A stretch of DNA of 64,000 bases. Origin: Myxococcota bacterium. Lineage in GTDB: Bacteria; Myxococcota_A; UBA9160; UBA6930. The number at the start of each line of letters is the position of its first letter. Position 1 is the first letter of the stretch. Below the pieces are notes generated by a model. That model was not told where the DNA came from and did not search any database. It saw only the letters and a list, made by a program, of their open reading frames with translations. This document shows positions 1 to 64,000 of this stretch, piece by piece. The position numbers and the translations under genes were made by a program. The DNA is taken from positions 5,376,001 through 5,440,000 of the forward strand of contig OZ245002.1 of assembly GCA_965223415.1 (NCBI GenBank). The letters are read 5' to 3'.

Positions 1-171
1 CAGCGCCTCGGCCCCACCGCCCGCGATCTCGGCAGCGGCTGCCTCGGCGCGGCCCGGGTCGACGTCGTTCACGAGGACTCGGGCCCCCGCGCCGGCGAGC
101 CGCCTTGCAATGCCGAGGCCCATGCCCTGGCCCGCGCCGGTGATGAGAGCCGTTCGGGTCGTCGTCGTCAT
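1..171 (-). CDS. SDR family oxidoreductase, N-terminus (runs off window)
   Basis: Translates as [25 protein letters not shown], with the TGxxxGxG Rossmann motif. Confidence 0.8.
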
Positions 172-371
172 CCGGGTTGCCTCTTCGTCGGGAGGGGCGG
201 AGCCGCCTGGGTCGGCGTCCATCCGCATGACTCTGCCCGCTCTCCAGAGCGATGTCAACACTGTTGACTTGGCGGGCGCGGCGTGCAAAGCTCGGTCCGT
301 CCTTGGAGAGCGACGTCCCTGTGGAGAAGCCGGGGGATCCCGGCCCACCCGGGCGCCGAGGAGGGAAACGG

Positions 372-1412
372 ATGACGTGGAAGGTGATCCAGTGGACGAC
401 GGGGCACGTCGGACGCGAGGCCGTGAAGGCCATCGTCGCGCACCCCGAGCTCGAGCTGGTGGGCGCCTACGCCTGGAGCCCCGAGAAGGAAGGCAGCGAC
501 GTGGGCGAGCTGTGCGGGATCGGCCGCCTGGGCGTGAACGCCACGAACGACGTCGAGGCGCTCGTCGCGCTCGGCGCGGACTGTGTCTGCTACACGCCCA
601 ACCATCCGGACCTGGACGAGATCTGCCGGCTCCTCGAGTCCGGGCTGAACGTCGCCGCGAGCAACGTCACGAACTTCCGCAGCATGGGCGACGCCGCGCG
701 TGCCCGGGTCGAGAAGGCTGCCGCCGGCGGCGGAGCCAGCGTGTTCGGCACCGGCATCTTCCCCGGCTTCGCCAACTACATCGCCGCCCAGATGGCGACG
801 GTGAGCCAGGGCTTCCACCGGGTCCGCTTCCTCGAGGCCGTGGACGTCTCGACCTATCACGCCATCCACAACTACGCGAACCTCGGCTGGGGCCAGCCCC
901 CCGAGCCAAAGTGGGAGGAGGCCAGCCGTCAGGTGCTGGGCTTCTACGACGAGTGTCTCGACGTGATGGCCGGGATGCTGCGCGTGCCCGTCGCGGAGCG
1001 GCGCTTCACCTGCGAGTGGGCGATCACGCCCGACGACCGCGAGTACTTCGGCTTCGCGCTCCAGGCCGGCACGATCGCGGGGCAGAAGTCGACGTGGCAG
1101 GCCTTCGTCGCGGGCGAATCGGAGGCGGTGCTCGAGCTCGACGTGTGCTGGGTGGCGGGCCCCGGCCTCGAACCGGAGTGGCCGATCCACCACGGCTACA
1201 CGATGGAGGTCGAGGGCAACCCGAACGTGCAGACGCGTGTCCGGTTCCATCCGCAGAAGCAGGGGCGCCTCGAGGACTACCTCGACATGTCGAACACGAT
1301 CACGTCGATGCCGGTAGTCGCCGCGATCCCGACGGTCTGCGCCGCGGAGCCGGGCATCCGTACGTACACCGACCTGCCCCTCATCACGGGCCACTACTCA
1401 CCCTCCGCCTGA
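372..1412 (+). CDS. Dihydrodipicolinate reductase-like / diaminopentanoate dehydrogenase-like oxidoreductase
   Basis: [14 protein letters not shown]...LELVG...K.G.D.GEL; RBS GAGGAG upstream. Confidence 0.75.
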
Positions 1413-1437
1413 GGCACTCGACACCGGAGCCCGGAAC

Positions 1438-3666
1438 ATGCGCGTCCGAACCGTTGCCCTTCGAATCGCGGTCGCCGCTGCCCTCGTGGTCGCGGCCGCG
1501 CTGGCGGCCCTGTACTGGATCGGTGCCGGCGGCCCGGGTGAGCGATGGGAGGAAGGGGCGCCCACTGCCACTCCGCTCGCGGACACGACCATCGACCAAC
1601 GGGACACGCGGCGGGCGTCTGCGGCCCCGGCGGGCGCGGAATCGAAGCAGATCCTCTTCGGCGACCTGCACGTCCACTCGACCTTCTCGCTCGACGCGTT
1701 CGCCATGGCCCTGCCCATCGTCGGCGGAGCGGGGGCTCGGCCGATCTCCGACGCCTGCGACTTCGCCCGCTTCTGCTCCGGGCTCGACTTCTGGAGCATC
1801 AACGACCACGCCATCGGCCTCACCCCCTGGAAGTGGCAGCAGAGCATCGAGGCGATCCGGCAGTGCGACGCGGTCGCCGGCGGGACGAACGACGTCACTC
1901 CCTTCCTCGGCTGGGAGTGGACCCAGGTCGGCATGACCCCCGCGAACCACTACGGGCACAAGAACGTGGTGCTCCGCGGGCTCGCGGACCGGGAGATCCC
2001 GGACCGACCGATCGCAGCGAAGGCGGATCGCGGGCTCGGCGACCAGGGCGCAGGGCGGATCTTCGGCGGACTGCTCGGCGCCATGGTGGCCAAGCAGGAG
2101 GTCTTCGATCTCGTGCGGGCCTTCGACGAGTCGGTGAGCTTCCCGAACTGCCCCTCCGGACTCCCCGTTCGCGAGCAGGTGCCGAACTGCCGGGACATCG
2201 TCGCGACGCCGGCAGAGCTCTTCGCACGACTCGACGACTGGGGCTTCGACTCGATCGTGATTCCCCACGGCACGACCTGGGGCGCCTACACCCCGCCGGG
2301 CGCGAACTGGGAGAAGCAGCTCGTCGGCGACATGCACGATCCCACGCGGCAGACATTGATCGAGGTGTTCTCGGGCCACGGCAACTCGGAGGAGCACCGG
2401 GCCTGGCGCGCCGTCCAGGCCGACGCCGACGGACGCCTCTCGTGCCCGCCGCCTTCCGCGGGCCATCTCTCGGGATGCTGGCGGGCGGGAGAGCTCGTCG
2501 AGGAGCGCTGCGTCGCCGCCGGCGAGAGCGCGGACGAGTGCGGGCAGCGCGTCGCCGAGGCGCGACGACACTTCGTGGAGGCCGGCCTTCCCGGGCACCT
2601 CACGGTCCCCGGCGCCGAGCCCCACGAGTGGCTCGACGCCGATCAGTGCCGCGACTGCTTCCAGCCGGCCTTCCGCTATCGCCCCGGAAGCTCGGCCCAG
2701 GCGATCCTCGCGATTCGCGACTTCGCCGTGGAAGGCGCACCGCGCCGCTTCGACATGGGATTCATCGCCTCGAGCGACAACCACTCCGCGCGCCCGGGAA
2801 CCGGGTACAAGGAGTTCGGCCGAACGGAGATGACCGACGCGCGGAGCATGCACCTCAGTCGCGTCCTCGACCCCGAAGCGCCGTCCACGGAACGCCCGGC
2901 GCACTCGGTCCCCGCCGAGCCGCCCTCGGGTCCCTTCACCCCGGTGGAGGCCGACGCCGAGCGGGGCGCCTCCTTCTTCGGGACGGGCGGCCTCGTAGCC
3001 GTCCACGCCGAGGGACGCGGGCGTGACGCCATCTGGCAGGCCTTCCAGCGGAAGGAGGTCTACGGGACGAGCGGGCCGCAGATCCTGCTCTGGTTCGATC
3101 TCGTGAACGGGCCCGGCGGCGACGGCGCGAGCCTGCCCATGGGCTCCGAGGTCGCCCGGTCGACGGCACCGGCCTTCCGCGTCCGCGCCGCCGGATCCTT
3201 CGAGCAGCGTCCCGGCTGTCCCGACGAATCGCGGGCCGCGCTCGGCCCCGAGCGGATCGCGTCCGTCTGCGGCGGGGAATGCGATCACCCGAGCGACATC
3301 CGCCGTCCGATCACCCGGATCGAGGTCGTCCGCATTCGACCCCAGGACCGGCCCGACGAGCCCCTCGACGCGCTCATCGAGGATCCCTGGCAGGTGTTGC
3401 CGTGCTCCGGCGGAGCCGATGGCTGCGCCGTGGAGTTCATCGACAGGGATTTCGAGGCGGCCTCGCGCGACACCCTCTACTACGTCCGCGCCATCGAGGC
3501 GCCGAGCCTCGCGATCGGCGCCGACGCCCAGGGCTGCCGATACGACGCCAGCGGGCGCTGCGTCGCAGTCGACCCGTGCGGGGACCGGCCGGCCGACGAC
3601 GACTGCCTCGCCGCGACCGAAGAGCGCGCGTGGTCCTCGCCCATCTTCATCGCCTTCGAGGAGTAG
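1438..3666 (+). CDS. DUF3604 domain protein (PHP-like metallohydrolase, N-terminal membrane anchor)
   Basis: FGDLHVHSTFSLDAF, DFWSINDH, ASSDNH, EVYGTSG, ERAWSSPI motifs. Confidence 0.85.
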   Translation: MRVRTVALRIAVAAALVVAAALAALYWIGAGGPGERWEEGAPTATPLADTTIDQRDTRRASAAPAGAESKQILFGDLHVHSTFSLDAFAMALPIVGGAGARPISDACDFARFCSGLDFWSINDHAIGLTPWKWQQSIEAIRQCDAVAGGTNDVTPFLGWEWTQVGMTPANHYGHKNVVLRGLADREIPDRPIAAKADRGLGDQGAGRIFGGLLGAMVAKQEVFDLVRAFDESVSFPNCPSGLPVREQVPNCRDIVATPAELFARLDDWGFDSIVIPHGTTWGAYTPPGANWEKQLVGDMHDPTRQTLIEVFSGHGNSEEHRAWRAVQADADGRLSCPPPSAGHLSGCWRAGELVEERCVAAGESADECGQRVAEARRHFVEAGLPGHLTVPGAEPHEWLDADQCRDCFQPAFRYRPGSSAQAILAIRDFAVEGAPRRFDMGFIASSDNHSARPGTGYKEFGRTEMTDARSMHLSRVLDPEAPSTERPAHSVPAEPPSGPFTPVEADAERGASFFGTGGLVAVHAEGRGRDAIWQAFQRKEVYGTSGPQILLWFDLVNGPGGDGASLPMGSEVARSTAPAFRVRAAGSFEQRPGCPDESRAALGPERIASVCGGECDHPSDIRRPITRIEVVRIRPQDRPDEPLDALIEDPWQVLPCSGGADGCAVEFIDRDFEAASRDTLYYVRAIEAPSLAIGADAQGCRYDASGRCVAVDPCGDRPADDDCLAATEERAWSSPIFIAFEE

Positions 3667-3672
3667 GATCCG

Positions 3673-4518
3673 ATGGAACGCCGGATTGCCTTCGTCAGCG
3701 GCGCGAGCCGCGGAATCGGAGCCGAAGCCGCGGTGGCGCTCGCGCGAGGCGGCTTCCACGTGGTGATCACCGCCCGGACCCTGGACGAGGGCGAGGCTCA
3801 CGACCACGTCGGGAAGGCTTCGGCGCTGCCGGGAAGCCTGCGCGCAACCGCGGCGGCCGTCGAGGCGGAAGGTGCCCGGGCGCTCTGCCTCCGGGCCGAC
3901 ATCCTCGATCCCGGCTCCATTTCGGCCGCAGCCCGGGCCGCGCTCGACGAGTTCGGCGGCATCGACCTCCTCCTGAACAACGCCGCCTATCAGGGGGCCG
4001 GAAACCAGGAGCGCCTCCTGGACGTCAGCGCGGACCAGGTGCGCGCCATCTACCAGGGGAACGTCCTCACGCCCCTGGCGCTGGTCCAGGCCTTCCTCCC
4101 GACCATGCTGGAGCGGAGCGGCGGCACGATCCTCAACATGCTCTCGGCGACCGCGTTCCTCGACCCGCCGGCGCCCGCCGACGAGGGGGGCTGGGGCTTC
4201 GCCTACCCCGCCTCGAAGGCCGCGCTCGGGCGGATGGCCGGCTCCCTGCGCGCGGAGCACCTCGGTGCGCCGTTGCGGGTCTTCAACATCGAGCCGGGCA
4301 TGGTGGTCACCGAGCTCATGAAGGCGCACGGCATCGACGAAGCGGTGCTGAAGCGCTTCAAGCCGACGAGTGCGGCCAGCGTCGGCGCGGTCGTGGCCTG
4401 GCTGGCCGAGAACGACCCCCGCGAGGCGTGGACGCACGAGCCGTGCCTACGGGCGCCAGCGATCGCGAAGGAGCTGGGCCTTCTCGACGTGAAGTCGTTC
4501 CTGGGCGAGCGGACCTAG
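3673..4518 (+). CDS. SDR family oxidoreductase
   Basis: SGASRGIG, LNNA, YPASK. Confidence 0.85.
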   Translation: MERRIAFVSGASRGIGAEAAVALARGGFHVVITARTLDEGEAHDHVGKASALPGSLRATAAAVEAEGARALCLRADILDPGSISAAARAALDEFGGIDLLLNNAAYQGAGNQERLLDVSADQVRAIYQGNVLTPLALVQAFLPTMLERSGGTILNMLSATAFLDPPAPADEGGWGFAYPASKAALGRMAGSLRAEHLGAPLRVFNIEPGMVVTELMKAHGIDEAVLKRFKPTSAASVGAVVAWLAENDPREAWTHEPCLRAPAIAKELGLLDVKSFLGERT

Positions 4519-4598
4519 GAGCTCGGAGCGCCGCCGGGCACGCCCAGGTTGGCGCCACGCCCTGCAGATGCTCGCGAGCCCGCTTCCGCTCAGAGGAG

Positions 4599-5414
4599 TC
4601 ACTCGCGGCACTCGCACTGGTTCTCGTCGTCTCGGCCTGTGAGGTACGAGCGGAAAGCTCGACCGTTGCGATCTCGCCTGAGAGGGGACGGATCGCCGGA
4701 CGCCACCGGCCAAGGCACCGTATCTGGCACGCCGGGAGGGATGGCTCGCTTCCCGAGGAAGCGCCTCCACGGCCGGCTTTCTCGGGCCGACTCAGTCCGC
4801 CGCGCCTTCTGCTGGTAGCGGTCGTGGAGCTCTTCGGTGGTGGCGTCACTCTCCCGGTCATCGACGGGGCCCCGTGGATCCTCTCGATTCGCGATGAGGT
4901 TGAGCATGACGACCGCGCCACGATACGACCCCTCGAACAACTCGCTCCAGCGCTCGGCATACCGGGCATCGGGAACCACTTCCTCGAGGGGCGCCGATGC
5001 GCCCGGATCGATTGACTCGTCGCCCCGGTAGCACCGCAGCCGCAGGTTCAAGAAGTAGAGGAGCTCGGGTGCGCCGGGCGTGACCTCCATGAGGTGGTAG
5101 CGGAGTAGGCTCTCCTCCGCGGCGATCCGCCCGAGGAATGCCTCGTAGTCGGCCGGGCTCTGGAAGTCCACGATCACGACCTCGTCCCAAGCGCCCAGGT
5201 CTTCGCCGGCCATCTGGATCGGCTCGAACCCGGCGAACGCCAGGTCGCCGCTCTCGAAGAGCGGGCTCTCCGGAGCGCGCTCCCAGGAGGCACCCTCCCC
5301 GTACTCCAGGAACACACACGCCGACTGAGCGGGCAGCAGGAGGCTCCGAATCCCGAGTCCGACGAGGACCGCGACGAGCAGCGCGCCAAGAACGCGCGCC
5401 CAGCGCTTGGCCAT
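4599..5414 (-). pseudogene. Membrane-anchored hypothetical protein (DUF1330-like), probably 3'-truncated near 4800
   Basis: Signal anchor and VMLNL..R motif; C-terminus becomes implausible and reads across the tRNA-Arg fragment at 4725. Confidence 0.45.
4725..4742 (-). repeat. tRNA-Arg 3'-end fragment (candidate outer att site)
   Basis: TGGCACGCCGGGAGGGAT identical to 43347-43364; reverse complement ends in GCCA. Confidence 0.65.
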
Positions 5415-5513
5415 GACGAGACACTCCTTGGGCCGGTCTCGAGCGGTCCGCTCGGTGGAGCTCCCCGAGCGCGCCTCGCATCGAGTGCGGAGGAACGACG
5501 TGGAGATCCGCCG

Positions 5514-5942
5514 CTACGTGTCGCTCGGCGCCCCCTCTTTCGCAGGCTGGATGAACTCGAGCGAGATGCCACACGCGTCCTTGCGGCTCACGAAGGCCAC
5601 CTGGTTGCCGTGGAATTCCTCGAGGGAGGAGAACGCGATGCCGCGCCTCGCGAGTTCCGCCTGCGCGTGGTCCATGTCGTCAACGGAGAAGCAGATCGAA
5701 TCGATCCCCTCTCCGTGCCGCTCGATGACTCGCATCAACGAGCTGTCCGGACCGCCCGGCACCATGACGTCGAAGGTCACGCCACCGACGTCGAAGAAGG
5801 CGCCATCGAAATCACCCCTCGTATTCGCGCCACGGTCGGGACCGGCCGTGGCGCCGAGCACGTCCACCAGCAGGTGCTCGATGCGATCCCTGGAGCGCAC
5901 CCGCAGGTTGATCTTCATGAGCTTGGACACGACATCGGGCAT
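5514..5942 (-). CDS. VOC family protein (methylmalonyl-CoA epimerase-like)
   Basis: IERHGEGIDSICFSVDD and GISLEFIQ motifs. Confidence 0.75.
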   Translation of the reverse strand: MPDVVSKLMKINLRVRSRDRIEHLLVDVLGATAGPDRGANTRGDFDGAFFDVGGVTFDVMVPGGPDSSLMRVIERHGEGIDSICFSVDDMDHAQAELARRGIAFSSLEEFHGNQVAFVSRKDACGISLEFIQPAKEGAPSDT

Positions 5943-6129
5943 GTTCCTTCTCCCCGGTGATTCTCGTTTCGCCGCCGGACGATAGCGCGACGGGAGTGCC
6001 AACCGGCTCGGCACGGTTCCTTCCGGGGCGTTCTCCTGCACCATGAGAGTTCAGTGGGCCGGTCCTGGAAGGCCTCACGCCGCTGGTGCAACTTCCGACC
6101 CAATCGATCGTTGACCCAATGGAGCCTCC

Positions 6130-6576
6130 ATGAACAAGCTACTGAAATGGATCGGCGGCATCGTCGGACTCTACGTCGTCTTCGTCGTGATCTTCGAATC
6201 CGTCTACCTCGGCCACTTGCAGCCGAGCTTCGAGGAACGTGGCATCCCGATGCTCGACATCGTCACGAAGGACGAGGCCGGGCAACCCACCAAACGCCGC
6301 CTGGCCCGGCTCGAATCGGCCTCCGGACCGATGTACGTGTCCGCGCACCATTGGACGCGCGGCTGGTACCACGAGCTGGTCGCCCACCCGGAGGTCCGCG
6401 TGGAGTTCGACGGCAAGTCTGCTGACTACGTCGCCGTCGTCATCACCGGGGACGAGTTCGATCGGATCGCCGCCGAATTCCCCCTCCCGCTCTTCATGCA
6501 GTTCCTGATGGGTTTTCCGCCGGGGCGTGAAATCGTGCGCCTCGACCCGGTGTCGAGCGGGGCCCAGCGCCCATGA
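6130..6576 (+). CDS. Membrane-anchored nitroreductase/deazaflavin-dependent oxidoreductase-like protein
   Basis: N-terminal TM; RGWYHELVAHPEVRVE and IVRLDP resemble the DUF385 fold. Confidence 0.55.
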   Translation: MNKLLKWIGGIVGLYVVFVVIFESVYLGHLQPSFEERGIPMLDIVTKDEAGQPTKRRLARLESASGPMYVSAHHWTRGWYHELVAHPEVRVEFDGKSADYVAVVITGDEFDRIAAEFPLPLFMQFLMGFPPGREIVRLDPVSSGAQRP

Positions 6577-6837
6577 GCACCGAAGCCCTGTCGACCTTCC
6601 CGCCGCAGAAACGCGTCGCGCTCATCGATCCCTTCATCACGCTCTTCGTGGTACCGGCGGGCTACGTGATCCTGGAGGACCTGCGTGGGGCGCGGGGCCG
6701 GGGAGCCGCCGAGGAGGCCGGGATCCCGGCCGAGGAGGCCGCCTAGGCCACGCTGTGCCGACCCGCGGGGAGCCCTCTCGACCGCAGTTGCCCCGCGGGG
6801 TCAAGATCGTGACTCAGCTCACCGAAGAAGCTGGGGA

Positions 6838-7386
6838 ATGCCCCCTTTCCCCCTCAGTCCGTTTCGCCAGACCGTCCGCAGGGCGACGCTCGCGTTCGCG
6901 CTGGCCCTGGTGGCCGCGTCTGCCGCCGGCGCCAGTCCGCTGCTGGCCGGGGCCGATCACAGTGGCGAGAACCACGCGAACGAGGTGCACGCCGGAGCGC
7001 ACCTCGACGGCATCATCCTGTCGAGCGCGAACCTCCGGAACACCGACTTCAGCGGCACGAGCTTCCTGGGCGCGTTCTTCCTCTCCGCCCAGCTCCGCGG
7101 AGCCACCTTCGCTGGCGCCGACCTGACGAACGCGAACCTGTCCGGCTCCCAGCTCCGCAACGCGAACTTCACCAACGCGACGCTCGTCGGCGCCGATCTC
7201 TCCGGGACGGCGAATTGGGACCGCGCGACCTGGACCGGTGCGACCTACGACCTCGCGACCCTGTTCCCCGCCGGCATGGACCCGGTCGCCGAAGGCATGA
7301 TCCTCGCCCCCGAGGCCTCGGTCGCTGCCCTGCTGGCGCTCGCGGGCCTCGCGCTCGCGACGCGGCGGCGCTGCCAGCGCGCCTAG
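6838..7386 (+). CDS. Secreted pentapeptide-repeat protein with PEP-CTERM-like tail
   Basis: Signal peptide; A(D/N)L/Fxx repeats; C-terminal APE + hydrophobic helix + RRR. Confidence 0.75.
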   Translation: MPPFPLSPFRQTVRRATLAFALALVAASAAGASPLLAGADHSGENHANEVHAGAHLDGIILSSANLRNTDFSGTSFLGAFFLSAQLRGATFAGADLTNANLSGSQLRNANFTNATLVGADLSGTANWDRATWTGATYDLATLFPAGMDPVAEGMILAPEASVAALLALAGLALATRRRCQRA

Positions 7387-7527
7387 CCCCGTCGATCCGC
7401 GCAGGCGTCGCGGGGAACTGGCGGAGCCTCTTGGATCCCCTCGGGGTGACGATCGTCGGTTAACTCGAATGGGCGCCGGCCTTCGCCCCGCGCCCATCCG
7501 CCTGAACGCTCGCCGTGTGCGCCCTAC

Positions 7528-7545
7528 ACCCCAGGTTCGAAGCCC
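7528..7545 (-). repeat. tRNA-Arg(TCG) anticodon-arm fragment
   Basis: ACCCCAGGTTCGAAGCCC, core shared with the Arg sites at 15942, 40915, 43347 and 46703. Confidence 0.6.
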
Positions 7546-8500
7546 GTGAAGAGGATGAGGAATGACACGGACTTGCGAGTCGTCGCACTGCAGGAGGCTG
7601 CCATAGCCTGCATTGAGGGGGCGTTTCAACTGCACCAGATCCAGCGCGGTACTACCCGGCGCCCTCCAAGGAGCGTCTCGCTTTCGAAATTACCAGCGAG
7701 GGCATCTTCAACTAGACTCGCCTACAGCGAAGTGATGCCTGCACGGATTCAGAGCGAGACGTCGCTCGAGTCAGCATCGGGCCCCGCGCCTCGGCCGTCC
7801 GCAGGCTTCAGATGCCGCTCACCGTGGCGCCGAGGCGCCTCACGTCTTCGAGGAGCCGTCTTGGATCGACCACACACCCCATGTAGCTCAGACCGGGCCG
7901 TTGGATCGTGCCGTCGAGAAGCTGTAACGCGCAGGCAACCAATGGAAACGCCGTGATCTCGTATCCGTCTTCGTGACTGACGAGCACTCCGAGACGCTCT
8001 GGAGAATCTTCGACGAGGGCCTCGGCCTCCAGTTTGATCCGGACGCTATAGGGTGGCTTCGTGAAGCGGCGATTCGCCTTCACGAAGAGGCGCGCACACC
8101 GGCGAATCGCGCTCTCGCTCCTCCCGAGTCCCAGGAGCTTGAAAAGGAAGACGAATAGATCGATGACGGGGCTGACGCCCGCAGAGTGGGCCGAGAGGTG
8201 TTTCACATCCAGCTGTTCAGGCAGCTCTCGCAGCTCGACCAGATCCATCGGGTAGCACTGCAATGCGCCGAATGGATCTCCGAACTCAACGCTCCGGGTT
8301 GCTATGAGCTTTGCCTTTTTCCATTCGCCGTCACTGAACTCCATTGCTGGGGTTGCAGCCAGCCGCAACAGATCGATCGACGATCCCAGTGCGAGTTCGG
8401 GACCCCTGATGAAGCCCGAGACGTTGGCTGCCTGCAGCTTGCCCTGTCCCCCCTGGCGGTTGACACGATCTGAGCTGGGAATCCCCTCCTGGTTGCGGCC

Positions 8501-9388
8501 TCAAGCGGCCTGGTTGAACTCGATACCGAGGTTCTCGGCTCGTTTCTCGGCAGGCGTCATCCAGCCGAGAGCTTGGTGAGGCCGGACGTGGTTGTAGACG
8601 TGCAGCCACTGCTTCACGGCCTCGCGAAGCTCGGCGACGGTCTGCCAGTCTTGCGTCCAGATCAGCTCCACCTTCAGCGTCTGGATGAAGCGCTCGGCGA
8701 CGGCGTTGCCCGTGGGTCGGCCCACGGGCGCGAACGTGTGGTCGAGGCGCCAGGCCTTGCAGAGGGCCTCGCAGTCCGAGCCCGTGTACTGCGGCCCGTG
8801 GTCGCTGCGAAGCTCCAGCCCCTCGGGCACCGACGCGCGCGACCCGAAGGCCTCTTCGAGGCTCCGTTCGACCGGCGCCAGGACGGCGGGCGACTCCTGG
8901 GACTTCGTCACCTCGACGTCGAACACCACCCGGTCGCCGCAGTCGATGACCGGGACCAAGGCTACGGTGCCCTCCTGGGCCGTCCAGGTCGTCGTCAGGT
9001 CCGTGGCCCAGCGCCGGTTCGATTCCGGCACCGCCACATGCCCTCCCTGGAGCGGCTGGGCCCGCTCCGAGATCGGCGGCAGGCAAAGCCCCAAGGCCTT
9101 CATCCGCTTCCAGACCCGCTTGCGCGACACGACCGTCCCCAGCCGCCGCAGGTACGCCCAGACCTTGCGAACGCCCCAGGCCGGAAACTCGGCCACCACG
9201 TCCTTGATCTTCTCGATCAGCGTCGCATCCGAGACCCACGGCCCCCGGCGCTCCGGACGCCGGAGGGCTTCCGGCTCCTGCGCCGAGGACGGCGCCTTGC
9301 GCGCCGTGTAGTACGCCTGGCGCGAGATCCCGAAGGCCTCGCACAGCTGCCCCACCCTGGCCTCACCCCGGGACGTGGTGAGGCTCAT
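8501..9388 (-). CDS. IS3-like transposase OrfB (DDE/rve)
   Basis: WATDLT, LRSDHGPQY, NAVAERF..TLK.E, YNHVRPH. Confidence 0.9.
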   Translation of the reverse strand: MSLTTSRGEARVGQLCEAFGISRQAYYTARKAPSSAQEPEALRRPERRGPWVSDATLIEKIKDVVAEFPAWGVRKVWAYLRRLGTVVSRKRVWKRMKALGLCLPPISERAQPLQGGHVAVPESNRRWATDLTTTWTAQEGTVALVPVIDCGDRVVFDVEVTKSQESPAVLAPVERSLEEAFGSRASVPEGLELRSDHGPQYTGSDCEALCKAWRLDHTFAPVGRPTGNAVAERFIQTLKVELIWTQDWQTVAELREAVKQWLHVYNHVRPHQALGWMTPAEKRAENLGIEFNQAA

Positions 9389-9795
9389 CGTCGAGACCTC
9401 CCGGGCCGTGAAGGGCGGTCCTTGAGCGCCCGATCCACCAGCTCGTGCTTGATCGCCAGGTGCGTGAAGGCCTTCTCCAGGCTCCCGAGCTCCTTCTCCA
9501 GCTGCAGCTCCCGGGCCGACTTGCCCGAGCCCTGGCGCAGCGCCTGGCCGATGCCCTCCATCGCCTGCTCCCGCCAGCCCTCCACCGTGCTCGCGCGAAC
9601 GCCGAAACGCCGGGCAATCTGGTCCACGCTGGCCTTGCCGCTCAAGAGCTCCAGCACCGCCTCTGTCCGCTCCTCGGTGCTACGACGACCCGGCCGGCCG
9701 CGCACGGGGTCGCCGAGGGCCTCCGCCTCGCTCCGCTCGGCTCCGCCCCTCGGCGACCCCGAACCCCTTCGACTCCTGCTCTGCTTCCTGCTCAT
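9385..9795 (-). CDS. IS3-like transposase OrfA (HTH)
   Basis: AVLELLSGKASVDQIARRFGV; ATGA overlap with OrfB. Confidence 0.8.
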   Translation of the reverse strand: MSRKQSRSRRGSGSPRGGAERSEAEALGDPVRGRPGRRSTEERTEAVLELLSGKASVDQIARRFGVRASTVEGWREQAMEGIGQALRQGSGKSARELQLEKELGSLEKAFTHLAIKHELVDRALKDRPSRPGRSRR

Positions 9796-10274
9796 CTTCC
9801 CCTCTCTGCGAAGGGGATTTCCTAACCCGAATGTGTCAACCCAGCAAAGGGGGACGCGGTAGTTGGCTGCCTGCAGCTCTCCAAGTTGATCTGCTGCCAG
9901 GCGTACCAGGGTGGCGGGCAATCCGGGAAGCGCTCCGGCCTCCGTGATGAAGCGGAGGCCAGAGCGCTCGATCGTCGGTCCGAGGTCGCGGAGTGCCGCG
10001 GCCTTCTGCAGCCCCAGGCTGATGTCGATCCAGTCGACGCCAGCCTCGATCGCGGTCAGGGCCACGCGGTGCGCGATTCCTTCGAGGGGGATGCAGACGA
10101 TGATGAGATCGCAGCCTTCCAGCCCGGTTGTAAGGGATGCCGCGTCGTTGGCGTCGACCTGCGCGGCGCCCACGCGCTCAGGGTCGAGCCCTGTCGCAGG
10201 ACGTGATATTCGAGGGCTAAGAGGACACGTAGATTTGCGCACCTCCTGTTGAGCCGCTGCGCGGCACGTTCCCC

Positions 10275-11561
10275 GTGAGGGAGGGGGGCGTGGGGCAGCG
10301 GCGACTGAGGCAGGAGGAAGTGATGACGATCGAAGTGCTGCACGAGCGGGGGTGCTCGAACCGGGAGATCGCCCGCCAGCTGGGGATCCGGGAGAGCGCG
10401 GTGCGCTACCGGCTGAAGCGGCTGGCGGAGGGGGCGCGAGACGGCCGGAGCGGGAAGCCCTTCCTGGCCGAGGCGGTCCACGAGGTGATCGCGGAGTGGC
10501 TGGAGGCGAGCTCGGGAGGCCGTGGCGTGAACCTGCAGGAGCTTCACGAGTTCCTGGTGGAGGAGCACGGGTACACGGGGAGCTCCAAGAGCGTGCAGCG
10601 GTACGTGCGGGCCCGGTTCCCGAGACCGAAGGTGCGGAGCCGGCGTCGGGTGGAGACACCGCCCGGGGCGCAGGGTCAGGTGGACTGGGGCGAGTTTCCG
10701 GGCGTGCGGATCGGGGGCCAGGAGGTGGACCTGCATGCCTTCCACCTGGTGCTCTCGCACTCGCGGCGAGAAGCGGTGGTGTGGTCGGAGCGGGCGGACA
10801 CGCTGGCGTGGCTGGACGTGCACAACCGGGCCTTCGAGCGGCTGGGCGGGGTGCCGGCGGTGCTGCGGGTCGACAACGTGAAGACAGCGGTGGCGAAGGG
10901 GGCGGGGCCATGGGGGACGGTGAACCCGGCTTACGCGAGCTATGCCGGGGCCCTTCGCTTCCACGTGGACGCCACCCGTCCCCGCCAGCCGCAGGAGAAG
11001 GGGAAGGTGGAGCGTCGGATCCTGGGGCACCGGCGGGGCTTCGATCCGCGTCGGCGGGAGCACGAGAGCCTGGAGTCGCTGCAAGCGTGGACGGACGGCC
11101 AGGTGGCGCGCTCGAGCCACCGGCGGCAGTGCCCGGCGACGGGCACGACGGTCTTCCAGGCGTGGGAGGCGGAGAAGCCCCATCTCGGGGCCCTGCCCGA
11201 GCGGCTTCCCGAGCCCTTCGACCTGGCCGTGATGCGACGTGTCGGGCGCGACGCCACGGTGCGCTTCGAGGGGCGTACCTACAGCGTCCCCTTCCGCTTC
11301 GTCGAGCAGAGCGTCGAGGTGCGCGGCTGCGCCCGGCAGGTGCAGGTCTGGGCCGAGGGCTCGGTGGTGGCCGCGCACCCGCGCCACACGCGAAGCCGCC
11401 TGCTGCTGGACCCGAGCCACTACGAGGGGCCGAGCACGGAGGGGGTGGAGGCGCCCGTACCGCTCGGGCGCATGGGTCGACGCCTCCAGGAGCTGTGGGC
11501 GATGGAGCCGGAGCAGCGGCCGATCGACCTCTATGCCGATCTGGCGGAGGTGGCGCGATGA
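10275..11561 (+). CDS. istA: IS21 transposase
   Basis: ETPPGAQGQVDWG, VDNVKTAV, KGKVER. Confidence 0.95.
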   Translation: MREGGVGQRRLRQEEVMTIEVLHERGCSNREIARQLGIRESAVRYRLKRLAEGARDGRSGKPFLAEAVHEVIAEWLEASSGGRGVNLQELHEFLVEEHGYTGSSKSVQRYVRARFPRPKVRSRRRVETPPGAQGQVDWGEFPGVRIGGQEVDLHAFHLVLSHSRREAVVWSERADTLAWLDVHNRAFERLGGVPAVLRVDNVKTAVAKGAGPWGTVNPAYASYAGALRFHVDATRPRQPQEKGKVERRILGHRRGFDPRRREHESLESLQAWTDGQVARSSHRRQCPATGTTVFQAWEAEKPHLGALPERLPEPFDLAVMRRVGRDATVRFEGRTYSVPFRFVEQSVEVRGCARQVQVWAEGSVVAAHPRHTRSRLLLDPSHYEGPSTEGVEAPVPLGRMGRRLQELWAMEPEQRPIDLYADLAEVAR

Positions 11562-12198
11562 CGGCGGGAAACCCGGTGCCCAAGAAGGGCGGCAAGGTGG
11601 ATCTCGACCCGACCCGCGAGCGGCTCGTGCGCCTCGGCCTCCATCACGCGGCCGAGCACATCGGCGAGGAGCTGGCCCGAGCGACCAAGGACGACCTCGT
11701 GCCCCACCGCTTCCTCGACCTGCTGCTCGAGGCCGAGCTGCAGCACCGCGAGGAGCGGAGGATGAAGACCTCGCTCCGTCTCTCGGGCCTTCCCACGGGG
11801 CAGACCCTCGGCAACTTCGACTTCGCCTTCCAGCCGAGTGTGGAGCGGAGCCGGATCGAGACGCTGGGCACCTGCGCGTGGATCCGGGCCAAGGAGAGTC
11901 TGCTGATCCAGGGTCCGCCGGGAGTGGGCAAGACCCACCTGGCGGTGGCCCTGGGGGTGCGGGCCGTGGAGAACGGCTTCTCCGTGGCCTTCCATCGCCT
12001 CGAGGACCTGCTGGCGGCCCTCAAGCGCGACGCCGAGATCAGCCCGCAACGGCTGCGGCGGCGCAAGCACATGAACGTGGCGCTCCTCGTCATCGACGAG
12101 GTCGGTGTCGATTCCCGCGGGCATGACCCAGGTATTCTCACGGGGTTGACCCATGGGTCCCGGGCCGGTGGATGAGGTAGCACGCTCCTTGTTTGGCG

Positions 12199-13005
12199 TC
12201 AGCGGACGCGGGTTCGGCGGCGGCTTCGGCGCTGGGGATTGGCGGGGGTGTGGGTCGGCATTTCGCCGGGGCGCTGTTGCTTGCGGTAGCTCTCGCCCTC
12301 GATGACGAGCTGGTAGGCGTTGTGGGCGAGGCGGTCGAGGGCGCTCTGGGCCAGGATGGGGTCGTCGAAGAGGGGGATCCATTCCTCGATGGCGCGGTTG
12401 CTGGTGACGATCGTCGAAGCGCGGCGGTGGCGTTCGAGGACGACCTCGTAGAGATCGCTCGACTGCTCGGCGGAGAGGCGCCGGAGGCCGAAGTCGTCGA
12501 GGACGAGGAGGTCCGGGGCGAGGAGGCGTCGGAAGACCTTCTCGGTCGAGAGGTCGGCTCGCGACTGGTGGAGCCAGTGGAACATGCGGTCGACGCGGAG
12601 GAAGAGGACGTGGTGCCCGGCCCGGCAGGCGGCGTGTCCCAGGGCGGAGGCCAGGAAGGTCTTGCCCACGCCCACGGGGCCGAGCAGGATGACGTCCTCG
12701 TGGCGCTCGAGGAAGCCGAGGGAGAAGAGGTCCTTCACGCGATCGCGATCGAAGGTGACGGGGGCATCCCAGTCGAAGGCCTCGAGGGTCTGCTCTTCCT
12801 CGAAGCCGGCGCGGGAAAGGCGCGTCTCGAGGTTCTTGTGGTCGCGGCGATCGACTTCGTCCTGAAGGACGAGCTCCAGGAGGTCGAGCTCAGGGAGCTT
12901 CGTCTTCCGGGTGTAGGCCACGCGATCGGGGAGCGTGGCCAGCATGCCCGAGAGCTTCAGGCGTTTGAGCAGGGTCTTGAGGGACGGGTTGATCTCGGTC
13001 GTCAT
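12199..13005 (-). CDS. istB: IS21 helper ATPase
   Basis: GPVGVGKT, LLVLDDFG, LDRLAH. Confidence 0.93.
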   Translation of the reverse strand: MTTEINPSLKTLLKRLKLSGMLATLPDRVAYTRKTKLPELDLLELVLQDEVDRRDHKNLETRLSRAGFEEEQTLEAFDWDAPVTFDRDRVKDLFSLGFLERHEDVILLGPVGVGKTFLASALGHAACRAGHHVLFLRVDRMFHWLHQSRADLSTEKVFRRLLAPDLLVLDDFGLRRLSAEQSSDLYEVVLERHRRASTIVTSNRAIEEWIPLFDDPILAQSALDRLAHNAYQLVIEGESYRKQQRPGEMPTHTPANPQRRSRRRTRVR

Positions 13006-14602
13006 GGGGGGTGGTCTCCTTGTCGGGGTTGTCGTTGGGGTGGGTGAAGTGCCCTTGCGGGCGCAGGAAACGGGGCGGCAGGAGCAGGAGCTGTCCGGGG
13101 GTGCTGGGGTCGCCGAGCGGCTGGATGCCTTCGGCCACGATGCGTTCGAGGCGCTTCGTGTTGATGAGGTCGAAGGCGAGGGCCCTGCGGCAGCCGGCGT
13201 CGACGCGCGGCAGGCCGTACTTGTGGCCGAGGCGAAGCAGCTTCTGGGCCTGGCGGAGCTTGGACCAGGGGAAGGGGCCGGCCAGGAGCTTCTCGGCGAA
13301 GCGCCCAATGTGAGGCCCCTGGTCGCGCGCCTGGCGGATCGCCGCTTCCGGGTCCCGCATGGCGTAGGGGGCACGCTCGGGCGGATAGTCGTGGTAGTCG
13401 GTGGAGCGGCAGCCAGGGTCCACGCGCTCGTGGGTCTTGATGCACTCGCCGTCGACGTACATGCGGATGAGCTTCGAGTCGCCGCGAACCCAGACGCGCT
13501 TGCCCACGTGGCGGGTGGGCACGGTGTAGAAGGCCTTTTGGAACTGGACGTGGTGGTCGGGGTGGACCTTCGCCTCGGCCCAGGTGGGCGGATCGAAGCG
13601 CGGGCGCACGAGGGGCTGCAGAGCCGGCTTCTCCGTGTTCTCGAAGACGGCCAGGGGCCTCTTGCGCGTCGTCCCGTGAGTGCGCTGGCCGGCGACCTCC
13701 AGGCACCAGCGCGCGGCCTCGCGCTGCACGTGGTCGCGTCCCAGCCACTGCTCGCCACGGAAGAAGCGCTCGCGCACGTACTGCACCTGGCGCTCGACGT
13801 GGGGCTTGCCCTTGGGATGCCGAGGCACGGCGGCATCGATGACGAAGCCGCGGTAGTGGGCGTACTCGGCGAAGGTGCGCTGGAAGATCGGCTCGTAGCG
13901 GTCGGCCTTCGTGACGGCCGCCTTCAGATTGTCCAGCACCACGCGCACCGGGACCCCGCCGAAGAACGCCCAGGCGTCCTCGAGCCCCTCGAGCAGATCG
14001 GGGAGCTTCTGGCCGTAGGTCACGTGGACGTACTGGTGGCGGCTATGGACGAGGGTGACGATCAGGGCATGAACGGTGCGGCGGCGCCCGGTCTCCGGAT
14101 CCCAGACCATGCCGAGGCGGCCGAAGTCGACCTCGGCGAGCTCGCCGGGGGCCACCGCCGCCATGCGCACCGTCACCCGGCGCCGGTCTTGGAACCCGCA
14201 GTGGCGGACCGCGAAGCGGTGGAGCGAGCTGTAGGGGACGCGCACGCCCTCGCGCCCGAGCAGGTCGTAGACCTTCGTCAGCCGCAGTCCTCGGCCACCC
14301 GCCTCGGGCTGGAGCCACGCTCGGATCCGGTCGGCATGCGGCGCCAGCTGCGCCTCGCTCTCTCCCGCGTCGCGCTGCGTGGGCACAGGCCGCACCCGAG
14401 CCGCCACCCCTTGGGCCAGGGCCTCATCCGGCTCCCTCGGCCCCCTGGCGACCCAGCCCAGCTCCCCGGCGACTTGCACGTAGCGCCGGATCGTCTTGCG
14501 CGTGTGCCCCGTGGCCCGCGCCATCGCCACCTGGCTCTCGCCTCGGTGCGCCCGGCGGAGCACCTCCAGAATCTCCCACATGCCGACCTCGCGATACGCC
14601 AT
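12890..14602 (-). CDS. istA: IS21 transposase
   Basis: MAYREV start, PGELAEVDFG, LDNLKAAV, KGKPHVER. Confidence 0.93.
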   Translation of the reverse strand: MAYREVGMWEILEVLRRAHRGESQVAMARATGHTRKTIRRYVQVAGELGWVARGPREPDEALAQGVAARVRPVPTQRDAGESEAQLAPHADRIRAWLQPEAGGRGLRLTKVYDLLGREGVRVPYSSLHRFAVRHCGFQDRRRVTVRMAAVAPGELAEVDFGRLGMVWDPETGRRRTVHALIVTLVHSRHQYVHVTYGQKLPDLLEGLEDAWAFFGGVPVRVVLDNLKAAVTKADRYEPIFQRTFAEYAHYRGFVIDAAVPRHPKGKPHVERQVQYVRERFFRGEQWLGRDHVQREAARWCLEVAGQRTHGTTRKRPLAVFENTEKPALQPLVRPRFDPPTWAEAKVHPDHHVQFQKAFYTVPTRHVGKRVWVRGDSKLIRMYVDGECIKTHERVDPGCRSTDYHDYPPERAPYAMRDPEAAIRQARDQGPHIGRFAEKLLAGPFPWSKLRQAQKLLRLGHKYGLPRVDAGCRRALAFDLINTKRLERIVAEGIQPLGDPSTPGQLLLLPPRFLRPQGHFTHPNDNPDKETTPHDDRDQPVPQDPAQTPEALGHAGHAPRSRGLHPEDEAP

Positions 14603-15941
14603 CTGCCTGCGCCTCCTCTGGCGCCGCAGAATGGCCTGGGTCGGCCACGGGACCGGCCTCCTCCTGAGCCCCCCCCATCTGGGGTGGGTCATGCTCGTGA
14701 GAAAACCGCGGTCAGGCCTGGGTCATGCCCGTGAGAAAAGGTGAGTCATGCCCGTGAGAAATGACAGTCGGCTTCGAGCCCATGACGCGCCAGGAGGCGA
14801 GCCTCTTCTTCCGGCTCGTCTCCTACCGCTATGGGAGGGGCTCGATCCTGATCACCACGAACAAGGGCATCGCCGACTGGCCCGAGGTGCTGGCGGGCGA
14901 CGAGGTGCTGGCCACCGCCATCCTCGATCGCCTCCTCCACCACAGCCAGGTGCTCAACATCTCGGGGCGGAGCTACCGGCTCCGCGAGCTCGAGCAGGCC
15001 GCGGGGCAAAGCGCCCAGCGTTGAGGCCCCAGAGGGCGGCCTGACGGCCGTGCTCTCCTTCGGAGAGCGGAAGAGAAGAAGGAAGAACCGAACATCAACC
15101 CAGGGGGGTGCGCAAAACTAGCCGTCCTCTTAGCGCGCAAGAGATGACGTCCCTCGACAAGCCCCAAGCCGAGTTCGGCCGCCGCCGCGCTCGCTTGCTT
15201 CGCATCTCGGCCCGCGAGGGTGACGTCGAGTGAAGTTTCGCGAAGCAACAGCCGCGCGATGGCCCGTCCCGCGGCGCCGTACCCTCCGAGAATCAGTGCC
15301 CGTTCTGCCAAGGTCTCGCTCCCGCGTTGGTGACGCCCTCTCGCTCGGTCCCGACTGTGAGCGTCACGGCGTGAGAGGATGGTATCCGATTCTCCGGAGT
15401 CCCCTGGAGCGAGTCGCCACGGATGCCTTCAAGCACGCGCAAGGCTCACTCGATTCCGAGCCTCTTCATCCTCTTGAAGGCTCCCTCACGAGTGGTCTAT
15501 CCAGATGGATCACTGCGCTATGAGGGCCTCTACGACTAGATGCAGCGACTGGGGATGGGCGAGTCCCGCGCGTTGCCGGATCCGCGGCGTTGTGGGATGA
15601 GGGAACCCAGTGAGGAGCCTACGTCTCTTGCGCCGAGTCCCCAGTTTCGTTCATGACGGTCGGACCAGCCGAGAGGCGAGAAGATCTGATGGCAGGGAGG
15701 CCACGGCCGCTGGAGCTAGCGGTGCAAGGTTCGGCCTCGCGGCTCGCGCTTGGCGCAGTTTCGCTCGGCGCCCAGAACGGATCTGCGATTGTTCGTGCCG
15801 CCCGGCGCCGTTCGGAGCCGCTATCCCGAGGCCCCTATGTGCCCGCCGGTGGCGGGCAATCCCGAACTGACCCTCAGGCCAGGAGGAAGAGGATCACTCG
15901 CAGCTTCCCGCCTAACCACCGAGAGCGAGTAGCCGCGACCT

Positions 15942-16070
15942 GGGATTCGAACCCTCGACCCCCAGGTTCGAAGCCTGGTCTGCAGGGGGTGCAATAGGGT
16001 GCAGGGAGGTGTCGTTTCGACGGCACCAGATCGGCGGACGGCACTGGACGGCGCCTCCCGGGAGAGTCTC
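15942..16070 (-). repeat. tRNA-Arg(TCG) fragment plus conserved flank with GGGTGCA tandem repeat
   Basis: GGGATTCGAACCCTCGACCCCCAGGTTCGAAGCCTGG; flank recurs at about 46768 and 61085. Confidence 0.85.
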
Positions 16071-16350
16071 ACTGGTAGCGATCTCGCACGTTCGTGCTGC
16101 GTACGCACTGGAGCCACATCGACCCGGCTGCGGGGAGGCTCTTCTCCACTCGCTCGAGCGGTGCGACTCCCACTTCCATCCTGCCCCGTTGCGGGTGGTT
16201 CACGTCCATGATGCGCAGCAGCACGGCGCCGATGAGGAGCACGAGCAGCAGCATCGGCGCCCGGCCTCGCTGCGATGCGGCACCGAAGCTCCAGGCCAGG
16301 AAGGCGATGGCGAGCGCCGCTACGGCCAGCAGAAGGAAGTAGAGCGCCTG
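16069..16350 (-). pseudogene. C-terminal fragment of a DUF4239/bestrophin-like membrane protein
   Basis: Two TM helices then IMDVNHPQRG.M.V; no plausible N-terminus. Confidence 0.45.
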
Positions 16351-16394
16351 GGCGCACGACCGAGGCGAGCCGCAGCTCGTGGAGGTCAATCTAG

Positions 16395-16560
16395 ACGGCC
16401 TAGAGCCAGGAAGAGAGGGAGGCGGATCGGTCGGCCAAACGCGCTTACCCAGCGGCAGATCGAGCGTGCTCGCCGGCTTTCCGCCAGTGGCTCCAGCCTG
16501 CCCGAGATCGCCGACATGCTCGGTCCGTCCAAAAGCGCCGTGCACCGAGCCCTGGCCTAA
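16395..16560 (+). pseudogene. Serine resolvase/invertase C-terminal HTH remnant
   Basis: ARKRGRRIGRP.AL...IERAR.L...G.S..EIA..LG.SKSAVHR, a Hin-type HTH. Confidence 0.65.
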
Positions 16561-16634
16561 GTAGCCGCTTCGGCACTAGCTCAGACGGCCACACTTCCCG
16601 CCCCTTCTGATGCCCCGCGGGGTATCATCTCATT

Positions 16635-18509
16635 GTGCCCGGCCCCGAGCGTCGTCTGGCTGCAATCCTCTTTTCCGACATCGTGGGCTACACGGCCCTG
16701 ATGGCACGGGACGAGACCGCCGGGCTCCGCGCCCGGGAGCGCCACCGCAGCCTCCTGGCCGCCCAGGCCCGCCGCTATCACGGCGAGGTTGTGGACGAGA
16801 ACGGGGACGAGCTGGTGCTCTGGTTCCCGAGCGCGGTGGAGGCCGTGAACTGCGCGCTGGCGGCCCGGGCCGAGTTGGCAGGTGCCTCCGATTTCCAGCT
16901 TCGCATCGGCGTCCACCTCGGCGACGTGATCTTCGAGGGAGGCCGCGTCTACGGCGACGGGGTCAACGTGGCCTCCCGGGTGCGGCCCCATGCCGAGCCG
17001 GGCGGAGTGTGTGTCTCGGAACCGGTCTTCGACTCGGTGAAGAACCAACCTAACGTCGAGGCGACCTCGTTGGGGGAGCACGAGTTCAAGAACGTCTCCA
17101 AGCCCGTGGAGGTGTATTCGCTGCGCGGGGCGGCGGCCGAGCCCGCGGCGGCCACCACGCACTCGGGCCAGAACCGGCTTCGCCTGGTGCTTGCATCAGG
17201 TGGCGTAGTCGTTTCCGTCTTGGTGCTAGCGCTCTGGGCCACCTGGCCTCGCCCTCTGGCCTTCGTGCTGGAGGAGGCGGGTCTCCTGGACATCCCCGAG
17301 AACCCGCCGCTACCGGGCAAGCCGTCCGTGGTCGTGCTTCCATTCGACAATCTGAGCGGCGATCCCGAGCAGGGGTTCTTTGCCGACGGCCTGGTTGACG
17401 ACCTGACGACGGATCTCTCAATCCACCAACACCTGTTCGTGATCTCCCGCAACTCTGCGTTCGCATACAAGGGCAAGCCGATCGACATCAGACAGGTGGG
17501 TCGCGAGCTAGGCGTGCGATACGCGGTGGAAGGGAGCGTCCGCCGCGCCGGAGACCGGATCCGCGTAAACGCACAGCTCGTCGAGGCCAGTACGGGCAAC
17601 CACCTCTGGGCCGAGCGGTACGACCGGGACTTGGCGGACCTCTTCGCGATCCAGTCGGAGATCGTCGAGGAGATCCTCCGCGCGCTGAACGTCCAGCTCT
17701 TGGAGGCCGAGCACGAGCGGGTGAGAGCCAAGCCCACCGAGAACCTGAACGCCTACGAGGCGTTTACCAAAGGCCTTCTCCTCCTGAGGCCTGAGGGAGA
17801 TCGGGGCGTCAGTCGCGACGCGGTCCCTCAGGCGCGGCGGCTCTTCGAGCAAGCGACGAACCTCGACCCCGGCTATTCGAACGCGTGGGATGGCCTGGCG
17901 TGGGTGCATCTGCTCCCCGTAAGACACCAATGGGACCAGGATCTCTCTCGTCTGGACCAGGCGGAAACCTACGTGCGTCGTGCCATCGAGCTGGACCCGT
18001 TCAACGCCAACGCCCACGCTGTGCTCGCATGCGTGGCCTTCGAGCGCGGTGACATCGAGGCACATCGTCGAGCGGTAGAGCGAGCTGTGGAGTTGGCACC
18101 CAGCAATGCCTTCGTCCGTGGCGAACTTGCCATGGCCCGTGTCATGCAGCGCCACATGCTCGAATCCCTGCGGGACCTCAATCTCAGCCTGCGCCTCGAT
18201 CCCACGAGGCGCGACCTCTCGAACACCCCTATCGCCATGGTGATGAGGGCACTGGGACAGAAGAAGGAGGCTGCTTCGATCTGGGAGCGCAGGCGAGCGG
18301 CGGACCCGGACAGCCTCGGGGCTCGCCTCAATCTGGTTGCCCACTACCAGGACATCGGCGAGCACGAGAGGGCACGCGAGATCGTTCCGGAGATCCTTGA
18401 AGTGAATCCCGACTTCCGCGTCGGGCGCGGAATGCGTTCGCTGCGAGAAGCCTTCCCCGAGGAGATGGCGCGTGGCGACGCCCTCCTCCGCGAGGCCGGC
18501 CTCCCATGA
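16635..18509 (+). CDS. Adenylate/guanylate cyclase with TM, TolB-like and TPR domains
   Basis: RRLAAILFSDIVGYT, GDGVNVASR, SVVVLPFDNLSGD, TPR-like C-terminus. Confidence 0.92.
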   Translation: MPGPERRLAAILFSDIVGYTALMARDETAGLRARERHRSLLAAQARRYHGEVVDENGDELVLWFPSAVEAVNCALAARAELAGASDFQLRIGVHLGDVIFEGGRVYGDGVNVASRVRPHAEPGGVCVSEPVFDSVKNQPNVEATSLGEHEFKNVSKPVEVYSLRGAAAEPAAATTHSGQNRLRLVLASGGVVVSVLVLALWATWPRPLAFVLEEAGLLDIPENPPLPGKPSVVVLPFDNLSGDPEQGFFADGLVDDLTTDLSIHQHLFVISRNSAFAYKGKPIDIRQVGRELGVRYAVEGSVRRAGDRIRVNAQLVEASTGNHLWAERYDRDLADLFAIQSEIVEEILRALNVQLLEAEHERVRAKPTENLNAYEAFTKGLLLLRPEGDRGVSRDAVPQARRLFEQATNLDPGYSNAWDGLAWVHLLPVRHQWDQDLSRLDQAETYVRRAIELDPFNANAHAVLACVAFERGDIEAHRRAVERAVELAPSNAFVRGELAMARVMQRHMLESLRDLNLSLRLDPTRRDLSNTPIAMVMRALGQKKEAASIWERRRAADPDSLGARLNLVAHYQDIGEHERAREIVPEILEVNPDFRVGRGMRSLREAFPEEMARGDALLREAGLP

Positions 18510-18718
18510 CCGACCGCCGCCGCGCCGCCATCCGCTCCGCCGACATCGCCGGGACAACCGGGCGACGAGAGCTGTTTGAGCGGCGGAGGGTGTGATGGAC
18601 GGGGTGTCGGTAGACCCCTGTCACCCTTTCGGCAGACCGATGGGGCGCAGAGGCGGACTCCGACAAGCCGTGGACACCCGCACGGCCGCGGGAAAACGCA
18701 ATGAAATCCGACGGCTTG

Positions 18719-18817
18719 TGGCGGGGCGGACGGGACTCGAACCCGCGGACCCCGGCGATAAGGGCCCGGAATCGTGAGGGTTTCTCTCGCGGACCCCGTG
18801 CTCAAGTTGTGCTCAAG
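18719..18817 (-). repeat. tRNA-Asp 3' fragment att-like site 1 (right-flank type A)
   Basis: Reverse complement GCGGGTTCGAGTCCCGTCCGCCCCGCCA; GTGCTCAAG x2. Confidence 0.9.
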
Positions 18818-18887
18818 GCCTCCCAGGCCGTCGATACCGGAACAGGCTCTCTTGTGGGAGTACGGTCTTGCCGATATGGTCAACCAT

Positions 18888-19133
18888 ATGAAGACCACGG
18901 TAGAGATCCCCGACCCTCTCGCCGAGGAGGCCAAGGCCGTGGCCCGTCGCGAGAAGACGACCCTGCGCGCGCTGATCGAGGCGGGCCTGCGCCACGTGGT
19001 GCGCGACCGGCGGCGCGGAGCGCGCTTCGAACTCCGCGACGCCAGCTTCGGCGGCCGGGGGCTCCAGCCCGAGTTCCGCGACGGCGACTGGCAGCGCATC
19101 CGCGAGGCCGCCTACGAGGGCCACGGCGGTTGA
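18888..19133 (+). CDS. vapB: VapB-like antitoxin (DUF2191/RHH type)
   Basis: MKTTVEIPDPL..EAK..A; overlaps PIN toxin; palindrome ATATGGT-CA-ACCATAT at 18874-18889. Confidence 0.85.
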   Translation: MKTTVEIPDPLAEEAKAVARREKTTLRALIEAGLRHVVRDRRRGARFELRDASFGGRGLQPEFRDGDWQRIREAAYEGHGG

Positions 19134-19564
19134 TCGCCGTCGACACGAACCTCCTCGTCTACGCGCACCGGACCGAATCGGAATGGCACGAACGGGCCTC
19201 CGCCTGCATCCGCGAGCTGGCGGAGGCCAGGTCGCCGTGGGCCCTGCCCTGGCCCTGCATCCACGAGTTCCTGGCGATCGCCACCCACCCGAGGATCTGG
19301 GATCCCCCGACGCCGACCGAGGCAGCCCTCGATCAGGTCGAAGCTTGGCTCGAGTCGCCGAGTCTGGTGCTCCTCGCCGAGAGCCCGGAGCACTGGAGGG
19401 AACTGCGCGATCAGATCGCGACAGGCCGCATCGCCGGCCCCCGGGTGCACGATGCGCGCATTGCGGCGCTGTGCCTCGAGCACGGAGTCCGCGAGCTCTG
19501 GACCGCGGACCGCGACTTCAGCCGGTTCCCAAGCCTCGCCACCGCGAACCCGCTCGCGGCGTAG
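19130..19564 (+). CDS. vapC: VapC PIN-domain toxin
   Basis: IAVDTNLLVYA, HDARIAAL, WTADRDF. Confidence 0.92.
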   Translation: MIAVDTNLLVYAHRTESEWHERASACIRELAEARSPWALPWPCIHEFLAIATHPRIWDPPTPTEAALDQVEAWLESPSLVLLAESPEHWRELRDQIATGRIAGPRVHDARIAALCLEHGVRELWTADRDFSRFPSLATANPLAA

Positions 19565-19584
19565 CGAAACTGCCGGAGGACGCG

Positions 19585-20193
19585 ATGGCGCAAGAAGAGC
19601 AGCAGAAGATCCGGTCCCGTCTTCGAAGCTACGAGCGAAAGCTCGAGCAAGAGAAAAGGAAGTTCGGCTACTACCACGACGGCGCGGGGAAGCGCTACCA
19701 GATTGCGCCCCACCATATGCTGCTAGGCGACAACGCCGGTGCGCTCGCAGCCTTCGAGTGGTTCGAGCACGAGTTCGATGAAGATATCGGAACGCCCGAC
19801 CACTCGCTTTGTTGGAGCCTCGCGCTCCACCGTGCCGGCAACGAAATCGGCGCTGCCAAGAAGCTGCGGCAGGCCATGCTCAGCAATCTGTACCTCGTTC
19901 CGCACTTGCTCGGTGCGCCGATCTCCGAGCTGGACATCTGGCATGGATCCAGCGACGCGGAGGCCAGGTACGTCGATCACATCCCCGATCAGTATCTCAA
20001 GCTCTGGACCGATGAAGAACGAGAGTGGGCCTCGGGGCTCTACCGAAGCCCCGGCTTCCAGTCCGCCCGCGAGCGGTACATCGAGATCAGCAAGCTCTTG
20101 GACAGCACCCGACCCGGGCCGGAGAGAACTCGTCTGGTCAGGGAGATGCACGAGCTGACCGGTCCGGCTGATCCTTTACTCAAGTCCAGGTAG
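19585..20193 (+). CDS. Hypothetical protein (C-terminus runs into IS481 end)
   Basis: GGAGG RBS, plausible composition; family not recognised. Confidence 0.6.
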   Translation: MAQEEQQKIRSRLRSYERKLEQEKRKFGYYHDGAGKRYQIAPHHMLLGDNAGALAAFEWFEHEFDEDIGTPDHSLCWSLALHRAGNEIGAAKKLRQAMLSNLYLVPHLLGAPISELDIWHGSSDAEARYVDHIPDQYLKLWTDEEREWASGLYRSPGFQSARERYIEISKLLDSTRPGPERTRLVREMHELTGPADPLLKSR

Positions 20194-21413
20194 ATCGTTT
20201 ACACCTCTCAGACTCCGGTGATCTTCCTGCTGCGCTCGTCGATGCGGCCCAGGATCGTCTCGTAGTAGACGATGCTCCAGATGCCGTCGCCGATCTCTTC
20301 AAGTCCGATGTACTCATCGGCCAGTGCGTTGCTCAGGAAGGGCTGCTTCGCCTTCAGCCGAAACGTCCCGGCCCGGCTCACGCGGCGCACTTCCATCTGC
20401 GCAGGGTACTCCGGCGGCGAGAGGCGACTGGGGTACGGCCGCGGCGAGGGCTCGTAGCGCTCCTCGGGAAACGCTCCACCGAGTGCTTCGTGCGGCCGCT
20501 CCTCGTTGTAGCGTCGACGAAAGGCCTCGAGCATCCGCTGCTGGACGTTGAGGTTCGCGCCAGGCGGGCGGGTCGCCTCGCGTTTGAGGTCCTTGTGCAT
20601 CCTCTCGTGCTGCCCGTTCTGTTGGGGGCTCGAAGGACGGATGCGCTGGTGCAAGATGCCGAGCTTCATCCACCACACGTTGAGTTCGCACAGGCCGTGG
20701 ATCCCGGTCGATGCGAAGGGGGCACCGTTGTCGGTGCGAATCGCCTCGGGAAGTCCGACCTCGCGAAAGAGCTCCCGAAACAGCGGCTTCACGCCCTCGG
20801 TGCGAATCGAGTGCAGCCCGCGGCACATCAGGAGCTTGCGGCTGCAGTGGTCGGTCACGGTCAGCGGGTAGCAGTAGCGACCGTTGCGCATCTTGAATTG
20901 GCCCTTGAAGTCCGCGGGCCACACCTGGTTCGGGTGGTCGGTCGACAGCGACGCAGCGCCGGGATGCGACCACTTCTTCCGACGTCGGTTCTTGCGCAGC
21001 TTGCCGTGGCGATCGAGGATCGCGTTCACCGTGCTTCGCGCGGGCCTCTGCATCTTCGGGTACCGGCGCTCGAGCACCTGCAAGATCTTCTTCGCACCCC
21101 AGCCGTACTCGGCGCGAAGGGCCAGGATCTTGCGCTCCACGCTCGCTGGCGTCCTGTGCGGGCAGCGAGCCGGCGCACGGGACCTCTCCTCCAGGCCGGC
21201 CTCCCCCTCCGACTCGAAGCGCCCGAGCCACTTGTAGCCTGTGGGCCGGGAGACACGATACCGCCGACACAGCTCGCTCATCGACCACTGACCGCTCTCG
21301 TAGTCGCGAACGAACGCCTGCCGCTGCTTCCTTGCATCCGTTTCCATCCAGGGCATCCCCCGGGTGTAAACGATGTCCCTGGACTCCTGTAAAGGATGTG
21401 GCCGGACCGTACC
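20156..21413 (-). mobile_element. IS481 family element, copy 1 (about 1258 bp)
   Basis: IRs CGGTCCGGC...ATCCTTTAC; near-identical to 49813-53737. Confidence 0.88.
20208..21356 (-). CDS. IS481 family transposase
   Basis: MPWMET, WPADFKG, IRTDNG, QNGQHERMH. Confidence 0.93.
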   Translation of the reverse strand: MPWMETDARKQRQAFVRDYESGQWSMSELCRRYRVSRPTGYKWLGRFESEGEAGLEERSRAPARCPHRTPASVERKILALRAEYGWGAKKILQVLERRYPKMQRPARSTVNAILDRHGKLRKNRRRKKWSHPGAASLSTDHPNQVWPADFKGQFKMRNGRYCYPLTVTDHCSRKLLMCRGLHSIRTEGVKPLFRELFREVGLPEAIRTDNGAPFASTGIHGLCELNVWWMKLGILHQRIRPSSPQQNGQHERMHKDLKREATRPPGANLNVQQRMLEAFRRRYNEERPHEALGGAFPEERYEPSPRPYPSRLSPPEYPAQMEVRRVSRAGTFRLKAKQPFLSNALADEYIGLEEIGDGIWSIVYYETILGRIDERSRKITGV

Positions 21414-21426
21414 ATCGATAGCCTAA

Positions 21427-21528
21427 CAGGCTGCTGAAATTCGGCGCTGAGAGGCGCCAGAACGCCAGAGGGCGCGGGTACCCGCGGCCCGCTCGGCTCG
21501 CTCTTCCTTCCCGGAAGCGATCCGGGGT
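21427..21528 (-). mobile_element. Solo end of the IS5-family element
   Basis: About 100 bp near-identical to 48529-48630. Confidence 0.8.
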
Positions 21529-21639
21529 TGTGTGTTCTCAGAACTTGGTCCACGCTGCTCTCCCGAAGCTCCGACCCGCCAGCTTACCGTGGGGCCCGTG
21601 AGCCTCGACAGCGTTGTGTCTGACCACAGGATCACGCAG

Positions 21640-22233
21640 GCTCGCCGCCGCTGTGAGGATCCTGCTCTCGTTCCTGCGGAATCACCGAGGTGGCATCGCG
21701 GCGATGGACTTCTTCGTCGTCCCGACCGTGCGCTTCCAGCTCTTGTAGGCTTGGTTCGTCCTCGACCACGGCCGGAGACGAGTCATCCATTTCAACGTCA
21801 TGACGATCCCACGGCAGCCTGGGTGATCCAGCAGCTCCGGGAGGCCTTCCCATCGGACAGCGCCCTTCCCTTTCTGCTCTACGACCGCGACTCGATCTTC
21901 TCGGCCGAGGTCACCGACACGATCCGGAGCCTCGGCATGGAGCCTGTCCGAACGGCGTACCGGAGCCCGTGGCAGAACCCGTTCGCCGAGCGGTGCATCG
22001 GGACCTGCCGGCGCGAGCTGCTCGACCACGTGGTCGTTCTCAGCGAACGGCATCTCCGGCGACTGCTCGCCGACTTCGTCGAGTACGACAACGCCGATCG
22101 CGTTCACACGCGCTTGGAGGACTCACCCGATGGACGCCCCTGCGAGGCCCGGATCTCGCCGAGCACAACGCTCGTCGCGCTCCCTCGCATCGGCGGTCTT
22201 CACCATCGATACGCGTGGAGCCCAGCGGCGTGA
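21640..22233 (+). pseudogene. Integrase-core (rve) transposase remnant
   Basis: IAAMDFFVVPT, then stop and frameshift, then DRDSIF and SPWQNPFAER.IGT.RRE. Confidence 0.8.
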
Positions 22234-22332
22234 TTGCGCGGTGCTCGGCCCAGGGATGCCCGCGATGAGTTCTGAGAACAGACAACCGCAGTCGAACCTG
22301 CTCGCCGGGCGTACCGCGCGTGGTCAGCGCCA

Positions 22333-23112
22333 CTAGCGGATCGACTTGCCGCCGTCGATAACCAGCTCCGCCCCGGTGACGAAGCTACTCTCGTCGCTAG
22401 CCAGCCAGACGATCCCGGCAGCGATCTCCTGCAGCGTGCCGAGCCTTCCGAGCGGAACGGTCTGATCAGCGTACTTGTCGAGGATCGCTTCGCGGGATAC
22501 CTGCGATCCCGGTGCGATGCCCAGAAGCGTGTCCCAGATCGCCGTGTCGACGGGCCCCGGGTGGACCGAGTTGACACGCACACCGTCACGCGCATCTGCG
22601 CACTCCAGGGCGACGGACTTCGTGAAGAGCCGCACGGCGCCTTTCGACGCGCAGTACGCGGATGCGTTGGGAGAAGCCGTGATCCCAGCGATCGACGAGA
22701 CGTTCACGATGCTCCCTCCGCCGCTCGCACGCATCAGCGGCAGTCCGTGCTTCACGCCCAGGAAGACCCCGTCCACGTTCACGCGCATGAGGCGCTGCCA
22801 CTCCGAGAACGACGTATCGACCACGGGCCCCGAGAGGCCGATCCCCGCGTTGTTGACGAGGACGTCCAAGCGACCGAACCGCTCCTCGACGATGCCCACG
22901 ACGGAGCGCCAGTCCGACTCGCTCGTGACGTCGTGCGTCAGGAACGAGATGCTGCCGCCCGCGTCACCGAGGGCCCGCTTCCCTCCCTCGGCGTCGATAT
23001 CGGTCGCGACGAGGGAAGCGCCTTCGCGCAGACACGCCTCCGCAGCACTTCGGCCGATGCCGCTCGCTGCCCCCGTGATCAACGTGATCTTTCCCGCCAG
23101 CCGATCCGCCAC
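22333..23112 (-). CDS. SDR family oxidoreductase (hydroxysteroid dehydrogenase-like)
   Basis: TGAASGIG, VNNAG, YCASK, VNSVHPG. Confidence 0.9.
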   Translation of the reverse strand: MADRLAGKITLITGAASGIGRSAAEACLREGASLVATDIDAEGGKRALGDAGGSISFLTHDVTSESDWRSVVGIVEERFGRLDVLVNNAGIGLSGPVVDTSFSEWQRLMRVNVDGVFLGVKHGLPLMRASGGGSIVNVSSIAGITASPNASAYCASKGAVRLFTKSVALECADARDGVRVNSVHPGPVDTAIWDTLLGIAPGSQVSREAILDKYADQTVPLGRLGTLQEIAAGIVWLASDESSFVTGAELVIDGGKSIR

Positions 23113-23149
23113 TCCGTTCCTCTCCCGGGTTGCCTCTGCGAACGCCACT

Positions 23150-24733
23150 CTATCCGAGCCGGAAGCCCTCGTACCCATTGTCTGCGATCCTGGCACAGCG
23201 GTGCCGATAGCCCTGCCCGACGTAAGGCATGAACACGCGGGGCTTTCCGTCGACGTTCGTCCCCACGTACCAGGAGTCCGTCGTCGGTATGAGCGTACGA
23301 TGGCCGACCTCGGAAACGTGCTCCGCCCACGCGTCCTGAGCCTCCTCATCGGCCTCGACCGTCGAGAGCCCGCGCCGATCGAGGTACTCGATGCATCCCA
23401 TCATCCAGTCCACGTGGTGCTCGTCGTTGTGGAGGACGTTCCCGATCACGGAGGGGCTGCCGGGACCGGTCAGCACGAACATGTTGGGGAAGCCAGCCAC
23501 GGCGATTCCGAGATACGCGCGCGGCCCATCCCTCCACGCGTCCGCCAGGGAGACTCCGCTCCGCCCGCGGATGTCGATGCCGAGTAGCGCGCCCGTCATC
23601 GCGTCGAATCCGGTCGCGAGCACGAGCGCGTCGATCTCGTAGTCGTTCGCGGTGGTCCGCAACGCGTCTCGTGCCAGGCACTCGATCGGCTCCTTGCGGA
23701 GATCGACGAGCGTGACGTTCGGTCGATTGAACGTCTCGTAGTAGCCCGTGTCGAGGCAGATCCGTTTCGCGCCCAGCGGGTAGCGGGGACACAGCACCTC
23801 GGCCGTCGCGGGATCCTCCACCACCTGCCGGATCTTCTCGCGAAGGAACTCGCAAGCCACCTGGTTCACTTCCCGACTCGTGAGCATGTTGGGGTACGCG
23901 AGGAGGATCGCGCCTCCGCCCCGCTGCCAGAACGCCTCGTAGTGCTCGAGCTGTTCTTCCCGCGGCGGGACGGGCGCTTCGAACGCATCCGCGCTCACCC
24001 GCCCTGAGCGCTCGGAGTCGAGTCCCGCCAGATAGAGCGGAAAGTCGGCCTCGAATGCCTCGAGGTCTTCCTCGGTAAGCGGTCGATTCCGGGCCGGGAC
24101 GGAGTAGCAGGGGGTCCTCTGGAAGACCGTCAGGCGATCGGCCTCTCGGGCGACCATCGGAATCGTCTGCACTCCCGAGGACCCCGTGCCGATGACGCCG
24201 ACCCTGAGCCCCGCGAAGTCGACGGGCTCGTGCGGCCAGCGACCCGTGTGATAGATCGGTCCCGCGAAGCTCTCGAGATCCGGGAAATCGGGCTCGCTCG
24301 GCACGGATAGGCAACCGGTGGCCATCACGCAGAAGCGCGCACGAAGCGCCTCACCGCGGTCCGTGCGCACGAGCCAGGTCTCGTCGTCGTCGAACGCGGC
24401 CGACGTGACGCGTGTCTCGAAACGCACGAGGTTCCGCAGTCCCAGGCGTTCCGCCGCGAACCGGGCGTAGGCGAGAATCTCAGGCTGACCGGCATAGAGC
24501 TCGGTCCAGCGCCATTCGCTCCGCAGCTCCGGCGACCAGCTGTAGGAGTAGTAGAGGCTGGGCCAATCGCAGCGGCACCCGGGGTACCGGTTCCAGTACC
24601 ACGTGCCCCCCACGTCGGGAGCCGCCTCGACGCCGACCACCGAAAGCCCCTGCTCCCTCAGCCGGTGCAGCGCGTAGAGGCCTCCGAAGCCCGCCCCCAC
24701 CACTACGGCATCGAATCGCTCCTCTCCGGCCAT
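23150..24733 (-). CDS. Baeyer-Villiger monooxygenase
   Basis: GAGFGG, GGTWYWNRYPG, FAGPIYHTGRWP, GTGSSG. Confidence 0.93.
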   Translation of the reverse strand: MAGEERFDAVVVGAGFGGLYALHRLREQGLSVVGVEAAPDVGGTWYWNRYPGCRCDWPSLYYSYSWSPELRSEWRWTELYAGQPEILAYARFAAERLGLRNLVRFETRVTSAAFDDDETWLVRTDRGEALRARFCVMATGCLSVPSEPDFPDLESFAGPIYHTGRWPHEPVDFAGLRVGVIGTGSSGVQTIPMVAREADRLTVFQRTPCYSVPARNRPLTEEDLEAFEADFPLYLAGLDSERSGRVSADAFEAPVPPREEQLEHYEAFWQRGGGAILLAYPNMLTSREVNQVACEFLREKIRQVVEDPATAEVLCPRYPLGAKRICLDTGYYETFNRPNVTLVDLRKEPIECLARDALRTTANDYEIDALVLATGFDAMTGALLGIDIRGRSGVSLADAWRDGPRAYLGIAVAGFPNMFVLTGPGSPSVIGNVLHNDEHHVDWMMGCIEYLDRRGLSTVEADEEAQDAWAEHVSEVGHRTLIPTTDSWYVGTNVDGKPRVFMPYVGQGYRHRCARIADNGYEGFRLG

Positions 24734-24799
24734 CGCTATTCCTCCCGTCCCCGAGTCGCCGCCACTCTGGCTCGCTGGGGCCGCACGGATGCTCGGGAC

Positions 24800-25358
24800 A
24801 TCGCGGACGGCGTGACGAGCACCGCTTCGAGGGGGCCGAGCGTCCCGATCGCCTGGGTGTGGAGCCAGAACTGATAGATCGTATTGAAGGATGCACAGGC
24901 CAGGAACACCAGCCGGGGAAACCCGAGCAGCGCCAACGGCCAGTAGAAGATCGACCCGAAGAACGGCTGGAGGGTGCTCTGACGGAGCGCTACCGCGAGG
25001 TTGTAGTCCTCGCTCTGATGGTGAACCACGTGTGCGGCCCACAGGAAGTTCACCTCGTGGCTCAGGCGATGGAACCAGTAGTACCCGAAATCACCCCGAG
25101 GAAGCACGCAAACCAGGTCCAAGCACTGCCGGTCGAGAGATCGGCGAGTCGGAGATTCGCGTAGATCGCGAAGTAGCCCGCGACGATCAGGCCCCTCGAA
25201 GGCAGCATGGTGAGCTGCATCAGAAGCCCCGTACTGACATCGTTGATCGCGTCGTTGAGCCGGTAGTAGTCTCTGCCGCGGCGGCGTGCGAGCCATATCT
25301 CGACGCCGCTCAGCGCGAAGTAGGCGGGCCCTGCCAGCGCGGTGTAGCTGGGCTCCAT
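24800..25358 (-). pseudogene. Sterol desaturase / alkylglycerol monooxygenase-like, frameshifted and truncated
   Basis: YYWFHRLSH and HVVHH boxes; N-terminus in another frame; ends at VTPS before the last His box. Confidence 0.75.
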
Positions 25359-25361
25359 GAC

Positions 25362-26450
25362 TCAAGGTCTGGCAACTTCGGGAACAGGACCGAGCGCCGC
25401 GAACTCCGCGAGAATGCGGTTACCGCCCGTGCGGGCGGATAGCTCGTCGCGAATCTGTCGCATGCGGTGGGCGTTCTGGCGCTGGCGCGCGGGCCCCCTC
25501 TGCCGCTCGAGCGCGCGTTCCAACACCGCATCGACGACCTCGCGACCCGAGACGGGCTTACCGGGTCGGTCGAGCAGCGTCCGGCAGGCGACCTCCGCGA
25601 GCACGCAGTCGAGCTGGTCGACGTGGATGTTCTCGTCCTCCTGGATGCAGCTCACGATGAAGGGCGCCCACTCGGGGCTGGCGGAGCCCGTGGGATCCGA
25701 GAGGACGTCCCGCGCCCAGGCGAAGGTGGCGTAGGCCCCGTGCTCGATGAGGAGAAGCTGCGCGAGACCCGAGAGCAGGATCTCGAATCCGCCGTCGAGG
25801 TCGGGGAAGAGGGGCCGGTAGCCACCGCCGTGAGCCGCGCGCATCGCGTCCGGGGACGCCACTGCCCTCCCTTCGTAGCCAGGAGGTGGGACGAAGGGCA
25901 GGTTCTCATACATGTCGGGCGTGATCTCAGGATCTTCCAGGGCGGCGTCGCGGATCGCGTACCACATGCGGTCGTGGCCAGCTTCGTCTCCGCGGCCGGC
26001 TTCGTCGTTGCCGTGCGCCTCGAGCAGCCCCGTGTAGAGATGGTCTAGGCAGGTCCCCTCGACGGAGTCGGCGAAGAGAGGCTGGAGATCGGGCCGGGGC
26101 ATGGCCCGGATGCCGGCGTTCCCGAAGCCCTCGACGATCCCGATCATCGTCAGGATTCGCGTCATCGCCCCCTTGGCTCCGTGTCGCAGCAAGAGCTTGG
26201 CCTGTGGCGCGTTGGGGAAGTGCTCGAGGGCGAGCTGCTCGCGCGCCACCACGCGCGACGGGTAGCCCTCGCTCTCCAGGCGTTCGCGCCAGACGCGGAT
26301 GGCGTCCAGGCGGTGGAGGCTGCGCGGCGGGATGTAGCGTCCGTCTCCGTCGAGGCCGCCGTGGAAGCGGACACCTCCACGGCCAAGGCGCGAGGCATAG
26401 GCGCGCTCGGCCATGAGCTCGTCGTAGCTATAGCGGAGTTTGTCGCTCAC
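25362..26450 (-). CDS. Hypothetical protein, possible ferritin-like diiron fold
   Basis: EAH..DE.G...EAGH, LLIE and DENIH motifs. Confidence 0.6.
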   Translation of the reverse strand: MSDKLRYSYDELMAERAYASRLGRGGVRFHGGLDGDGRYIPPRSLHRLDAIRVWRERLESEGYPSRVVAREQLALEHFPNAPQAKLLLRHGAKGAMTRILTMIGIVEGFGNAGIRAMPRPDLQPLFADSVEGTCLDHLYTGLLEAHGNDEAGRGDEAGHDRMWYAIRDAALEDPEITPDMYENLPFVPPPGYEGRAVASPDAMRAAHGGGYRPLFPDLDGGFEILLSGLAQLLLIEHGAYATFAWARDVLSDPTGSASPEWAPFIVSCIQEDENIHVDQLDCVLAEVACRTLLDRPGKPVSGREVVDAVLERALERQRGPARQRQNAHRMRQIRDELSARTGGNRILAEFAALGPVPEVARP

Positions 26451-27112
26451 TCACCTACCTCCTCGTCAAACGTCGCTGAGCCCTCGTTCGACGCGAGGGA
26501 TGCGACCACGGCAGGCCAGGCGTCGGGCCTCATCACACCGAAGAGCACGAAGCGCGTGAGCTCTCGGATGAACCGCTCGGTGAGGGCGTGCACCTGTGCG
26601 TCGTCTTCTGCGAGCGCACGCACACGGAGCGACCAGACGTGCGCCGCCGCGGTCAGAATGTGTCCGAGCATCTCGGGATCGATTCCGTCCTGCGTGCGCG
26701 GACTGTCCGCCAGGCTGCGAAGCTCTCGCACGTAGCGGCTCCAGCCCTCGTCGTGCGGCATCGGGATCTCGTGGAGCGTCTGGAACATCCAGAGGCGCGA
26801 GATCTCGGGGTGCTCCACGAAGAAGCGCACCATCTCGCCGAGGCGTTCGCCGGAGGGAACGTCCTGCGTCAGCAACAGACTCACCTCGTCGGAGAGCTCG
26901 GCCATCACGGCGCCGATCAGCTCTTCCCGCGTGCGGTAGTGCTGGTACGCCGTCGTGCGGTTGACGCCAGCGCGGTGGGCGACCTCAGACACGCTGAGAG
27001 CTTCGGGACCGCGCTCGGCCAGGACGGCCCGGGCCGCCTTCAGGATGGCAGCCGCGGTGGCAGCCGGACCGCCCTCGGGACGGGCGGGCGGCGGCGAGGG
27101 CTCCTTGACCAT
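26447..27112 (-). CDS. TetR/AcrR regulator
   Basis: ILKAA..L...G....SV.EVA.RAGVNRTTAYQHY. Confidence 0.9.
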   Translation of the reverse strand: MVKEPSPPPARPEGGPAATAAAILKAARAVLAERGPEALSVSEVAHRAGVNRTTAYQHYRTREELIGAVMAELSDEVSLLLTQDVPSGERLGEMVRFFVEHPEISRLWMFQTLHEIPMPHDEGWSRYVRELRSLADSPRTQDGIDPEMLGHILTAAAHVWSLRVRALAEDDAQVHALTERFIRELTRFVLFGVMRPDAWPAVVASLASNEGSATFDEEVGE

Positions 27113-27198
27113 GCCGAGAGGATGCAGCGCCGGACGAGGTGAGTCAACAACGTTGTTGTCTCTCCGTGTGATAGGCTCTCTGGCTCAAGGGAGCACAC

Positions 27199-28374
27199 GT
27201 GGCTTTTCTGGGCGGCCGGTACGCCATCGCAGGGGTCGGAGAGACCGATTGGTCGCCGGAGTCGGGCCGAACGCCGCTGACCCTCGGACTCCAAGCCGCC
27301 CGGCAGGCCCTGGCCGACGCAGGGCTGCGTCCGCAGGACCTGGATGGGTTCCTCTCATACGCGGAAGCCGACTCGGCTGACGGGCTCCATCTCGCCTCGG
27401 GCCTGGGGGCCCAGCCGAGCTACTCAGCGGAGATCGTGGGCGGTGGCTCCTCGGCCGAGTTTCTCGTCGCCACCGCCGCGGCCGCCATCGAGGCCGGACT
27501 CTGCTCGACGGTGCTCTGTTACCGGGCCATGAACGGTCGATCAGGACGACGCTTTGGAACCCAGGCGGACGGCGGCTTCAGCTTCGAGCAGATCTATCCC
27601 TTCTCGGGCTTCTTCTCCGCTCACGGCATCACGACACCCGCGCAGTACTACGCCCTGATCGCTCGCCGCCACATGCACGAGTACGGGACGACGACGGAGC
27701 AGCTCGGGGCCGTGGCCCTCGCGTTCCGGGGGCACGCGTGCCGCAATCCGCGGGCGATGATGCACGAGCGGCCTCTCACGATGGCGGACTACCTCGCCGC
27801 TCCCCTCGTTGCGGATCCGTTCCGTGTCCTCGACTGCTGCCTCGAGAGCGATGGGGCCGCGGCCTGCATCGTGACCTCGCTCGAACGGGCGCGCGACTGC
27901 CGGTCCCGCCCCGTACGCATCCTCGGTGCCGTCGCCCGGGCGGGAGGCCAGGGCATCTACCACTACGGGCTTCCGGCGATCACGGAGGCTGCCGGCCGCC
28001 ACGTCGCGCCCCGGCTGTTCGGGATGGCCGGCCTCCGACCGAGCGATGTCGACGTCGCGGGCATCTACGACTGCTTCACCTTCGTCGTCCTGCTCCAGCT
28101 CGAGGACTTTGGCTTCTGTAAGAAGGGCGAGGGTGGGTGCTTCGCGGAGGGTGGCCGGCTCGCAGTTGGGGGCGAGCTGCCGTGCAACACGGCGGGGGGC
28201 CAGCTCTCCGAGGCCTACACCCACGGGATGAACAACCTGATGGAGGTCGTGCGCCAGCTGCGCGGCGAGTACGCAGGCGGCGAGCGTCAGGTAGCGCACG
28301 CGGAGGTCGGGCTCTGCACGGGCTGGGGCGGACCCGAAGTGGCGTCCGGACTTCTGTTGGGAGATGGAGCGTGA
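27199..28374 (+). CDS. Thiolase-like protein (SCP-x/Ltp2 type)
   Basis: AIAGVGET, DCCLESDG, YDCFT, NTAGGQLSEAY. Confidence 0.9.
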   Translation: MAFLGGRYAIAGVGETDWSPESGRTPLTLGLQAARQALADAGLRPQDLDGFLSYAEADSADGLHLASGLGAQPSYSAEIVGGGSSAEFLVATAAAAIEAGLCSTVLCYRAMNGRSGRRFGTQADGGFSFEQIYPFSGFFSAHGITTPAQYYALIARRHMHEYGTTTEQLGAVALAFRGHACRNPRAMMHERPLTMADYLAAPLVADPFRVLDCCLESDGAAACIVTSLERARDCRSRPVRILGAVARAGGQGIYHYGLPAITEAAGRHVAPRLFGMAGLRPSDVDVAGIYDCFTFVVLLQLEDFGFCKKGEGGCFAEGGRLAVGGELPCNTAGGQLSEAYTHGMNNLMEVVRQLRGEYAGGERQVAHAEVGLCTGWGGPEVASGLLLGDGA

Positions 28375-28379
28375 GCACG

Positions 28380-28838
28380 ATGCCCCGTCCCCTCCCCTGC
28401 CCGGACCCGGATACCCGTCCGTTCTGGGAGGCCTGCCGGCGGCGCGAGCTGAGTCTGCAGCGGTGTGTCAGCTGCGAGGCGTTCCGGTTCTATCCGGAGC
28501 CGGTCTGCCCGGCGTGCGGCTCGCCCGAGAGCCGGTGGCAGCGCATCAGTGGGCGCGGCGAGGTCTACAGCTACGTCGTCGTCCATCGCGCGTCGCATCC
28601 GGCCTACGCTGACGACGTCCCGTACGCGGTCGCGCTGGTCGAGCTCGAAGGAACCGGCGGAATCCGCCTTCCCGCGCGCGTCGTGGAGTGCCCTCCCGAG
28701 CGGGTGGGAGTCGGAATGGCGGTGGAGGTGTGCTTCGAGGACGCGAGTGACGAGATCACGCTTGCCGTCTTCCGCCCGGTCGACTCTCCGGGGGGCGAAC
28801 ACCCGATTCGACGTCGCGACCGAGGCGCCGATGCCTGA
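28380..28838 (+). CDS. DUF35 Zn-ribbon/OB-fold protein (ChsH2-like)
   Basis: PFWEA, CxxC..CPAC, GEVYSYVV, PYAVALVEL. Confidence 0.9.
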   Translation: MPRPLPCPDPDTRPFWEACRRRELSLQRCVSCEAFRFYPEPVCPACGSPESRWQRISGRGEVYSYVVVHRASHPAYADDVPYAVALVELEGTGGIRLPARVVECPPERVGVGMAVEVCFEDASDEITLAVFRPVDSPGGEHPIRRRDRGADA

Positions 28839-29949
28839 CCTGGGGTTCTTCGACCGGGCGGTCCGCCAGCGGGAGCGACAGCGCTGGTTCGAAGATCCGC
28901 CGCCGGGTCCACTCGACGGGCGCGATCCCGAGCCTATCCCCGGCGGCCCGAGCCGGCTCGTCGTCGCCCGGGGCGACGACTCCCTGGACGCCTCCGGCGC
29001 GCCGCGCGGGGATGTCATCCGCTCGGTGCTCGCTCGCGGCCTCTCCGGGCTCACCGGGGAGCCCGATGAGCGGAGCGCGTGGGCCTCGCTCCTCTCTGAG
29101 CTTCGCCCGGGCCACATCGTCGGGATCAAGCTCAACACGGTTGCCGTCCATCTCGCCCCACACCGGGTGGTGGTCGACGCACTGGTCGCAAGCTTGGCCG
29201 AGGTGGGTGTCCAGCGCCGCGACATCGTTATCTGGGACAACCTGGGCCACCTCGGTCCGATGCGGATGCGTTTCTACGGAGATCTCGAGAAGCCCGAAGG
29301 CGCCTACTACCAGGGAATGGCGCGGGCGGGCTTCGTGCCTGACTCCCGTGCCGCTCCTCGCCTGCTATGCACCGTTCCCCGGCCCGTCGGCCTGGGCTAC
29401 GCCCGCAGCGTCCGCGCGGCAATCCCCTCGAAGGGGCTGCGGCTGCCAGTCTCGAAGATCCTCACGCGCGTTTGCGATCACATCATCAACCTGCCGGTAC
29501 CGAAGGATCACCGCATTACGGGCGTCACCTGCGCGCTCAAGAACTTCTACGGCTGCGTCCCGCTCTGGGATACGTTTCGACCCACTCACGCCGACCGCAT
29601 GCACGCGAGCCGCGGCGACCCGCAGATCGCCGAGCTGTACGCCAACCCGTGCATCTCGGGAAAGGTCCGACTTCATCTCTGCGACGCCTTGCGTGCGATC
29701 TACGACGGCGGAGCCTGGGGCGAGCCGCAGCTCGAGCCACGGAGTCTCTTGCTCGCCGCGGATCCGGTGGCCCTCGACGCGTACATGCTCGCGTTGGTCG
29801 ACGGTGGGCGAAGGGCGCAGGGCATCGAGCGAGTGGCCCGGCGGGCACGCTACATCGAGTCCGCCGCGCGCCTGGGCCCGGGCACGAACGACCCGGCCTC
29901 GATCGACCTCGTCGATGCGTTCGGGAAGTCGATTGCATGGCCGAGCTGA
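28831..29949 (+). CDS. DUF362 domain protein
   Basis: VGIKLN, INLPVPKDH, TCALKN, DPVALD. Confidence 0.8.
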   Translation: MPDLGFFDRAVRQRERQRWFEDPPPGPLDGRDPEPIPGGPSRLVVARGDDSLDASGAPRGDVIRSVLARGLSGLTGEPDERSAWASLLSELRPGHIVGIKLNTVAVHLAPHRVVVDALVASLAEVGVQRRDIVIWDNLGHLGPMRMRFYGDLEKPEGAYYQGMARAGFVPDSRAAPRLLCTVPRPVGLGYARSVRAAIPSKGLRLPVSKILTRVCDHIINLPVPKDHRITGVTCALKNFYGCVPLWDTFRPTHADRMHASRGDPQIAELYANPCISGKVRLHLCDALRAIYDGGAWGEPQLEPRSLLLAADPVALDAYMLALVDGGRRAQGIERVARRARYIESAARLGPGTNDPASIDLVDAFGKSIAWPS

Positions 29950-30764
29950 AGCCGCGCGACGGTTGGCTCGACGACCGGCTTCACTGGCTCGAGTGGGGAC
30001 CTCCGGAGGCGCCCCCAGTCCTTCTGGTGCACGGGATCACTGGGAACGCCCGCGACTGGCAGGTTCTTGCCACTACCGCCGCCCTGACACATCGGATCGT
30101 GGCACTCGACCTCCGCGGGCACGGCGAGAGTGCATGGGCCGAGGGTGAGACTTACGAACACCTCGACTACATCGCGGACCTGCTGGCAATGATCGAACGG
30201 ATTGGCGCGCCAGTCACCCTCATCGGTCATTCGATCGGAGGCCATGTCTGCCTCGTCCTGGCGGCGCTCAAGCCAGACCTCGTCGCGTCGCTCGTCCTGG
30301 TGGACATCGAAGCGTTCCCGCCGCGCGAACAGCCCGAAAAGCTGCGACGCTTGGGGACACGTTCCCATCCCGTCTTCGAGGATCTCGACGCGGTCGTCCG
30401 GCAGATCCGGGAGCGTCACCCCCATGTGCCAGACGAACTCGCGCGAGCCAAGGCGATCCACGATACACTCGGGCAGCCCGACGGGACTCGCGTCTACCGC
30501 TTCGATCGAGGGGTGCTCCGCAGAGTAACGGCTCCGGACGCCCGCCCGTACCTTCCCAGGATCGGCTGCCCCGTACTCCTGGTGAGGGGCAATGAGAGCT
30601 CCGTCATGCGTGCCGCGGCCGCTAGGCAGATGGCGGAGGCGCTTCCCGACGCGTCGCTCATCGAGGTCCCCTCCGCCGGCCATTGGCCGCAGCTCGAGAA
30701 TGCGGAAGCCTTCACTCTCGCAGTGACAACGTTTCTTCTGGGCCGGCGCGCGGGCCCGAGCTAG
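29937..30764 (+). CDS. Alpha/beta hydrolase
   Basis: LVHG, DLRGHGES, GHSIGG, AGH. Confidence 0.9.
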   Translation: MAELKPRDGWLDDRLHWLEWGPPEAPPVLLVHGITGNARDWQVLATTAALTHRIVALDLRGHGESAWAEGETYEHLDYIADLLAMIERIGAPVTLIGHSIGGHVCLVLAALKPDLVASLVLVDIEAFPPREQPEKLRRLGTRSHPVFEDLDAVVRQIRERHPHVPDELARAKAIHDTLGQPDGTRVYRFDRGVLRRVTAPDARPYLPRIGCPVLLVRGNESSVMRAAAARQMAEALPDASLIEVPSAGHWPQLENAEAFTLAVTTFLLGRRAGPS

Positions 30765-30775
30765 TGGGAGACGGA

Positions 30776-32014
30776 ATGTTCGAGCTCGACGACACACAGC
30801 GCGCCTTCGAGTCGGCCGTGCGGGGCTGGTGTGAGAGGGAGCTGGCCCCGGCCGTGCCGGCGCTCGAGTCTGGCGATCAGCTTCCCTATGACCTGTTGCG
30901 CAAGTTGGGCCGTGACCTAGGCGTAGCCGAGCTGTTGGGCCAGACGGCGGAACGCCGCTTGCGAACGCTCCAGCGCGGTTCGGCCCCAAGCGCAGAAGCT
31001 CGAGAGAGCTCCGGCGATGGCGGCATGGCAGACGATCCGATGCTCACGAGCCTCCTGCTCAAGGAGATCTCACGCGTGTCCCCGGGCTTCGGAATGGTAT
31101 TCATCGCGACGCTGGGCTGCGGCATGGCGATCCTGGGCCGGGGGAGTCGCGAGGCCATCGAGCACTGTGCCCTTCCCGTCCTCCGCTTCGAGAAGATCGG
31201 CGCCTGGGCGCTGACGGAACCCGGTGCCGGCAGCGATGCCTTCGGCAGCATGCACACGACGGCGGTCCTCGAAAGCAACACGCTCGTCCTGAACGGGCAG
31301 AAGACCTTCATCAGCAACGCGCCATACGCAGACGTCTTCGCCATCTACGCGCGCGTCGCGGCGAGCCCGCACGTTTCGACCGACGAGAGGCCGGTGCGCG
31401 CGATCGTCGTCGAGCGCGGGACGCCGGGGCTCGAAACGGGACCCCCGATGCGCAAGATGGGCATGCACGACTCGCCCACGGGTGAAATCTTCCTCCGGGA
31501 CTGCCGGGTCCCGCACGACAATCTGATCGGATCGGTCGAGGCGTCCACGGGTGCGCGTGGATCGGCCGCACTCGACACACTCAACCACGAGCGTGCCGTC
31601 ATGCCCGCCATGTGCCTCGGCATCATCGAGCGCTGCGTCGAGGAGTCGATCCGCCACGCGGGGCAGCGCGAGCAGTTCGGGCATCCGATCGCCGAGTTCC
31701 AGGGCGTGGCCTTCAAGCTGGCCCGCATGGAGCTGACCCTCGAGAACGCCCGCAACCTGGTGGCCAAGCTGGCCTGGGCGCAGCGCGAGGGGCGGCTCGA
31801 CGCCCGGCTCGCCTCGCTCGCCAAGCTCTACTGCGCCGAGGAGGCCGTGCGCGTCTCGCTCGACGCGATTCAGATCCACGGCGGCGCGGGCTATATGGCC
31901 GAGCTTCCCCTCGAGAAGCTCATGCGCGACGCGAAGATGTTCGAGATCGGGGGCGGGACCAACGAGATCCAGCTCCAGACCATTGCCCGTTCGATCTTGG
32001 AAGGGAGTGACTGA
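30776..32014 (+). CDS. Acyl-CoA dehydrogenase
   Basis: ALTEPGAGSDA, NGQKTFISN, REQFG, IGGGTNEIQ. Confidence 0.93.
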   Translation: MFELDDTQRAFESAVRGWCERELAPAVPALESGDQLPYDLLRKLGRDLGVAELLGQTAERRLRTLQRGSAPSAEARESSGDGGMADDPMLTSLLLKEISRVSPGFGMVFIATLGCGMAILGRGSREAIEHCALPVLRFEKIGAWALTEPGAGSDAFGSMHTTAVLESNTLVLNGQKTFISNAPYADVFAIYARVAASPHVSTDERPVRAIVVERGTPGLETGPPMRKMGMHDSPTGEIFLRDCRVPHDNLIGSVEASTGARGSAALDTLNHERAVMPAMCLGIIERCVEESIRHAGQREQFGHPIAEFQGVAFKLARMELTLENARNLVAKLAWAQREGRLDARLASLAKLYCAEEAVRVSLDAIQIHGGAGYMAELPLEKLMRDAKMFEIGGGTNEIQLQTIARSILEGSD

Positions 32015-32016
32015 GG

Positions 32017-33039
32017 ATGACCACCGCATTCGTCACCGGTGCAACCGGGTTCATCGGCGGCCGGCTCGTCCGCGAGCTGGCCGCAAGGGAGGCGTTCGAT
32101 CGCATCCACTGCCTGGTGCGCAACCCGGCGAAGAGCCAGCTGCCCGAACCGGATCGGATCCGCGTCTTCCATGGCGACGTCACCGATTCGGCTTCGCTGC
32201 GCCCGGCGATGGAGGGCTGCGACGCAGCTTTCCATCTGGCGGCCTGGTACGAGCTCGGCATCCCTCGCTCCGAGATTCCGCGCATGGAGGCAATCAACAT
32301 CGAGGGCACGCGAAACGTGCTCACGCTGGCGCGCGAGCTGGGGATTCCCCGAACCGTCTACGTCAGCACGGCCTACGCAATCGGCCAGACCGGAGACCAG
32401 CTCGCGGACGAGAGCTTCGAGCACTGCGGCCGCTTCACGTGCGAGTACGAGCGCACGAAACTCGAAGCCCACCGCGTCGCGCAACGCCTCGCCCGAGAGG
32501 GACTGCCGCTCGTCACGGTGTTGCCGGGGGCGGTCTACGGTGAGGGGGATCCGAGCCTGATCGGCGACACCTTCGCCAAGCTCGCGGCGGGCACGTTTCC
32601 GGCGCTCATCGCGGGAGCAGAGCGATCGACCCTCACCTACGTCCACGTCGACGACGTCGTGCAGGGGATCCTCCTCGCCCTCGAGAAGGGCCGGCCTGGT
32701 GAGTCGTACATCCTCGCGGGCGAGGTGATGAGCTTCGGCGACATGATTCGCTGCGTCACGGAAATCGCTGGATCGAAGCCTCCCCGGCTCACGATCCCGC
32801 TTGGGATCGCCAGGGCAATGGCCTTCGTCGAAGAACGCGTGTCCCGCCTGCGCGGCCGGAGGCCTCTGATCTCCCGTGAGTCCTTGAGCTCACTGCTCTG
32901 CAGCTTCGCGGTGTCTTCCGAGAAGGCATGCAAGGAGCTGGGATACAGTGCGCGCCCCAATCGAGAAGGATTCGCCCAAACTCTCCGCTGGATCCAGGAG
33001 ACAGCGGACTCCGCGCGCCACCCCGGACCCCCGACATGA
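32017..33039 (+). CDS. NAD-dependent epimerase/dehydratase
   Basis: TGATGFIG, HLAA, YERTK. Confidence 0.9.
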   Translation: MTTAFVTGATGFIGGRLVRELAAREAFDRIHCLVRNPAKSQLPEPDRIRVFHGDVTDSASLRPAMEGCDAAFHLAAWYELGIPRSEIPRMEAINIEGTRNVLTLARELGIPRTVYVSTAYAIGQTGDQLADESFEHCGRFTCEYERTKLEAHRVAQRLAREGLPLVTVLPGAVYGEGDPSLIGDTFAKLAAGTFPALIAGAERSTLTYVHVDDVVQGILLALEKGRPGESYILAGEVMSFGDMIRCVTEIAGSKPPRLTIPLGIARAMAFVEERVSRLRGRRPLISRESLSSLLCSFAVSSEKACKELGYSARPNREGFAQTLRWIQETADSARHPGPPT

Positions 33040-33377
33040 CCAGCCCTACCCCTCCCGACGGGTTCCTGGAACCGGCGCGCGAGACGCCGGTGCGTCATGA
33101 GGTGCCGAGGGAGGTCGAGGTCAGGATCTACGCCCAGCCCGTGTAGGGCTCGCCGCCGTCGTCACGACTCCGAGTCGAACCCGGCCAATCCGCGCCCGGA
33201 TCCTGGGCCCGCACCTGCCGATTGGGTCCTGCCTCCCATCTCGATTTCGGTGGACGGGGAGGTCGCTTGTAGCCCGCGCGGTCCCCGGCGCGAGAAGCGC
33301 CGGAAACGCGGCACTTGCCCGCAGAGCGTGCGGGTCACGTGAAACCCGAAAAGCTGAATGAAATCAGTTAGATGTCT

Positions 33378-33472
33378 GGGCGGACGGGACTCGAACCCGC
33401 GGAGCCGGGCGATAAGACCCCGGAATCGTGAGGGTTTTTCTCGGCGACCCCGTGCTCAAGGTGTGCTCAAGG
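33378..33472 (-). repeat. tRNA-Asp 3' fragment att-like site 2 (type A)
   Basis: GGGCGGACGGGACTCGAACCCGC...GTGCTCAAG x2; near copy of site 1. Confidence 0.88.
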
Positions 33473-33516
33473 CGAGCAACCAACAGGCATCGGCGCGTCC
33501 GAGCCTTGGAGCCTCC

Positions 33517-33806
33517 CTAAGCCGCCGCCTCAAGGCTCTCGCGAATGATCCGTGGGTGACGTGCGGCGATCCGGAGCAGCGCGATCGCAGGACCCTCCGG
33601 CTGCCTCCGGCCCTGCTCCCAGTTGCGAAGCGTGTGGACGCTGATTCCCATCGCCTTCGCGAAGTCCGTCTGTGTCAGCCCCACGAAGGTGCGGAGCGCA
33701 GCGATGTCCTGTCCAGACTCGAAGCGGCCCTGTATCAGCCGCCTCCGAAACGGGCGGGAATCGCCCGCTTCAGCTGCTCTTCGGTGAGTTCGGGGATATC
33801 TGTCAT
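33517..33806 (-). pseudogene. HTH antitoxin, frameshifted
   Basis: MTDIPELTEEQL in one frame, XRE HTH (GLTQ.DFA..MGIS..TLRNWEQGR) in another. Confidence 0.7.
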
Positions 33807-34092
33807 CGGCTCTGATCCATGTACGAGCGGTAAAGCGACCCCTCGCATGCGTTGGCCCAACGGGCGCCAATGATTCGAATGATGTCTTGTCGCGCTCGGT
33901 ATAGACGATGACCACGATTCGCCGCTCAATGGGACCGATCGCGATGAAGCGATCCTCGGAGTCGGAGTGTTCGCTGTGGAAGATCTCCAAGTAGTCGACA
34001 TCGGATTCGAAGAGCCATCGAGCCTCCCCGAACGAGATGCCGTGCTTCTCCTGGCTGAGCAGGTCCTTCGCATCGTCCCACTCGAAACGCAC
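33803..34092 (-). pseudogene. brnT: BrnT family toxin, frameshifted
   Basis: RFEWDDAK...KHGISF, EDRF.AIG; RIIGAR motif lies in a shifted frame. Confidence 0.75.
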
Positions 34093-34102
34093 AGGGAAGA
34101 AG

Positions 34103-34135
34103 GTAAGTCATTGACTGACTAGGTCAGTGACTTAC
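34103..34135. promoter_or_regulatory. Inverted repeat, candidate TA operator
   Basis: GTAAGTCA...TGACTTAC upstream of brnT. Confidence 0.5.
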
Positions 34136-34229
34136 GTCATTGAGCCATGGCCTCGGTGGACGTCTGAAAACCGGCCAAAGGTGGACGTCTCAAAGGCGGC
34201 CAAAGGGCCGCGCCCAGGACAGAGGGGTT

Positions 34230-34991
34230 CTACCGCGCCGGGGCCTCCTTCGGCAAGGCGGTGGTCTTCTTGGTGCGCCAGCTGCGGGGTCCGCACTTGA
34301 GCAGGTGGCCGTGGTGGAGGAGGCGGTCGAGCATGGCGGTGACGGCTGCCGTGTCGCCGAGGAGCCGGCCCCAGTCGTCGACGGGTCGGTTCGAGGTGAC
34401 GAGGGTGCTGGTGCGCTCGTAGCGGCGCATGATCAGCTCGAGGAGGTCCTCGGCGGCCGTGGTGGGGAGCTTGCGCATGCCGAGGTCGTCGAGGATGAGC
34501 AGCGGCACTCTCGCGATCTCGGCCAGGTACTCCTTGCGGGTGCCGTCGAGGGTCGCATCAGCGAGTTCCTCGAGGAGGACGTGGACCTCGCGGTAGGCGA
34601 CGCGATGGCCCTGGTGGATGACGGCGAGGCCGATCGCCTGGGCGAGATGGCTCTTGCCCGTGCCCGGCGGGCCGAGGAAGACAGCGTCCTCGGCTTGCTC
34701 GAGGAAGCGGCCCGTGGCGAGCTCGAAGACCAGGGCGCGATCGATCTTCGTATTGAAGCGGAAGTCGAAGCCGTTGAGGGTCCGGTTGGCGTCGCGGAAG
34801 CGGGCCTGCTTGATGCGCCGGGCCAGCAGTCGGTCCTGCCGGCGCTCGAGCTCGTCCTGGACGAGCGCCGAGAGCAGGTCGATGGCCGCCCACTCGCCCT
34901 TCTGGGCTTCGAGGAGCCGCATCTCCAGATGCTCGGCCATGCCCGAGAGCCGGAGCTTGCGCAGTGCGGGATCGAGTTCAGTCAGATTCAC
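34230..34991 (-). CDS. istB: IS21 helper ATPase
   Basis: GPPGTGKS, LILDDLG, LDRLLHH. Confidence 0.92.
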   Translation of the reverse strand: MNLTELDPALRKLRLSGMAEHLEMRLLEAQKGEWAAIDLLSALVQDELERRQDRLLARRIKQARFRDANRTLNGFDFRFNTKIDRALVFELATGRFLEQAEDAVFLGPPGTGKSHLAQAIGLAVIHQGHRVAYREVHVLLEELADATLDGTRKEYLAEIARVPLLILDDLGMRKLPTTAAEDLLELIMRRYERTSTLVTSNRPVDDWGRLLGDTAAVTAMLDRLLHHGHLLKCGPRSWRTKKTTALPKEAPAR

Positions 34992-36567
34992 GAGAGGTCT
35001 CCTCGGTGCGGCGATCGATGAGATCGCGGTAGTGGGTGAGCTGGCGGATGAGCGGGTCCACCTGCTTGAGCGAGAGCGGCAGCTCGGGCTGACGCTCCAG
35101 GTAGCGCTTGACGAACGCGTAGGTGGGCAGCTCGAGGGCCAGGGCGGTGGCGCAGGCATCGTCGACGCGAGGGATGCCGTGGCGCTTGCACAGGGAGAGC
35201 ACGCCCAGGATGCGACGCACCCCGGGCTCGCCGTCCAGGCGATGGATCGCCTCACACACCTCGCCCACGTGGACGCCGGCGCGCCGGGCCCGCGCGAGCA
35301 GCTGGAGGGTCGTGGCCGGCGTCCGCTTCGGGCGGTCCTCCTCCCGCATCCTGCGGCGCCCCCGCCTCTGGCGGACGTGCTCGCGCAGCAGCTCCCCCGT
35401 CTGCAGATCGAGCATCCGCACCCGCAGCCCGTCCCATTGGACGGCCACCCGCCGCCCCAGCCAGCCCGGCGGCGCGTGGTAGTAGGCCCCCTCCACCTCG
35501 ATGGCCCCGTCGAGGTGCACCGTGCGCTCGCCGTGCTGGTAGTAGCGGAAGGGCTCGATGGGAAGCCCGAGCAGGTGCGGCTTCTCCTCTTCGTACATCG
35601 CCGCCACCTGGCGCTTGGTCGTGCCGTGGATGCGGGTGTCGGCCCATCGGCGCTCCCAGCGGTCGAGGTAGGCCTGGGCCTGCTCGAGCGACTCGAAGCG
35701 CATCCCGCGGACCTTCTGCTGCGCGTGGCGCACCCCGGACTCGACCTTCCCCTTGCGATCGGGGTGGCGCACCCGGCACGGAAGCGCCGTCACGCCGTAG
35801 TGGGCGAGCACATCGCGGTAGAGGGGGTTGAGCGCGGGGTCGTAGACGTCGGGCTTGAGAACGCCCTCCTTGAGGTTGTCGAGGACGACGGTGCGCGGTG
35901 CACCGCCCAGCCGGCGGAAGGCCTTCTCGTGCAGCTCCGACCAGACCTGGCTGCTCGACTTCCACACGAGCAGCCGAACGCACTTGCGGCTGTAGCCCAG
36001 GGTGAAGACGAACAGCCTCGTGCGCCGGTACTTCCCCGACCCGGGATGCCGCACCATCGGCCCGTCGCCGTAGTCGACCTGGCCCTCTTCTCCCGGTGCC
36101 GTCTCGATCACCGGGTGCGCCTCGCGCGGCGCCGCGGCTCGCTGCTTCGCCACGAAGCGCTTCACACTCGCATAGCTGAAGGCGAAGCCGTGGTCATCGA
36201 CTAGGTCCTGCCAGATCGCCATCGCCGTCCGGCCCTGGCGCACGCCCGCCTCGATCCACTCGCGGTAGGGCTCGCAGGCGCTGGCCTGGGGGCTCCGGCC
36301 CGGCATCGGCGGCCAGGCCGGATCGGTGGACGCCTCTTTGGCCGCTTTTGCCGGGGCCTTCGAGTCGGTGGACGCCTCTATGGCCGGGTTTGGGGCCCCG
36401 TGCCCCCAGCGACCAGGAGATCGCACCGCGATCCCCGCGGCCCGGAGGTAACGGCTCGCCGTCTCCCGGCGCACGCCCGTCGCCTCCTCGATCCGCCGAA
36501 GCGACCAGCCGAGGCGGCCAAGTGCCAGAATCTGCTCGCGTTTCTCGTTGCCCAGAAGGTTCGCCAT
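34978..36567 (-). CDS. istA: IS21 transposase
   Basis: ETAPGEEGQVDYG, LDNLKEGV, KGKVES. Confidence 0.92.
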   Translation of the reverse strand: MANLLGNEKREQILALGRLGWSLRRIEEATGVRRETASRYLRAAGIAVRSPGRWGHGAPNPAIEASTDSKAPAKAAKEASTDPAWPPMPGRSPQASACEPYREWIEAGVRQGRTAMAIWQDLVDDHGFAFSYASVKRFVAKQRAAAPREAHPVIETAPGEEGQVDYGDGPMVRHPGSGKYRRTRLFVFTLGYSRKCVRLLVWKSSSQVWSELHEKAFRRLGGAPRTVVLDNLKEGVLKPDVYDPALNPLYRDVLAHYGVTALPCRVRHPDRKGKVESGVRHAQQKVRGMRFESLEQAQAYLDRWERRWADTRIHGTTKRQVAAMYEEEKPHLLGLPIEPFRYYQHGERTVHLDGAIEVEGAYYHAPPGWLGRRVAVQWDGLRVRMLDLQTGELLREHVRQRRGRRRMREEDRPKRTPATTLQLLARARRAGVHVGEVCEAIHRLDGEPGVRRILGVLSLCKRHGIPRVDDACATALALELPTYAFVKRYLERQPELPLSLKQVDPLIRQLTHYRDLIDRRTEETSRESD

Positions 36568-36774
36568 GGCGGCGGGGGATCGCAGGTCCCTCGCCGTCGT
36601 CAACGTCCTGGGCGTCAGCCCCTATGGCCGCTTTTCAGACGTCCTTCTATGGCCGGTTTTGGGTGTCCACCGAGGGCCATGGCGCAAGGCGCGCGCCCTG
36701 GACCGGGCGGTGCGTATCCCACTCGTATCCCGACTCCCAGGCGGTCGGGAAACCCTAGAGAATCCGGAACCTTG

Positions 36775-36871
36775 TGGCGGGGCGGACGGGACTCGAACCT
36801 ACAACCTCCGGCTGTAACTCCGCGGAAACCCGGGGGTTCGTGAGGCGGAGGCTTGTATCCCGTTGTATCCC
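36775..36871 (-). repeat. tRNA-Asp 3' fragment att-like site 3 (type B)
   Basis: TGGCGGGGCGGACGGGACTCGAACCTACAACCTCCGGC...TGTATCCCGTTGTATCCC; GTATCCC x2 also at 36714-36731. Confidence 0.9.
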
Positions 36872-36930
36872 ACCAGGGCGAGGGCGCTCCGGCTGGCTGG
36901 TGACCTCGCGCCTTGTGTAGCCTCTCACAC

Positions 36931-37131
36931 ATGGCGACCAACCTCGATCTCGACCCCAACCTCGTCGAGCGCGCCCTGGCCCTGAGCGGGGCCCCTACCA
37001 AGAAGGCGGCTGTGACGGCAGCCCTCCAGGAGTTCATCGCGCGGCGTGAGCAGCGCGGGCTCCTCGAGCTCTTTGGCAAGCTCGAGTGGGATCCTGGCTA
37101 CGACTACAAGCGTGAGCGCTCCCGGGATTGA
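36931..37131 (+). CDS. vapB: VapB-like antitoxin
   Basis: MATNLDLD..L...AL..SG..TKK.AV..AL.EFI; overlaps PIN toxin. Confidence 0.88.
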   Translation: MATNLDLDPNLVERALALSGAPTKKAAVTAALQEFIARREQRGLLELFGKLEWDPGYDYKRERSRD

Positions 37132-37532
37132 GCCTGTTCGTCGACACGAGCGTCTGGTCGCTCGCACTGCGCCGCGACCGTCCACCCGACGTGCCAGAGG
37201 TCGGCGCGCTCGAGCGGGCGCTCGCGGAGGGCGAGTTGATCACTACCACCGGCCTCGTCTACCAGGAGCTCCTCCAGGGGTTCCATGGCCCGCGCGACCA
37301 GGAGGCGATCGTGGCGCACTTCGGCGCCCTGCCCTTCCTGACGCCCGATCGCCACGATCACTTCGAGGCCGCGCAGTTGCGCAACCGGGCCCGCCGTCGG
37401 GGAGTCCAGGTCGGCACGATCGACGCGATCCTCGCCCAGCTCTGCATCCGCTACGAGCTACGGCTGCTCACCACCGACGCGGACTTCGCGCGAATCGCCG
37501 AGCAAGAGCCGCTGGAGCGCTGGATGCCGTAG
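37128..37532 (+). CDS. vapC: VapC PIN-domain toxin
   Basis: VDTSVWS, IDAILA, LLTTDADF. Confidence 0.92.
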   Translation: MSLFVDTSVWSLALRRDRPPDVPEVGALERALAEGELITTTGLVYQELLQGFHGPRDQEAIVAHFGALPFLTPDRHDHFEAAQLRNRARRRGVQVGTIDAILAQLCIRYELRLLTTDADFARIAEQEPLERWMP

Positions 37533-37542
37533 CAGGCCAGCC

Positions 37543-37558
37543 GGGGATTCGAACCCCC
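37543..37558 (-). repeat. tRNA T-arm fragment (Arg-type)
   Basis: GGGATTCGAACCCCC as in 43360-43374, 10 bp after the vapC stop. Confidence 0.5.
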
Positions 37559-37612
37559 TGCGCCAGCGACATGAGGGGACGTCGCACAGGCCACATCGGC
37601 CCGGCCCCCGCA

Positions 37613-38233
37613 TCAGGCTTCGGCGCGGCTCCCGGACCAGGAGAGCACCGTCTCGAGGAGAGCGACGGCAAGCGCCCGCTCCTGCTCGACGCCGCCGAGG
37701 AGTTCCGACCCCATCTCCCCGAGGTTCACGCGGACCGCATGGAAGACGACGACGTGGAGCAGCGCTTGCCGCAGCGGGGCCTCTGCGGGCATGCGCGAAC
37801 CCCTCGCACTGCGCACCGCGGCCTCGATCCGCTCCACGAGGGGCAGCATCGTGTCGCGAACCGCGGCCATCCCGTGCCTTCCGGGGCCGAGGACCTCGGC
37901 GTTGAGCACGCCGAGGAGATCGCGGTGCTCCACCTCGAAGGCGGAGATCGCATCCAGGACGTCGGCCAGCAGCTTGCGGGGTGACTCGTCGGACGCGAGC
38001 ACTCGCACGAGCGGCTCTTCGATGCGGCGATAGGCACGACGCATCACCTCGTCGAAGAGGACTTCCTTCGATCCGAAGTGGTAGAGGAGCGACGGGGCTC
38101 GCATGCCGGCCGCTTCGGCCAGCTGCTGCAGGGAGGTCGGGTGGAAGCCGCCCTTGGCGAAGGCGTGCTCCGCTGCCGAGAGGATCCGCTCTCGCGTCGC
38201 GGCTCGATCTAGCGAGCCTCTGGGCCGTCCCAC
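37613..38233 (-). CDS. TetR/AcrR regulator
   Basis: TRERILSAA..FA..GF..TSL..LA..AG....SLLYHF; palindrome ATCTAAT-GGT-ATTAGAT at 38258-38274. Confidence 0.88.
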   Translation of the reverse strand: MGRPRGSLDRAATRERILSAAEHAFAKGGFHPTSLQQLAEAAGMRAPSLLYHFGSKEVLFDEVMRRAYRRIEEPLVRVLASDESPRKLLADVLDAISAFEVEHRDLLGVLNAEVLGPGRHGMAAVRDTMLPLVERIEAAVRSARGSRMPAEAPLRQALLHVVVFHAVRVNLGEMGSELLGGVEQERALAVALLETVLSWSGSRAEA

Positions 38234-38314
38234 GAGACCTCCGGCGTGTTGCAGAAAATCTAATGGTATTAGATAGTCCTGCTGCTGCCCACCCGGCGCT
38301 CCAGGGAGGACTCC

Positions 38315-38866
38315 ATGACCGAGCAGCCCGAGAACACGACCCGCGAGGCCCAGGCCCCTGTCCAAGCCGAGGACCTCCGCGAGCTCTCCCCGGAAGAGCT
38401 CATGGACCTCTTCCACAAGGGCCGTGCCCCAACCTCCCTGGCCGCGATCGAGGGCGACCCACGAGGCGTCGGCATCGGGCTGCACTTCTGGTCGCGCGGC
38501 TGGATCGATCGCTGGCTCCGAAAGCGGACGACGACCGAGCGCTTCCTGTGGCACGGGAAGAGCTTCCGGATGAAGACCGAGACCGAGGGCTGGGGCTTCA
38601 ACCGCACCGGCCGCGGCCCGATCCTCACCGTCTTCCCCTTCAAGACCAGCCTCGGGACCTCCGTGATCGACGGCGAGCCCTGCGTGGTCATCGACTACGA
38701 CGTGCCGCGGAATCCGTGGTGGGAGCGGCTCACCTGGGACGAGCTGCGCGAGGTGTCACCGGGGGTGTTCCTGGGCGTGACGACGCTCCGCCTCTTCGGA
38801 CGTCACCGGGTCTCCCTCTGGTTCGCCGTGGACACGACGGCGCCCCAGGATTGGGCGGGTGCCTGA
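38315..38866 (+). CDS. Hypothetical protein
   Basis: GGAGG RBS; W.GK.F, SVIDG, WDELREVSPGVFLG; divergent from TetR. Confidence 0.7.
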   Translation: MTEQPENTTREAQAPVQAEDLRELSPEELMDLFHKGRAPTSLAAIEGDPRGVGIGLHFWSRGWIDRWLRKRTTTERFLWHGKSFRMKTETEGWGFNRTGRGPILTVFPFKTSLGTSVIDGEPCVVIDYDVPRNPWWERLTWDELREVSPGVFLGVTTLRLFGRHRVSLWFAVDTTAPQDWAGA

Positions 38867-38991
38867 TCGGCCCTTCTGCGAATCCGCTCGGCCCGTCTCC
38901 CGGCTGTCGGAATGATGTTAGGCGCCGACTCGTCGCGGAACGCGAGGCTCTGGCGTGCCAACGGCCACGCCCATCCGCGCGACTCCTTCGC

Positions 38992-39897
38992 GTGAGTGTG
39001 TTCACGGACAAGGTCGCGATCATTACCGGCGGCGCTTCCGGCATCGGCCGGGCACTCGGGGAGGCGCTGGCCCGGGCGGGGGCGCGGGTGGTGCTCGCCG
39101 ACCGCGACGCGGAGCGGCTCTTCCGAGCAGGCGAAGGCCTCGGCTCCGCCGGTGCGAGGGCCCGGACGGCCATCCTCGATGTCCGGGACTCCCGCGCGGT
39201 ACACGAGCTCGTCGAGAAGACGGCGCAGGAGCACGGCCGGCTGGACTACCTCTTCAACAACGCCGGGATCGGCGTCTTCGGCGAGGCCCGCGACGTCTCA
39301 CTCGAGGACTGGCGCAACGTCGTCGACGTCGATCTCTACGGCGTCGTGCACGGTGTCACCGCCGCGTACCCGCTCATGGTGGAGCAGGGCTCCGGCCACA
39401 TCGTCAACACGGCTTCGCTCGCCGGATTGATTCCCGGGGTCGGCGGGGCCTCCTATTCTGCAGCCAAGTACGGCGTGGTCGGCCTCTCACACGCCCTGCG
39501 CTTGGAGGCGGAGGCTCTGGGCGTCAAGGTGAGCGTGGCGTGCCCCGGCTTCGTCGAGACGGCCTTCCAGACCAGCAAGGTGGTGGGGCTGAACCGCGAG
39601 GCGTTCCTCGCCGGAGCACCGAAGCTCATGCCCGCGGACCGGTGTGCGCGGGACATCCTGCGCGGAGTCGAGCGCAACCAGGAGACCATCGTCGTCAGCA
39701 CCCTCGCCAAGGTCGCCTGGCGCTCGTACCGGTACGCGCCCGGCCTGGTGAGGTGGACCATGCGAAGAACCCTCAGAGAGATGCGCGAACTGCGCACCGA
39801 GCCATCCAGACGTCAGGGGTCCGAGATCAGGCGCTCGCCGCACGACCAAGGGCAGCCAAAGCGCCGAACCAAGCACCGCCAGAACGAGAATAGATGA
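38992..39897 (+). CDS. SDR family oxidoreductase (C-terminus reads into repeat flank)
   Basis: TGGASGIG, FNNAG, YSAAK. Confidence 0.88.
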   Translation: MSVFTDKVAIITGGASGIGRALGEALARAGARVVLADRDAERLFRAGEGLGSAGARARTAILDVRDSRAVHELVEKTAQEHGRLDYLFNNAGIGVFGEARDVSLEDWRNVVDVDLYGVVHGVTAAYPLMVEQGSGHIVNTASLAGLIPGVGGASYSAAKYGVVGLSHALRLEAEALGVKVSVACPGFVETAFQTSKVVGLNREAFLAGAPKLMPADRCARDILRGVERNQETIVVSTLAKVAWRSYRYAPGLVRWTMRRTLREMRELRTEPSRRQGSEIRRSPHDQGQPKRRTKHRQNENR

Positions 39898-39914
39898 ACG
39901 ATTCCGGGTACTTA

Positions 39915-40011
39915 TGGCGGGGCGGACGGGACTCGAACCTACAACCTTCGGCTGTAACTCCTCGGAAACGAAGGGGTTCTTGAGGCTGAAGCCTGTATCC
40001 CGTTGTATCCC
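39915..40011 (-). repeat. tRNA-Asp 3' fragment att-like site 4 (type B)
   Basis: Same core and TGTATCCC x2; left flank 39811-39914 resembles 43451-43555. Confidence 0.9.
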
Positions 40012-40061
40012 GAACCCCGACGGGCCCTGCTTCTGATAGCCAATTGGCTACCATTCGGACC

Positions 40062-40388
40062 ATGTCGGTCGCAAGCATCGTCCGGGAGGCCCGCCGCCGC
40101 GCGGGCCTGACCCAGGCCTCATTGGCCCAGAAGGCGGGCGTTCCGAAGTCCACCGTAGGCCGGATCGAGTCCGGGGCTCGAACGCCTTCGGTCGAGCTCG
40201 TGGAGCGGCTCGTCCGAGCGGCCGGGCTCGAGGTCACCATCGCCTTGTCCGAGCCCGATCCCGGAACCGACTCCTTGTTCGAGCGCACGCTACGCCGCAC
40301 ACCTGCAGAGCGACTCGCCGATGCGACTCGAGCGGCGCGCTTCGTCCTGCGCGGCAGGCGCGAGATCGCGGCCGCGGCCGATGGCTAG
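40062..40388 (+). CDS. XRE-family HTH protein (putative antitoxin)
   Basis: REARRRAGLTQ..LA.KAGV..STV.RIESG; palindrome TAGCCAATTGGCTA at 40037-40050. Confidence 0.85.
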   Translation: MSVASIVREARRRAGLTQASLAQKAGVPKSTVGRIESGARTPSVELVERLVRAAGLEVTIALSEPDPGTDSLFERTLRRTPAERLADATRAARFVLRGRREIAAAADG

Positions 40389-40896
40389 TCGCGACTTCGA
40401 CCCGGAGAAGATGCTCTCCGTGCTGGCGGAGGCAGGCGTGGAGTTCGTCCTCATCGGCGGTATGGCGGCAATCCTGCACGGCGACGTCGGGGTCACCGTC
40501 GACCTGGATGTCGTTCCTGACCGCGAAGCGGCGAATCTCGAGCGTCTCGCGCGAGCTCTACAAGAGCTTGGAGCACGCATCCGCACCGAGGGTGAGCCGG
40601 AGGGATTGGCGTTCGATTGCTCGGCCCAGTTCTTCGCCAACCTGTCTCCTGACTCGATCGTGAACATGACCACGCAGGCAGGCGACCTGGACGTCACGTT
40701 CTGCCCGAGCGGAACGCAGGGCTTCCGGGACCTCCGGCGAGACGCCGTTGAAATCGAAGCGGCCGAGCGCCTACACATCCTGGTGGCATCGCTCGCAGAC
40801 ATCATTCGCTCGAAGGAAGCTGCCGGTCGAGAGAAAGACCGCCTCGCCCTGCCCCGCCTTCGTCGACTACTGGATCGCCTCGGCGAGAGCGAGTAG
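40381..40896 (+). CDS. Nucleotidyltransferase-like protein (putative TA partner)
   Basis: FVLIGG.A..LHG...T.DLD, SK.AAGR.KD. Confidence 0.8.
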   Translation: MASRDFDPEKMLSVLAEAGVEFVLIGGMAAILHGDVGVTVDLDVVPDREAANLERLARALQELGARIRTEGEPEGLAFDCSAQFFANLSPDSIVNMTTQAGDLDVTFCPSGTQGFRDLRRDAVEIEAAERLHILVASLADIIRSKEAAGREKDRLALPRLRRLLDRLGESE

Positions 40897-40914
40897 CCGC
40901 GGCTGGGGGCCCGC

Positions 40915-41030
40915 CCCCCGACCCCCAGGTTCGAAGCCTGAAGGGACCCGTAGGAAATCCAAATAGTTACGGGATTCCGAGCGGGAATACGCGGGAATGA
41001 GCGGGAATACGGGCACAAAATGGTCACACC
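40915..41030 (-). repeat. tRNA-Arg(TCG) fragment plus GCGGGAATNN x3 flank
   Basis: CCCCGACCCCCAGGTTCGAAGCCTG; 10-bp triple repeat at 40981-41010. Confidence 0.8.
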
Positions 41031-41110
41031 GGAAATGCTCCGGCGAGTCAATTCTCATGCGGCGACCCATCTGATTTTCCTATTCGAATGGTCATGATAT
41101 ATTGAAGTTC

Positions 41111-42265
41111 ATGTTCGCACGGTACCTGCATCTGCCTCGGCCAGGGACGGAGTCCTTCTTTCTCTGGGGGCCTCGTCAGACGGGCAAGAGCACGCTGCTC
41201 CGGCAGTCCTACCCGGACGGTCGCTGGATCGACCTGCTCAAGGCCGAGGAGTTTCGACGCTATCTGGCTCGCCCCGAGTTGCTGCGGCAGGAGATCGAGG
41301 CCGAGTGGCCGACAGAGAATCGGCAAGTCGTGATCGACGAGATTCAGAAGGTGCCCGCTCTGCTCGACGAGGTTCACTGGCTCATCGAGAATCGCGGCCT
41401 GCACTTCGCGCTATGCGGTTCCAGCGCCCGCAAGGTCAAACGGGGTGCGGCCAACCTCCTGGGTGGGAGAGCTCTACGGTTCGAGCTTCACGGTCTCACC
41501 GCAGGCGAGCTCGGTCGCGAGTTCGACCTCGACCGGATGCTCAACCACGGCTACCTGCCCCGGATCTACGAGGCGAGTCGCCCGCGCCGGCTGTTGAACG
41601 CGTATGTGGCCGACTACCTCAAGGAGGAGGTCGCGGCCGAAGGCCTGGTGAGAAACCTCCCAATCTTCTCTGAGTTTCTCGATGTCGCCTCCCTCAGCGA
41701 CGGTGAGATCGTGAACTTCTCGAACATCGCGCGTGAGTGCGGAGTCTCGAGTCACACGACGAAGAGTCACTTCCAGATCTTGGAAGACACACTGCTCGGG
41801 CGTTGGCTGCCGGCCTATCGGAAGCGACCGAAGCGGAGGGTGATCCGCGCGCCGAAGTTCTACTTCGTCGATGTCGGCGTCGTGAACCGGCTGGCCAAGC
41901 GGGGGGAGCTGTCTCCCGGCTCCGAGCTCTACGGCAAGGCCTTCGAGAACTGGGTCTTCCACGAGCTGTCGGCCTTCGCGAGCTATCGGGAGTTCGACGG
42001 CGGTCTGTCCTACTGGCGGTTGGCCAGTGGTATCGAGGTCGACTTCATCCTCGGAGACATGGAGATCGCCATCGAGGCGAAGTCCAGTGCCAGGGTCACA
42101 CGCGATCACTTGAAGGGGCTGCGGAGCCTCGTGGAGGACCATCCCGACGTGGGGCGGCGGATCGTGGTTTGCCGGGAGTCACGGGCGCGCAAGACCGAGG
42201 ACGGAATCGAGATCCTTCCCGCATCATCCTTCGTTCGCCGGCTCTGGGCGGGCGACCTCGCATGA
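41111..42265 (+). CDS. AAA+ ATPase with DUF4143-type C-terminus
   Basis: GPRQTGKS, IDEIQK, KFYFVDVG, EVDF...IEAK. Confidence 0.9.
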   Translation: MFARYLHLPRPGTESFFLWGPRQTGKSTLLRQSYPDGRWIDLLKAEEFRRYLARPELLRQEIEAEWPTENRQVVIDEIQKVPALLDEVHWLIENRGLHFALCGSSARKVKRGAANLLGGRALRFELHGLTAGELGREFDLDRMLNHGYLPRIYEASRPRRLLNAYVADYLKEEVAAEGLVRNLPIFSEFLDVASLSDGEIVNFSNIARECGVSSHTTKSHFQILEDTLLGRWLPAYRKRPKRRVIRAPKFYFVDVGVVNRLAKRGELSPGSELYGKAFENWVFHELSAFASYREFDGGLSYWRLASGIEVDFILGDMEIAIEAKSSARVTRDHLKGLRSLVEDHPDVGRRIVVCRESRARKTEDGIEILPASSFVRRLWAGDLA

Positions 42266-42368
42266 GTTCGGAATCTCGAGGTCCGCGTATGGGCGTTATG
42301 TCAAACCCCTACGGGGAGCCCCGCAGCGGACTTCTCGCGGAAATTCGCCCTCGCCGAGGGTGACTTCC

Positions 42369-42706
42369 TCAAGGGCTTGATGAAGAACTTCCGGACGAGC
42401 TGGCCGACATTTCGACCAGAACGTCGTAGTGGGCGTAGTTCTCCGACGTGGCGCTAACCAGGTCATGCGTCAGGATGTAGGGATCCCCCTCGATAAAGTG
42501 CTCCGTCCAGTGGCCCTCGCTGACGAGGACGCAGCCGGGTCGGATCGCATCGTCGAGTCGACATTCGATCTTCATCTGGCCCCGGTCGTTGAAGACGCTC
42601 ACGATGTCTCCATCTGCCACGTCTCTCGCCCGCGCGTCCGCGGGATGGACGCGCACGATCGGGTTCGGCTCCCGCGCATTCGGCATATCCAGATTCGCGA
42701 AGGTCG
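42369..42706 (-). pseudogene. Molybdopterin dinucleotide-binding domain remnant
   Basis: VHPADA..R...DGD.V.VFNDRG...IRPG; truncated by the IS481-like fragment. Confidence 0.75.
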
Positions 42707-42708
42707 TG

Positions 42709-43336
42709 GGACTTCGGGCTGCCGACGGCGATCCGCACCGACAACGGGGTTCCCTTCGCGTCGCCCAACGCACTCTTCGGTCTCTCGAGCTCTCGATCTG
42801 GTGGCTCAAGCTCGGCATCCAGATCCAGCGCATCAAGCCGGGCTGCCCCCAGCAGAACGGACGGCACGAACGCATGCATCTCACGCTCAAGAAAGAAGCC
42901 ACCAAGCCCGCGTCGTTCAACTTCCTGCAGCAGCAGGAGCGCTTCGACCGGTTCACAGGCGTTTACAATCACGAGCGACCGCACCAGGCCCTGGACGGGG
43001 CGTACCCCGGCGACGTCTATACACCTTCGCCGCGCGCCTACGAGCCGCCCGGGGAGCCCGAGTACCCGTTCCACGACCGATCCGTCCGGGTCACCCAGTG
43101 CGGTCGGATCTGCCTCGGACGCCGCAAGATCAATCTCAGCACCGTCTTCGCGGGCCAGACCGTGGGCCTCCGCGAGGTCGACGACCAGGTCTGGCTCGTC
43201 AGCTTCCTGGACTTCGATCTGGGCTTCTTCGACCAGGACGAGGGCCGGATCGAGCCCGCCCCGAACCCCTTCGGGCCCCAGAAAGTGTCAACCATGTCCC
43301 CGGAATGATCTGTAAACCATGTGCCCGGAATGGACC
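42709..43336 (+). mobile_element. IS481-like element, 3' part with end repeats
   Basis: IRTDNG (frameshifted) ... QQNGRHERMH; TGT.AACCATGT.CCCGGAAT x2. Confidence 0.8.
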
Positions 43337-43346
43337 GCGGAATCTT

Positions 43347-43401
43347 TGGCACGCCGGGAGGGATTCGAACCCCCGACCCCCAGGTTCGAAGCCCGATGCT
43401 C
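43347..43401 (-). repeat. tRNA-Arg(TCG) 3' two-thirds (incomplete tRNA)
   Basis: Reverse complement GAGCATCGGGCTTCGAACCTGGGGGTCGGGGGTTCGAATCCCTCCCGGCGTGCCA; 5' acceptor strand and D-arm absent. Confidence 0.88.
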
Positions 43402-43555
43402 GATGTCGAACCACCGGACAACGCAGTTCGAAGAGCCGCGCGCTTCCGGGCGTCGGGGATCCGAGATCTGGCGCTCCGCGCAACAACCAAGGGCAACCAT
43501 AGCGCCGAACCAAGCACCGCCAGAACGCGAATTACTCAGCGAATCCAGCGGGTTA

Positions 43556-43652
43556 TGGCGGGGCGGACGGGACTCGAACCTACAACCTCCGGCTGTAACC
43601 CCGCGGAAACGCGGGGGTTCGAAGAGGTGAAGCTTGTATCCCGTTGTATCCC
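43556..43652 (-). repeat. tRNA-Asp 3' fragment att-like site 5 (type B)
   Basis: Same core and TGTATCCC x2. Confidence 0.9.
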
Positions 43653-43692
43653 GCTGCGGGCAGCCGAGGGCTCCGACGCCCATGGATCGGTT

Positions 43693-43708
43693 GTAGCTTT
43701 AAAGCTAC
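43693..43708. promoter_or_regulatory. Perfect palindrome, candidate TA operator
   Basis: GTAGCTTTAAAGCTAC, also at 58858-58873. Confidence 0.6.
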
Positions 43709-44061
43709 CCTAGCTCGGTGCCGACGGAGGTCGAGGTCAGAATCTACGCCCTACCGGACGGCAGCGAGCCCTACACGCGGTGGGAGGCGGCACTCAGGGA
43801 CAGACAGGCGCGCGCACGGATCCGGGCGCGGATCGGACGGCTTCGGCTGGGCAACTTCGGCGACGCCAAGCGCGTCGGTGAGGTGTTCGAGCTTCGGGTG
43901 CCCGCCGGGCCCGGCTACCGCATCTACTACGGGCGGGACGGCGACGCCGTGGTGGTCCTGCTCTGCGGCGGAGACAAGTGTCGCAGGACGTGATATTCGA
44001 GGGCTAAGAGGACACGTAGATTTGCGCACCTCCTGTTGAGCCGCTGCGCGGCACGTTCCCC

Positions 44062-45348
44062 GTGAGGGAGGGGGGCGTGGGGCAGCGGCGACTGAGGCAG
44101 GAGGAAGTGATGACGATCGAAGTGCTGCACGAGCGGGGGTGCTCGAACCGGGAGATCGCCCGCCAGCTGGGGATCCGGGAGAGCGCGGTGCGCTACCGGC
44201 TGAAGCGGCTGGCGGAGGGGGCGCGAGACGGCCGGAGCGGGAAGCCCTTCCTGGCCGAGGCGGTCCACGAGGTGATCGCGGAGTGGCTGGAGGCGAGCTC
44301 GGGAGGCCGTGGCGTGAACCTGCAGGAGCTTCACGAGTTCCTGGTGGAGGAGCACGGGTACACGGGGAGCTCCAAGAGCGTGCAGCGGTACGTGCGGGCC
44401 CGGTTCCCGAGACCGAAGGTGCGGAGCCGGCGTCGGGTGGAGACACCGCCCGGGGCGCAGGGTCAGGTGGACTGGGGCGAGTTTCCGGGCGTGCGGATCG
44501 GGGGCCAGGAGGTGGACCTGCATGCCTTCCACCTGGTGCTCTCGCACTCGCGGCGAGAAGCGGTGGTGTGGTCGGAGCGGGCGGACACGCTGGCGTGGCT
44601 GGACGTGCACAACCGGGCCTTCGAGCGGCTGGGCGGGGTGCCGGCGGTGCTGCGGGTCGACAACGTGAAGACAGCGGTGGCGAAGGGGGCGGGGCCATGG
44701 GGGACGGTGAACCCGGCTTACGCGAGCTATGCCGGGGCCCTTCGCTTCCACGTGGACGCCACCCGTCCCCGCCAGCCGCAGGAGAAGGGGAAGGTGGAGC
44801 GTCGGATCCTGGGGCACCGGCGGGGCTTCGATCCGCGTCGGCGGGAGCACGAGAGCCTGGAGTCGCTGCAAGCGTGGACGGACGGCCAGGTGGCGCGCTC
44901 GAGCCACCGGCGGCAGTGCCCGGCGACGGGCACGACGGTCTTCCAGGCGTGGGAGGCGGAGAAGCCCCATCTCGGGGCCCTGCCCGAGCGGCTTCCCGAG
45001 CCCTTCGACCTGGCCGTGATGCGACGTGTCGGGCGCGACGCCACGGTGCGCTTCGAGGGGCGTACCTACAGCGTCCCCTTCCGCTTCGTCGAGCAGAGCG
45101 TCGAGGTGCGCGGCTGCGCCCGGCAGGTGCAGGTCTGGGCCGAGGGCTCGGTGGTGGCCGCGCACCCGCGCCACACGCGAAGCCGCCTGCTGCTGGACCC
45201 GAGCCACTACGAGGGGCCGAGCACGGAGGGGGTGGAGGCGCCCGTACCGCTCGGGCGCATGGGTCGACGCCTCCAGGAGCTGTGGGCGATGGAGCCGGAG
45301 CAGCGGCCGATCGACCTCTATGCCGATCTGGCGGAGGTGGCGCGATGA
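44062..45348 (+). CDS. istA: IS21 transposase
   Basis: Same protein as 10275-11561. Confidence 0.95.
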   Translation: MREGGVGQRRLRQEEVMTIEVLHERGCSNREIARQLGIRESAVRYRLKRLAEGARDGRSGKPFLAEAVHEVIAEWLEASSGGRGVNLQELHEFLVEEHGYTGSSKSVQRYVRARFPRPKVRSRRRVETPPGAQGQVDWGEFPGVRIGGQEVDLHAFHLVLSHSRREAVVWSERADTLAWLDVHNRAFERLGGVPAVLRVDNVKTAVAKGAGPWGTVNPAYASYAGALRFHVDATRPRQPQEKGKVERRILGHRRGFDPRRREHESLESLQAWTDGQVARSSHRRQCPATGTTVFQAWEAEKPHLGALPERLPEPFDLAVMRRVGRDATVRFEGRTYSVPFRFVEQSVEVRGCARQVQVWAEGSVVAAHPRHTRSRLLLDPSHYEGPSTEGVEAPVPLGRMGRRLQELWAMEPEQRPIDLYADLAEVAR

Positions 45349-46145
45349 CGGCGGGAAACCCGGTGCCCAAGAAGGGCGGCAAGGTGGATCTCGACCCGAC
45401 CCGCGAGCGGCTCGTGCGCCTCGGCCTCCATCACGCGGCCGAGCACATCGGCGAGGAGCTGGCCCGAGCGACCAAGGACGACCTCGTGCCCCACCGCTTC
45501 CTCGACCTGCTGCTCGAGGCCGAGCTGCAGCACCGCGAGGAGCGGAGGATGAAGACCTCGCTCCGTCTCTCGGGCCTTCCCACGGGGCAGACCCTCGGCA
45601 ACTTCGACTTCGCCTTCCAGCCGAGTGTGGAGCGGAGCCGGATCGAGACGCTGGGCACCTGCGCGTGGATCCGGGCCAAGGAGAGTCTGCTGATCCAGGG
45701 TCCGCCGGGAGTGGGCAAGACCCACCTGGCGGTGGCCCTGGGGGTGCGGGCCGTGGAGAACGGCTTCTCCGTGGCCTTCCATCGCCTCGAGGACCTGCTG
45801 GCGGCCCTCAAGCGCGACGCCGAGATCAGCCCGCAACGGCTGCGGCGGCGCAAGCACATGAACGTGGCGCTCCTCGTCATCGACGAGGTCGGCTTCGAGC
45901 CCATGACGCGCCAGGAGGCGAGCCTCTTCTTCCGGCTCGTCTCCTACCGCTATGGGAGGGGCTCGATCCTGATCACCACGAACAAGGGCATCGCCGACTG
46001 GCCCGAGGTGCTGGCGGGCGACGAGGTGCTGGCCACCGCCATCCTCGATCGCCTCCTCCACCACAGCCAGGTGCTCAACATCTCGGGGCGGAGCTACCGG
46101 CTCCGCGAGCTCGAGCAGGCCGCGGGGCAAAGCGCCCAGCGTTGA
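45345..46145 (+). CDS. istB: IS21 helper ATPase
   Basis: GPPGVGKT, LVIDEVG, LDRLLHH. Confidence 0.95.
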   Translation: MTAGNPVPKKGGKVDLDPTRERLVRLGLHHAAEHIGEELARATKDDLVPHRFLDLLLEAELQHREERRMKTSLRLSGLPTGQTLGNFDFAFQPSVERSRIETLGTCAWIRAKESLLIQGPPGVGKTHLAVALGVRAVENGFSVAFHRLEDLLAALKRDAEISPQRLRRRKHMNVALLVIDEVGFEPMTRQEASLFFRLVSYRYGRGSILITTNKGIADWPEVLAGDEVLATAILDRLLHHSQVLNISGRSYRLRELEQAAGQSAQR

Positions 46146-46349
46146 GGCCCCAGAGGGCGGCCTGACGGCCGTGCTCTCCTTCGGAGAGCGGAAGAGAAGA
46201 AGGAAGAACCGAACATCAACCCAGGGGGGTGCGCAAAACTAGCCGTCCTCTTAGCGCGCAAGAGATGACGTCCCTCGACAACAAGGGATCACAGGCGAGA
46301 GACATCGAGCGCGCCGAAGGGTATTGGCGCGACTACCGGAGTCGAAACG

Positions 46350-46652
46350 ATGGCAAGAGCTAGAGACTACCGAGAGCACCTGGACGAGGTGCTGAAGGAC
46401 CACGCGGAGGCGGTGGCCTACCTGAACGCCGCTCTAGCAGAGGACGACCCGGAAGTGTTCCTCCTCGCGCTCCGCGACGTGGCCCGCACTCGGGAGGGTG
46501 GACTCGCAGGCCTGGCCGAGGCCGCGCAGCTCAACCGCGAGCACCTCTACCGGATGCTCTCCGAGAACGGCAACCCGGAGCTCCGCAGCCTGGAGGCACT
46601 CCTCGACGCGCTGGGCTTCCGCCTGAGCGTCGAGCTGAAGGCAACGGGCTGA
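46350..46652 (+). CDS. Addiction-module antidote protein (HTH)
   Basis: YLNAAL, ALRDVAR, RE.LYR.LS..GNP. Confidence 0.9.
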   Translation: MARARDYREHLDEVLKDHAEAVAYLNAALAEDDPEVFLLALRDVARTREGGLAGLAEAAQLNREHLYRMLSENGNPELRSLEALLDALGFRLSVELKATG

Positions 46653-46702
46653 AGCAAGCCGGGAACGCCGCGACCCTTCAGCCGAAGGCCAACGGCTGGT
46701 CG

Positions 46703-46860
46703 CCGACCCCCAGGTTCGAAGCCTGGTCCACGAAGAAGAAGTGACGCGGGGTTACGTCTCGTTGCAGTGCAGGGGGGTGCAATAGGGTGCAGGGAGGGGT
46801 CGTTTCGACGGCACCAGATCCGCAGACGGCACTATGCGGCGCCTCTCGAGAGACTCTCTC
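46703..46860 (-). repeat. tRNA-Arg(TCG) fragment plus conserved GGGTGCA flank
   Basis: CCGACCCCCAGGTTCGAAGCCTGG; flank matches 61046-61172. Confidence 0.85.
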
Positions 46861-46975
46861 GGTCCGTGATCACACGTGAAGGCATCAACAACAAGGGGTC
46901 GCATAGCAGAGCAATCCTCGGGTGAGCGACAACCCCGTCGATCGACCGGCGCTCCTGGTGGGCCCGTGGCGGGCT

Positions 46976-47590
46976 TCAAGGGCTGGGAAAGAGCATCCTG
47001 AGCGTCGACCTGACGAAGCGCCTGATCTCCCGTCGCTGACGCCCGGCTAGCTGTAGCCGGACCATCATCTCGCCCGCGCCCAGCACCAGGTGCGCAACGT
47101 CGTCGGGATGCAGCTCGAGTCCCGCCCGCTCGCCCTTTGGCGTGGACCGCACCGCGGACGCCATGATCTCGGTCAAGCGGGACTGCGCCTCGAGGAATCG
47201 CGGCCCCAGCTCGCCTCGCATGGCCGAGGCCCAATCGAACCAGACGCGCGCTTGATCCGGGTCGCTCTCGGCTGACGCCGCGATCGCTTCGAATACGGTC
47301 GCGTATCGCTCCGGGAGCGACGTGTCGGTCTCGAAGGCGGTCTTCGTGATGGCCAGGAAATGTCGCCCGACTTCGTCGAGGACTGCATCGATGAGGGCAT
47401 CCCGATTCGGGAAATAGGCGTAGACGGTCGCCTCGGACACACGCGCCTCCTCCGCCACGTCGACCGGGCGCGCACCTGAAAGCCCGCAGCGGGCCACCAC
47501 GTGGATCCCTGCCGCGACAAGCGATGCGCGGCGCGCTTTGGGCGACAGGCGGGGAGCACGCGGGCGCCGGGCGGCGGTAGGAGAAGACAT
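46976..47590 (-). CDS. TetR/AcrR regulator
   Basis: DVAEEARVSEATVYAYF; divergent intergenic region has TATAAT and the ATTGACG...CGTCAAT IR. Confidence 0.88.
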   Translation of the reverse strand: MSSPTAARRPRAPRLSPKARRASLVAAGIHVVARCGLSGARPVDVAEEARVSEATVYAYFPNRDALIDAVLDEVGRHFLAITKTAFETDTSLPERYATVFEAIAASAESDPDQARVWFDWASAMRGELGPRFLEAQSRLTEIMASAVRSTPKGERAGLELHPDDVAHLVLGAGEMMVRLQLAGRQRREIRRFVRSTLRMLFPSP

Positions 47591-47694
47591 CGAGCCCTCT
47601 ATTGACGTTTGACTCAGTATAATGTTGACTCTAGTGAGCGAATCGTCAATGCCAATCGTCACTCCGAGCAACGCGCGCCGCGAGGTAGCCAACC

Positions 47695-48528
47695 ATGACC
47701 GAGCAGATTGAGCCCGGGGCCTCCGCATCGACGCCCGAGAGCGGCCACGAACCCATCCGGCTTCTCACCTACGCCAACAGCCCTTTCGGTGCGAAGGTCT
47801 ATTGGGCGTTGCAGTACAAGCGTCTCGACTTCGAACTCGTCAACGTCAACCCGTTGGTCCGAGGAGAGATCCGCTTCACGAATCAACGATTGGTCCCGGT
47901 CCTGACCGTCGGCGAGCAATGGGTGCAGGACTCTTCGGAGAACTGCGTGCGGTTGGATGAAGTCCATCCCGAGCGCCTGATCGCCGGGGCGACGCAAGCG
48001 GAGCGCGAGGCGGTCCTGGAAGCCGACCGATGGGTGACCGACAACGTCGTTGCGTTGCACTTCCTTGCCTGTATCGACAAGAGAGAGGGCGCAGCAACCG
48101 TCCGGAACGCGCGAAGAATGGCGACTGTCATCCTCGGGACGACGCACAATATGCCGTCCTTCTTGAAAAAGGCCGTTATGCCGGTGTGGCACCTCATCTT
48201 GCGAAACACGGGATTCGTCAAGCGTGCCGCTCACCAGCTCGACACCGCCAAGGAGATCGAATCGCTCCACGGGGAAGTGCTGAAGGGGTTCGAGGACCGC
48301 ATTGCCAAGACGGGCTTCCTCGCTGGGACGGAGGGCCCCTCGTTCGCAGATATCGGCGCATTCGCGGAAATCGCGTTCTGCACGACGCATGAGTTCGAGG
48401 GCACGCTCAACACGTCGTCATCAGAGCTGATCCAGGCGTGGTACGACCGCATGAGGAAGTGCTTTCCCGACAATCCGACGCCCGCCCTGTTCCCGACGTG
48501 GCCGCCCGTCGGATTCGCGGCCGCCTAG
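47695..48528 (+). CDS. Glutathione S-transferase family protein
   Basis: SPFGAKV..AL.YK, VPVL, DSS, PSFAD. Confidence 0.85.
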   Translation: MTEQIEPGASASTPESGHEPIRLLTYANSPFGAKVYWALQYKRLDFELVNVNPLVRGEIRFTNQRLVPVLTVGEQWVQDSSENCVRLDEVHPERLIAGATQAEREAVLEADRWVTDNVVALHFLACIDKREGAATVRNARRMATVILGTTHNMPSFLKKAVMPVWHLILRNTGFVKRAAHQLDTAKEIESLHGEVLKGFEDRIAKTGFLAGTEGPSFADIGAFAEIAFCTTHEFEGTLNTSSSELIQAWYDRMRKCFPDNPTPALFPTWPPVGFAAA

Positions 48529-49798
48529 CAGGCTGCTGAAATTCGGCGCTGAGAGGCGCCAGAACGCCAGAGGGCGCGGGTCCCCGCGGCCCGCTCGGCT
48601 CGCTCTTCGATCCCGGAAGCGATCCGGGGTACCTCGTCTCGATGCAGGTGCGTCATGTGACCTCTACGAGGTTGCGTATGCGGACCAGGTTGTAGACCGC
48701 CGCCGTGAAGACGAACATCCACCCGACCCGATCCGTGCCCCGGTGACGCGTCTTTCGCATTCCCCCGACCGTCTTCATCCAACCGAAGCACTCCTCGATC
48801 CGCTTGCGTTTGTGCTGGCTGATCGCGTAGCCCTCGTGACGGACCGTGCGACCGTCGATCCGGCTGGCCCGATTCGTCGTGTGCTGCGCCACGTGCGGCG
48901 TGATGTTGCGCTTCCGGCAGCCCGCCACGAACTCCTCGGTGTCGTAGCCCTTGTCCCCGCCCAGCGTGATCCGGCGCCTTCCCGCCACGTCCTCCGCCAT
49001 CTCCAGCGCTGCCAGCCGCTCGGCGTAGCCATCGGCCTCCGTCAGCAGCGCCGAGACGATCAGGCCGTTGCGGTTCTCCGTCAGCAGATGGCCCATGTAG
49101 GCCAGCTGCGAGGTCTGGCCCTTCTTGCGCGCCAGCCGCGCCTCGGGATCCGTCGTCGATTCGTGCGTCGCGTTGCTCCGCCGCTCTCCCCGAAAGTTCA
49201 CCGTCGGGTTGCCCGGATCGTCGTCTCCGTCGTCCCCCGAGCCGTCCTTCGCCCGGAAGCTCTTCTGGCTCGCCCACGCCTCGATCAGCGTGCCATCCAC
49301 CGTGAAGTGCTCCGACGACAGAAGGCCGTGGTCCTTTCCCTGCGCCAGCACCGCCTCAAAGAACGCCTCCGCCACGTCCCCTTCCAGCAGCCGGTCCCGG
49401 TTCTTCGTGAAGACCGTCGGGACCCAGACCGCATCCTCCATCCCCAGCCCTACGAACCAACGGAACAGCAGGTTGTACTCGAGCTGCTCCATCAGCTGGC
49501 GCTCACTCCGGATCGAGTAGAGCACCTGCAGCAACAGAGCCCGCAGCAGCCGCTCCGGTGGGATCGACGGCCGGCCCGTCGACGCGTAGAGCTCCGAGAA
49601 CCGCCGAGACAGGCCCCTCAGCGCCTCGTCCACCATCGCCCGCATGGGGCGAAGCGGATGATCCTCCGGAATCCGCGTCTCCAGCGAGACGTAGCTGAAC
49701 ATCGAACCCTGCTCTCGGTCGCTGCCGCGCATCCTCTCTCCCCCCGACCCATCTTCTACCATCGAGAACACGGAAACGCAGGGTTTTTCAGCAGCCTG
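48529..49798 (-). mobile_element. IS5 family element
   Basis: IR CAGGCTGCTGAAA; CTAG TSD at the GST stop codon. Confidence 0.92.
48653..49732 (-). CDS. IS5 family transposase
   Basis: MFSYVS.E.RIP.DHPLR, VDGTLI, GDKGYD, RKRIEE. Confidence 0.92.
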   Translation of the reverse strand: MRGSDREQGSMFSYVSLETRIPEDHPLRPMRAMVDEALRGLSRRFSELYASTGRPSIPPERLLRALLLQVLYSIRSERQLMEQLEYNLLFRWFVGLGMEDAVWVPTVFTKNRDRLLEGDVAEAFFEAVLAQGKDHGLLSSEHFTVDGTLIEAWASQKSFRAKDGSGDDGDDDPGNPTVNFRGERRSNATHESTTDPEARLARKKGQTSQLAYMGHLLTENRNGLIVSALLTEADGYAERLAALEMAEDVAGRRRITLGGDKGYDTEEFVAGCRKRNITPHVAQHTTNRASRIDGRTVRHEGYAISQHKRKRIEECFGWMKTVGGMRKTRHRGTDRVGWMFVFTAAVYNLVRIRNLVEVT

Positions 49799-50053
49799 CT
49801 AGGCGATACCAGGGTACGGTCCGGCCACATCCTTTACAGGAGTCCAGGGACATCGTTTACACCCGGGGGATGCCCTGGATGGAAACGGATGTCATTTCTC
49901 ACGGGCATGACTCACCTTTTCTCACGGGCATGACCCAGGCCTGACCGCGGTTTTCTCACGAGCATGACCCACCCCAGATGGGGGGGGCTCAGGAGGAGGC
50001 CGGTCCCGTGGCCGACCCAGGCCATTCTGCGGCGCCAGAGGAGGCGCAGGCAG

Positions 50054-51766
50054 ATGGCGTATCGCGAGGTCGGCATGTGGGAGATTCTGGAGGTGCTCCG
50101 CCGGGCGCACCGAGGCGAGAGCCAGGTGGCGATGGCGCGGGCCACGGGGCACACGCGCAAGACGATCCGGCGCTACGTGCAAGTCGCCGGGGAGCTGGGC
50201 TGGGTCGCCAGGGGGCCGAGGGAGCCGGATGAGGCCCTGGCCCAAGGGGTGGCGGCTCGGGTGCGGCCTGTGCCCACGCAGCGCGACGCGGGAGAGAGCG
50301 AGGCGCAGCTGGCGCCGCATGCCGACCGGATCCGAGCGTGGCTCCAGCCCGAGGCGGGTGGCCGAGGACTGCGGCTGACGAAGGTCTACGACCTGCTCGG
50401 GCGCGAGGGCGTGCGCGTCCCCTACAGCTCGCTCCACCGCTTCGCGGTCCGCCACTGCGGGTTCCAAGACCGGCGCCGGGTGACGGTGCGCATGGCGGCG
50501 GTGGCCCCCGGCGAGCTCGCCGAGGTCGACTTCGGCCGCCTCGGCATGGTCTGGGATCCGGAGACCGGGCGCCGCCGCACCGTTCATGCCCTGATCGTCA
50601 CCCTCGTCCATAGCCGCCACCAGTACGTCCACGTGACCTACGGCCAGAAGCTCCCCGATCTGCTCGAGGGGCTCGAGGACGCCTGGGCGTTCTTCGGCGG
50701 GGTCCCGGTGCGCGTGGTGCTGGACAATCTGAAGGCGGCCGTCACGAAGGCCGACCGCTACGAGCCGATCTTCCAGCGCACCTTCGCCGAGTACGCCCAC
50801 TACCGCGGCTTCGTCATCGATGCCGCCGTGCCTCGGCATCCCAAGGGCAAGCCCCACGTCGAGCGCCAGGTGCAGTACGTGCGCGAGCGCTTCTTCCGTG
50901 GCGAGCAGTGGCTGGGACGCGACCACGTGCAGCGCGAGGCCGCGCGCTGGTGCCTGGAGGTCGCCGGCCAGCGCACTCACGGGACGACGCGCAAGAGGCC
51001 CCTGGCCGTCTTCGAGAACACGGAGAAGCCGGCTCTGCAGCCCCTCGTGCGCCCGCGCTTCGATCCGCCCACCTGGGCCGAGGCGAAGGTCCACCCCGAC
51101 CACCACGTCCAGTTCCAAAAGGCCTTCTACACCGTGCCCACCCGCCACGTGGGCAAGCGCGTCTGGGTTCGCGGCGACTCGAAGCTCATCCGCATGTACG
51201 TCGACGGCGAGTGCATCAAGACCCACGAGCGCGTGGACCCTGGCTGCCGCTCCACCGACTACCACGACTATCCGCCCGAGCGTGCCCCCTACGCCATGCG
51301 GGACCCGGAAGCGGCGATCCGCCAGGCGCGCGACCAGGGGCCTCACATTGGGCGCTTCGCCGAGAAGCTCCTGGCCGGCCCCTTCCCCTGGTCCAAGCTC
51401 CGCCAGGCCCAGAAGCTGCTTCGCCTCGGCCACAAGTACGGCCTGCCGCGCGTCGACGCCGGCTGCCGCAGGGCCCTCGCCTTCGACCTCATCAACACGA
51501 AGCGCCTCGAACGCATCGTGGCCGAAGGCATCCAGCCGCTCGGCGACCCCAGCACCCCCGGACAGCTCCTGCTCCTGCCGCCCCGTTTCCTGCGCCCGCA
51601 AGGGCACTTCACCCACCCCAACGACAACCCCGACAAGGAGACCACCCCCCATGACGACCGAGATCAACCCGTCCCTCAAGACCCTGCTCAAACGCCTGAA
51701 GCTCTCGGGCATGCTGGCCACGCTCCCCGATCGCGTGGCCTACACCCGGAAGACGAAGCTCCCTGA
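50054..51766 (+). CDS. istA: IS21 transposase
   Basis: Same protein as 12890-14602. Confidence 0.93.
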   Translation: MAYREVGMWEILEVLRRAHRGESQVAMARATGHTRKTIRRYVQVAGELGWVARGPREPDEALAQGVAARVRPVPTQRDAGESEAQLAPHADRIRAWLQPEAGGRGLRLTKVYDLLGREGVRVPYSSLHRFAVRHCGFQDRRRVTVRMAAVAPGELAEVDFGRLGMVWDPETGRRRTVHALIVTLVHSRHQYVHVTYGQKLPDLLEGLEDAWAFFGGVPVRVVLDNLKAAVTKADRYEPIFQRTFAEYAHYRGFVIDAAVPRHPKGKPHVERQVQYVRERFFRGEQWLGRDHVQREAARWCLEVAGQRTHGTTRKRPLAVFENTEKPALQPLVRPRFDPPTWAEAKVHPDHHVQFQKAFYTVPTRHVGKRVWVRGDSKLIRMYVDGECIKTHERVDPGCRSTDYHDYPPERAPYAMRDPEAAIRQARDQGPHIGRFAEKLLAGPFPWSKLRQAQKLLRLGHKYGLPRVDAGCRRALAFDLINTKRLERIVAEGIQPLGDPSTPGQLLLLPPRFLRPQGHFTHPNDNPDKETTPHDDRDQPVPQDPAQTPEALGHAGHAPRSRGLHPEDEAP

Positions 51767-52457
51767 GCTCGACCTCCTGGAGCTCGTCCTTCAGGACGAA
51801 GTCGATCGCCGCGACCACAAGAACCTCGAGACGCGCCTTTCCCGCGCCGGCTTCGAGGAAGAGCAGACCCTCGAGGCCTTCGACTGGGATGCCCCCGTCA
51901 CCTTCGATCGCGATCGCGTGAAGGACCTCTTCTCCCTCGGCTTCCTCGAGCGCCACGAGGACGTCATCCTGCTCGGCCCCGTGGGCGTGGGCAAGACCTT
52001 CCTGGCCTCCGCCCTGGGACACGCCGCCTGCCGGGCCGGGCACCACGTCCTCTTCCTCCGCGTCGACCGCATGTTCCACTGGCTCCACCAGTCGCGAGCC
52101 GACCTCTCGACCGAGAAGGTCTTCCGACGCCTCCTCGCCCCGGACCTCCTCGTCCTCGACGACTTCGGCCTCCGGCGCCTCTCCGCCGAGCAGTCGAGCG
52201 ATCTCTACGAGGTCGTCCTCGAACGCCACCGCCGCGCTTCGACGATCGTCACCAGCAACCGCGCCATCGAGGAATGGATCCCCCTCTTCGACGACCCCAT
52301 CCTGGCCCAGAGCGCCCTCGACCGCCTCGCCCACAACGCCTACCAGCTCGTCATCGAGGGCGAGAGCTACCGCAAGCAACAGCGCCCCGGCGAAATGCCG
52401 ACCCACACCCCCGCCAATCCCCAGCGCCGAAGCCGCCGCCGAACCCGCGTCCGCTGA
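51651..52457 (+). CDS. istB: IS21 helper ATPase
   Basis: Same protein as 12199-13005. Confidence 0.93.
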   Translation: MTTEINPSLKTLLKRLKLSGMLATLPDRVAYTRKTKLPELDLLELVLQDEVDRRDHKNLETRLSRAGFEEEQTLEAFDWDAPVTFDRDRVKDLFSLGFLERHEDVILLGPVGVGKTFLASALGHAACRAGHHVLFLRVDRMFHWLHQSRADLSTEKVFRRLLAPDLLVLDDFGLRRLSAEQSSDLYEVVLERHRRASTIVTSNRAIEEWIPLFDDPILAQSALDRLAHNAYQLVIEGESYRKQQRPGEMPTHTPANPQRRSRRRTRVR

Positions 52458-53929
52458 CGCCAAACAAGGAGCGTGCTACCTCATCCACCGGCCCGGGACC
52501 CATGGGTCAACCCCGTGAGAATACCTGGGTCATGCCCGCGGGAATCGACAAACGGATGCAAGGAAGCAGCGGCAGGCGTTCGTTCGCGACTACGAGAGCG
52601 GTCAGTGGTCGATGAGCGAGCTGTGTCGGCGGTATCGTGTCTCCCGGCCCACAGGCTACAAGTGGCTCGGGCGCTTCGAGTCGGAGGGGGAGGCCGGCCT
52701 GGAGGAGAGGTCCCGTGCGCCGGCTCGCTGCCCGCACAGGACGCCAGCGAGCGTGGAGCGCAAGATCCTGGCCCTTCGCGCCGAGTACGGCTGGGGTGCG
52801 AAGAAGATCTTGCAGGTGCTCGAGCGCCGGTACCCGAAGATGCAGAGGCCCGCGCGAAGCACGGTGAACGCGATCCTCGATCGCCACGGCAAGCTGCGCA
52901 AGAACCGACGTCGGAAGAAGTGGTCGCATCCCGGCGCTGCGTCGCTGTCGACCGACCACCCGAACCAGGTGTGGCCCGCGGACTTCAAGGGCCAATTCAA
53001 GATGCGCAACGGTCGCTACTGCTACCCGCTGACCGTGACCGACCACTGCAGCCGCAAGCTCCTGATGTGCCGCGGGCTGCACTCGATTCGCACCGAGGGC
53101 GTGAAGCCGCTGTTTCGGGAGCTCTTTCGCGAGGTCGGACTTCCCGAGGCGATTCGCACCGACAACGGTGCCCCCTTCGCATCGACCGGGATCCACGGCC
53201 TGTGCGAACTCAACGTGTGGTGGATGAAGCTCGGCATCGTGCACCAGCGCATCCGTCCTTCGAGCCCCCAACAGAACGGGCAGCACGAGAGGATGCACAA
53301 GGACCTCAAACGCGAGGCGACCCGCCCGCCTGGCGCGAACCTCAACGTCCAGCAGCGGATGCTCGAGGCCTTTCGTCGACGCTACAACGAGGAGCGGCCG
53401 CACGAAGCACTCGGTGGAGCGTTTCCCGAGGAGCGCTACGAGCCCTCGCCGCGGCCGTACCCCAGTCGCCTCTCGCCGCCGGAGTACCCTGCGCAGATGG
53501 AAGTGCGCCGCGTGAGCCGGGCCGGGACGTTTCGGCTGAAGGCGAAGCAGCCCTTCCTGAGCAACGCACTGGCCGATGAGTACATCGGACTTGAAGAGAT
53601 CGGCGACGGCATCTGGAGCATCGTCTACTACGAGACGATCCTGGGCCGCATCGACGAGCGCAGCAGGAAGATCACCGGAGTCTGAGAGGTGTAAACGATC
53701 TACCTGGACTTGTGTAAAGGATCAGCCGGACCGGTCACAGGGCACCGGGCGATCCCGAGCGTTGGCGTCTGGCCTACAACCATGCGGAGCGATTGGGGGT
53801 GTCGGGTGCCGGTCGGTGCCGTCACTGCCGAGCGGCCGAGTCTCGCAACCCCTCGAGAACACTGCGTGTCCGAACTGAGCCCCAGCCGCGGCACCTGAGG
53901 GTCGCAGCGGAACCGATGCAACCCCGCGT

Positions 53930-54674
53930 GTGCTTAGCGAGACATCGCTGACACCTGATTCCGGAGACATGGTTTACACAATCGGCAATTTGGGGAGCCC
54001 CCGGATGCCGTGGAGAACGTGTAGACCGATGGATGAACGCCTCCGCTTCGTAGCTCGCCTGCTCGAGGGCGAGAAGATGGCGCCCCTGTGCCGCGAGTTC
54101 GGGATCTCCCGGGTCACCGGGTACAAGATCTACGAGCGCTACAAGACCTGCGGCCTCGAGGGCCTGAACGACCGCTCCCGCCGGCCCTATCGCCACGCCA
54201 ACAAGCTGCCGTACCAGGTCGAACGCGCGATCCTGGGGATCAAGAAGGAGTACCCCTCCTGGGGGGCTCCGAAGATCCGCGACAAGCTGATCCGCGACTT
54301 CCCGATGATCAAACCGCCCGCGGTGAGCACGGTGCATGCCGTGCTGGATCGCAACGGACTGGTCATGCGGCGGAAGCGGAGACGCCACAAGGCCAAGGGC
54401 ACGGAGCTCAAGGCGGCCCACGCTCCGAACGGCCTGTGGTGCGCAGACTTCAAGGGCGAGTTCATGCTCGGCAGCAAGCAGTACTGCTACCCGCTGACGA
54501 TCACCGACTACCGAACGCGCTACCTACTCGCCTGCGAGGGTCTCTCGTCGACGCGGTCGGACTTCGCCTTCTCCGTCTTCGAGAGGACCTTCAAGGACTT
54601 CGGGCTGCCGACGGCGATCCGCACCGACAACGGGGTTCCCTTCGCGTCGCCCAACGCACTCTTCGGTCTCTCGA
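53930..54674 (+). mobile_element. IS481-like element, 5' part (transposase from 54005, truncated)
   Basis: MPWRTC.PMDERLRF...WCADFKG...IRTDNG, then breaks off. Confidence 0.82.
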
Positions 54675-54681
54675 AGTCAAC

Positions 54682-55014
54682 ATGCTCGAAGGCATCTTCG
54701 GAAACGCCAGCGCCGAGAAAGTGCTGCTCTACCTCGAGCAGTACGAGGAGGGCTACGCGACCGCGATCGCCCGGACCTTCGACGGCCTGTCGCTCAACAT
54801 GGCGCAGCGGCAGCTCGAGCGATTCGAGCGCGCCGGCGCGCTGGTGAGCTCGCTCCAGGGCCGCACCCGCCTCTACACCTGGAATCCCCGCTATCCGTTT
54901 CGGCGCGAGCTGCGGGCCCTCCTCCGCAAGGCGCTCGACCAGCTGCCCGCGTCAGAGCGCAAGCGCTACTTCACCGAACGAAGACGGCCGCGCCGAGCGG
55001 GCAAGCCGATTTGA
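54682..55014 (+). CDS. Winged-helix (ArsR-like) protein
   Basis: MLEGIFGN...KVLLYL....EGYA..IA; overlaps a truncated downstream ORF at 55011. Confidence 0.75.
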   Translation: MLEGIFGNASAEKVLLYLEQYEEGYATAIARTFDGLSLNMAQRQLERFERAGALVSSLQGRTRLYTWNPRYPFRRELRALLRKALDQLPASERKRYFTERRRPRRAGKPI

Positions 55015-55216
55015 GCAAGAAGCCTCGGATCAGCCAGCCCACCTCTCTGGAGGATCTGGCCGCCCTCGTCTGCTCCACGCTTGTCGAGGGACGTCATCTC
55101 TTGCGCGCTAAGAGGACGGCTAGTTTTGCGCACCCCCCTGGGTTGATGTTCGGTTCTTCCTTCTTCTCTTCCGCTCTCCGAAGGAGAGCACGGCCGTCAG
55201 GCCGCCCTCTGGGGCC

Positions 55217-56017
55217 TCAACGCTGGGCGCTTTGCCCCGCGGCCTGCTCGAGCTCGCGGAGCCGGTAGCTCCGCCCCGAGATGTTGAGCACCTGGCTGTG
55301 GTGGAGGAGGCGATCGAGGATGGCGGTGGCCAGCACCTCGTCGCCCGCCAGCACCTCGGGCCAGTCGGCGATGCCCTTGTTCGTGGTGATCAGGATCGAG
55401 CCCCTCCCATAGCGGTAGGAGACGAGCCGGAAGAAGAGGCTCGCCTCCTGGCGCGTCATGGGCTCGAAGCCGACCTCGTCGATGACGAGGAGCGCCACGT
55501 TCATGTGCTTGCGCCGCCGCAGCCGTTGCGGGCTGATCTCGGCGTCGCGCTTGAGGGCCGCCAGCAGGTCCTCGAGGCGATGGAAGGCCACGGAGAAGCC
55601 GTTCTCCACGGCCCGCACCCCCAGGGCCACCGCCAGGTGGGTCTTGCCCACTCCCGGCGGACCCTGGATCAGCAGACTCTCCTTGGCCCGGATCCACGCG
55701 CAGGTGCCCAGCGTCTCGATCCGGCTCCGCTCCACACTCGGCTGGAAGGCGAAGTCGAAGTTGCCGAGGGTCTGCCCCGTGGGAAGGCCCGAGAGACGGA
55801 GCGAGGTCTTCATCCTCCGCTCCTCGCGGTGCTGCAGCTCGGCCTCGAGCAGCAGGTCGAGGAAGCGGTGGGGCACGAGGTCGTCCTTGGTCGCTCGGGC
55901 CAGCTCCTCGCCGATGTGCTCGGCCGCGTGATGGAGGCCGAGGCGCACGAGCCGCTCGCGGGTCGGGTCGAGATCCACCTTGCCGCCCTTCTTGGGCACC
56001 GGGTTTCCCGCCGTCAT
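55217..56017 (-). CDS. istB: IS21 helper ATPase
   Basis: Same protein as 45345-46145. Confidence 0.95.
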   Translation of the reverse strand: MTAGNPVPKKGGKVDLDPTRERLVRLGLHHAAEHIGEELARATKDDLVPHRFLDLLLEAELQHREERRMKTSLRLSGLPTGQTLGNFDFAFQPSVERSRIETLGTCAWIRAKESLLIQGPPGVGKTHLAVALGVRAVENGFSVAFHRLEDLLAALKRDAEISPQRLRRRKHMNVALLVIDEVGFEPMTRQEASLFFRLVSYRYGRGSILITTNKGIADWPEVLAGDEVLATAILDRLLHHSQVLNISGRSYRLRELEQAAGQSAQR

Positions 56018-57300
56018 CGCGCCACCTCCGCCAGATCGGCATAGAGGTCGATCGGCCGCTGCTCCGGCTCCATCGCCCACAGCTCCTGGAGGCGTCGACC
56101 CATGCGCCCGAGCGGTACGGGCGCCTCCACCCCCTCCGTGCTCGGCCCCTCGTAGTGGCTCGGGTCCAGCAGCAGGCGGCTTCGCGTGTGGCGCGGGTGC
56201 GCGGCCACCACCGAGCCCTCGGCCCAGACCTGCACCTGCCGGGCGCAGCCGCGCACCTCGACGCTCTGCTCGACGAAGCGGAAGGGGACGCTGTAGGTAC
56301 GCCCCTCGAAGCGCACCGTGGCGTCGCGCCCGACACGTCGCATCACGGCCAGGTCGAAGGGCTCGGGAAGCCGCTCGGGCAGGGCCCCGAGATGGGGCTT
56401 CTCCGCCTCCCACGCCTGGAAGACCGTCGTGCCCGTCGCCGGGCACTGCCGCCGGTGGCTCGAGCGCGCCACCTGGCCGTCCGTCCACGCTTGCAGCGAC
56501 TCCAGGCTCTCGTGCTCCCGCCGACGCGGATCGAAGCCCCGCCGGTGCCCCAGGATCCGACGCTCCACCTTCCCCTTCTCCTGCGGCTGGCGGGGACGGG
56601 TGGCGTCCACGTGGAAGCGAAGGGCCCCGGCATAGCTCGCGTAAGCCGGGTTCACCGTCCCCCATGGCCCCGCCCCCTTCGCCACCGCTGTCTTCACGTT
56701 GTCGACCCGCAGCACCGCCGGCACCCCGCCCAGCCGCTCGAAGGCCCGGTTGTGCACGTCCAGCCACGCCAGCGTGTCCGCCCGCTCCGACCACACCACC
56801 GCTTCTCGCCGCGAGTGCGAGAGCACCAGGTGGAAGGCATGCAGGTCCACCTCCTGGCCCCCGATCCGCACGCCCGGAAACTCGCCCCAGTCCACCTGAC
56901 CCTGCGCCCCGGGCGGTGTCTCCACCCGACGCCGGCTCCGCACCTTCGGTCTCGGGAACCGGGCCCGCACGTACCGCTGCACGCTCTTGGAGCTCCCCGT
57001 GTACCCGTGCTCCTCCACCAGGAACTCGTGAAGCTCCTGCAGGTTCACGCCACGGCCTCCCGAGCTCGCCTCCAGCCACTCCGCGATCACCTCGTGGACC
57101 GCCTCGGCCAGGAAGGGCTTCCCGCTCCGGCCGTCTCGCGCCCCCTCCGCCAGCCGCTTCAGCCGGTAGCGCACCGCGCTCTCCCGGATCCCCAGCTGGC
57201 GGGCGATCTCCCGGTTCGAGCACCCCCGCTCGTGCAGCACTTCGATCGTCATCACTTCCTCCTGCCTCAGTCGCCGCTGCCCCACGCCCCCCTCCCTCAC
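56014..57300 (-). CDS. istA: IS21 transposase
   Basis: Same protein as 44062-45348. Confidence 0.95.
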   Translation of the reverse strand: MREGGVGQRRLRQEEVMTIEVLHERGCSNREIARQLGIRESAVRYRLKRLAEGARDGRSGKPFLAEAVHEVIAEWLEASSGGRGVNLQELHEFLVEEHGYTGSSKSVQRYVRARFPRPKVRSRRRVETPPGAQGQVDWGEFPGVRIGGQEVDLHAFHLVLSHSRREAVVWSERADTLAWLDVHNRAFERLGGVPAVLRVDNVKTAVAKGAGPWGTVNPAYASYAGALRFHVDATRPRQPQEKGKVERRILGHRRGFDPRRREHESLESLQAWTDGQVARSSHRRQCPATGTTVFQAWEAEKPHLGALPERLPEPFDLAVMRRVGRDATVRFEGRTYSVPFRFVEQSVEVRGCARQVQVWAEGSVVAAHPRHTRSRLLLDPSHYEGPSTEGVEAPVPLGRMGRRLQELWAMEPEQRPIDLYADLAEVAR

Positions 57301-57383
57301 GGGGAACGTGCCGCGCAGCGGCTCAACAGGAGGTGCGCAAATCTACGTGTCCTCTTAGCCCTCGAATATCACGTCCTGCGACA

Positions 57384-57685
57384 ACCTCTACCCGACGGTG
57401 CAGGTCCACCACCTGCACCATGCGCGCGAGCGGCGCCTGCAGGACTCGAACTTCGCGGGCGTGAGCACCCTCTTCGACGTCGTGTTCGGCACCTTCCGCC
57501 ACCCCGACGGGCACCCGTTCGAGGACTACGGCATCGGGGGCGACCCGGTGCCCGCGGGCTTCATCGCGCAGCTCCTCTACCCCGTGCGCCGATGGTTCGA
57601 AGGCGCGATGGGCGCGGGCGGCGGCGCCTCCGTTGGAGGGAGCCTCGCGGAGACGGCCGGGCGTGGGCACCCTCCGTCGGGGTGA
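57384..57685 (+). pseudogene. Sterol desaturase 3' remnant
   Basis: HHLHH...NFA.....D.VFGTF; 5' part replaced by IS21. Confidence 0.75.
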
Positions 57686-57758
57686 TGCGATTCGCGTGGG
57701 CGGCGCAGAGCTATCCTCTGAGTTCGATCTGGGCTTTGGGCACGGGGAGCTGCGGGAG

Positions 57759-58559
57759 ATGACCGTGGGCGACGAAGCCACCTACCAGCTACTGCGCGGC
57801 TTGGGGCTCGCTGTCGCCTTTGCGCTAGGAATCGCGCTGGAGCAGTGGCGCCCGCACGAACGCCTGCGACCGGCGTGGCGCACCAACGTCGGCCTCTGGG
57901 CCATCGACGCCGCCGTCATGGCCGCTGTCTGCGGGGCGTGCGGGTGGCTCGTGGCCGCCTGGGCGGCGAGCCTCGGACTCGGGCTCTTCGCCTGGCTTGA
58001 CACCCCCACCTGGGCGGCGGCCGCGTTCGGCGTGCTGGCGCTCGATGGCGTCTCGTACGCCTGGCACCGCGCGAACCACCGGATCCCGCTCCTCTGGCGC
58101 TTCCACCAGGTACATCACGCGGACACGAGCTTCCACGTGACGACGGCGTTGCGCTTCCATCCCGGAGAGCTCCTGCTCGCCCTCCCCGTCCGCCTCGCCG
58201 CCGTGGTGGCGTTGGGCGTGCCACCGGCGGGCGTCCTCCTCTTCGAGATCGTCTTCGGGATCGCGAACCTCCTGGAGCACGGGAACTTCGACCTTCCCCG
58301 CCGCTTCGAGCCCTTGGCGCAGCGCGTGCTCATCACGCCGGCGCTGCACCGGGCGCATCACGTCTCCGACTGGCAGGAGCTGGACACGAACTTCGGCACG
58401 ATCCTCTCGGCGTGGGATCGCCTCGCCGGAACGCTGCGCACGAGTGACGGGGCTCGCCGCGTGGTGACCGGGCTGCCCGACTGGAAAGCAGAACGAGCGC
58501 CGTCGCTCTCGGAGTCGCTCTTCCTGCCCCTTTCCCAAAGCCGTTCGCGAGCGCGCTGA
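57759..58559 (+). CDS. Sterol desaturase / fatty acid hydroxylase family
   Basis: HRANH, HQVHH, RFHPGE, HRAHH boxes. Confidence 0.92.
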   Translation: MTVGDEATYQLLRGLGLAVAFALGIALEQWRPHERLRPAWRTNVGLWAIDAAVMAAVCGACGWLVAAWAASLGLGLFAWLDTPTWAAAAFGVLALDGVSYAWHRANHRIPLLWRFHQVHHADTSFHVTTALRFHPGELLLALPVRLAAVVALGVPPAGVLLFEIVFGIANLLEHGNFDLPRRFEPLAQRVLITPALHRAHHVSDWQELDTNFGTILSAWDRLAGTLRTSDGARRVVTGLPDWKAERAPSLSESLFLPLSQSRSRAR

Positions 58560-58720
58560 AGACCCCACCCGGCGAACTCCAACAACGGCTCGATGGGCGC
58601 GGTTGTATCCCGCTTGTATCCCGACCCGCGCACACGTCGAGAACACGAGCGAGCACGCCCACTTGCAGACGAAGCGTGCGGGTTTCGAGAAACCCGAAAA
58701 GCTGAACGAAATCAGCTAGA

Positions 58721-58817
58721 TGGCGGGGCGGACGGGACTCGAACCTACAACCTCCGGCCCTAAGTGCCCGGAAACACAATGGTTCAGACGACTGAAGCTT
58801 GTATCCCGTTGTATCCC
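58721..58817 (-). repeat. tRNA-Asp 3' fragment att-like site 6 (type B variant)
   Basis: Same core, TGTATCCC x2; second pair at 58603-58622; left flank resembles 33312-33374. Confidence 0.9.
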
Positions 58818-58882
58818 GCCATCCGCAGGCAAGGGCTCCGACATCCGTGGTGTGGTTGTAGCTTTAAAGCTACGCTAGCTCG

Positions 58883-59221
58883 GTGCCGACGGAGGTCGAG
58901 GTCAGAATCTACGCCCTGCCGGACGGCAGCGAGCCCTACACGCGGTGGGAGGCGGCACTCAGGGACAGACAGGCGCGGGCACGCATCCGGGCGCGGATCG
59001 GACGGCTTCGGCTCGGCAACTTCGGCGACGCCAAGCGCGTGGGTGAGGTGTTCGAGCTTCGGGTTCGCGCCGGGCCCGGCTACCGCATCTACTACGGAAG
59101 GGACGGCGACGCCGTGGTGGTCCTGCTCTGCGGCGGAGACAAGGGATCACAGGCGAGAGACATCGAGCGCGCCGAAGGGTATTGGCGCGACTACCGGAGT
59201 CGAAACGATGGCAAGAGCTAG
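58883..59221 (+). CDS. RelE/HigB-like addiction-module toxin
   Basis: GNFGD.K.VG.V.ELR...GPGYRIYY, LLCGGDK.SQ.RDI. Confidence 0.92.
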   Translation: MPTEVEVRIYALPDGSEPYTRWEAALRDRQARARIRARIGRLRLGNFGDAKRVGEVFELRVRAGPGYRIYYGRDGDAVVVLLCGGDKGSQARDIERAEGYWRDYRSRNDGKS

Positions 59222-59510
59222 AGACTACCGAGAGCACCTGGACGAGGTGCTGAAGGACGACGCGGAGGCGGTGGCCTACCTGAACGCCGCTCTTGCGGAG
59301 GACGACCCGGAAGTGTTCCTCCTCGCGCTCCGCGACGTGGCCCGCACTCGAGAGGGTGGACTCGCAGGCCTGGCCGAGGCCGCGCAGCTCAACCGCGAGC
59401 ACCTCTACCGGATGCTCTCCGAGAACGGCAACCCGGAGCTCCGCAGCCTGGAGGCACTCCTCGACGCGCTGGGCTTCCGCCTGAGCGTCGAGCTGAAGGC
59501 AACGGGCTGA
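59208..59510 (+). CDS. Addiction-module antidote protein (HTH)
   Basis: Near-identical to 46350-46652. Confidence 0.9.
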   Translation: MARARDYREHLDEVLKDDAEAVAYLNAALAEDDPEVFLLALRDVARTREGGLAGLAEAAQLNREHLYRMLSENGNPELRSLEALLDALGFRLSVELKATG

Positions 59511-59566
59511 AGCAGCCGGGAACGCCGCAACCCTTCAAGCGAAGGCCGCCGCTGTCCCCCGACCCT

Positions 59567-59800
59567 TGTATCTACTCCACTCACCCGGATCTGGTTCAAT
59601 AGGGTCAGAACGGGTTTCGGGGGAGGGTCGCCGTCCCGACCCAGAGGCATGGTCCTCGTACCTGAGAGAGGCGCCCTCGCCCGATCTCGCAAGCTCGAAC
59701 GGTATCCCGAGGCAGCGGTCTGCCGCTCGTCCTCGCATGCACAAGGAAGAGCACCGAGGTCGGCACCGAGGCTCCCGACGCTCCCGTTCGAGGAGGAAGA
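59567..59800 (+). ncRNA. Predicted IS110 bridge RNA (ends approximate)
   Basis: Segments matching target (59635-42, 59660-66) and donor junction (59699-706, 59741-45) within stem-bounded loops. Confidence 0.75.
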
Positions 59801-59805
59801 AGGGG

Positions 59806-60981
59806 ATGCGCTTCGTTGGGATCGACATCGCCTCGGAAACGCACGTCGTCGCGATGGTGGGAGAAGACGGGGGCGTGCTGCTGAAGCCGGTCTCGTTCCG
59901 GGAGGAGGCGGCTGGCTACGCACTGCTGTGGGAGAAGCTGGGAGGCCCCGAGGACACGCTCGTAACGCTCGAGGCAACGGGGCACTACTGGAAGAACCTG
60001 TTCGCGGCGCTTGCGGCGAGGGGTTTTGCCGTGGCGTTGATCAACCCGCTGCGCAGTCGCCGGTTCGCACAAGAAGACTTGGAGCGGACGAAGACCGACG
60101 CAATCGATGCGCTCGGCCTGGCTCGCTTCGGAGCACAGAAGCGTCCGAGGGTGACTCGCCTTCCGGACGCGGCGACAGAAGAGCTTCGTGAGCTCGTCCG
60201 GCTCCGCGATCGTCTGGTTCAGGACTTCGGGGACTGCACCCGGCGGCTCCACCGCATGGTCGATCTGGGCTTCCCAGAGCTCAAACGGTACGTGAAGCAC
60301 CTCGATAGCCAGCTGTCGACGGGGCTGCTGCGGGAGTACCCCACGGCAAGAGCCTTCCAGGAAGCCTCTGTGGGGCGCGTGGCAAAGCTTCGCTACGACG
60401 GTCGTCATCGTGTAGGCGATGCGCTCGCGAAGCAGCTCGTCGAGGCTGCGCAGAACTCGGTGGGCGCCCATCATGGCCCGGCCTACCAGGTGCAGGTGCG
60501 TTACCTGTGCGAAGACATGGACGTCTTGCGCAAGAGACTCGGCGACATCGACCGCGACATCGCGGATCAGCTATCCGCGCACGAGGTCGGAAGCTTGCTG
60601 ACGACGATCGATGGGATCGGGCCGACGACGGCAGCACGGCTCATCGCGGAGCTCGGTGACCCGGCCGACTTCGCCACGGCCGCAGCCCTCGCCGCCTACG
60701 TGGGCGTCGTTCCAGGCCTAAAGCAGTCGGGCAAGCGCCAAGGCAAACGCGGGAACCTCTCGCCAATCGGTCACGCGCGGCTACGTCGCGCACTGTGGAT
60801 GCCGACGTTGGTCGCCGTTCGGAAGAACCCCTGGGTGCGGGCCCACTACGAGCGGCTGCGCGACAACGGCAAGCCCGCAAAGGTCGCGCTGATCGCCTCG
60901 ACGAGGAAGCTGCTCATCGCGGTTCACGTCGTGGCGAGGACCCGCAAGCCCTTCGTTCCACAGCTAGAGACCAACCCATGA
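59806..60981 (+). CDS. IS110 recombinase (DEDD)
   Basis: VGIDIA, LEATG, KTDAIDA, GIG, QSG. Confidence 0.95.
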   Translation: MRFVGIDIASETHVVAMVGEDGGVLLKPVSFREEAAGYALLWEKLGGPEDTLVTLEATGHYWKNLFAALAARGFAVALINPLRSRRFAQEDLERTKTDAIDALGLARFGAQKRPRVTRLPDAATEELRELVRLRDRLVQDFGDCTRRLHRMVDLGFPELKRYVKHLDSQLSTGLLREYPTARAFQEASVGRVAKLRYDGRHRVGDALAKQLVEAAQNSVGAHHGPAYQVQVRYLCEDMDVLRKRLGDIDRDIADQLSAHEVGSLLTTIDGIGPTTAARLIAELGDPADFATAAALAAYVGVVPGLKQSGKRQGKRGNLSPIGHARLRRALWMPTLVAVRKNPWVRAHYERLRDNGKPAKVALIASTRKLLIAVHVVARTRKPFVPQLETNP

Positions 60982-61026
60982 ACCGAGAAAACCGGGCCCA
61001 GCCCCTTGCTGAAGATCACGGTATCT

Positions 61027-61172
61027 CAGGTTCGAAGCCTGGTCCAAGAAGAAGAAGTGACGCGGGGTTACGTCTCGTTGCAGTGCAGGGGGGTGCAATA
61101 GGGTGCAGGAAGGTGTCGTTTCGACGGCACCGAGTCGCGGGACGGCACTATACGGCGCCTCTCTAGAGAGTC
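61027..61172 (-). repeat. Remainder of the tRNA-Arg site plus GGGTGCA flank
   Basis: CAGGTTCGAAGCCTGGTCCA...; near copy of 46711-46860. Confidence 0.85.
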
Positions 61173-61179
61173 TCCTCGC

Positions 61180-62442
61180 CTAAGAACTCTCGAGCACGAC
61201 CGGCAGCGATTCGAGCCCCAGCACGAAGCTGCCGCGGCGCATGTCCAGCGGGGCGTCCGGTTCCGCGAGCGCGATGTCCGGGAGCCGGTCGAGCAGTTCG
61301 TCGAAGAGGACGCGCAGTTCGAGGCGGGCCAGCTGTGCGCCAAGGCAGTGGTGCCGCCCGTAGCCGCCGAAGGCCATGTGCAGGTTCGGCGACCGGCGGA
61401 TGTCGAAGCGGTAGGGGTCCTCGAAGACGTCCTCGTCGCGATTGCCCGACGGGTAGAGCAGCAGCAGCTTCTCTCCGTTCCGGATCTGCTGGCCCCCGAA
61501 CTCGACGTCGCGCGTCGCCGTGCGGGACATGTTCTTGACCGGCGTGACCCAGCGGAGCATCTCCTCGATGGCTCCCTTCAGGAGCGAGCGGTCGGTGCGC
61601 AGTGCTTCCCACTGGTCGCGGTGGCGCATCAGCGCCTCGAAGCCGCCGGACATCACGTGCCGCGTCGTCTCGTCGCCTCCGACCAGGATGAGCATCGCCT
61701 CGGAGATCACGTCGTCGAGCGAGAGCTGCTGGCCCTCGAAGTCTGCATTGACGACGAGGCTGATCAGATCCTCGCCCTCGTTCCCCTGACGCCCCGTGAC
61801 GATCGGATGCATGTACCGGTTGTACTCGCCTACGGCCGCGAGGAGTCCGTCGACGTCGTCGAAGTTCCCGGCGGCGAAGATGTCCGACCAGTAGAGAAGC
61901 TTGGCATGGTCTTCTTCCGGGAGCCCCATCAGCGCACCGATCATGTACATCGGGAGCGGTGTCGCGAGGTCCCGGACGAAGTCGCCGGAGCCGCGCTCGA
62001 CAAGGGCGTCGATCAACTGGGTGACCTTCTCTCGCAGGTACGGCTCGTGCGCTTCGACGCGCCTCGGCGTGAATCCGGCACTGACGATGCCGCGACGCAG
62101 ATTGTGTTCGGGCGGGTCGCAGTTGATCATCTGCGGGGCCCGTCCCTGGGGACGCGAACCCTCGCCCGAGCAGAAAGTGTCGTGGTCCCGGGCCACCTCC
62201 ATGATGTCTTCGTAGCGGGCGATCCCCCAGATCCCCGAATGGTCGTCCCAGTAGACGGGTGCCTCCCTTCGCATCCATTCGTAGTGAGGCCCCGGGTCGG
62301 CATGGAAGTCGGGATGCAGGAGACGGATCTCCGGACGGGTGGGGTGCTCGGGGGTTCGCGTCCCGGCACTCGCCAGGACCCCCGACTTCAGCCTCTCGAC
62401 CTGCTTCTCGCTGAGCAGGGGGCGATCCGGCGTTTCTGCCAT
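61180..62442 (-). CDS. Cytochrome P450 (CYP142/CYP125-like)
   Basis: GGDETT, EEMLR, FGGYGRHHCLG. Confidence 0.95.
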   Translation of the reverse strand: MAETPDRPLLSEKQVERLKSGVLASAGTRTPEHPTRPEIRLLHPDFHADPGPHYEWMRREAPVYWDDHSGIWGIARYEDIMEVARDHDTFCSGEGSRPQGRAPQMINCDPPEHNLRRGIVSAGFTPRRVEAHEPYLREKVTQLIDALVERGSGDFVRDLATPLPMYMIGALMGLPEEDHAKLLYWSDIFAAGNFDDVDGLLAAVGEYNRYMHPIVTGRQGNEGEDLISLVVNADFEGQQLSLDDVISEAMLILVGGDETTRHVMSGGFEALMRHRDQWEALRTDRSLLKGAIEEMLRWVTPVKNMSRTATRDVEFGGQQIRNGEKLLLLYPSGNRDEDVFEDPYRFDIRRSPNLHMAFGGYGRHHCLGAQLARLELRVLFDELLDRLPDIALAEPDAPLDMRRGSFVLGLESLPVVLESS

Positions 62443-62550
62443 CAGGCTTCTCCTCGCTGGGTCACGGCCAACGGTAGTGCCTTAGAAGAATAATTTACAG
62501 AATTTATTCCCGAATATGATAGTGTCGACCTCATACCAGGAGGCGCAGGT

Positions 62551-63774
62551 ATGGATCACTTCTCGATCTTCGATGCAGACAACCACTACTACGAAACCAC
62601 CGATGCGTTCACGCGGTTCTTGCCGAAGCGCTACGACGGTCTCATCAAGTACGTCGAGGTGGACGGTCGCACGAAGCTCGCCATCCGGAACGTGATCTCG
62701 GAATACATCCCGAACCCGACCTTCAACGTCGTCGCTCCCCCCGGACGCTTCGAGATCGCCTACCGGCTGAAGAACCCCGACTCCAAGACCGCACCCGGCG
62801 AGACGCAGGAGTTGCCGCCCCGCTACGAGAAGTCCATTCCCGCCTACTTCGAGCCCGAGCCTCGAATCAAGCTGATGGACGAGCTGGGTGTCGACCGGAC
62901 CTTGTTGTGGCCGACCCTGGCGACGTTGATCGAAGAACGCCTCGCCGACGATCCGGTGACGACGCACGACGTCGTCCATGCGTTCAACCGCTGGCTGCAC
63001 GATCAATGGTCGTTCGGCTTCGAGGACCGCATCTTCGCGGCACCGCTCATCACGCTGCCGATCGTGGACAAGGCGATCGAGGAACTCGAGTGGGCCCTCG
63101 AACACGGCGCGAGAGTGATCCTCGTGCGCCCCGCCCCGGTCCCGGACTTCAACGGCCGTCGTCGGTCGTTCGCGCTACCCGAGTTCGACCCCTTCTGGGC
63201 ACGGGTCGAAGAGGCCGGTGTGTTGGTGGGCATGCACGGCGGTGACACCGGGTTCCAGCGCTACCTGAACGACTACGAAGGACACACCGGCGAATTCCTG
63301 CCGTTCGATGCTGGGATCTCGGGTTTCACGAAGCTGGTGAACGCCGAATCTCGGCCCATCGTGGACGTGATCAGCTCGATCGTGGGCCACGGCCTGCTCG
63401 CACGATTCCCGAAACTGCGGATGCTCCCGATCGAGACCGGGTCGGCGTGGGTGCTGCCCCTGCTCGCGAAGTTCAAGAAGGTCTATGGCCGTTCGTCGGC
63501 CGCGTTCGCCGAGGATCCGATGGAGGGCTTCGAGCGCTGCATCTGGATCCACCCGTTCCATGAAGAGGACACCGTGAACCTCGCCAGGGAGATCGGCCCG
63601 CACAAGGTGACCTTCGGTTCCGACTACCCGCACCCCGAAGGCCTCGACAAGCCGAGGGCCTTCGTCCATGAGCTCGACGGCCTAGAAGAAGCGGACCAGC
63701 GGAAGATCATGGGCGGCAACCTCGCCGCTCTCATGAACGCGACCGCCCAGGGGCACGACCCCAGGGAGGCGTGA
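62551..63774 (+). CDS. Amidohydrolase family protein
   Basis: DADNHYYE, FGSDYPHPEG. Confidence 0.9.
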   Translation: MDHFSIFDADNHYYETTDAFTRFLPKRYDGLIKYVEVDGRTKLAIRNVISEYIPNPTFNVVAPPGRFEIAYRLKNPDSKTAPGETQELPPRYEKSIPAYFEPEPRIKLMDELGVDRTLLWPTLATLIEERLADDPVTTHDVVHAFNRWLHDQWSFGFEDRIFAAPLITLPIVDKAIEELEWALEHGARVILVRPAPVPDFNGRRRSFALPEFDPFWARVEEAGVLVGMHGGDTGFQRYLNDYEGHTGEFLPFDAGISGFTKLVNAESRPIVDVISSIVGHGLLARFPKLRMLPIETGSAWVLPLLAKFKKVYGRSSAAFAEDPMEGFERCIWIHPFHEEDTVNLAREIGPHKVTFGSDYPHPEGLDKPRAFVHELDGLEEADQRKIMGGNLAALMNATAQGHDPREA

Positions 63775-64000
63775 TGGACCTGACCTACGGAGAGGAATAC
63801 GACGTCTTCCGCGAGGAGGTGCGCGCGTTCCTGGGCCGGCATTGGCCGCCTTCCGGGAGCGGCGAGCGACCGACGGCCGACGAGGTCGCGGCGTTTCGCG
63901 ACCTCGCAACCGAACACGGCTTCCTGCGCCGCTCGATCCCGCGCCGCTACGGCGGGTCCGAGCAGCCGCCCGACGTCATCGAAGGCGCGATTCTGCGTGA
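63774..64000 (+). CDS. Acyl-CoA dehydrogenase, N-terminus (runs off window)
   Basis: MDLTY.EE...FREEVRAFL, P.RYGG. Confidence 0.8.
   Translation, partial: MDLTYGEEYDVFREEVRAFLGRHWPPSGSGERPTADEVAAFRDLATEHGFLRRSIPRRYGGSEQPPDVIEGAILR

Follow-up and report, generated by a model that had tools for sequence, protein, structure and literature searches.

How can small gene modules accumulate end to end at tRNA-derived sites with no integrase in view? The question is raised by a 64-kb stretch of Myxococcota DNA (the whole of it, 64,000 nucleotides, is called the window here), about 56 kb of which consists of small gene modules, many of them toxin-antitoxin (TA) pairs, joined end to end by pieces of tRNA. 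Fourteen tRNA-derived sites lie between 4725 and 61187: six tRNA-Asp 3' ends (attAsp) and eight tRNA-Arg(UCG) pieces (attArg). An earlier note on this DNA had claimed about 14 co-oriented fragments and two alternating tRNA identities as module borders; all 14 were recovered on the minus strand, real, co-oriented and, by core counts against shuffled sequences, far above chance, and the layout of attAsp and attArg across the window supports the alternation. The features are, in window coordinates:

4599-7383: left cargo module of four ORFs (Pfam), namely an unknown 271-aa ORF (4599-5414, minus; weak Atlas leads only, no NCBIfam or PADLOC match), a glyoxalase-fold protein (5514-6044, minus), an F420H2 quinone-reductase-like protein (6130-6576, plus) and a pentapeptide-repeat protein (6670-7383, plus), the last three by Pfam
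4725-4742, minus: leftmost tRNA piece, an Arg 3' remnant (last 18 nt: 3' half of the T-stem, acceptor, CCA), exact copy of 43347-43364
7529-7679, minus: diverged Arg site, with diverged anticodon-arm core (7529-7545) and diverged ArgA-type upstream arm; family D7, 75% to 46708-46843
8501-15162: IS block (Pfam, NCBIfam, self-BLAST), with an IS3-family transposase (8501-9388, minus) and IS21 copy A (10192-15162) containing a nested 2661-bp IS21-family element (12106-14766)
15942-16083, minus: Arg fragment from anticodon stem to T-loop (15942-15978) and ArgA arm with paired repeats (15981-16083); D8, D13
16635-18509, plus: adenylate/guanylate-cyclase and TPR protein, Asp-to-Arg cargo (Pfam; weak PADLOC PycC match, E = 4.7e-4)
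18719-18817, minus: attAsp; core to CCA 18719-18743, U1 arm (GTGCTCAAG twice) 18798-18817
18774-19561, plus: TA pair of an antitoxin-like ORF and a VapC-family PIN toxin (19133-19561; Pfam PIN; TIGR00028, 7.7e-27)
19562-33311: large cargo module (Pfam, self-BLAST), a catabolic-looking set (SDR, flavin monooxygenase, TetR, thiolase-like, DUF362, acyl-CoA dehydrogenase and epimerase; Pfam) that includes two ORFs with no Pfam match (25062-25358, 25362-26450), preceded by IS481 (20156-21343) and an IS481-family rve_3 remnant (ORF 21451-22230)
33312-33471, minus: attAsp; Db arm 33312-33377, core 33378-33397 with altered 3' end, U1 arm 33452-33471; repeats D1, D10
33517-34092, minus: BrnT toxin domain and HTH/MqsA-like antitoxin domain in a single 191-aa frame (Pfam, NCBIfam)
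34140-36687, minus: second IS21-family element, with IstB 34230-35255, IstA 34978-36603 and 81-nt inverted ends (Pfam, self-BLAST)
36713-36871, minus: complete, attP-like attAsp; core 36775-36799, flanked by GTATCCC repeat pairs (36713-36731, 36853-36871)
36913-37532, plus: TA pair VapB (36913-37131) and VapC (37128-37532; Pfam)
37543-37558, minus: Arg T-arm remnant (T-arm only)
37616-39812: cargo, TetR (N-terminal TetR domain, ORF 37616-38755, minus; Pfam) and three ORFs without family match; NCBIfam and PADLOC negative
39842-40011, minus: attAsp; partial Dd arm 39842-39914, core 39915-39939, U2 arm 39994-40011; repeat D5
40044-40896, plus: putative TA pair, Xre-type HTH (40044-40388) and DUF6036 nucleotidyltransferase-fold protein (40321-40896; Pfam)
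40914-41013, minus: attArg; anticodon-arm core 40914-40942, arm with GTATTCCCGC-type repeats 40981-41013
41102-42265, plus: AAA_14/DUF4143 ATPase, Arg-to-Arg cargo (Pfam; PADLOC PDC-S01, a defence candidate, 1.5e-55)
42589-43332, plus: IS481-like transposase gene, C-terminal half only, convergent with the Arg 3' end; repeat D9, two 18-nt repeats (43290-43307, 43315-43332)
43347-43656, minus: composite Asp-Arg junction; U2 43635-43652, Asp core to CCA 43556-43580, Dd spacer 43421-43555, Arg hybrid pseudo-tRNA 43347-43420
43718-46652, plus: truncated HigB-like RelE/ParE toxin (43718-43993), then IS21 copy B (43949-46281), which parts it from a HigA-like antidote (46350-46652; Pfam, TIGR02683, self-BLAST)
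46703-46871, minus: attArg; core 46703-46726 and ArgA arm with repeats GACGGCAC twice and GTGCAGGG twice
46979-58559: cargo and IS block (Pfam, NCBIfam, self-BLAST) with TetR, GST, IS5 (48653-49771), the 2661-bp IS21-family element (49890-52550), IS481 (52550-53737), IS21 copy C (55081-57412), a 95-aa hydroxylase fragment (57398-57685) and a fatty-acid hydroxylase (57633-58559)
58660-58817, minus: attAsp; Db arm 58660-58720, core to CCA 58721-58745, U2 arm 58800-58817
58883-59510, plus: intact HigB-like toxin (58883-59221) and HigA-like antidote (about 59208-59510; Pfam; TIGR02683, 3.3e-33)
59556-61187, minus: attArg split by a 1461-bp IS110-family element (59566-61026; transposase 59566-60981, plus); core 3' part 59556-59565, core 5' part 61027-61042, ArgA arm to 61187

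The 20-nt Asp core GGTTCGAGTCCCGTCCGCCC had six exact matches, all in the minus strand (18724, 33378, 36780, 39920, 43561 and 58726; shuffles gave 0.02), and the Arg anticodon-arm core GGCTTCGAACCTGGGGGTCG had four, again all minus (15956, 40919, 43374 and 46704; shuffles gave 0.01). The block common to the Asp sites extends from the T-loop through the CCA of tRNA-Asp(GUC), an identity assigned because the relative L105 (L numbers denote related loci) carries the identical 3' end behind an intact GTC anticodon arm. The Arg sites share the anticodon arm of tRNA-Arg(UCG), which is also found in bona fide tRNA-Arg(TCG) genes retrieved from other genomes. The flanks of these blocks differed: the single Asp block, starting at the T-loop, joins upstream arms that vary (U1, U2) to downstream arms that also vary (Da to Dd), and different Arg arms (ArgA, GTATT-type, Dd-type) converge on the anticodon arm. 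At the position equivalent to the remnant at 37543-37558, a cassette in L041 homologous to the window's VapBC pair at 36913-37532 retains a full Arg core and ArgA arm.

Each core was flanked within about 30-150 nt by short arm-type direct repeats, as the earlier note had said of conserved flanks with tandem repeats. U1 consists of GTGCTCAAG twice and U2 of TTGTATCCCG twice; across from U2, beyond the Asp core at 36775, CGTATCCC occurs twice. ArgA arms have two repeat families, and in an alignment of eight of them all three TGCACC words switch jointly to TGCAGG/TGCAGC in two (the window's 7528 arm and L080); the arm type at 40981-41013 is also present in L024 and L079. This anatomy is that of tyrosine-integrase att sites, which suggests the class of enzyme involved. 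The arm types with differing repeat words number at least seven, pointing to several lambda-type integrases with arm-binding domains and not to one platform enzyme. Four of the six U arms are placed 33-66 nt upstream of a TA start codon, and a fifth overlaps the antitoxin ORF as called, so their conservation could partly reflect promoter function.

No Phage_integrase or Resolvase catalytic domain was present in the 173 window ORFs searched with Pfam (43 + 130), NCBIfam gave no recombinase in 26 window ORFs, and tblastn of the window with three integrases gave nothing at E <= 1; the claim that the 64 kb hold no tyrosine or serine integrase was thus confirmed. Six related loci (four with Asp/Arg arrays) likewise showed no integrase in 62 ORFs, and the sole Phage_integrase match among 317 ORFs scanned from related loci was in L019, adjoining an intact tRNA and outside any array. 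Enzymes aimed at these targets do exist: integrase genes adjoin intact tRNA-Arg(TCG) in L019, L028, L055, L077, L094, L095 and L107, and phage Mx8 (below) targets tRNA-Asp. The window contained no intI, attI or attC-like folded palindrome, and the locus is not an integron, the "integron-like" description holding for its layout alone. It also has no true tRNA, as had been noted, but ARAGORN and Rfam do call a tRNA-Arg at 43351-43420 (30 bits against a cutoff of 29). This candidate was rejected as a hybrid pseudo-tRNA because its 5' half is a conserved element arm, unlike the genuine gene. The composite Asp-spacer-Arg junction measures only about 200-270 nt in 10 instances, leaving no room for an integrase or an integrase remnant; the 10 aligned with a mean column identity of 74%.

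The module contents given in the earlier note (TA pairs, TetR plus an enzyme, here GST, an ATPase and a cyclase, here a cyclase-TPR protein) were all borne out by Pfam and NCBIfam, and the modules fall into two alternating classes. An approximately 1-kb TA pair occupies every Arg-to-Asp interval (4/4 in the window, 6/6 in related genomes) and a TA pair lies next to the U arm at all six Asp sites, whereas what fills an Asp-to-Arg interval is either a non-coding spacer, conserved and about 145-210 nt long, or other cargo (regulators, enzymes, the defence-candidate ATPase). The original picture of small, clean modules overlooked how heavily IS elements have invaded and rearranged the array: the IS21, IS481, IS3, IS5 and IS110 families account for about 22 kb of it, and an IS481-like gene is circularly permuted, its C-terminal half at 42589 and its N-terminal half at 53930-54676, with an 80-bp overlap.

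Similar arrays without integrase were found in other MAGs, mostly Myxococcota-labelled; all these relatives come from MAG contigs, of which some are short and others bear odd taxon labels. No intact tRNA anchored the array in the window, L046, L041, L058 or L069, a lack that plain insertion at tRNA genes would leave unaccounted for and that counts against the reading favoured below; in one MAG the real tRNA-Arg lies on L065, apart from three Arg-junction contigs (L046, L048 and L069). No orthologous empty flank was found among the related loci. Homologous cassettes were recognized for the PIN pair at 18774-19561 (79% identical to L046, 89% to L041), VapBC (83% to L041, with a purifying codon pattern), the HTH/nucleotidyltransferase pair (78-80% to L058 and L069) and the AAA_14/DUF4143 ATPase (80% to the L075 copy, there too between Arg sites). 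Module surroundings varied: the VapBC and PIN cassettes have different neighbours from genome to genome, and the HTH/nucleotidyltransferase cassette carries three differing upstream arms in the window, L058 and L069, its homology beginning exactly at the Arg core. Conversely, L079 has the window's arm and U2/Asp site with a different TA pair. This comparison fits movement without an integrase of their own, in line with the idea of non-autonomous cassettes.

With the third codon positions of the same cassette as the yardstick of constraint, cores and arms were mostly 72-100% identical, against 51-75% at third positions. In the HTH/nucleotidyltransferase cassette (third positions 51-65%) the Arg core was 95-100%, U2 89.5%, the Asp core 92% and Dd 78-80% identical, the remaining spacers reaching 30-57%; in the PIN cassette (51-61%) U1 was 95% and the Asp core 100% identical. 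The VapBC comparison gave only 72% for U2 against 64-75% at third positions. Gene conversion with real tRNA genes could also homogenise the cores, a point that weighs against the reading favoured below.

We favour, with moderate confidence, a reading in which CIME-like, non-autonomous cassettes are moved in trans by way of two interleaved att types of tRNA origin, with TA pairs stabilising them and IS elements having invaded them heavily. The tRNA pieces look like still-usable docking sites for integrases encoded elsewhere; both recombination in trans and present-day activity are inferred. The array would have grown by accretion of modules without integrase, joined at two types of tyrosine-integrase site, with crossover expected within the 7-nt T-loop in attAsp and the 7-nt anticodon loop in attArg; both loops belong to known crossover subsite classes (Islander paper, Table 1). 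The arm repeats would bind the integrase N-terminal domain, and integrases from elsewhere would excise and insert modules between sites of the same type, as with CIMEs. TA pairs would protect each module against loss, and IS elements would have invaded and rearranged the array later. That the arm types would need several different integrases weighs against this reading.

CIMEs are att-flanked elements that lack integration and transfer genes, through loss or from the outset, accrete in tandem and rely on another element's integrase, as described in PMC5704250. The array resembles those of streptococcal ICE/IME tandems in its att-flanked modules and tandem accretion, and differs in having as many as 14 sites, in which two tRNA identities interleave, units as small as about 1 kb (a single TA pair), the same integrase-less units recurring in several species, and no resident ICE/IME or intact target gene in view.

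A rather unlikely alternative is that the sites are dead scars: integrase-bearing islands would have entered tRNA-Asp and tRNA-Arg serially and lost their integrases, TA pairs surviving because they are addictive and nothing being mobile today. Tandem accretion followed by decay is a documented route (PMC5704250; 10.1101/2020.12.28.424599), the region is rearranged and riddled with IS, one of which (IS21) disrupts a HigB gene and another (IS110) an Arg core, and several Arg pieces are cut to 16-18 nt. Decay would, however, have had to remove every integrase remnant from the 173 ORFs and from tblastn detection, and to yield the same compact junction 10 times in several genomes; identity in cores, arms and the Dd spacer far exceeds that at third codon positions, and cassettes and arms are reassorted precisely at the cores, so integrase-less units have spread as such. 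Tycheposon islands of Prochlorococcus, as described in 10.1101/2020.12.28.424599, similarly combine repeated tRNA-gene integration, partial tRNAs and degenerate remnants with plug-in cassette cargo, but a tycheposon is by definition equipped with integrase and replication genes of its own, and the islands adjoin intact tRNAs; the array has no such hallmark gene, two interleaved identities and TA pairs as recurrent cargo. Classical tRNA islands are defined by three things together, an intact tDNA, a displaced fragment and an integrase within the island, a combination not seen here; in 3919 islands the Islander paper counts just 4 tandems of at least three, each bringing its own integrase.

It is improbable that a dedicated integron-like platform is at work, in which one recombinase outside the window reads both cores and shuffles cassettes at a fixed locus. 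Co-oriented sites between small (about 1 kb) cassettes, interspersed TA cassettes (PMC13108822) and the lack of a recombinase in most cassettes recall sedentary chromosomal integrons, no integrase lies within the 64 kb, and TTCGA, between G/C-rich stems, occurs in both the Arg anticodon loop and the Asp T-loop, with further copies spaced about 21 and 41 nt in the Dd-Arg junction. Against one enzyme at one locus stand the unrelated repeat words of the arm types, the lack of any hybrid Asp/Arg core, the spread of sites over at least three contigs of a genome in several MAGs, and the absence of an intI-like gene from the 317 related-locus ORFs. Unlike those integrons, the array has no intI, attI or Pc, its sites are tRNA-derived cores with lambda-type arm repeats instead of folded attC palindromes, two site types alternate, arrays occupy several loci per genome, and its TA cassettes probably carry their own promoters. 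Assembly error, or homologous or IS-driven shuffling of dispersed tRNA-like repeats without site-specific recombination, is very improbable: many IS copies are identical, the IS481-like gene is permuted and short MAG contigs terminate in these repeats, but independent assemblies of about 10 MAGs show the same composite structure, the window spans identical 2.3-2.7-kb IS copies and so is not a collapsed short-read assembly, and the breakpoints, 20-25-nt tRNA-derived blocks with arm repeats, have the signature of att sites.

Two further systems invite comparison. The pdif modules of Acinetobacter plasmids are small, often encode TA pairs and are bounded by recombination sites whose recombinase is encoded elsewhere, as proposed here; each pdif is a 28-bp XerC/XerD site, and successive ones alternate in inverted orientation, whereas the sites of the array are directly repeated, tRNA-derived and long-armed. 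Myxococcus phage Mx8, like other tRNA-targeting islands and prophages, shares with the array a tRNA 3' piece as identity block, from the Asp T-loop to CCA in the array and from the Asp T-arm to CCA in the phage. In Mx8 this block lies inside int, its acceptor sequence differs from that of the array, and attB1 lies within the tRNA-Asp gene trnD1 (PMC13454183).

Fragments of two tRNA genes punctuated the island, as an earlier note on this DNA had reported. The 20-nt block at the 3' end of tRNA-Asp occurred in six exact copies (18724, 33378, 36780, 39920, 43561 and 58726) and the tRNA-Arg(UCG) anticodon arm in four (15956, 40919, 43374 and 46704), against chance expectations of 0.02 and 0.01, respectively, in a window of about 68% G+C. 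The Arg pieces also included diverged, interrupted and partial forms:

7529-7545, minus strand, diverged Arg core
61027-61042 and 59556-59565, minus strand, Arg site interrupted by a 1461-bp IS110-family element
4725-4742, minus strand, final 18 nt of tRNA-Arg alone
37543-37558, minus strand, Arg T-arm alone

All 14 Asp and Arg sites were on the minus strand, in agreement with the co-orientation claimed earlier. The six Asp 3' fragments, five of which extend to the CCA, and the Arg fragments are displaced tRNA ends in direct orientation.

A scan of the genome collection with the Arg 20-mer returned 109 stretches, numbered here as 108 loci (L numbers), the source genome not being among them. 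Of 107 distinct genome sites, 66 were bona fide tRNA-Arg(TCG) genes (three of these assignments were revised by eye), and in L105 the same Asp 3' end followed an intact GTC anticodon arm; both results uphold the proposed identities tRNA-Asp and tRNA-Arg(TCG). Eight matches were set aside, one in a glycosyltransferase-gene neighbourhood (L030) and seven in dxs-type coding sequence (L005, L021, L031, L037, L053, L085 and L088), where the 20-mer falls by coincidence inside the DXP synthase gene of unrelated phyla. Once these and the real tRNAs were removed, 33 Arg fragments were left, 16 with a full tRNA 3' end and 17 joined to other DNA.

The absence of an intact tRNA, also claimed earlier, stood for true genes, since ARAGORN, Rfam and comparison with real genes found none in the window, but not for tRNA calls, of which there was one (43351-43420, ARAGORN and Rfam, 30 bits versus a cutoff of 29). 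We rejected it as an intact tRNA because its 5' half does not match real tRNA-Arg genes and is a conserved element arm, present also in L006, L041, L058 and L069; the call is therefore a hybrid like those at attR junctions.

The short blocks shared by the sites are the meeting points of differing arm types. The Asp block extends from the T-loop to the CCA or close to it, and its arms were distributed as follows:

U1, upstream arm, two copies of GTGCTCAAG, sites 18719 and 33378
U2, upstream arm, two copies of TTGTATCCCG, sites 36775, 39915, 43556 and 58721
Da, downstream arm, site 18719
Db, downstream arm, sites 33378 and 58721
Dc, downstream arm, site 36775
Dd, downstream arm, sites 39915 and 43556

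The Arg block consists of a 5-bp stem, a 7-nt loop and a 5-bp stem, and three types of upstream arm join at this anticodon stem-loop: ArgA, an arm with GTATTCCCGC repeats and a Dd-type arm. Delimited by these arm mosaics, the cores are common blocks of about 20-25 bp in which inverted half-sites surround an overlap of 6-8 bp, a core feature of lambda-type sites, and we infer a strand-exchange position within them. The lambda-type arm feature, direct repeats up to about 150 bp from the core, was present too: the repeats noticed earlier in the flanks were recovered near the cores as U1, U2, GTATCCC and ArgA repeats. Pairs of GTATCCC flank the core at 36775 on both sides, and for this reason that attAsp resembles a complete attP. 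The anatomy is that of lambda-type att sites placed at the anticodon loop and the T-loop/junction, the two subsites known in tRNA genes according to Table 1 of the Islander paper. In the Myxococcus phage Mx8, the tRNA-Asp T-arm-to-CCA block is located within the int gene; its attB1 is reported within the M. xanthus tRNA-Asp gene trnD1 (PMC13454183). When eight ArgA arms were aligned, all three TGCACC words had changed together to TGCAGG or TGCAGC in two of them (the window 7528 arm and L080), a concerted change that would be expected of binding sites tracking the specificity of a protein. The U arms could also act as promoters because they lie 33-66 nt upstream of the start of a toxin-antitoxin (TA) pair in four of six cases and, in one more, share sequence with the called antitoxin ORF. 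The Asp and Arg cores might be homogenised against real tRNA genes. Note that the Dd-Arg junction (43365-43433), a span including the Arg anticodon loop and T-loop, repeats TTCGAA-type words at spacings of about 21 and 41 nt.

Candidate genes were picked by third-position G+C, and Pfam searches covered first 43 and later 130 window ORFs. Both flanks (1-4518 and 61180-64000) carry genes for ordinary metabolic enzymes. The island between them holds TA pairs, enzymes accompanied by TetR regulators, an ATPase, a cyclase-TPR protein, insertion sequences and a catabolic-looking block of 14 kb; the small modules described earlier between the sites received Pfam and NCBIfam assignments. At all six Asp sites a TA pair adjoins the U arm (Pfam, NCBIfam):

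18774-19561, PIN/VapC TA
33517-34092, minus strand, BrnT-HTH TA
36913-37532, VapBC TA
40044-40896, HTH and DUF6036 nucleotidyltransferase pair
43718..46652, HigBA-like pair split by IS21
58883-59510, HigBA-like pair

In four of the six, an Arg piece closes the far side, giving IS-free units of about 0.8-1.1 kb (36775-37558; 39915-40942; 43556-46726, less IS21; 58721-61042, less IS110). Asp-to-Arg intervals were of two kinds, one holding the conserved non-coding Dd spacer, with a full Asp-Dd-Arg composite of about 200-270 nt, and the other holding cargo that ends in an Arg arm. The AAA_14/DUF4143 ATPase (41102-42265), which matched the PADLOC defence candidate PDC-S01 (1.5e-55), is a single-gene module between two Arg sites both in the window and in L075 (11376-12527), with different arms. 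In the BrnT-HTH pair, the BrnT and HTH/MqsA-like antitoxin domains share one unbroken frame of 191 aa, the result of either a fusion or the mis-calling of a pair; this is also the sole Asp-side TA co-oriented with the tRNA pieces. A role of the pieces as decoys for tRNA-directed toxins was set aside because they are antisense to the TA genes in five of six window pairs and in every Arg-to-Asp interval.

Window-like arrays were found on contigs labelled mostly Myxococcota or delta proteobacterium; the relatives are MAG contigs throughout, and their best matches to the window had 78-91% identity over 0.4-1.2 kb.

Site arrays in related loci
L046: Asp-Dd-Arg, Arg, Asp-Dd-Arg, U1-Asp
L041: PIN TA, U1-Asp-Dd-Arg, Arg, ArgA-Arg, VapBC, Asp-Dd
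L058, L069, L079: further arrays
L006, L048: single Asp-Dd-Arg composites
L075: three Arg sites, a fourth arm type, the same AAA_14/DUF4143 ATPase as the window

TA-type genes occupied all six Arg-to-Asp intervals of these loci. Several MAGs had sites spread over at least three contigs, and in one the real tRNA-Arg (L065) was on a separate contig from the three bearing sites (L046, L048 and L069). No orthologous empty site was present among the fetched loci. Near-identical elements occurred on contigs labelled Spirochaetales or Thermoleophilia (L006, L024, L044, L045, L052, L055, L079, L105 and others), the closest matches being labelled Myxococcota; these labels may reflect binning or labelling errors and not inter-phylum transfer. 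Some Arg fragments carry a G+C-rich T-loop insertion of about 45-55 nt and keep the acceptor end (L041 611-700 and 1516-1610; L106 28-120), and window positions 4743-4790, directly upstream of the 18-nt Arg end, loosely resemble these insertions.

Comparison of cassettes gave evidence of past movement of the units and of constraint on them. The HTH/nucleotidyltransferase cassette was shared by the window, L058 and L069. Its alignment begins precisely at the Arg core, takes in the TA genes, U2 and the Asp core and extends through Dd, and the arms upstream of it are mutually unrelated in the three. L079 has the window's upstream arm and U2/Asp end, with a PIN/RHH pair in place of the HTH/nucleotidyltransferase pair.

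Identity of the HTH/nucleotidyltransferase cassette, window versus L058 and L069
Third codon positions: 51-65%
First and second codon positions: 84-92%
Arg core: 95-100%
U2 repeats: 89.5%
Asp core: 92%
Dd spacer: 78-80%
Other spacers: 30-57%

The PIN cassette compared with L046 gave 51-61% at third positions, 95% in U1, 85% in the stretch from U1 to the core and 100% in the Asp core; for the VapBC cassette compared with L041 the contrast was weaker (third positions 64-75%, U2 72%, Asp core 88%). The two HigBA cassettes of the window are 91-97% identical, and their homology ends at the Asp CCA, after which Dd and Db differ.

That the 64 kb hold no integrase, as noted earlier, was borne out by every search. 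Pfam revealed no Phage_integrase or other tyrosine or serine recombinase catalytic domain in the 43 and 130 window ORFs, NCBIfam no recombinase in 26, and PADLOC nothing recombinase-like in 25; the best Atlas score for the ORF of unknown function at 4599-5414 was 0.79, at lead level, and likewise nothing recombinase-like. A tblastn search with a frameshifted integrase from L019, a 393-aa integrase from L028 and Mx8 Int found no homologues in the window at E <= 1. A match of Mx8 Int at 15983-16201 (E = 1.5) was put down to noise, and an HTH_7 match at 15916-16557 (E = 0.0011), below the cutoff and without a catalytic domain, was dismissed as a recombinase. Pfam also found no integrase in 62 ORFs of L041, L046, L058, L069, L072 and L076. 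Among 127 ORFs downstream of Arg matches in other loci there was one Phage_integrase, in L019, beside an intact tRNA; integrase homologues lie beside intact tRNA-Arg in L028, L055, L077, L094, L095 and L107. IS91-type rolling-circle elements adjoin tRNA-Arg in L036 and L052; none was found in the window. The composite junction and the Asp piece gave only generic tRNA matches in phage and plasmid records.

The most economical reading of the array combines integrases supplied in trans, accretion and TA stabilisation. Integrase-less modules, delimited by two kinds of functional att site, would have been assembled via accretion and reassorted via site-specific recombination; putative integrases would be supplied from elsewhere, and the TA pairs would act as stabilisers of the modules. 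Such modules resemble cis-mobilizable elements (CIMEs), which are att-bounded and have no integration and transfer genes and whose principle is an integrase supplied from elsewhere (PMC5704250, section 2.3). For CIMEs, the integrase of a related resident element drives excision or transfer. The observation of the earlier note is confirmed, and its interpretation as cassettes recombined in trans is partly supported: att-bounded modules without an integrase stand, but integron membership does not. Weaknesses of the trans-mobilised reading are the arm types, at least seven in total, which imply several integrases, the possible promoter role of the U arms, the possible homogenisation of the cores and the fact that all relatives are MAG contigs. 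We conclude that the array probably consists of att-bounded non-autonomous elements formed through accretion, with some chance of a distinct cassette system. Possible, though rather unlikely, is an undescribed two-site system of uncultured Myxococcota in which TA cassettes of about 1 kb and cargo were kept mobile over evolutionary time and shuffled at Asp T-loop and Arg anticodon-loop att sites purely in trans, in arrays away from intact tRNAs at several loci per genome. If so, the system would be functionally analogous to an integron, with lambda-type att sites as its basis, and would provide a reservoir of genes for addiction and defence. Mobility in trans would mean that att sites of tyrosine integrases can sustain an integron-like economy of very small non-autonomous cassettes, with TA pairs persisting as minimal integrative elements themselves; it would help to explain the spread and pile-up of TA genes and defence candidates (the PDC-S01-type ATPase among them) in large environmental genomes with few recognisable mobile elements. 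If the sites are mere scars, the region is no more than a common zone of decay, crowded with insertion sequences.

Described systems match the array in part. Of the Islander signature, the displaced direct fragments are present in the window, whereas the intact tRNA end and the internal tyrosine integrase are absent; as reported for Islander, its 3919 islands included only four tandems of three or more, every one with an integrase of its own. The Islander filters, as described there, demand both an integrase and an intact tRNA; if the cassettes are mobile in trans, island finders of this kind would overlook the class. Prochlorococcus islands shaped by tycheposons have scattered partial tRNAs and remnants, and tycheposons are defined in the same preprint (10.1101/2020.12.28.424599) by their own integrase and replication genes; Pfam found no tRNA-specific integrase, primase, helicase or polymerase among the window ORFs. 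The array departs from described cases in five respects: two interleaved tRNA identities, TA-only minimal units, cross-species persistence, no anchoring tRNA and the number of sites. No published description of this arrangement was found in the literature searched, which covered few subscription journals.

The integron comparison held for the layout, in which small cassettes (units of about 1 kb) are lined up in one orientation and a recombination site follows each one. Integrons, however, carry intI, a tyrosine recombinase gene, at the array head, and their attC sites, about 57-141 bp long, are imperfect palindromes folding in single-stranded form, whereas the flanks here carry direct repeats. 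An inverted-repeat search at four junctions gave only weak or tRNA-arm-sized pairs, and none in the ArgA arm. Integron membership was rejected because intI, which could lie outside the window, was absent from it and the four junctions showed no attC-like structure. MITEs and IS-bounded transposons end in terminal inverted repeats with target-site duplications; the module ends here are directly repeated tRNA blocks, with no terminal inverted repeats at the four junctions searched.

Insertion sequences make up about 22 kb of the island: three IS21 copies, a 2661-bp IS21-family element present twice, IS481, IS3, IS5 and IS110. The two copies of the 2661-bp element (12106-14766 and 49890-52550), which encodes a 600-aa IstA-like protein, are inverted and 100% identical, and one is nested in istB of another IS21 copy. 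An IS481-like transposase gene is convergent with a tRNA-Arg 3' end about 40 nt away in three genomes (the window, L003 at 9721-11075, and L006), the L003 gene adjoining tRNA-Arg(TCT). We rejected this DDE gene as the missing recombinase, as DDE transposition does not duplicate tRNA blocks of 20-45 nt; it looks like an IS favouring tRNA-Arg 3' ends. In the window it is circularly permuted, with the C-half (42589-43332) 11 kb to the left of the N-half (53930-54676) and an identical 80-bp overlap in both (42709-42788 and 54595-54674). Beside IS481 and IS5 copies, segments 21335-21528, 48523-48630 and 49786-49891 are duplicated in differing orientations, which points to rearrangement by ISs between the regions at 20 kb and 49 kb. 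The IS110-family element (59566-61026; NCBIfam 'RNA-guided transposase', 2.6e-75) sits precisely within the Arg core of one cassette, and its left non-coding end (about 59618-59645) shares 7-8-nt words with the sequence next to the insertion point; this would fit guide-directed targeting of the repeated att core.

Follow-up and report, generated by a model that had tools for sequence, protein, structure and literature searches.

Toxin-antitoxin modules adjoin six tRNA-Asp-derived putative attachment sites arrayed in a Myxococcota genome

The window (i.e., the whole 64-kb stretch of DNA analysed) contained six exact copies of the 20-mer GGGCGGACGGGACTCGAACC against 0.08 expected, a count reached in 0 of 100 shuffles. 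All six copies were on the + strand, at positions 18724, 33378, 36780, 39920, 43561, and 58726. The 20-mer is the reverse complement of the tRNA-Asp 3' end, and positions 18718-18757 matched annotated tRNA-Asp genes at 87-90%. ARAGORN and Rfam (E<=1) each called a tRNA at 0/6 of these sites (s1-s6), and ARAGORN found no intact tRNA-Asp anywhere in the 64-kb window. The first-pass annotation had named them tRNA-Asp sites; their derivation from the tRNA-Asp 3' end stands, but they are not tRNA genes and are instead attachment (att) sites of the tyrosine-integrase type.

Each site was built around a 25-bp core comprising the CCA end, the acceptor 3' strand, the T-stem 3' strand, and the T-loop. 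The core T-arm read CGGG-ACTCGAA-CCCG, in line with the imperfect inverted repeats about a 6-8-bp overlap expected of a tyrosine-integrase core. A tandem 8-9-bp repeat was found at all six sites, 80 and 90 nt from the CCA end: GTGCTCAAG in two copies at s1 and s2, and TGTATCCC in two copies at s3-s6. In addition to these right-arm positions (+80/+90), some sites carried repeats in the left arm at -52/-41 or -116/-105. In the left arm of s6 a hairpin preceded an A-run (+ strand). Judged from sequence, the repeats are candidate arm-binding sites for an integrase. The sites and the modules beside them were as follows:

18719..18817, + strand: s1; 25-bp core (18719-18743), diverged pseudo-tRNA part, two GTGCTCAAG (18798, 18809)
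18888..19564, + strand: s1 module; VapB-like antitoxin (18888-19133) and VapC/PIN toxin (~19127-19564)
33373..33471, + strand: s2; core with two mismatches, two GTGCTCAAG (33452, 33463)
33517..34092, - strand: s2 module; single 191-aa ORF converging on the site
36713..36871, + strand: s3; two left-arm CGTATCCC (36713, 36724), core from 36775, two right-arm TGTATCCC (36854, 36864)
36931..37532, + strand: s3 module; VapB (36931-37131) and VapC (37128-37532)
39915..40011, + strand: s4; X-type left arm, two TGTATCCC (39994, 40004)
40062..40896, + strand: s4 module; XRE-HTH antitoxin-like gene (40062-40388) and DUF6036 nucleotidyltransferase (40381-40896)
43351..43555, - strand: intact tRNA-Arg(TCG) (43351-43420), with the X spacer serving as s5 left arm
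43556..43652, + strand: s5; two TGTATCCC (43635, 43645)
43718..46652, + strand: s5 module; interrupted RelE/ParE-family toxin (43718-43978), IS21, and intact antidote (46350-46652)
58604..58817, + strand: s6; two left-arm TGTATCCC (58604, 58615), core from 58721, two right-arm TGTATCCC (58800, 58810)
58883..59510, + strand: s6 module; RelE/ParE-family toxin (58883-59221) and antidote (59208-59510)

The domains of all six modules were checked against Pfam and NCBIfam, and each had the makeup of a type II toxin-antitoxin (TA) module, i.e., two small neighbouring genes with recognised domains. The s1 module encoded a VapB (E=7e-4) and a VapC/PIN toxin (TIGR00028, 94 bits, cut-off 73.6), and was ~79% and 84% identical at the nucleotide level to cassettes in the related loci L004 and L005, respectively. 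The s2 ORF combined an N-terminal BrnT toxin domain (4e-14) with a C-terminal MqsA/XRE HTH. The s3 module encoded a VapB (2e-15) and a VapC (NF047959, 91 bits, cut-off 80) and was followed by a tRNA-Arg T-arm fragment at about 37540-37565; site and module together were 82% identical in nucleotides to L003 2316-1483. The s4 nucleotidyltransferase matched DUF6036 at E=4e-5; the pair (XRE plus DUF6036) counts as TA-like only, and the module shared 50% amino acid identity with L005 8541-9044. The s5 and s6 toxins matched TIGR02683 (94 and 114 bits, cut-off 62.9) and their antidotes TIGR02684. In s5 an IS21 insertion (43979-46280) cut the toxin after codon 87 and was accompanied by a 5-bp duplication, ACAAG. 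Exceptions among the window modules were thus the single fused ORF of s2, the TA-like pair of s4, and the interrupted toxin of s5.

The first-pass annotation had placed a TA or TA-like pair beside all six sites, 45-70 bp past the tandem repeat, and both statements held: the module domains were recovered in each case, and the gaps from s1 to s6 were 70, 45, 59, 50, 65, and 65 bp. Palindromes were present in these gaps and may mark the TA pairs' own promoter/operator regions. It had also counted five different modules in the one slot. This number is correct, since s5 and s6 are almost copies of each other (92-100% identity across the TA in windows of 25 nt; 99% over 46281-46580) and the window therefore holds five independent modules. 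No further TA modules were found in the window by Pfam among 93 GC3-filtered ORFs and 76 ORFs from unannotated stretches. The chance of six modules falling in six slots of 200 bp was 4e-11 (binomial).

Related sites were gathered with a pattern blind to cargo, which yielded 12 evaluable sites. Six of the 12 slots held a Pfam-supported TA or TA-like pair, one held a weak TA-like pair, and five held none. The weak case, L005a, entered the count only because BLASTP linked it weakly to the s4 nucleotidyltransferase (E=2e-4); neither the L005a pair nor the second gene of L006a received a name from Pfam or NCBIfam. Altogether, at least 12 of ~15 TA modules in 126,143 bp fell in 18 slots making up 2.85% of the sequence (binomial 1e-16). 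Nine distinct TA families occupied the slots overall, five of them in the window, and the pattern of one site-slot filled by differing TA families is supported outside the window as well. Cassettes of ~1 kb with a TA pair as their only cargo occurred in L003, L004, and L005, and s1-like and s4-like modules were adjacent in L005 and 21 kb apart in the window. Non-TA neighbours at related sites included nitrile hydratase, a cyclase, and TetR. The earlier proposal of a dedicated stabilisation slot survives in part: stabilisation is the most plausible role, but a TA pair is not obligatory in the slot because five of the 12 related sites hold other genes. An anti-phage position found no backing, as PADLOC yielded just generic HTH or Fic-domain matches for the TA modules.

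In total, 19 full or partial sites were present in the window and six related loci, with an extra degenerate fragment at L005 9090-9116 (E=0.01). Site orientation was uniform within every locus. A real tRNA-Asp(GTC) at 11186-11262 closed the L005 array, at the predicted end; it matched the sites in the 25-bp core and, with divergence, in the variable region and anticodon stem, and nowhere else. Comparison of sites showed that left and right arms assorted independently, with the mosaic switching at each edge of the core and immediately past the repeat. Sites s5 and L3b had a common left arm (64-96% per 25-nt window; 88-96% in three of six) and different right arms, while s5 and s6 shared core (100%), repeat (96%), and TA (92-100%) and had unlike left arms. 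Sites s4, s5, L6c, and L1 shared the arm up to the repeat, with unrelated cargo from about +100. Arm copies were 60-90% alike. The X-type left arm, found in seven of the 19 sites, was the spacer to tRNA-Arg, and a tRNA-Arg or pseudo-tRNA-Arg preceded it at s5, L3b, and L4c. A short core with junctions switching at the core is the arrangement of att sites of heterobivalent tyrosine integrases.

At all six clear junctions in the window and loci the same repeat type stood in both arms. As a rule this was dropped, because peptides of the database proteins P0002, P0008, and P0009 imply mixed arms: the left repeats, as deduced from the peptides, appear to be of the GTGCTCAAG type (a pair in P0002 and P0008, a single copy in P0009) and the right ones of the TGTATCCC type. 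A SINE- or MITE-like small insertion bounded by the repeats flanking the pseudo-tRNA was considered and set aside. A role of the tRNA 3'-end complement resembling a primer-binding site was rejected, since homology reaches the anticodon stem and a real tRNA closes the L005 array. In plasmid and phage collections just the 40-nt tRNA-Asp end was matched, and no arms.

The sites were linked to a tyrosine integrase through database proteins. P0002 carried the catalytic end of a tyrosine recombinase (RHRDVRSTERYAKL; Pfam Phage_integrase at 102-170 of 172, E=5e-5), and its reading frame ran on into a TGTATCCC-type site. P0007, 86% identical to P0002, read instead through an intact tRNA-Asp. Full-length relatives were Phage_integrase proteins of 360-440 aa, and the integrase frame crossed the core in the database relatives P0002, P0007, P0008, P0062, P0096, and P0106. 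Two related loci retained remnants: L006 10241-10065 encoded an integrase tail only (TERYAKLADPALVEAFGAHHARRRD, E=4e-13), and L004 10494-10187 was a frameshifted N-terminal integrase fragment (E=6e-6). In the window Pfam found no Phage_integrase domain among 93 GC3-filtered, 8 unknown, and 76 gap ORFs, and tblastn with the Mx8 Int and eight database integrases found no integrase gene, just site-coded tails. The activity of the window sites is therefore putative. The 62 kb of related loci contained integrase fragments and likewise gave no Phage_integrase domain and no integrase gene. Searching proteins with the ORF that spans a GTGCTCAAG-type site yielded no match among 42 candidates, a result that weighs little.

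On balance the window probably holds a tandem array of decayed elements that integrated at tRNA-Asp, with att-proximal TA modules kept by addiction. Small elements would have integrated serially and site-specifically into the tRNA-Asp 3' end, leaving six att junctions, with strand exchange taking place in the 25-bp core. The right (P) arm would be a diverged copy of the remaining tRNA, ending in the two direct repeats, and the left (P') arm would derive from the 3' tail of the integrase gene or from the spacer between tRNA-Asp and tRNA-Arg. The cognate enzyme would be a tyrosine integrase whose gene lay directly left of the core and read into it, as in Mx8; such genes would since have gone from the window. 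The TA pair would be the first cargo inside the P arm and, as a predicted addiction module, would most likely poison a cell in which the cassette was excised or deleted. Over time the integrase and the other cargo would vanish, and the att scar and TA pair would stay. The TA modules are accordingly taken to be active, and addiction may explain their persistence. The reading draws on what was observed of how the sites are built, their connection to an integrase, the intact tRNA-Asp that closes one array, the integrase remnants, and the domains of the TA genes. Set against it are the five of 12 related sites without TA, the window's lack of an integrase gene and of an intact tRNA-Asp, the mixed repeat types across the arms of P0002, P0008, and P0009, and the failure of BLASTP to relate P0002 to Mx8 Int; a simple model of serial integration does not predict the recurring X-type left arm (seven sites).

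A second, rather unlikely, explanation holds that these are living non-autonomous mobile cassettes much like CIMEs, dif modules, or the cassettes of integrons. Each would be no more than an attP-like site and a TA, other cargo being optional, with TA as the selfish core; an integrase acting in trans from another place in the genome would capture, excise, and shuffle them. The ~1-kb cassettes L003a, L003b, L004b, and L005a keep both repeat-bearing arms and no integrase debris, which runs counter to the decayed array; selected non-autonomous cassettes fit this as well as random decay does. The same TA cassettes (s1-like and s4-like modules) also appear in another order and context across genomes, the arms have recombined independently at the core, and a matching integrase family exists. 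However, the integrase pseudogene fragments at two sites (L004 and L006) speak for decay from autonomous elements, no integrase was found in the 64-kb window or the 62 kb of loci, neither a circular form nor an empty site was observed, and arm copies just 60-90% alike are compatible with neutral drift.

An integron-like system of Myxococcota-like bacteria, anchored at tRNA-Asp and assembled from phage-type parts, is a similarly tentative proposal. A cassette would then have no backbone and comprise just a TA pair and an attP-like site, the latter made of the tRNA core and of arm repeats that lie within a relic integrase tail, and a tyrosine integrase encoded elsewhere, its own gene spanning the same site, would capture and shuffle such cassettes in trans. 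The tRNA-Arg copies could serve as landing pads, where a second integrase family would bring in islands of catabolic genes.

Growth of the array with no integrase at all, by homologous recombination or unequal crossing-over among duplicates of tRNA-Arg, spacer, and tRNA-Asp with TA inserted between them, is improbable. It would suit the X-type left arm, a native-looking spacer in seven of 19 sites that lies behind tRNA-Arg or pseudo-tRNA-Arg at s5, L3b, and L4c, as well as the direct orientation of every copy and the lack of a local integrase. Sharp breakpoints exactly at the 25-bp core edges and past the repeat, arm repeats arranged as in the Mx8 attP, integrase ORFs fused in frame to the site, and integrase remnants in left arms all argue against it.

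VapC/PIN and nucleotidyltransferase toxins of other systems target tRNAs, and the fragment keeps a T-arm and CCA end. The first-pass annotation had raised, as a speculative alternative, the idea of a tRNA-like RNA that interacts with tRNA-cleaving or tRNA-modifying toxins. That a transcribed pseudo-tRNA acts on the adjacent toxins as decoy, substrate, or antitoxin-like RNA is very doubtful: ARAGORN and Rfam (E<=1) detected no tRNA, the acceptor stem was absent from consensus folds, compensatory change was seen in 2/20 and 0/9 predicted pairs, and the covariation terms were positive (+1.19 and +0.67 kcal/mol). The neighbouring toxins differ in mechanism and are unrelated in it (PIN, RelE/ParE, BrnT, Doc, nucleotidyltransferase), the same site also adjoins non-TA genes, and att function accounts for the site features. 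Coincidental adjacency, or duplication of one site-plus-TA unit as the near-identity of s5 and s6 might suggest, is hardly credible given that the window has five TA families and the slots as a whole nine, binomial values of 4e-11 (window) and 1e-16 (all sequence), and related loci chosen blind to cargo.

Read as a decayed array, the window would display the ageing of tRNA integration hot spots, in which integrase and cargo are lost and the att scar and an addictive TA are kept; this could account for TA build-up beside tRNA fragments in large environmental genomes. The analysis defines a tRNA-Asp tyrosine-integrase/att family in which the integrase gene and its site overlap, as already known from Mx8, and the mapped cis elements (core and two repeat motifs) are a candidate integration tool for Myxococcota. 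If the cassettes were mobile in trans, they would represent a new integron-like route of gene collection. No description of TA arrays at tRNA-Asp was found in the open-access literature searched.

Among known systems, Int/attP of the Myxococcus xanthus phage Mx8, which targets tRNA-Asp, has the same site layout. The site profile found a match within Mx8 int (6442-6479, E=0.0026). All three exact copies of GTGACAGCG in the 49.5-kb Mx8 genome flank the core: two precede it, by 72 and 61 nt, and one follows it by 140 nt, all on the same strand. In both systems a tRNA-Asp-type T-arm and 3' end, taken as the reverse complement, makes up the core, each arm has direct 9-bp repeats that share one strand, and the integrase ORF, here that of the database relatives, spans the core; the account of Mx8 in PMC4383910 has int extending across attP. 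Unlike in Mx8, the window lacks int and phage genes, the repeat motifs are others, and no relationship between P0002 and Mx8 Int was detectable (best BLASTP E=0.22).

As with the tDNA islands covered in the Islander account (PMC4383910), a displaced 3' tDNA fragment oriented as the tRNA marks the ends, an intact tRNA closes one array end (L005), and a tyrosine integrase is implicated. That account demands an integrase in each island and gives four cases of tandems of at least three islands in 2168 genomes (PMC4383910). The cognate tDNA was present at the array end in L005, and the window had six same-strand fragments and no intact tRNA-Asp in its 64 kb. An integrase per island was absent; unlike Islander islands, the window has six fragments in 40 kb with TA at the att-proximal position and no integrase, and related cassettes are ~1 kb.

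HipAB stabilises the Shewanella island CGI48 at tRNA-Trp, as its description in PMC8978831 relates, and MosAT stabilises SXT, as related in PMC2654960. In these accounts a type II TA carried by an element with site-specific integration opposes loss of that element, as is predicted for the window. They concern single large elements with integrase and excisionase and an experimentally demonstrated effect, whereas the window array consists of many small integrase-less cassettes whose stabilisation is predicted.

Chromosomal integron arrays likewise string short same-orientation cassettes, many of them TA, between recombination sites. TA cassettes are numerous in them and are thought to stabilise the array. 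In contrast to integrons, the window has no IntI, attI, or folded attC (its consensus folds lack covariation), its sites derive from a tRNA and are double-strand att sites that bear arm repeats, and each of its TA modules is preceded by operator-like palindromes of its own. The dif/pdif modules of Acinetobacter plasmids, in the descriptions drawn on here, resemble the window cassettes in having no recombinase of their own, sites for one encoded elsewhere, and frequent TA. Those descriptions give 28-bp XerC/D sites that alternate in orientation on plasmids; instead of inversely oriented 28-bp sites, the window sites are ~230 bp, tRNA-derived, in one orientation throughout (all direct), and anchored at a chromosomal tRNA.

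The 20-mer that defined the tRNA-Asp sites in the first-pass annotation was present as six exact copies in the window, all on the + strand (0.08 expected; 0 of 100 shuffles reached six), and the six sites it had claimed, s1-s6 in order of position, therefore stand. Read as its reverse complement, the 20-mer with the TGGCG just before it gives a tRNA 3' end. Window positions 18718-18757 matched tRNA-Asp genes annotated in phage records at 87-90%, and these 40 nt had matches in plasmid records too. In the window, ARAGORN and Rfam (E<=1) each called a single tRNA, the tRNA-Arg(TCG) gene at 43351-43420, and nothing at the six sites; the sites are therefore fragments and not tRNA genes. At each site a tandem repeat lies about 55 nt past the tRNA-Asp-derived core.

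Sites, tandem repeats and adjoining modules in the window
s1: 20-mer at 18724, + strand; repeat GTGCTCAAG x2, 11-bp period; VapB-like gene 18888-19133 (Pfam E=7e-4) and VapC (TIGR00028, 94 bits, cut-off 73.6)
s2: 20-mer at 33378, + strand; repeat as s1; 33517-34092, minus strand, single uninterrupted 191-aa ORF with BrnT (4e-14) and MqsA/XRE HTH (4e-8)
s3: 20-mer at 36780, + strand; repeat TGTATCCC x2, 10-bp period; VapB (2e-15) and VapC (NF047959, 91 bits, cut-off 80)
s4: 20-mer at 39920, + strand; repeat as s3; XRE HTH and DUF6036 nucleotidyltransferase (4e-5)
s5: 20-mer at 43561, + strand; repeat as s3; RelE/ParE-family toxin (TIGR02683, 94 bits, cut-off 62.9) and antidote (TIGR02684, 64 bits, cut-off 53.7)
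s6: 20-mer at 58726, + strand; repeat as s3; toxin (114 bits) and antidote (66 bits) by the same models as s5

A toxin-antitoxin (TA) or TA-like pair had been proposed beside every site, 45-70 bp past the repeat. All six modules were real by Pfam or NCBIfam domain matches, and the gaps calculated from coordinates at s1-s6 gave the same 45-70 bp range. No further TA modules were found in the window by Pfam (93 GC3-filtered ORFs and 76 ORFs from stretches without an annotated gene). Palindromes were located in the gap between repeat and module at s5 and s6 (GTAGCTTTAAAGCTAC) and at s4 (TAGCCAATTGGCTA), and each TA module appears to bring its own control region. The s2 module is the only one of the six pointing towards its site, and an IS21 copy begins about 140 bp beyond it.

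The TA modules of s5 (43718-43978 and 46281-46652) and s6 (58883-59510) were 92-100% identical per 25-nt window, and 99% identical over 46281-46580, whereas in front of the TA the pseudo-tRNA parts were 72-76% identical and the left arms were unrelated. This far greater likeness of the TA modules than of the site arms suggests exchange between the repeat and the TA, with the TA copied or converted separately from its site. An IS21 element (43979-46280), flanked by a 5-bp duplication, ACAAG, breaks the s5 toxin after codon 87 of its 112; the s5 antidote is intact despite this insertion. The first 300 bp of the element are identical to window 10192-10491, and its IstA protein has a second gene, on the minus strand at 56017-57300.

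Related loci were fetched with a degenerate pattern of positions conserved in both site classes, a pattern blind to cargo. Scanning genome contigs gave six loci, all six with the architecture of the window. Going by record titles, a single Myxococcota MAG supplied four of them, and the other two belong to MAGs labelled Thermoleophilia and Spirochaetales (the latter 72.7% GC). A site profile search of these loci found 13 sites and a degenerate fragment (locus L005, 9090-9116, E=0.01), with one orientation for all sites inside any given locus. One of the 13 profile sites (L005 11184-11225) belongs to a genuine tRNA-Asp(GTC) gene (11186-11262) and forms its 3' end; this intact tRNA stands at the array end predicted by serial integration into a tRNA 3' end. 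Set against the Islander definition of a tRNA-integrated island array, L005 has its intact tRNA-Asp at the end of the array, and the window has six same-strand fragments with ARAGORN calling only tRNA-Arg.

The slot, the position directly after the repeat, was evaluated at 12 related sites, L3c lying at a contig end.

Slot content in the related loci (Pfam unless stated)
L2: DUF4160 and HTH, TA or TA-like
L3a: VapBC
L3b: Phd and PIN
L4a: VapBC
L4b: MazE-like and Fic/Doc
Degenerate L005 fragment: VapBC
L5a: winged-HTH gene and a protein whose N-terminus is weakly like the s4 nucleotidyltransferase (BLASTP E=2e-4)
L4c: TetR and DUF3604, non-TA
L6a: DF-family protein, non-TA
L6b: nitrile hydratase, non-TA
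L6c: cyclase-TPR, non-TA

The expectation that TA modules would be enriched beside such sites elsewhere was upheld, but not for every site. A Pfam-supported TA or TA-like pair directly followed the repeat at six of the 12 related sites, with one more weak case; five of the 12 (L1, L4c, L6a, L6b and L6c) had other genes in the slot. The 126,143 bp of sequence contain about 15 TA modules, and at least 12 of these fell in the 18 slots, which comprise 2.85% of the sequence (binomial 1e-16; cassettes that are homologous do not count as independent, but the modules belong to nine different TA families). In L005, three TA or TA-like cassettes are packed against the intact tRNA-Asp (8225-11262) in the order XRE and DUF6036, degenerate tRNA fragment, VapBC, full site, winged-HTH and nucleotidyltransferase-like gene, tRNA. 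The XRE and DUF6036 pair had 50% amino acid identity to that of s4 and the VapBC pair 84% nucleotide identity to that of s1; their counterparts are 21 kb apart in the window.

Aligned with a real tRNA-Asp, all sites have in common a 25-bp block from the CCA end to the T-loop, TGGCGGGGCGGACGGGACTCGAACC. Right of this core only a diverged variable region and the anticodon stem are kept, the anticodon loop is changed, and the D-arm and acceptor 5' strand are absent. Pairwise comparison revealed a mosaic: s5 and L3b had a common left arm (64-96% per 25-nt window) and different right arms; s5 and s6 had an identical core and a 96% identical repeat; s4, s5, L6c and L1 were alike through the repeat and unrelated from about +100. 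Exchange points are therefore placed at both core edges and just past the repeat. Judged by these alignments, the sites are built like att sites, with a left P' arm, a right P arm ending in the tandem repeat, and a variable cargo position beside the P arm. The same repeat motifs were found on the same strand in some left arms (s3 -61/-50, s6 -116/-105, L6a -52/-41; also L2, L3a and L3c), and the repeat type was equal on both arms in six of six clear junctions and mixed in three database proteins reading across such junctions (P0002, P0008 and P0009). A GC-rich hairpin of variable sequence, then (G)AAAA(C/G)C, is found roughly 25-45 nt to the left of the core at s1, s2, s3, s6 (e.g., window 58673-58695), L2, L3a, L3c and L6a. 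On the tRNA-sense strand of s6, the hairpin AGCTGA…TCAGCT and TTTC just past the CCA end look like a terminator for a regenerated tRNA.

At seven of 19 sites the left arm derives from the tRNA-Asp/tRNA-Arg spacer, leading to a tRNA-Arg or pseudo-tRNA-Arg at s5, L3b and L4c; a copy of the neighbouring tRNA locus is thus part of many cassettes. The tRNA-Arg anticodon arm CCCAGGTTCGAAGCC was itself present in six copies in the window, all on the + strand (0.01 expected), and the copies away from the real gene are followed by tandem repeats of their own.

Copies of the tRNA-Arg anticodon arm
7530-7544, + strand: followed by a diverged pair (CTGCC/CTGCA)
15961-15975, + strand: followed by GGGTGCA x2 at 15987
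40924-40938, + strand: followed by CGGGAAT x3
43379-43393, + strand: within the real tRNA-Arg gene
46709-46723, + strand: followed by GGGTGCA x2 at 46775
61025-61039, + strand: followed by GGGTGCA x2 at 61091

At s4, s5 and s6 such a copy lies just past the TA module and is followed by genes of catabolic or regulatory type (TetR, GST, P450, ATPase). These copies look like a second att-like site family, with islands integrated into tRNA-Arg copies carried by cassettes. An AAA_14/DUF4143 ATPase (41102-42262), in the small island bounded by the 40924 fragment and the intact tRNA-Arg gene, matched the PADLOC candidate defence family PDC-S01 (E=1.5e-55). Insertion sequence density in the window was very high and included IS3, IS21 (several copies and fragments), IS481 (copies and fragments), IS5/DUF772 and IS110. 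These elements (8504-9388, 10192-15021, 20211-22230, 34233-36603, 42589-43305, 48656-57300 and 59566-60978) make up much of the spacing between sites.

The site profile had one match at E<=0.01 in the genome of phage Mx8 (6442-6479, E=0.0026), within the int gene (5085-6809). Mx8 integrates into tRNA-Asp, and its core reads, in reverse complement, as the T-arm and 3' end of a tRNA-Asp-type gene. The 9-mer GTGACAGCG has three exact copies in the 49.5-kb Mx8 genome; all surround this core on a single strand, two before it (72 and 61 nt) and one after it (140 nt). According to the Islander paper, the Mx8 and SSV integrases reach across attP (PMC4383910).

Longer proteins were sought with the window translated across a TGTATCCC-type site in the Mx8 int frame. 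Six proteins were found: five unannotated ORFs across similar junctions, and P0002 (188 aa), which has a tyrosine recombinase catalytic end (…RHRDVRSTERYAKL…) and reads on in frame into the site (…MAGRTGLEPTTSGCNPAETQGSEEMRFVSRCIP…). Its Pfam Phage_integrase match (positions 102-170 of 172, E=5e-5) is under the gathering score because the domain is partial. An exhaustive HMMER search with P0002 gave 522 proteins (E<=0.001), whose full-length members (360-440 aa) are Phage_integrase proteins; among the relatives, P0012 (417 aa) was 66% identical to P0002, and the ends of P0062, P0096 and P0106 extend to the core-coded peptide. P0007 (86% identical to P0002) instead reads through an intact tRNA-Asp in antisense; its peptide GLEPATSGVTGQCSNQLNYRPA is one residue off the translation of the L005 tRNA-Asp gene. 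P0008 and P0009 read into a variant TGTATCCC-type site. The same integrase thus occurs beside an intact tRNA (the integrated state) and beside a pseudo-site (attP or a tandem junction). P0002 and Mx8 Int have the layout in common but no detectable sequence similarity (BLASTP E=0.22). A protein search with the ORF across the GTGCTCAAG-type site gave no match.

Pfam found no Phage_integrase or resolvase domain in the window (93 GC3-filtered, eight unknown-function and 76 gap ORFs) or in 108 ORFs of the related loci, and tblastn of the window with Mx8 Int and eight database integrases returned only site-coded tails. Integrase remnants were present in three related loci.

Integrase remnants (tblastn)
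L006 10241-10065: tail only, from the catalytic tyrosine on (TERYAKLADPALVEAFGAHHARRRD…, E=4e-13), directly left of L6a
L004 10494-10187: frameshifted N-terminal fragment left of L4a (E=6e-6)
L003 2361-2167: coded integrase tail (E=1e-12)

It follows that the left arms are what remains of integrase 3' ends and that some cassettes, at the least, arose by deletion from elements with an integrase.

The att architecture, the tie to an integrase, the intact tRNA closing one array, the decayed integrase genes and the TA domains were all observed; the history that most probably connects them is as follows. Elements of this tRNA-Asp integrase family would carry a TA as the first cargo inside the P arm and would have integrated serially at tRNA-Asp. 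Later deletions would have taken the integrase and cargo and spared the TA, because TA loss poisons the cell. The end state would be att scars with TA pairs behind them, in some cases as cassettes of about 1 kb with no other content. Experimental precedent for TA-stabilised islands is given in two papers (PMC8978831; PMC2654960). The main rival, a less probable one, holds that the cassettes are still alive as non-autonomous units and are mobilised in trans; in its favour are compact cassettes that keep both arms and a cassette order shuffled between genomes. The suggested RNA role of the pseudo-tRNA with the toxins found no support: the acceptor stem is absent, compensatory change was seen in two of 20 and none of nine predicted pairs (covariation terms were positive), the adjoining toxins act by unrelated mechanisms, and at some sites there is no toxin. 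PADLOC gave no specific hit that would mark the TA modules as anti-phage systems.

In the open-access literature searched, no description of such TA arrays at tRNA-Asp was found. Tandem tDNA islands, tRNA islands stabilised by a TA, and an integrase gene that spans attP, as in Mx8, are already known. The novelty appears to lie in the length of the integrase-less scar array, in a regular layout that puts the TA first and includes TA-only cassettes, in a second site family, based on tRNA-Arg, that is interleaved with the first, and in the integrase/att family itself.

Follow-up and report, generated by a model that had tools for sequence, protein, structure and literature searches.

The window analysed here is a stretch of 64,000 nt (contig OZ245002.1, positions 5,376,001 to 5,440,000) of a Myxococcota genome (GCA_965223415.1, here G000). 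It contains six exact copies of the 20-mer GGGCGGACGGGACTCGAACC (at positions 18724, 33378, 36780, 39920, 43561 and 58726; sites s1 to s6), all on the plus strand, compared with a mean of 0.00 copies in 100 shuffles. In reverse complement the 20-mer corresponds to the T-arm and acceptor end of tRNA-Asp(GTC), and the minus strand of the sites reads T-arm, acceptor strand, CCA. The six sites are 3' fragments of tRNA-Asp: the 5' half of the tRNA is kept in no fragment, and the right flanks agree with the tRNA body at just 9-10 of the first 13 nt. ARAGORN and Rfam, with which a full cloverleaf was sought, call no tRNA at any of the six sites, and their weak call at 43351-43420 lies over a fragment of tRNA-Arg(TCG). 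The features of the window are as follows.

18724-18743, minus strand: core of s1, the leftmost copy of the array, a 3' fragment of tRNA-Asp (att core)
18744-18818: right flank A of s1, with a tRNA-body mimic, a CGGAATCG motif and tandem GTGCTCAAG x2 at 18798-18817
18774-19561, plus strand: VapB-like (weak, E 0.0018) and PIN/VapC pair, right after the A arm of s1
33312-33377: left flank L-x of s2; farther left, in our reading, a degenerate 9-mer pair only
33378-33397, minus strand: core of s2, with GTCT in place of TGGCG
33398-33472: right flank A of s2, with GTGCTCAAG x2 at 33452-33471
33517-34092, minus strand: BrnT toxin and HTH antitoxin pair, past the A arm of s2
34151-36675, minus strand: IS21-family element of 2525 bp, multicopy, about 8-10x depth
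36676-36779: short left arm of s3, with a B-type 9-mer pair at 36714-36731 (about -67)
36780-36799, minus strand: core of s3
36800-36872: right flank B of s3, with TTGTATCCC x2 at 36855-36871
36913-37529, plus strand: VapB-VapC pair past the B arm of s3, a module found in many genomes of the order
39803-39919: left flank L-y of s4
39920-39939, minus strand: core of s4
39940-40012: right flank B of s4, with a 9-mer pair at 39995-40011
40044-40893, plus strand: Xre-HTH and DUF6036 nucleotidyltransferase pair past the B arm of s4, found in many genomes
43345-43404, minus strand: 3' fragment of tRNA-Arg(TCG) at the left edge of L-y
43381-43560: left flank L-y of s5, with three CAACCAAR-like repeats near -88/-77/-66
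43561-43580, minus strand: core of s5
43581-43653: right flank B of s5, with a 9-mer pair at 43636-43652
43718-43990: Gp49/HigB-like ORF (weak) past the B arm of s5, cut by IS21 at 43979
58603-58725: left flank L-x of s6, with a B-type 9-mer pair at 58605-58622 (about -121)
58726-58745, minus strand: core of s6
58746-58818: right flank B of s6, with a 9-mer pair at 58801-58817
58883-59218: Gp49/HigB-like ORF past the B arm of s6

The whole genome has 12 copies of the core (11 exact and one with a single mismatch), every one on the plus strand, and a degenerate 13th copy near genome position 4922733; a reversed-pattern control gave 0 matches genome-wide. ARAGORN finds 59 tRNA genes in the genome and exactly one tRNA-Asp. 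This sole tRNA-Asp(GTC) gene, at genome c[5456702-5456778], 16.7 kb past the window, forms the right end of a 62-kb array, being the rightmost of eight same-strand copies (seven fragments and the gene). All fragments therefore lie downstream of its 3' end and in the same orientation, which gives an array with the intact tDNA at one end, followed downstream by the displaced 3' fragments. The 62-kb stretch is rich in IS elements and catabolic genes. The same layout is present in a genome of another family (G035), with an intact tRNA-Asp and seven fragments across 57 kb. The SCP2 gene on the 5' side of the tRNA is syntenic with the tRNA-Asp core in seven relatives (G004, G001, G009, G012, G028, G030 and G008), and the variable DNA is therefore on the 3' side. 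For the adenylate cyclase/TPR gene left of s1, the matches within the same genus are of paralog level only (~40%), so it does not mark where the inserted DNA ends on the outside; the A-rich arm motif is still present in the left flank of s1. A second array of core copies lies at genome 4.913-4.924 Mb. It has no intact tRNA-Asp at its end, and the explanation preferred below does not account for it. A separate Arm-DNA-bind_3 fragment (genome 4908141-4908791), cut by IS21, belongs to another integrase type, and no tie to the array was found.

The sequences beside the cores fall into classes, largely as had been described from the sequence before this analysis. The right flank is of class A at s1 and s2 (75 nt, 89% identical between them) and of class B at s3 to s6 (79-89% identical among them), and the identity between A and B is 53-61%. 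The left flank of s2 recurs at s6 (77% over 125 nt, 72% over -125 to -6), and s4 and s5 have another left flank in common (78%, or 84% over 210 nt). The range originally given for this pattern, 33312-58817, omits s1 at 18724, and the claim that only the core is common to all six sites needs the addition that TGGCG, immediately left of the core, is also found in five of them (not in s2). Over all sites, flanks of different classes are 50-60% alike and the common identity spans only 20-25 nt. RNAalifold detected no compensatory pair among 15 B flanks, and RNA structure in flank B is not claimed.

The original prediction inferred that exchange had occurred inside the tRNA-Asp core, and this is supported by two observations. 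The left- and right-flank matrices are uncorrelated over the 13 genome sites (Mantel r = 0.03, p = 0.38; r = 0.21, p = 0.19 when the six window sites only are used), and in pairs that share one flank the homology ends at the core edges (-5 to +20). The left homology extension is 0 for s1-s2 and 5 for a1-s6, and the right extension is 0 for s2-s6 and a2-s2. The uncorrelated flanks and the breaks at the core edges therefore place the exchange inside a core of 20-25 nt. Shuffling among pre-existing sites is not needed to obtain this pattern, since serial insertion at the 3' end of the tRNA suffices.

The geometry of the flanks is conserved in other genomes. The right flank is made up of about 13 nt of tRNA-body mimic, a conserved CGGAAWCG motif and two tandem 9-mers near +75; the 9-mer pair begins at +67 to +76 in 25 of the 36 sites typed and is absent from the other 11, five of which are intact tRNAs. 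On both sides of the core the pairs are direct, not inverted. They are intact at 11 of the 13 sites of this genome, and all of its exact GTATCCC pairs (10/10) and exact GTGCTCAAG pairs (3/3) are inside the arrays. In four of the five relatives searched (loci G035:C17, G022:C25, G004:C47 and G001:C534; not in G005), the intact tRNA-Asp core has on its left a PF00589 integrase that ends about 130 nt away, and all four of these loci have a tandem 9-mer pair at -66 to -68, so that the left arm of the autonomous elements has its two 9-mers near -67, right past the catalytic Tyr of the integrase. A 7.4-kb element of G035 carries GTGCTCATG x2 on both arms (about -67 and +75) together with its integrase. 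Between the A and A' integrases the identity is 79%, and the 9-mers are 1 nt apart; among the A, B and C integrases it is 38-42%, and the 9-mers show no relationship. From these correspondences we infer that the 9-mers are arm-type binding sites of the integrases. Lineages A, A', B and C, and presumably also D and E, probably use different 9-mers on one core. At s3 the left-arm pair occupies the position (about -67) seen beside integrases in the relatives; the IS21 element stops 38 nt short of this pair, at the position where the relatives have the 3' end of an integrase.

No integrase is found in the arrays themselves. PF00589 has 11 matches in the whole genome, none of them in either array (the nearest is at 5485941), and PF00239 has 0. 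A tblastn search of the genome with four cognate-type integrases gave only 35-42% paralogs elsewhere and short translations across the core, and neither array retains an integrase pseudogene or a tblastn remnant. An own integrase is thus lacking for the islands of this genome and is present for the tRNA-proximal element in G035, G022, G004 and G001. This genome has no cognate integrase, and the case for insertion by such enzymes therefore comes from the relatives only; the cassettes are presumably immobile here at present. In G035, C-terminal integrase remnants adjoin two sites, and decay of autonomous elements therefore does happen.

A toxin-antitoxin-like module follows all six window sites. 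Arms, a toxin-antitoxin pair and cargo are all that is found between s3 and s4 and between s4 and s5; being bounded by att sites and devoid of integrase and transfer genes, these cassettes appear to resemble cis-mobilizable elements (CIME). Contigs assembled from four runs that cover the region end at att sites, and none links two cores, which speaks neither for nor against excision. A whole cassette, end to end, is found in none of 193 genomes of the order, in which the longest non-self match to a 6.5-kb query over E3 and E4 is 1203 nt. In two intervals the arms disagree, A standing with L-x from s1 to s2 and with B from s2 to s3, and IS-mediated deletion explains at least one of these mismatches, that of s2 to s3.

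We consider it likely that the six sites are the joints of small integrative elements inserted in tandem, one after another, at the 3' end of the one tRNA-Asp(GTC) gene that this genome has. A tyrosine integrase of the kind that adjoins tRNA-Asp in the relatives would be the recombinase, and strand exchange would take place inside the 20-25 nt common to element and tRNA (-5 to +20). Every insertion would restore the tRNA and displace a 3' fragment outward. The flanks would represent both arms of attP-like sites: to the right of a core would lie the integrase-distal arm of the right-hand element, and to its left the integrase-proximal arm of the left-hand element. Serial insertion would then set the far arm of one element against the near arm of the next at each joint. 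Because each joint pairs the arms of two independent elements, the flanks look shuffled. Later IS activity may have deleted the integrases and fused neighbours.

The left flank L-y is not accounted for by this serial insertion. It is the commonest left flank, occurring at seven of the 13 genome sites including the one that adjoins the intact tRNA. No A- or B-type 9-mer pair is present in the L-y flanks of these seven sites, and no integrase was seen beside L-y anywhere. The idea that L-y is the relic of an integrase 3' end was rejected: its translations show no integrase-like tail, and the lone weak tblastn match (E 0.008) enters the core.

It is possible, but rather unlikely, that the array is a working cassette platform instead, in which cassettes without an integrase are moved in trans by arm-matched incoming integrases, in the manner of an integron. 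Each cassette would be a non-autonomous unit (right arm, toxin-antitoxin pair, cargo, L-x or L-y left arm) that is excised, captured and reordered, a cycle that we regard as doubtful to the same degree. In agreement with this reading, the same 9-mer type is found on both arms in three of the four integrase-less intervals that end in L-x: s5 to s6 (B/B) and a1 to a2 (B/degenerate B) in G000, and G022:C17 (A'/A'), a contig without a PF00589 match; s1 to s2 is the mismatched exception. Also in line with it are the L-y-core-B unit, which G000 shares at 86% identity over 307 nt with G035, a member of another family, the module after each window site, and arrays that are free of integrase pseudogenes while their arm pairs are mostly intact. 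Against it stand the lack of a cognate integrase in this genome, the failure to find a whole cassette in the 193 relatives, the remnants in G035, by which autonomous elements are seen to decay, and the absence of a matching 9-mer pair from L-y. Chromosomal integrons would have in common with this array the long same-orientation row of promoter-poor cargo cassettes, with recombination sites between them and toxin-antitoxin cassettes interspersed. Here, however, there is no IntI, attI or attC, and the sites are tRNA-derived cores with duplex arm-type repeats; the arrays hold no integrase, the 9-mer pairs are direct, and hairpin support is weak. We give little credence to a wider proposal, that these genomes, which are probably myxobacterial, run integron-like gene capture at tRNA-Asp with toxin-antitoxin-led, integrase-less cassettes carrying complete lambda-style attP arms; the same low estimate covers, jointly, at least 4-6 integrase lineages of differing arm specificities acting on one 20-25-nt core. 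If this were true, the array would be open to stacking by any incoming element and to the exchange of cassettes or their mobilization in trans, and L-y would act as a landing arm of universal use, perhaps a dual one for tRNA-Arg and tRNA-Asp.

Duplication of the tRNA-Asp locus followed by RecA-dependent recombination or gene conversion, in place of site-specific insertion, is disfavoured and very improbable: the copies are indeed direct repeats on one strand, and the L-y flank beside the intact tRNA is found again at six other sites, but the all-site identity is limited to the core, the 5' half of the tRNA is missing from every fragment, and the same arms adjoin integrases in other genomes. 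It is equally far-fetched that the units are structured small RNA genes with a tRNA-like 3' end, or transposon/MITE ends, as might be drawn from the minus-strand T-arm, acceptor strand and CCA and from a GAAA-capped hairpin in flank B, given that the six sites have no tRNA or Rfam match, that 68.6% of cells are paired in the hairpin and only a single pair is changed on both sides, and that the direct 9-mer pairs and single orientation of all copies do not fit.

Among the nearest known systems is the Int/attP of myxophage Mx8, which integrates at attB sites of M. xanthus; its attB we take to be a tRNA-Asp gene. The annotated int CDS of Mx8 contains TGTGACAGC x2 at -78/-67, an A-rich stretch, TGGCG and a tRNA-Asp-like core, which is the order of the left arms in the array. 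Its attP is described in a review as lying inside int, integration providing int with a new 3' end (PMC6070905). A stop-to-stop integrase frame crosses the core in G035, G004 and G001 (three of four; that of G022 stops before the 9-mer pair), open frames being weak evidence in high-GC DNA. Nevertheless, the Mx8 Int is barely alignable with the integrases of the relatives (best blastp E 1e-4, about 30% over 105-107 aa), Mx8 is a 49.5-kb phage whereas the elements here are of 3-15 kb and without phage genes, and the 100 nt right of the Mx8 core contain no 9-mer pair. A tblastn search of 50,697 phage records with the B-type integrase gave no match at E 1e-5, and a DNA search of the phage collection with tRNA-Asp returned phage tRNA genes only.

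The arrangement is also similar to the ssrA islands of Dehalococcoides, which are described as lying in tandem downstream of one small-RNA gene and bounded by 20-bp direct repeats of its 3' end, with more than a dozen repeats in each region; 15 islands that lack an integration module are read there as cis-mobilizable and mobilized by accretion (McMurdie et al. 2011, PMC3146451). On that description, the target in Dehalococcoides is the tmRNA and the enzyme a serine recombinase, whereas here there are tRNA-Asp, tyrosine integrases in the relatives, lambda-like arms and several arm specificities. The tycheposons of Prochlorococcus are reported as cargo elements that insert at tRNA genes and leave only a partial tRNA between successive insertions, with fragmented integrases and further partial tRNAs scattered in the islands (bioRxiv 10.1101/2020.12.28.424599). 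As described, they belong to another phylum and element family, with on average 1-2 elements per genome compared with seven fragments behind one tRNA here. The signature used by Islander, a tDNA and a displaced fragment in the same orientation, and its crossover class at the T-stem/acceptor junction (Hudson et al. 2015, PMC4383910) are those of the present array, and integrases extending across attP are allowed for, Mx8 and SSV being named. As stated in that paper, an array is counted only if every member has its own integrase (125 tandems of at least two and 4 of at least three among 3919 islands), a filter that the array described here would fail.

Accretion in tandem at tRNA or tmRNA genes, with members that lack an integrase, is a general phenomenon that has already been described. 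Integrase-dependent island finders would miss arrays of this sort, and the core together with 9-mer pairs at -67 and +75 provides a sequence rule for finding those that retain no integrase. The several arm specificities on one core would offer a natural set for studying how arm-site recognition by tyrosine integrases changes. Stepwise insertion at tRNA ends is a known route by which bacterial genomes gather foreign genes, and the 62-kb stretch of this genome would be explained as DNA collected at one tRNA gene.

The 20-mer GGGCGGACGGGACTCGAACC occurs in the window in six exact copies (expected number 0.00), in agreement with the original prediction, and after every copy (6/6 sites) comes a toxin-antitoxin-like module, at most about 300 nt away.

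Tandem sites of the window (position of core start, strand, flanks, module)
18724, + strand: s1, right flank A; VapB-like with PIN (VapB support weak)
33378, + strand: s2, left flank L-x, right flank A; BrnT with HTH antitoxin
36780, + strand: s3, right flank B; VapBC
39920, + strand: s4, left flank L-y, right flank B; Xre with DUF6036 nucleotidyltransferase
43561, + strand: s5, left flank L-y, right flank B; Gp49/HigB-like ORF (weak score)
58726, + strand: s6, left flank L-x, right flank B; Gp49/HigB-like ORF (weak score)

No tRNA is called at any of these six sites by ARAGORN or Rfam. The minus-strand sequence of the core and of the TGGCG on its left is GGTTCGAGTCCCGTCCGCCCCGCCA, which comprises the T-arm, the 3' acceptor strand, the discriminator base and the CCA of a tRNA. 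Over the 5.83 Mb of the genome, which is a single contig, the core is found 12 times, always on the + strand (11 exact copies and one differing by a single mismatch); a degenerate 13th copy lies near 4922733. Among its 59 tRNA genes there is a single tRNA-Asp(GTC), at c[5456702-5456778] (ARAGORN). Eight core copies are spread over 62 kb (5394724-5456707), and since the intact tRNA-Asp gene is the rightmost of these same-strand copies, the other seven are 3' fragments lying downstream of its 3' end in the same orientation. A second cluster of five cores is found at 4.913-4.924 Mb, having no intact tRNA at its end. This cluster (4913196-4923733) has the same orientation and is 470 kb from the tRNA gene; it is flanked on the left by one IS110 copy, one IS21 copy and the N-terminal fragment of an Arm-DNA-bind_3 integrase, interrupted by that IS21.

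The flank classes described in the original prediction are real. Right flank A is 89% identical between s1 and s2, right flank B is 79-89% identical among s3-s6, and A and B share 53-61% identity. The left flank of s2 is found again at s6 (77% over 125 nt), and s4 and s5 have another left flank in common. It had also been proposed that these flanks are shuffled by exchange inside the core, and when left and right flanks are compared separately over the 13 sites of this genome, their similarity matrices are indeed uncorrelated (Mantel r=0.03, p=0.38), the homology of discordant pairs ending at the core edges. At its start, flank B agrees with the tRNA body at 10/13 positions, and the differences at +21 and +22 are retained, which places the exchange left of +21. 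Where elements stand in tandem, a core has the flank of the left-hand element on its left and that of the right-hand element on its right; each core thus joins the arms of two independent elements, so that the flanks look shuffled. The s2-s3 interval has an A arm at one end and a short B-type left arm at the other, and a multicopy IS21-family element (2525 bp) ends 38 nt before the B pair of s3, at the position of the integrase 3' end in relatives. Two elements have probably been fused here by an IS-mediated deletion.

In four relatives (G035, G022, G004, G001), a PF00589 tyrosine integrase points towards the intact tRNA-Asp core and stops about 130 nt to the left of it, and after its catalytic-Tyr motif (..ERYAKLA..) a tandem 9-mer pair with 11-nt spacing is present at -66..-68.

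Pair types of the four integrases
Type A: GTGCTCAAG, G004
Type A': GTGCTCATG, G035
Type B: TGTATCCC, G001
Type C: TTGTCACCC, G022

Two further types, GTGGATCC and TGTGGCCGG, are seen among 36 sites of five genomes. The integrases of types A and A' share 79% identity, versus 38-42% for A, B and C among each other. The right-flank pair starts at +67..+76 in 25/36 sites; it is lacking in 11/36, of which 5 are intact tRNAs. In the source genome, exact GTATCCC pairs (10/10) and exact GTGCTCAAG pairs (3/3) all lie inside the arrays. We infer that the 9-mers serve as arm-type sites bound by the integrase, and that a lambda-like attP is made up of right flank, core and left flank. The 7.4-kb element adjoining the tRNA of G035 carries the A' pair on both arms and the integrase; its cargo comprises a TetR regulator, a protein of the metallo-beta-lactamase fold and a cytochrome c. 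The left flank seen most often, L-y (7/13 sites, including the intact tRNA), has no A- or B-type pair and no integrase seen beside it; three repeats resembling CAACCAAR lie near -88/-77/-66, and a 58-65-nt 3' fragment of tRNA-Arg(TCG) forms the beginning of L-y in s5, s7 and several G035 copies.

Fragments of tRNA-Arg(TCG) with their own tandem repeat (GGGTGCAAT/GGGTGCAGG) are also found at window 7532-7679, 15942-16083, 46711-46871 and 61027-61187, as a second att-like site family interleaved with the tRNA-Asp array, its crossover lying close to the anticodon loop. The actual tRNA-Arg gene (genome 1217012-1217088) is overlapped by an integrase frame, with a distal fragment at 1256796. A 1487-bp IS110-family element (DEDD transposase) has five near-identical copies.

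Copies of the 1487-bp IS110-family element
Window 59556-61042
Genome 2539251-2540743
Genome 4911536-4913030
Genome 4921087-4922586
Genome 4929062-4930556

At least three copies adjoin the anticodon-stem part of tRNA-Arg(TCG) fragments (..CAGGTTCGAAGCC..), and an uninterrupted paralogous site is present at window 46709-46711; the element looks as if it targets this tRNA-Arg-derived motif sequence-specifically. Three IS21-family elements and one IS481 occupy window 10192-15183, 43979-46281, 49890-53737 and 55081-57383. The IS21 types (2303, 2661 and 2525 bp; about 20, 7 and at least 9 genome copies) include a nested insertion, the 2661-bp element within the 2303-bp element at window 12106-14766. 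Their copies are mostly 100% identical, versus 80-93% for the att units; IS activity is much more recent than att-unit divergence. An IS481-like transposase gene is split into halves 11 kb apart (window 42481-43308 and 53879-54847) that share an 80-nt overlap of 100% identity (42709-42788 and 54595-54674), suggesting that the array has been rearranged internally.

Both arrays are devoid of an integrase: the 11 PF00589 matches of this genome all lie elsewhere, no serine recombinase is found in the whole genome, and tblastn with the four cognate-type integrases finds no remnant. Integrase paralogs of 35-42% identity end at other tRNA-like or tmRNA-like ends, with other repeats. Two paralogs of the tRNA-Asp-type integrases are at genome 4179096-4180319 and 1873306-1874592, one ending beside a tmRNA-like 3' end (..CCGCCTCCACCA, other strand), the other next to an unannotated 3' fragment resembling a tRNA and to a tandem TTGGCGACAAG pair. 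The array cargo consists of catabolic genes and IS21, IS481, IS5 and IS110 copies. VapBC and Xre-nucleotidyltransferase modules recur next to arms of this kind in many genomes across the order; a whole cassette is found in no relative among the 193 genomes of the order searched. The exact core is present in 96/193 genomes of the order, with at least two copies in about 31 (counted from the table; G035 has 17, the source genome 11). G035, of another family, shows the same layout on one contig, where an intact tRNA-Asp is accompanied by seven same-strand fragments spread across 57 kb. Seven relatives keep synteny between the core and the SCP2 gene on the tRNA 5' side, which places the variable DNA on the tRNA 3' side. 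By its protein features, the neighbouring SCP2 gives a weak indication of Myxococcota.

A similar left arm lies within the annotated int gene of phage Mx8, where a TGTGACAGC pair at -78/-67 is followed by an A-rich stretch, TGGCG and a tRNA-Asp-like core. At Dehalococcoides ssrA, islands in tandem are described whose borders are 20-bp repeats of the 3' end of a small-RNA gene; they include 15 islands without integration module, interpreted there as cis-mobilizable elements (PMC3146451). Tycheposons are described as cargo elements that target tRNAs and are stacked, accompanied by partial tRNAs and by decayed remnants (bioRxiv 10.1101/2020.12.28.424599), and Islander, which requires an integrase per member, reports only 4 arrays of three or more in 3919 islands (PMC4383910). 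Integrase C-terminal remnants at two G035 sites are consistent with decay of autonomous elements, and in 3/4 integrase-less intervals with an L-x end the two arms have one pair type in common, which fits non-autonomous, trans-mobilizable cassettes. The array is an unusually long, integrase-less case of an already known kind, combining an Mx8-like att layout with several arm specificities on one core.

Follow-up and report, generated by a model that had tools for sequence, protein, structure and literature searches.

The whole stretch of DNA analysed here (64,000 nucleotides, hereafter the window) carries an intact insertion sequence (IS) of the IS110 group, which very probably (at roughly 85%) reached its present place, a degenerate copy of a tRNA-Arg(TCG) anticodon arm, through recombination guided by a bridge RNA. 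The element is 1460 bp in length and consists of a left end (LE), an open reading frame and a right end (RE), with a CT core dinucleotide at each junction. These parts, their flanks and an empty copy of the site are laid out as follows.

59558 to 59564, plus strand: left target (LT) CCCGACC, the reverse complement of a tRNA-Arg variable loop together with the T-stem start; matched 7/7 by the left target guide.
59565 to 59566, plus strand: left copy of the core dinucleotide CT, read from the sequence; the empty paralogue has CC here (46709–46710).
59567 to 59805, plus strand: LE, 239 bp, non-coding and predicted to encode the bridge RNA; it begins TGTAT, and the TGTA start is common to relatives.
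59806 to 60981, plus strand: IS110-family recombinase gene, 391 aa, with full-length matches to both Pfam domains.
60982 to 61024, plus strand: RE, 43 bp, which terminates in ACGGTAT (the left donor, 61018–61024), read from the sequence.
61025 to 61026, plus strand: right copy of the core CT, read from the sequence.
61027 to 61041, plus strand: right target (RT) CAGGT, then the remainder of a palindrome (CAGG-TTCGAAG-CCTG), the reverse complement of a tRNA-Arg(TCG) anticodon stem-loop.
46702 to 46715, plus strand: empty paralogous site GCCGACC-CC-CAGGT, found by self-comparison of the window and a 14-mer search.

The insertion point can be fixed to the base because an uninterrupted paralogue of the site, detected at 46281–46861 when the window was compared with itself, aligns to both flanks. 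In this self-alignment, the left flank (59139–59565) is 96.7% identical to 46281–46709 over 429 bp, the right flank (61027–61178) is 92.2% identical to 46711–46861, and a single base, 46710, lies between the two alignments. The empty paralogue holds one dinucleotide where the element has CT twice (59565–59566 and 61025–61026), which is the pattern of a scarless insertion. This comparison gives the element an extent of 59567–61024 plus one core copy. The junctions read CCCGACC-CT/TGTAT on the left (59558–59571) and ACGGTAT-CT/CAGGT on the right (61018–61031), in agreement with the target (CCCGACC-CT-CAGGT) and the circle junction (ACGGTAT-CT-TGTAT) reconstructed in a first-pass annotation of this DNA. 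The insertion site lies 55 bp downstream of a gene for a HigA-like antitoxin. The element is present as a single copy within the 64 kb, in a region crowded by other ISs.

The same annotation had assigned the element to IS110, and both its protein and its layout bear this out. The N-terminal RuvC-like domain, DEDD_Tnp_IS110 (PF01548), is matched across its entire profile (1–155 of 155, E 3.4e-36), and the C-terminal Tnp domain with its Ser-Gly, Transposase_20 (PF02371), is matched at E 3.3e-28. Non-coding DNA is distributed as expected of the IS110 group, with a long region (239 bp) upstream of the reading frame and 43 bp downstream. The nearest solved structures found by phmmer are those of ISCro4 (9t56, E 4.6e-37) and IS621 (8wt6, E 1.2e-35), the latter being only a distant relative of the window recombinase. 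The GID, EAT, KTDAIDA and SG motifs align with those of solved bridge recombinases, and the SG of ...GLKQSGKR... falls opposite the ESG of ISCro4. The serine of this motif is probably the equivalent of S241 in IS621. The element displays every sequence-level feature of the IS110 group that was tested and is likely to work as IS621 does, in which case its RNA would be transcribed and bound, and its recombinase catalytically active.

Relatives from GTDB genomes allow the non-coding left end to be interpreted by homology. A pattern search returned 278 matches. Confirmation was obtained for 135 of them, and the 80 best of these 135 were kept; they share 54–71% amino acid identity with the window recombinase. 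Their upstream regions align to that of the window with a nearly invariant scaffold. The first module of this scaffold comprises, in order, GGGAGAGGGTCGCCG, a loop that varies, the hairpin GAGG....CCTCG, four variable bases followed by TGAG, and ATTGGCGCCCTCG; the second module carries GAACGGTATCC and GCATGNACAAG. The scaffold is present in 78 of the 81 sequences and fixes the positions of the guides, so no search over the LE was involved. The three sequences in which it is not recognisable (L049, L052 and L017) were excluded from all counts. Eleven, and then four further, sequences were set aside in counts for which their flanks were too short or their rows were identical. In one relative, L023, the left end was probably misplaced by detection, and this is the sole discordant row in the counts given below for the right donor guide and the junction promoter. 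The features of the predicted bridge RNA, with its target- and donor-binding loops (TBL and DBL), are as follows.

59583 to 59615, plus strand: predicted 5' stem-loop of the bridge RNA, seen in the centroid fold of the window sequence only and absent from the family consensus.
59623 to 59678, plus strand: TBL module, with an outer stem GAGGGTCGCC / GGCGCCCTC around the left target guide, a small hairpin and the right target guide (helix 2).
59635 to 59643, plus strand: left target guide (LTG) CCCGACC-CA, reading in the sense of the LT plus the first core base; placed by homology and flank match.
59644 to 59657, plus strand: hairpin GAGG-CATGGT-CCTC between the LTG and the right target guide (helix 3).
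59660 to 59666, plus strand: right target guide (RTG) ACCTGAG, which reverse-complements to CT-CAGGT; placed by homology and flank match.
59667, plus strand: A, the TBL handshake base, which complements the T at the end of the RE (61024); placed by analogy with IS621 (PMC11208158).
59681 to 59763, plus strand: DBL module, with outer stems CCGATCTCG/CGAGGTCGG and GCTC/GAGC around the left donor guide, a hairpin (59708–59735) and the right donor guide (helices 4–6).
59699 to 59706, plus strand: left donor guide (LDG) ACGGTATC, identical to the last 7 RE bases plus the first core base; 8 nt, as described for IS621.
59737 to 59745, plus strand: right donor guide (RDG) AT-gc-ACAAG, pairing discontiguously with CT-TGT-AT (the core plus LE bases 1–5).
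59746, plus strand: G, the DBL handshake base, which complements the C at the end of the LT (59564); placed by complementarity among relatives and by the position described for IS621.

An RNAalifold consensus of 74 distinct sequences contains 41 pairs in 6 helices. In this alignment, 97.6% of cells are paired, compared with 39.7–49.3% when the partners are slid by 1–3 columns. Compensatory change on both sides is seen at 25 pairs (10–14 when slid), and none of 500 shuffles reaches the observed values on any of five measures. The outer TBL stem (helix 2), with its arms at 59623–59632 and 59670–59678, is paired in 100% of cells. Helix 3 shows compensatory AU/GC changes in 18 and 10 sequences, and helices 4–6 have 7, 4 and 7 pairs, respectively, that have changed on both sides. 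The first-pass annotation had named folding of the guides into paired stems as evidence against it, but this is not what is seen: in the 74-sequence consensus, the columns of the window's CCCGACCCA, ACCTGAG, ACGGTATC and ATGCACAAG are unpaired internal-loop positions. The covariation indicates that a canonical bridge RNA is probably encoded by the LE, and that its two internal loops follow one another as TBL and DBL, in the order that has been published and that the annotation had anticipated.

Other routes to the RNA that the annotation had proposed were less informative. The minimum free energy fold of 59567–59805 alone (-97.7 kcal/mol) pairs parts of the guides and is no better than those of shuffled sequences (z -0.24, with 83 of 200 shuffles folding equally well), and it is therefore given no weight; support for the predicted loops comes only from the comparative structure. 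Comparison with covariance models gave no match to a bridge-RNA family in Rfam 15, either at gathering scores over the whole window or at E<=10 over 59500–59860, the best matches below threshold being to unrelated families, led by sX15 on the opposite strand at 23.2 bits (gathering score 55). A search of the window for a second bridge-RNA scaffold returned one exact match, at 59623, and 22 others with 2–3 mismatches, about the number expected at random.

The guides identified in this way match the site that the element occupies. All the strings quoted in the first-pass annotation (CCCGACCC, at 59635–59642; ACCTGAG; GAGGGTCGCC/GGCGCCCTC; ACGGTATC; and ACAAG) are found where it had placed them. 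The LTG agrees with its own left flank at 7/7 non-core bases and at the first core base, whereas it reaches at most 5/7 against 57 other unique flanks; this match exceeds chance. The reverse complement of the RTG reads CT-CAGGT-AC against a flank of CT-CAGGT-TC, and thus matches three of the four variable bases in addition to the conserved CTCA, which corresponds to the 3' part of the guide (TGAG) that is kept throughout the clade. Across the family, the variable bases of the RT are matched at a mean of 3.14/4 (42 unique loci), compared with 1.19 in 1674 mismatched pairings, while the match to the LT is moderate (mean 4.33/7 at 58 unique loci, compared with 3.03 in 3278 control pairings).

The claim that the guides match the occupied site holds for these bases, but not for the whole of the LTG. 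Its last base (59643) is A, not U, and is mismatched to the core T, leaving only the first core base paired; it also directly abuts the hairpin. In the majority of relatives, the LTG terminates in CU, and one further base, which closes the hairpin, comes after it, although L006 also has CA, and the abutting register of the window (+1) recurs in L066, L013 and L005. The register of the majority, one base off the hairpin, would give 4/9 matches in the window against 8/9 for the abutting register, and the latter was adopted on account of this difference and its presence in those three relatives. The LDG reads the first core base only in nearly all relatives, as does the 8-nt LDG of IS621 (A123–C130; PMC11208158), which makes it plausible that an LTG ending in CA is functional. 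In IS621, however, pairing of the TBL with both core bases is described as strongly preferred (PMC11208160). The TBL handshake base is uninformative here because it is invariant among relatives.

The donor guides fit the circular junction that the annotation had reconstructed: the LDG repeats the end of the RE, ACAAG (59741–59745) pairs with CT-TGT, and AU pairs with LE bases 4–5 across a two-base bulge. An RDG of 9 nt that reads 7 donor bases discontiguously has likewise been described in IS621 (PMC11208160, PMC11208158). Covariation between the RDG and LE base 5 is seen in 68 of 69 loci (TGTAT/AT in 38, TGTAA/TT in 28 and TGTAC/GT in 2), the exception being L023. Both donor guides are kept clade-wide, so their match is a trait of the family and not specific to this IS. 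The DBL handshake base is complementary to LTG position 7 by Watson–Crick pairing in 48 of 64 unique relatives, or in 56 of 64 when wobble pairs are included.

Joining of the RE to the LE may also create the means of expressing this RNA, as it sets two candidate promoter hexamers 17 bp apart.

61006 to 61011, plus strand: candidate -35 hexamer TTGCTG; TTG is present at this position in 48/50 relatives.
59569 to 59574, plus strand: candidate -10 hexamer TATCTA; TA is present at this position in 49/50 relatives with both ends.

TTG and TA occur together at these fixed positions in 48 of the 50 relatives that have both ends. The arrangement suggests that a promoter of sigma-70 type is rebuilt across the CT core, which agrees with the junction promoter described for IS621. 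By analogy with IS621, excision would join the RE to the LE, and this promoter would then transcribe approximately 200 nt of the LE. The resulting RNA would fold into the TBL and the DBL, the LDG (ACGGUAUC) and the split RDG (AU..ACAAG) would hold the RE–LE junction, and strand exchange at the CT core would be carried out by a tetramer of the recombinase. If that scheme applies, transcription, binding of the RNA and catalysis may all be expected of this IS. Counted against it, along with the uninformative single-sequence fold, the lack of an Rfam match and the availability of one copy only, are the A at the second core-binding position of the LTG, the moderate LT match across relatives, and two sites that differ from the target in the core only (40917 and 43372) and are unoccupied.

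The site itself is derived from tRNA-Arg, as the first-pass annotation had recognised. ARAGORN and Rfam identify a tRNA-Arg(TCG)-like sequence on the minus strand at 43351–43420, a borderline call (30 bits, the gathering score being 29) in which the acceptor stem is weak. As a reverse complement, the right flank of the IS, CAGGTTCGAAGCCTG, matches the anticodon stem-loop of this sequence, and the left target matches its variable loop and T-stem start. On the minus strand, the two flanks join as CCAGGCTTCGAACCTG-AG-GGTCGGGGG, where the tRNA-like sequence reads ...GGGCTTCGAACCTG-GG-GGTCGGGGG. The comparison points to insertion in the remnant of a tRNA-Arg(TCG) anticodon arm.

There are five further copies of this Arg-like core in the window (7534, 15965, 40928, 43383 and 46713). 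The 14-mer CCCGACCCTCAGGT has five matches within two mismatches, where 1.33 would be expected. Those at 40917 and 43372 are the cognate 14-mer except for C in place of the core T, and both are empty; those at 15954 and 46702 have the core C and one additional mismatch, and are also unoccupied. The fifth match, at 53893, is unrelated and likewise unoccupied.

It is conceivable, if rather doubtful, that the resemblance to a tRNA is incidental, the usual target being another repeat with the same 14-mer, for which descent from tRNA-Arg would be irrelevant. One insertion of this IS is known. Relatives occupy varied GC-rich sequences, and 0 of the 77 scaffold-bearing relatives, many of them with one flank missing, has a tRNA-like motif within 40 nt of either flank. 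Against this stand the perfect match over 7+1+7 bases and the existence of a six-copy family in the window, four members of which fall within two mismatches of the 14-mer. Because a single insertion is known, homing of this IS to the tRNA-derived repeat family can only be suggested. A second copy of the same IS was found neither among the best 80 of the 135 confirmed relatives from GTDB genomes nor in a plasmid collection, where six records were recovered with at best 67.9% nucleotide identity to the element.

An element that is now immobile could also present such a picture, in which case the match between guides and flanks would merely record a past insertion. The single copy in 64 kb otherwise crowded by ISs and the empty near-cognate sites would both fit a dead relic of this kind. 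It is nonetheless unlikely, as the reading frame is complete and matches both domains intact, the scaffold does not differ from the family consensus, and the guides, ends and promoter elements are all intact.

A further question is how an IS with CT at both junctions came to lie among CC copies. The annotation had observed that the other Arg copies have CC at the core, and this is true of all five; the occupied site reads CCCGACC-CT-CAGGT, as opposed to GCCGACC-CC-CAGGT in the empty paralogue. In IS110 elements, the core T is described as almost invariant and the first core base as flexible (PMC11208158), which probably explains why the CC copies stay empty. Six of 50 relatives have TT or GT as the left core, in agreement with their LTG, and CT as the right core. 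The left junction in these relatives retains the core of the target, so insertion into a CC target would be expected to leave CC at one junction; both junctions read CT, and the site is concluded to have been a CT variant already, before insertion. That the site was instead CC like its paralogues, was entered despite the core mismatch and was then converted to CT at both junctions by repair of the heteroduplex core is very unlikely: all five other copies are CC, including the 92–97% identical paralogue at 46702, and the LTG does not read the second core base, but the 6/50 relatives with non-CT cores keep the target core on the left and the donor CT on the right, the core T is almost invariant as described (PMC11208158), and the RTG reads AG, that is, CT. 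Under the preferred reading of guided insertion into a pre-existing CT copy, the cognate site is a single CT-bearing copy and not the whole repeat family. The proposal that this IS is programmed against the tRNA-derived repeat consequently stands for the copy that its guides match, but does not extend to the family as a whole, whose CC copies are unoccupied, given the single insertion.

A broader and more speculative idea, which is improbable on present evidence, is that this IS110 element is a parasite of other mobile elements. Its guides would home to attachment-site remnants of the tRNA-Arg anticodon arm around small toxin–antitoxin cassettes, and the core T, demanded by the recombinase and not by the guide, would part permissive CT remnants from canonical CC tRNA-Arg. 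If so, decayed copies would lie open to insertion, and the essential tRNA gene would escape it. Irrespective of this idea, the element provides a natural bridge RNA from a GC-rich environmental clade that is annotated throughout, with base-level assignments for all four guides, a handshake base and a candidate junction promoter. The window also offers a natural contrast within 64 kb between one occupied CT site and two empty sites that differ by their CC core only, which fits the reported near-invariance of the core T. A tRNA-derived hairpin is added to the list of IS110 targets, and the known mechanism is unchanged. No tRNA-derived IS110 target appears in the titles and abstracts listed by a literature search, though supplementary target tables might list some. 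This IS is a clear case, though an ordinary one, of a mechanism that was first described in print in 2024.

Homing to the recombination sites or ends of other mobile elements is known among ISs with DEDD transposases, namely the IS1111-attC group and IS4321/IS5075, and some IS1111 elements target attC sites. These belong to the IS1111 group, whereas the element in the window is of the IS110 type. In the published description, the guide RNA of the IS1111 group lies downstream of the transposase gene with its guides in reversed order, while IS110 elements have a long non-coding region upstream (PMC11187229). The closest comparisons are with the relatives from which the guides were placed. These (for example, L006 from a Myxococcota MAG and L066 from a Casimicrobiaceae MAG) have a nearly identical scaffold, LDG, RDG and TGTA start of the LE, and yet every one of the best 80 of 135 differs from the window IS in the variable bases of the LTG and RTG and in its flanks.

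ISPpu10 of Pseudomonas putida, another IS110 element, gains specificity from a stem-loop on the LT side of its target, according to a preprint (bioRxiv 10.64898/2026.03.19.712850). In both this element and the window IS, a stem-loop in the target DNA adjoins the bases matched by the guides. The stem-loop of ISPpu10 is described as lying on the 5' (LT) side and including the LT, whereas the anticodon-arm palindrome in the window is on the RT side.

The bridge RNA of IS621 from Escherichia coli (Durrant et al. 2024, PMC11208160; Hiraizumi et al. 2024, PMC11208158) provides the analogy used above for the window IS. As IS621 is described in these papers, the two share both protein domains and a bridge RNA encoded in the LE, with the order 5' stem-loop (here predicted), TBL and DBL. 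They also share a 9-nt LTG in the same sense as the LT, an RTG that is the reverse complement of core plus RT, an 8-nt LDG, a 9-nt discontiguous RDG for 7 donor bases, the CT core, the handshake bases, and a promoter (a candidate here) rebuilt across the RE–LE junction. They differ in that the RTG comprises 4 nt in wild-type IS621 and 7 nt in the window IS, and in that the LTG of the latter reads the first core base only and its LE measures 239 bp. Lastly, the target of IS621 is a REP element, while that of the window IS is probably a remnant of a tRNA-Arg anticodon arm.

The 3' part of the right target guide of the IS110 bridge RNA (UGAG; 59663-59666) is kept clade-wide (relatives L001-L080), so that all targets read CT-CA, which corresponds to TGA-G on the opposite strand. 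In the right flanks, a run of at least 100 open codons terminates exactly at this opposite-strand TGA in 24 of 42 relatives, compared with 16/45 and 8/45 for the remaining two frames. The IS110 clade could thus home to the stops at which convergent genes end. GC-rich DNA, however, often contains long ORFs that are spurious, and for this reason the counts are weak evidence for such homing. Rfam's skipping-rope RNA was matched at 59749-59823 with 16.8 bits (E 0.29), where the gathering score is 36.7; the match overlaps the conserved CACCGGCTCCGAGGCTCCCGAC, which follows the donor-binding loop and precedes the start codon. This sub-threshold match is probably due to chance.

Insertion sequences are very abundant in the region (10192-15160, 43979-46281, 49890-52550, 55081-57383, 20156-21343, and 52550-53737). 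An IS21-like element of 2303 bp is present in three copies that are 99.9-100% identical, one of which is interrupted by a 2661-bp element that occurs a second time at 49890-52550. Further mobile-element content comprises IS481-like copies, rve-domain fragments, and one DUF772 transposase.

The window also contains six copies of a unit of about 100-150 nt (mean column identity 73%):

18690-18840, minus strand, T-arm-like unit
33350-33500, minus strand, T-arm-like unit
36750-36900, minus strand, T-arm-like unit
39890-40040, minus strand, T-arm-like unit
43530-43680, minus strand, T-arm-like unit
58695-58845, minus strand, T-arm-like unit

All six have a tandem 10-mer, either GGGATACAAC GGGATACAAG or CTTGAGCACAA CTTGAGCACGG, which is followed by two hairpins and then by an invariant GGTTCGAGTCCCGTCCGCCC...CCA. 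This last segment resembles the T-arm and acceptor end of a tRNA. None of the six units in the window was called as a tRNA or tmRNA. The sole tRNA call in the window is a borderline Arg (TCG) at 43351-43420 on the minus strand, which at 30 bits only just passes the gathering score of 29. Its anticodon arm, T-arm, and 3' end are good, but the acceptor stem has only 4 bp and the D-arm is poor. The sequence probably represents a 3' half that stayed behind at an attachment site, and not a working gene.

Small cassettes are also found, in which a T-arm-like unit is followed by toxin-antitoxin or HTH genes, and then by a tRNA-Arg anticodon-arm core (Arg core) or a second T-arm:

36750-37560, small cassette
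39890-40940, small cassette
43555-46861, small cassette
58720-61178, small cassette

As cargo they carry VapBC, a pair of Xre-type HTH genes, or a HigBA-like pair, and tandem repeats (CCTGCACCC / TATTGCACCC) lie close to the Arg cores. The HigBA-like cassette is duplicated (copies 91-97% identical); the first copy carries an IS21-like element within its toxin gene, and the second carries the IS110 within its Arg core. No Phage_integrase domain was present among the 57 ORFs scanned. These small cassettes may be what is left of attachment sites, or they may be satellite cassettes that lack an integrase.
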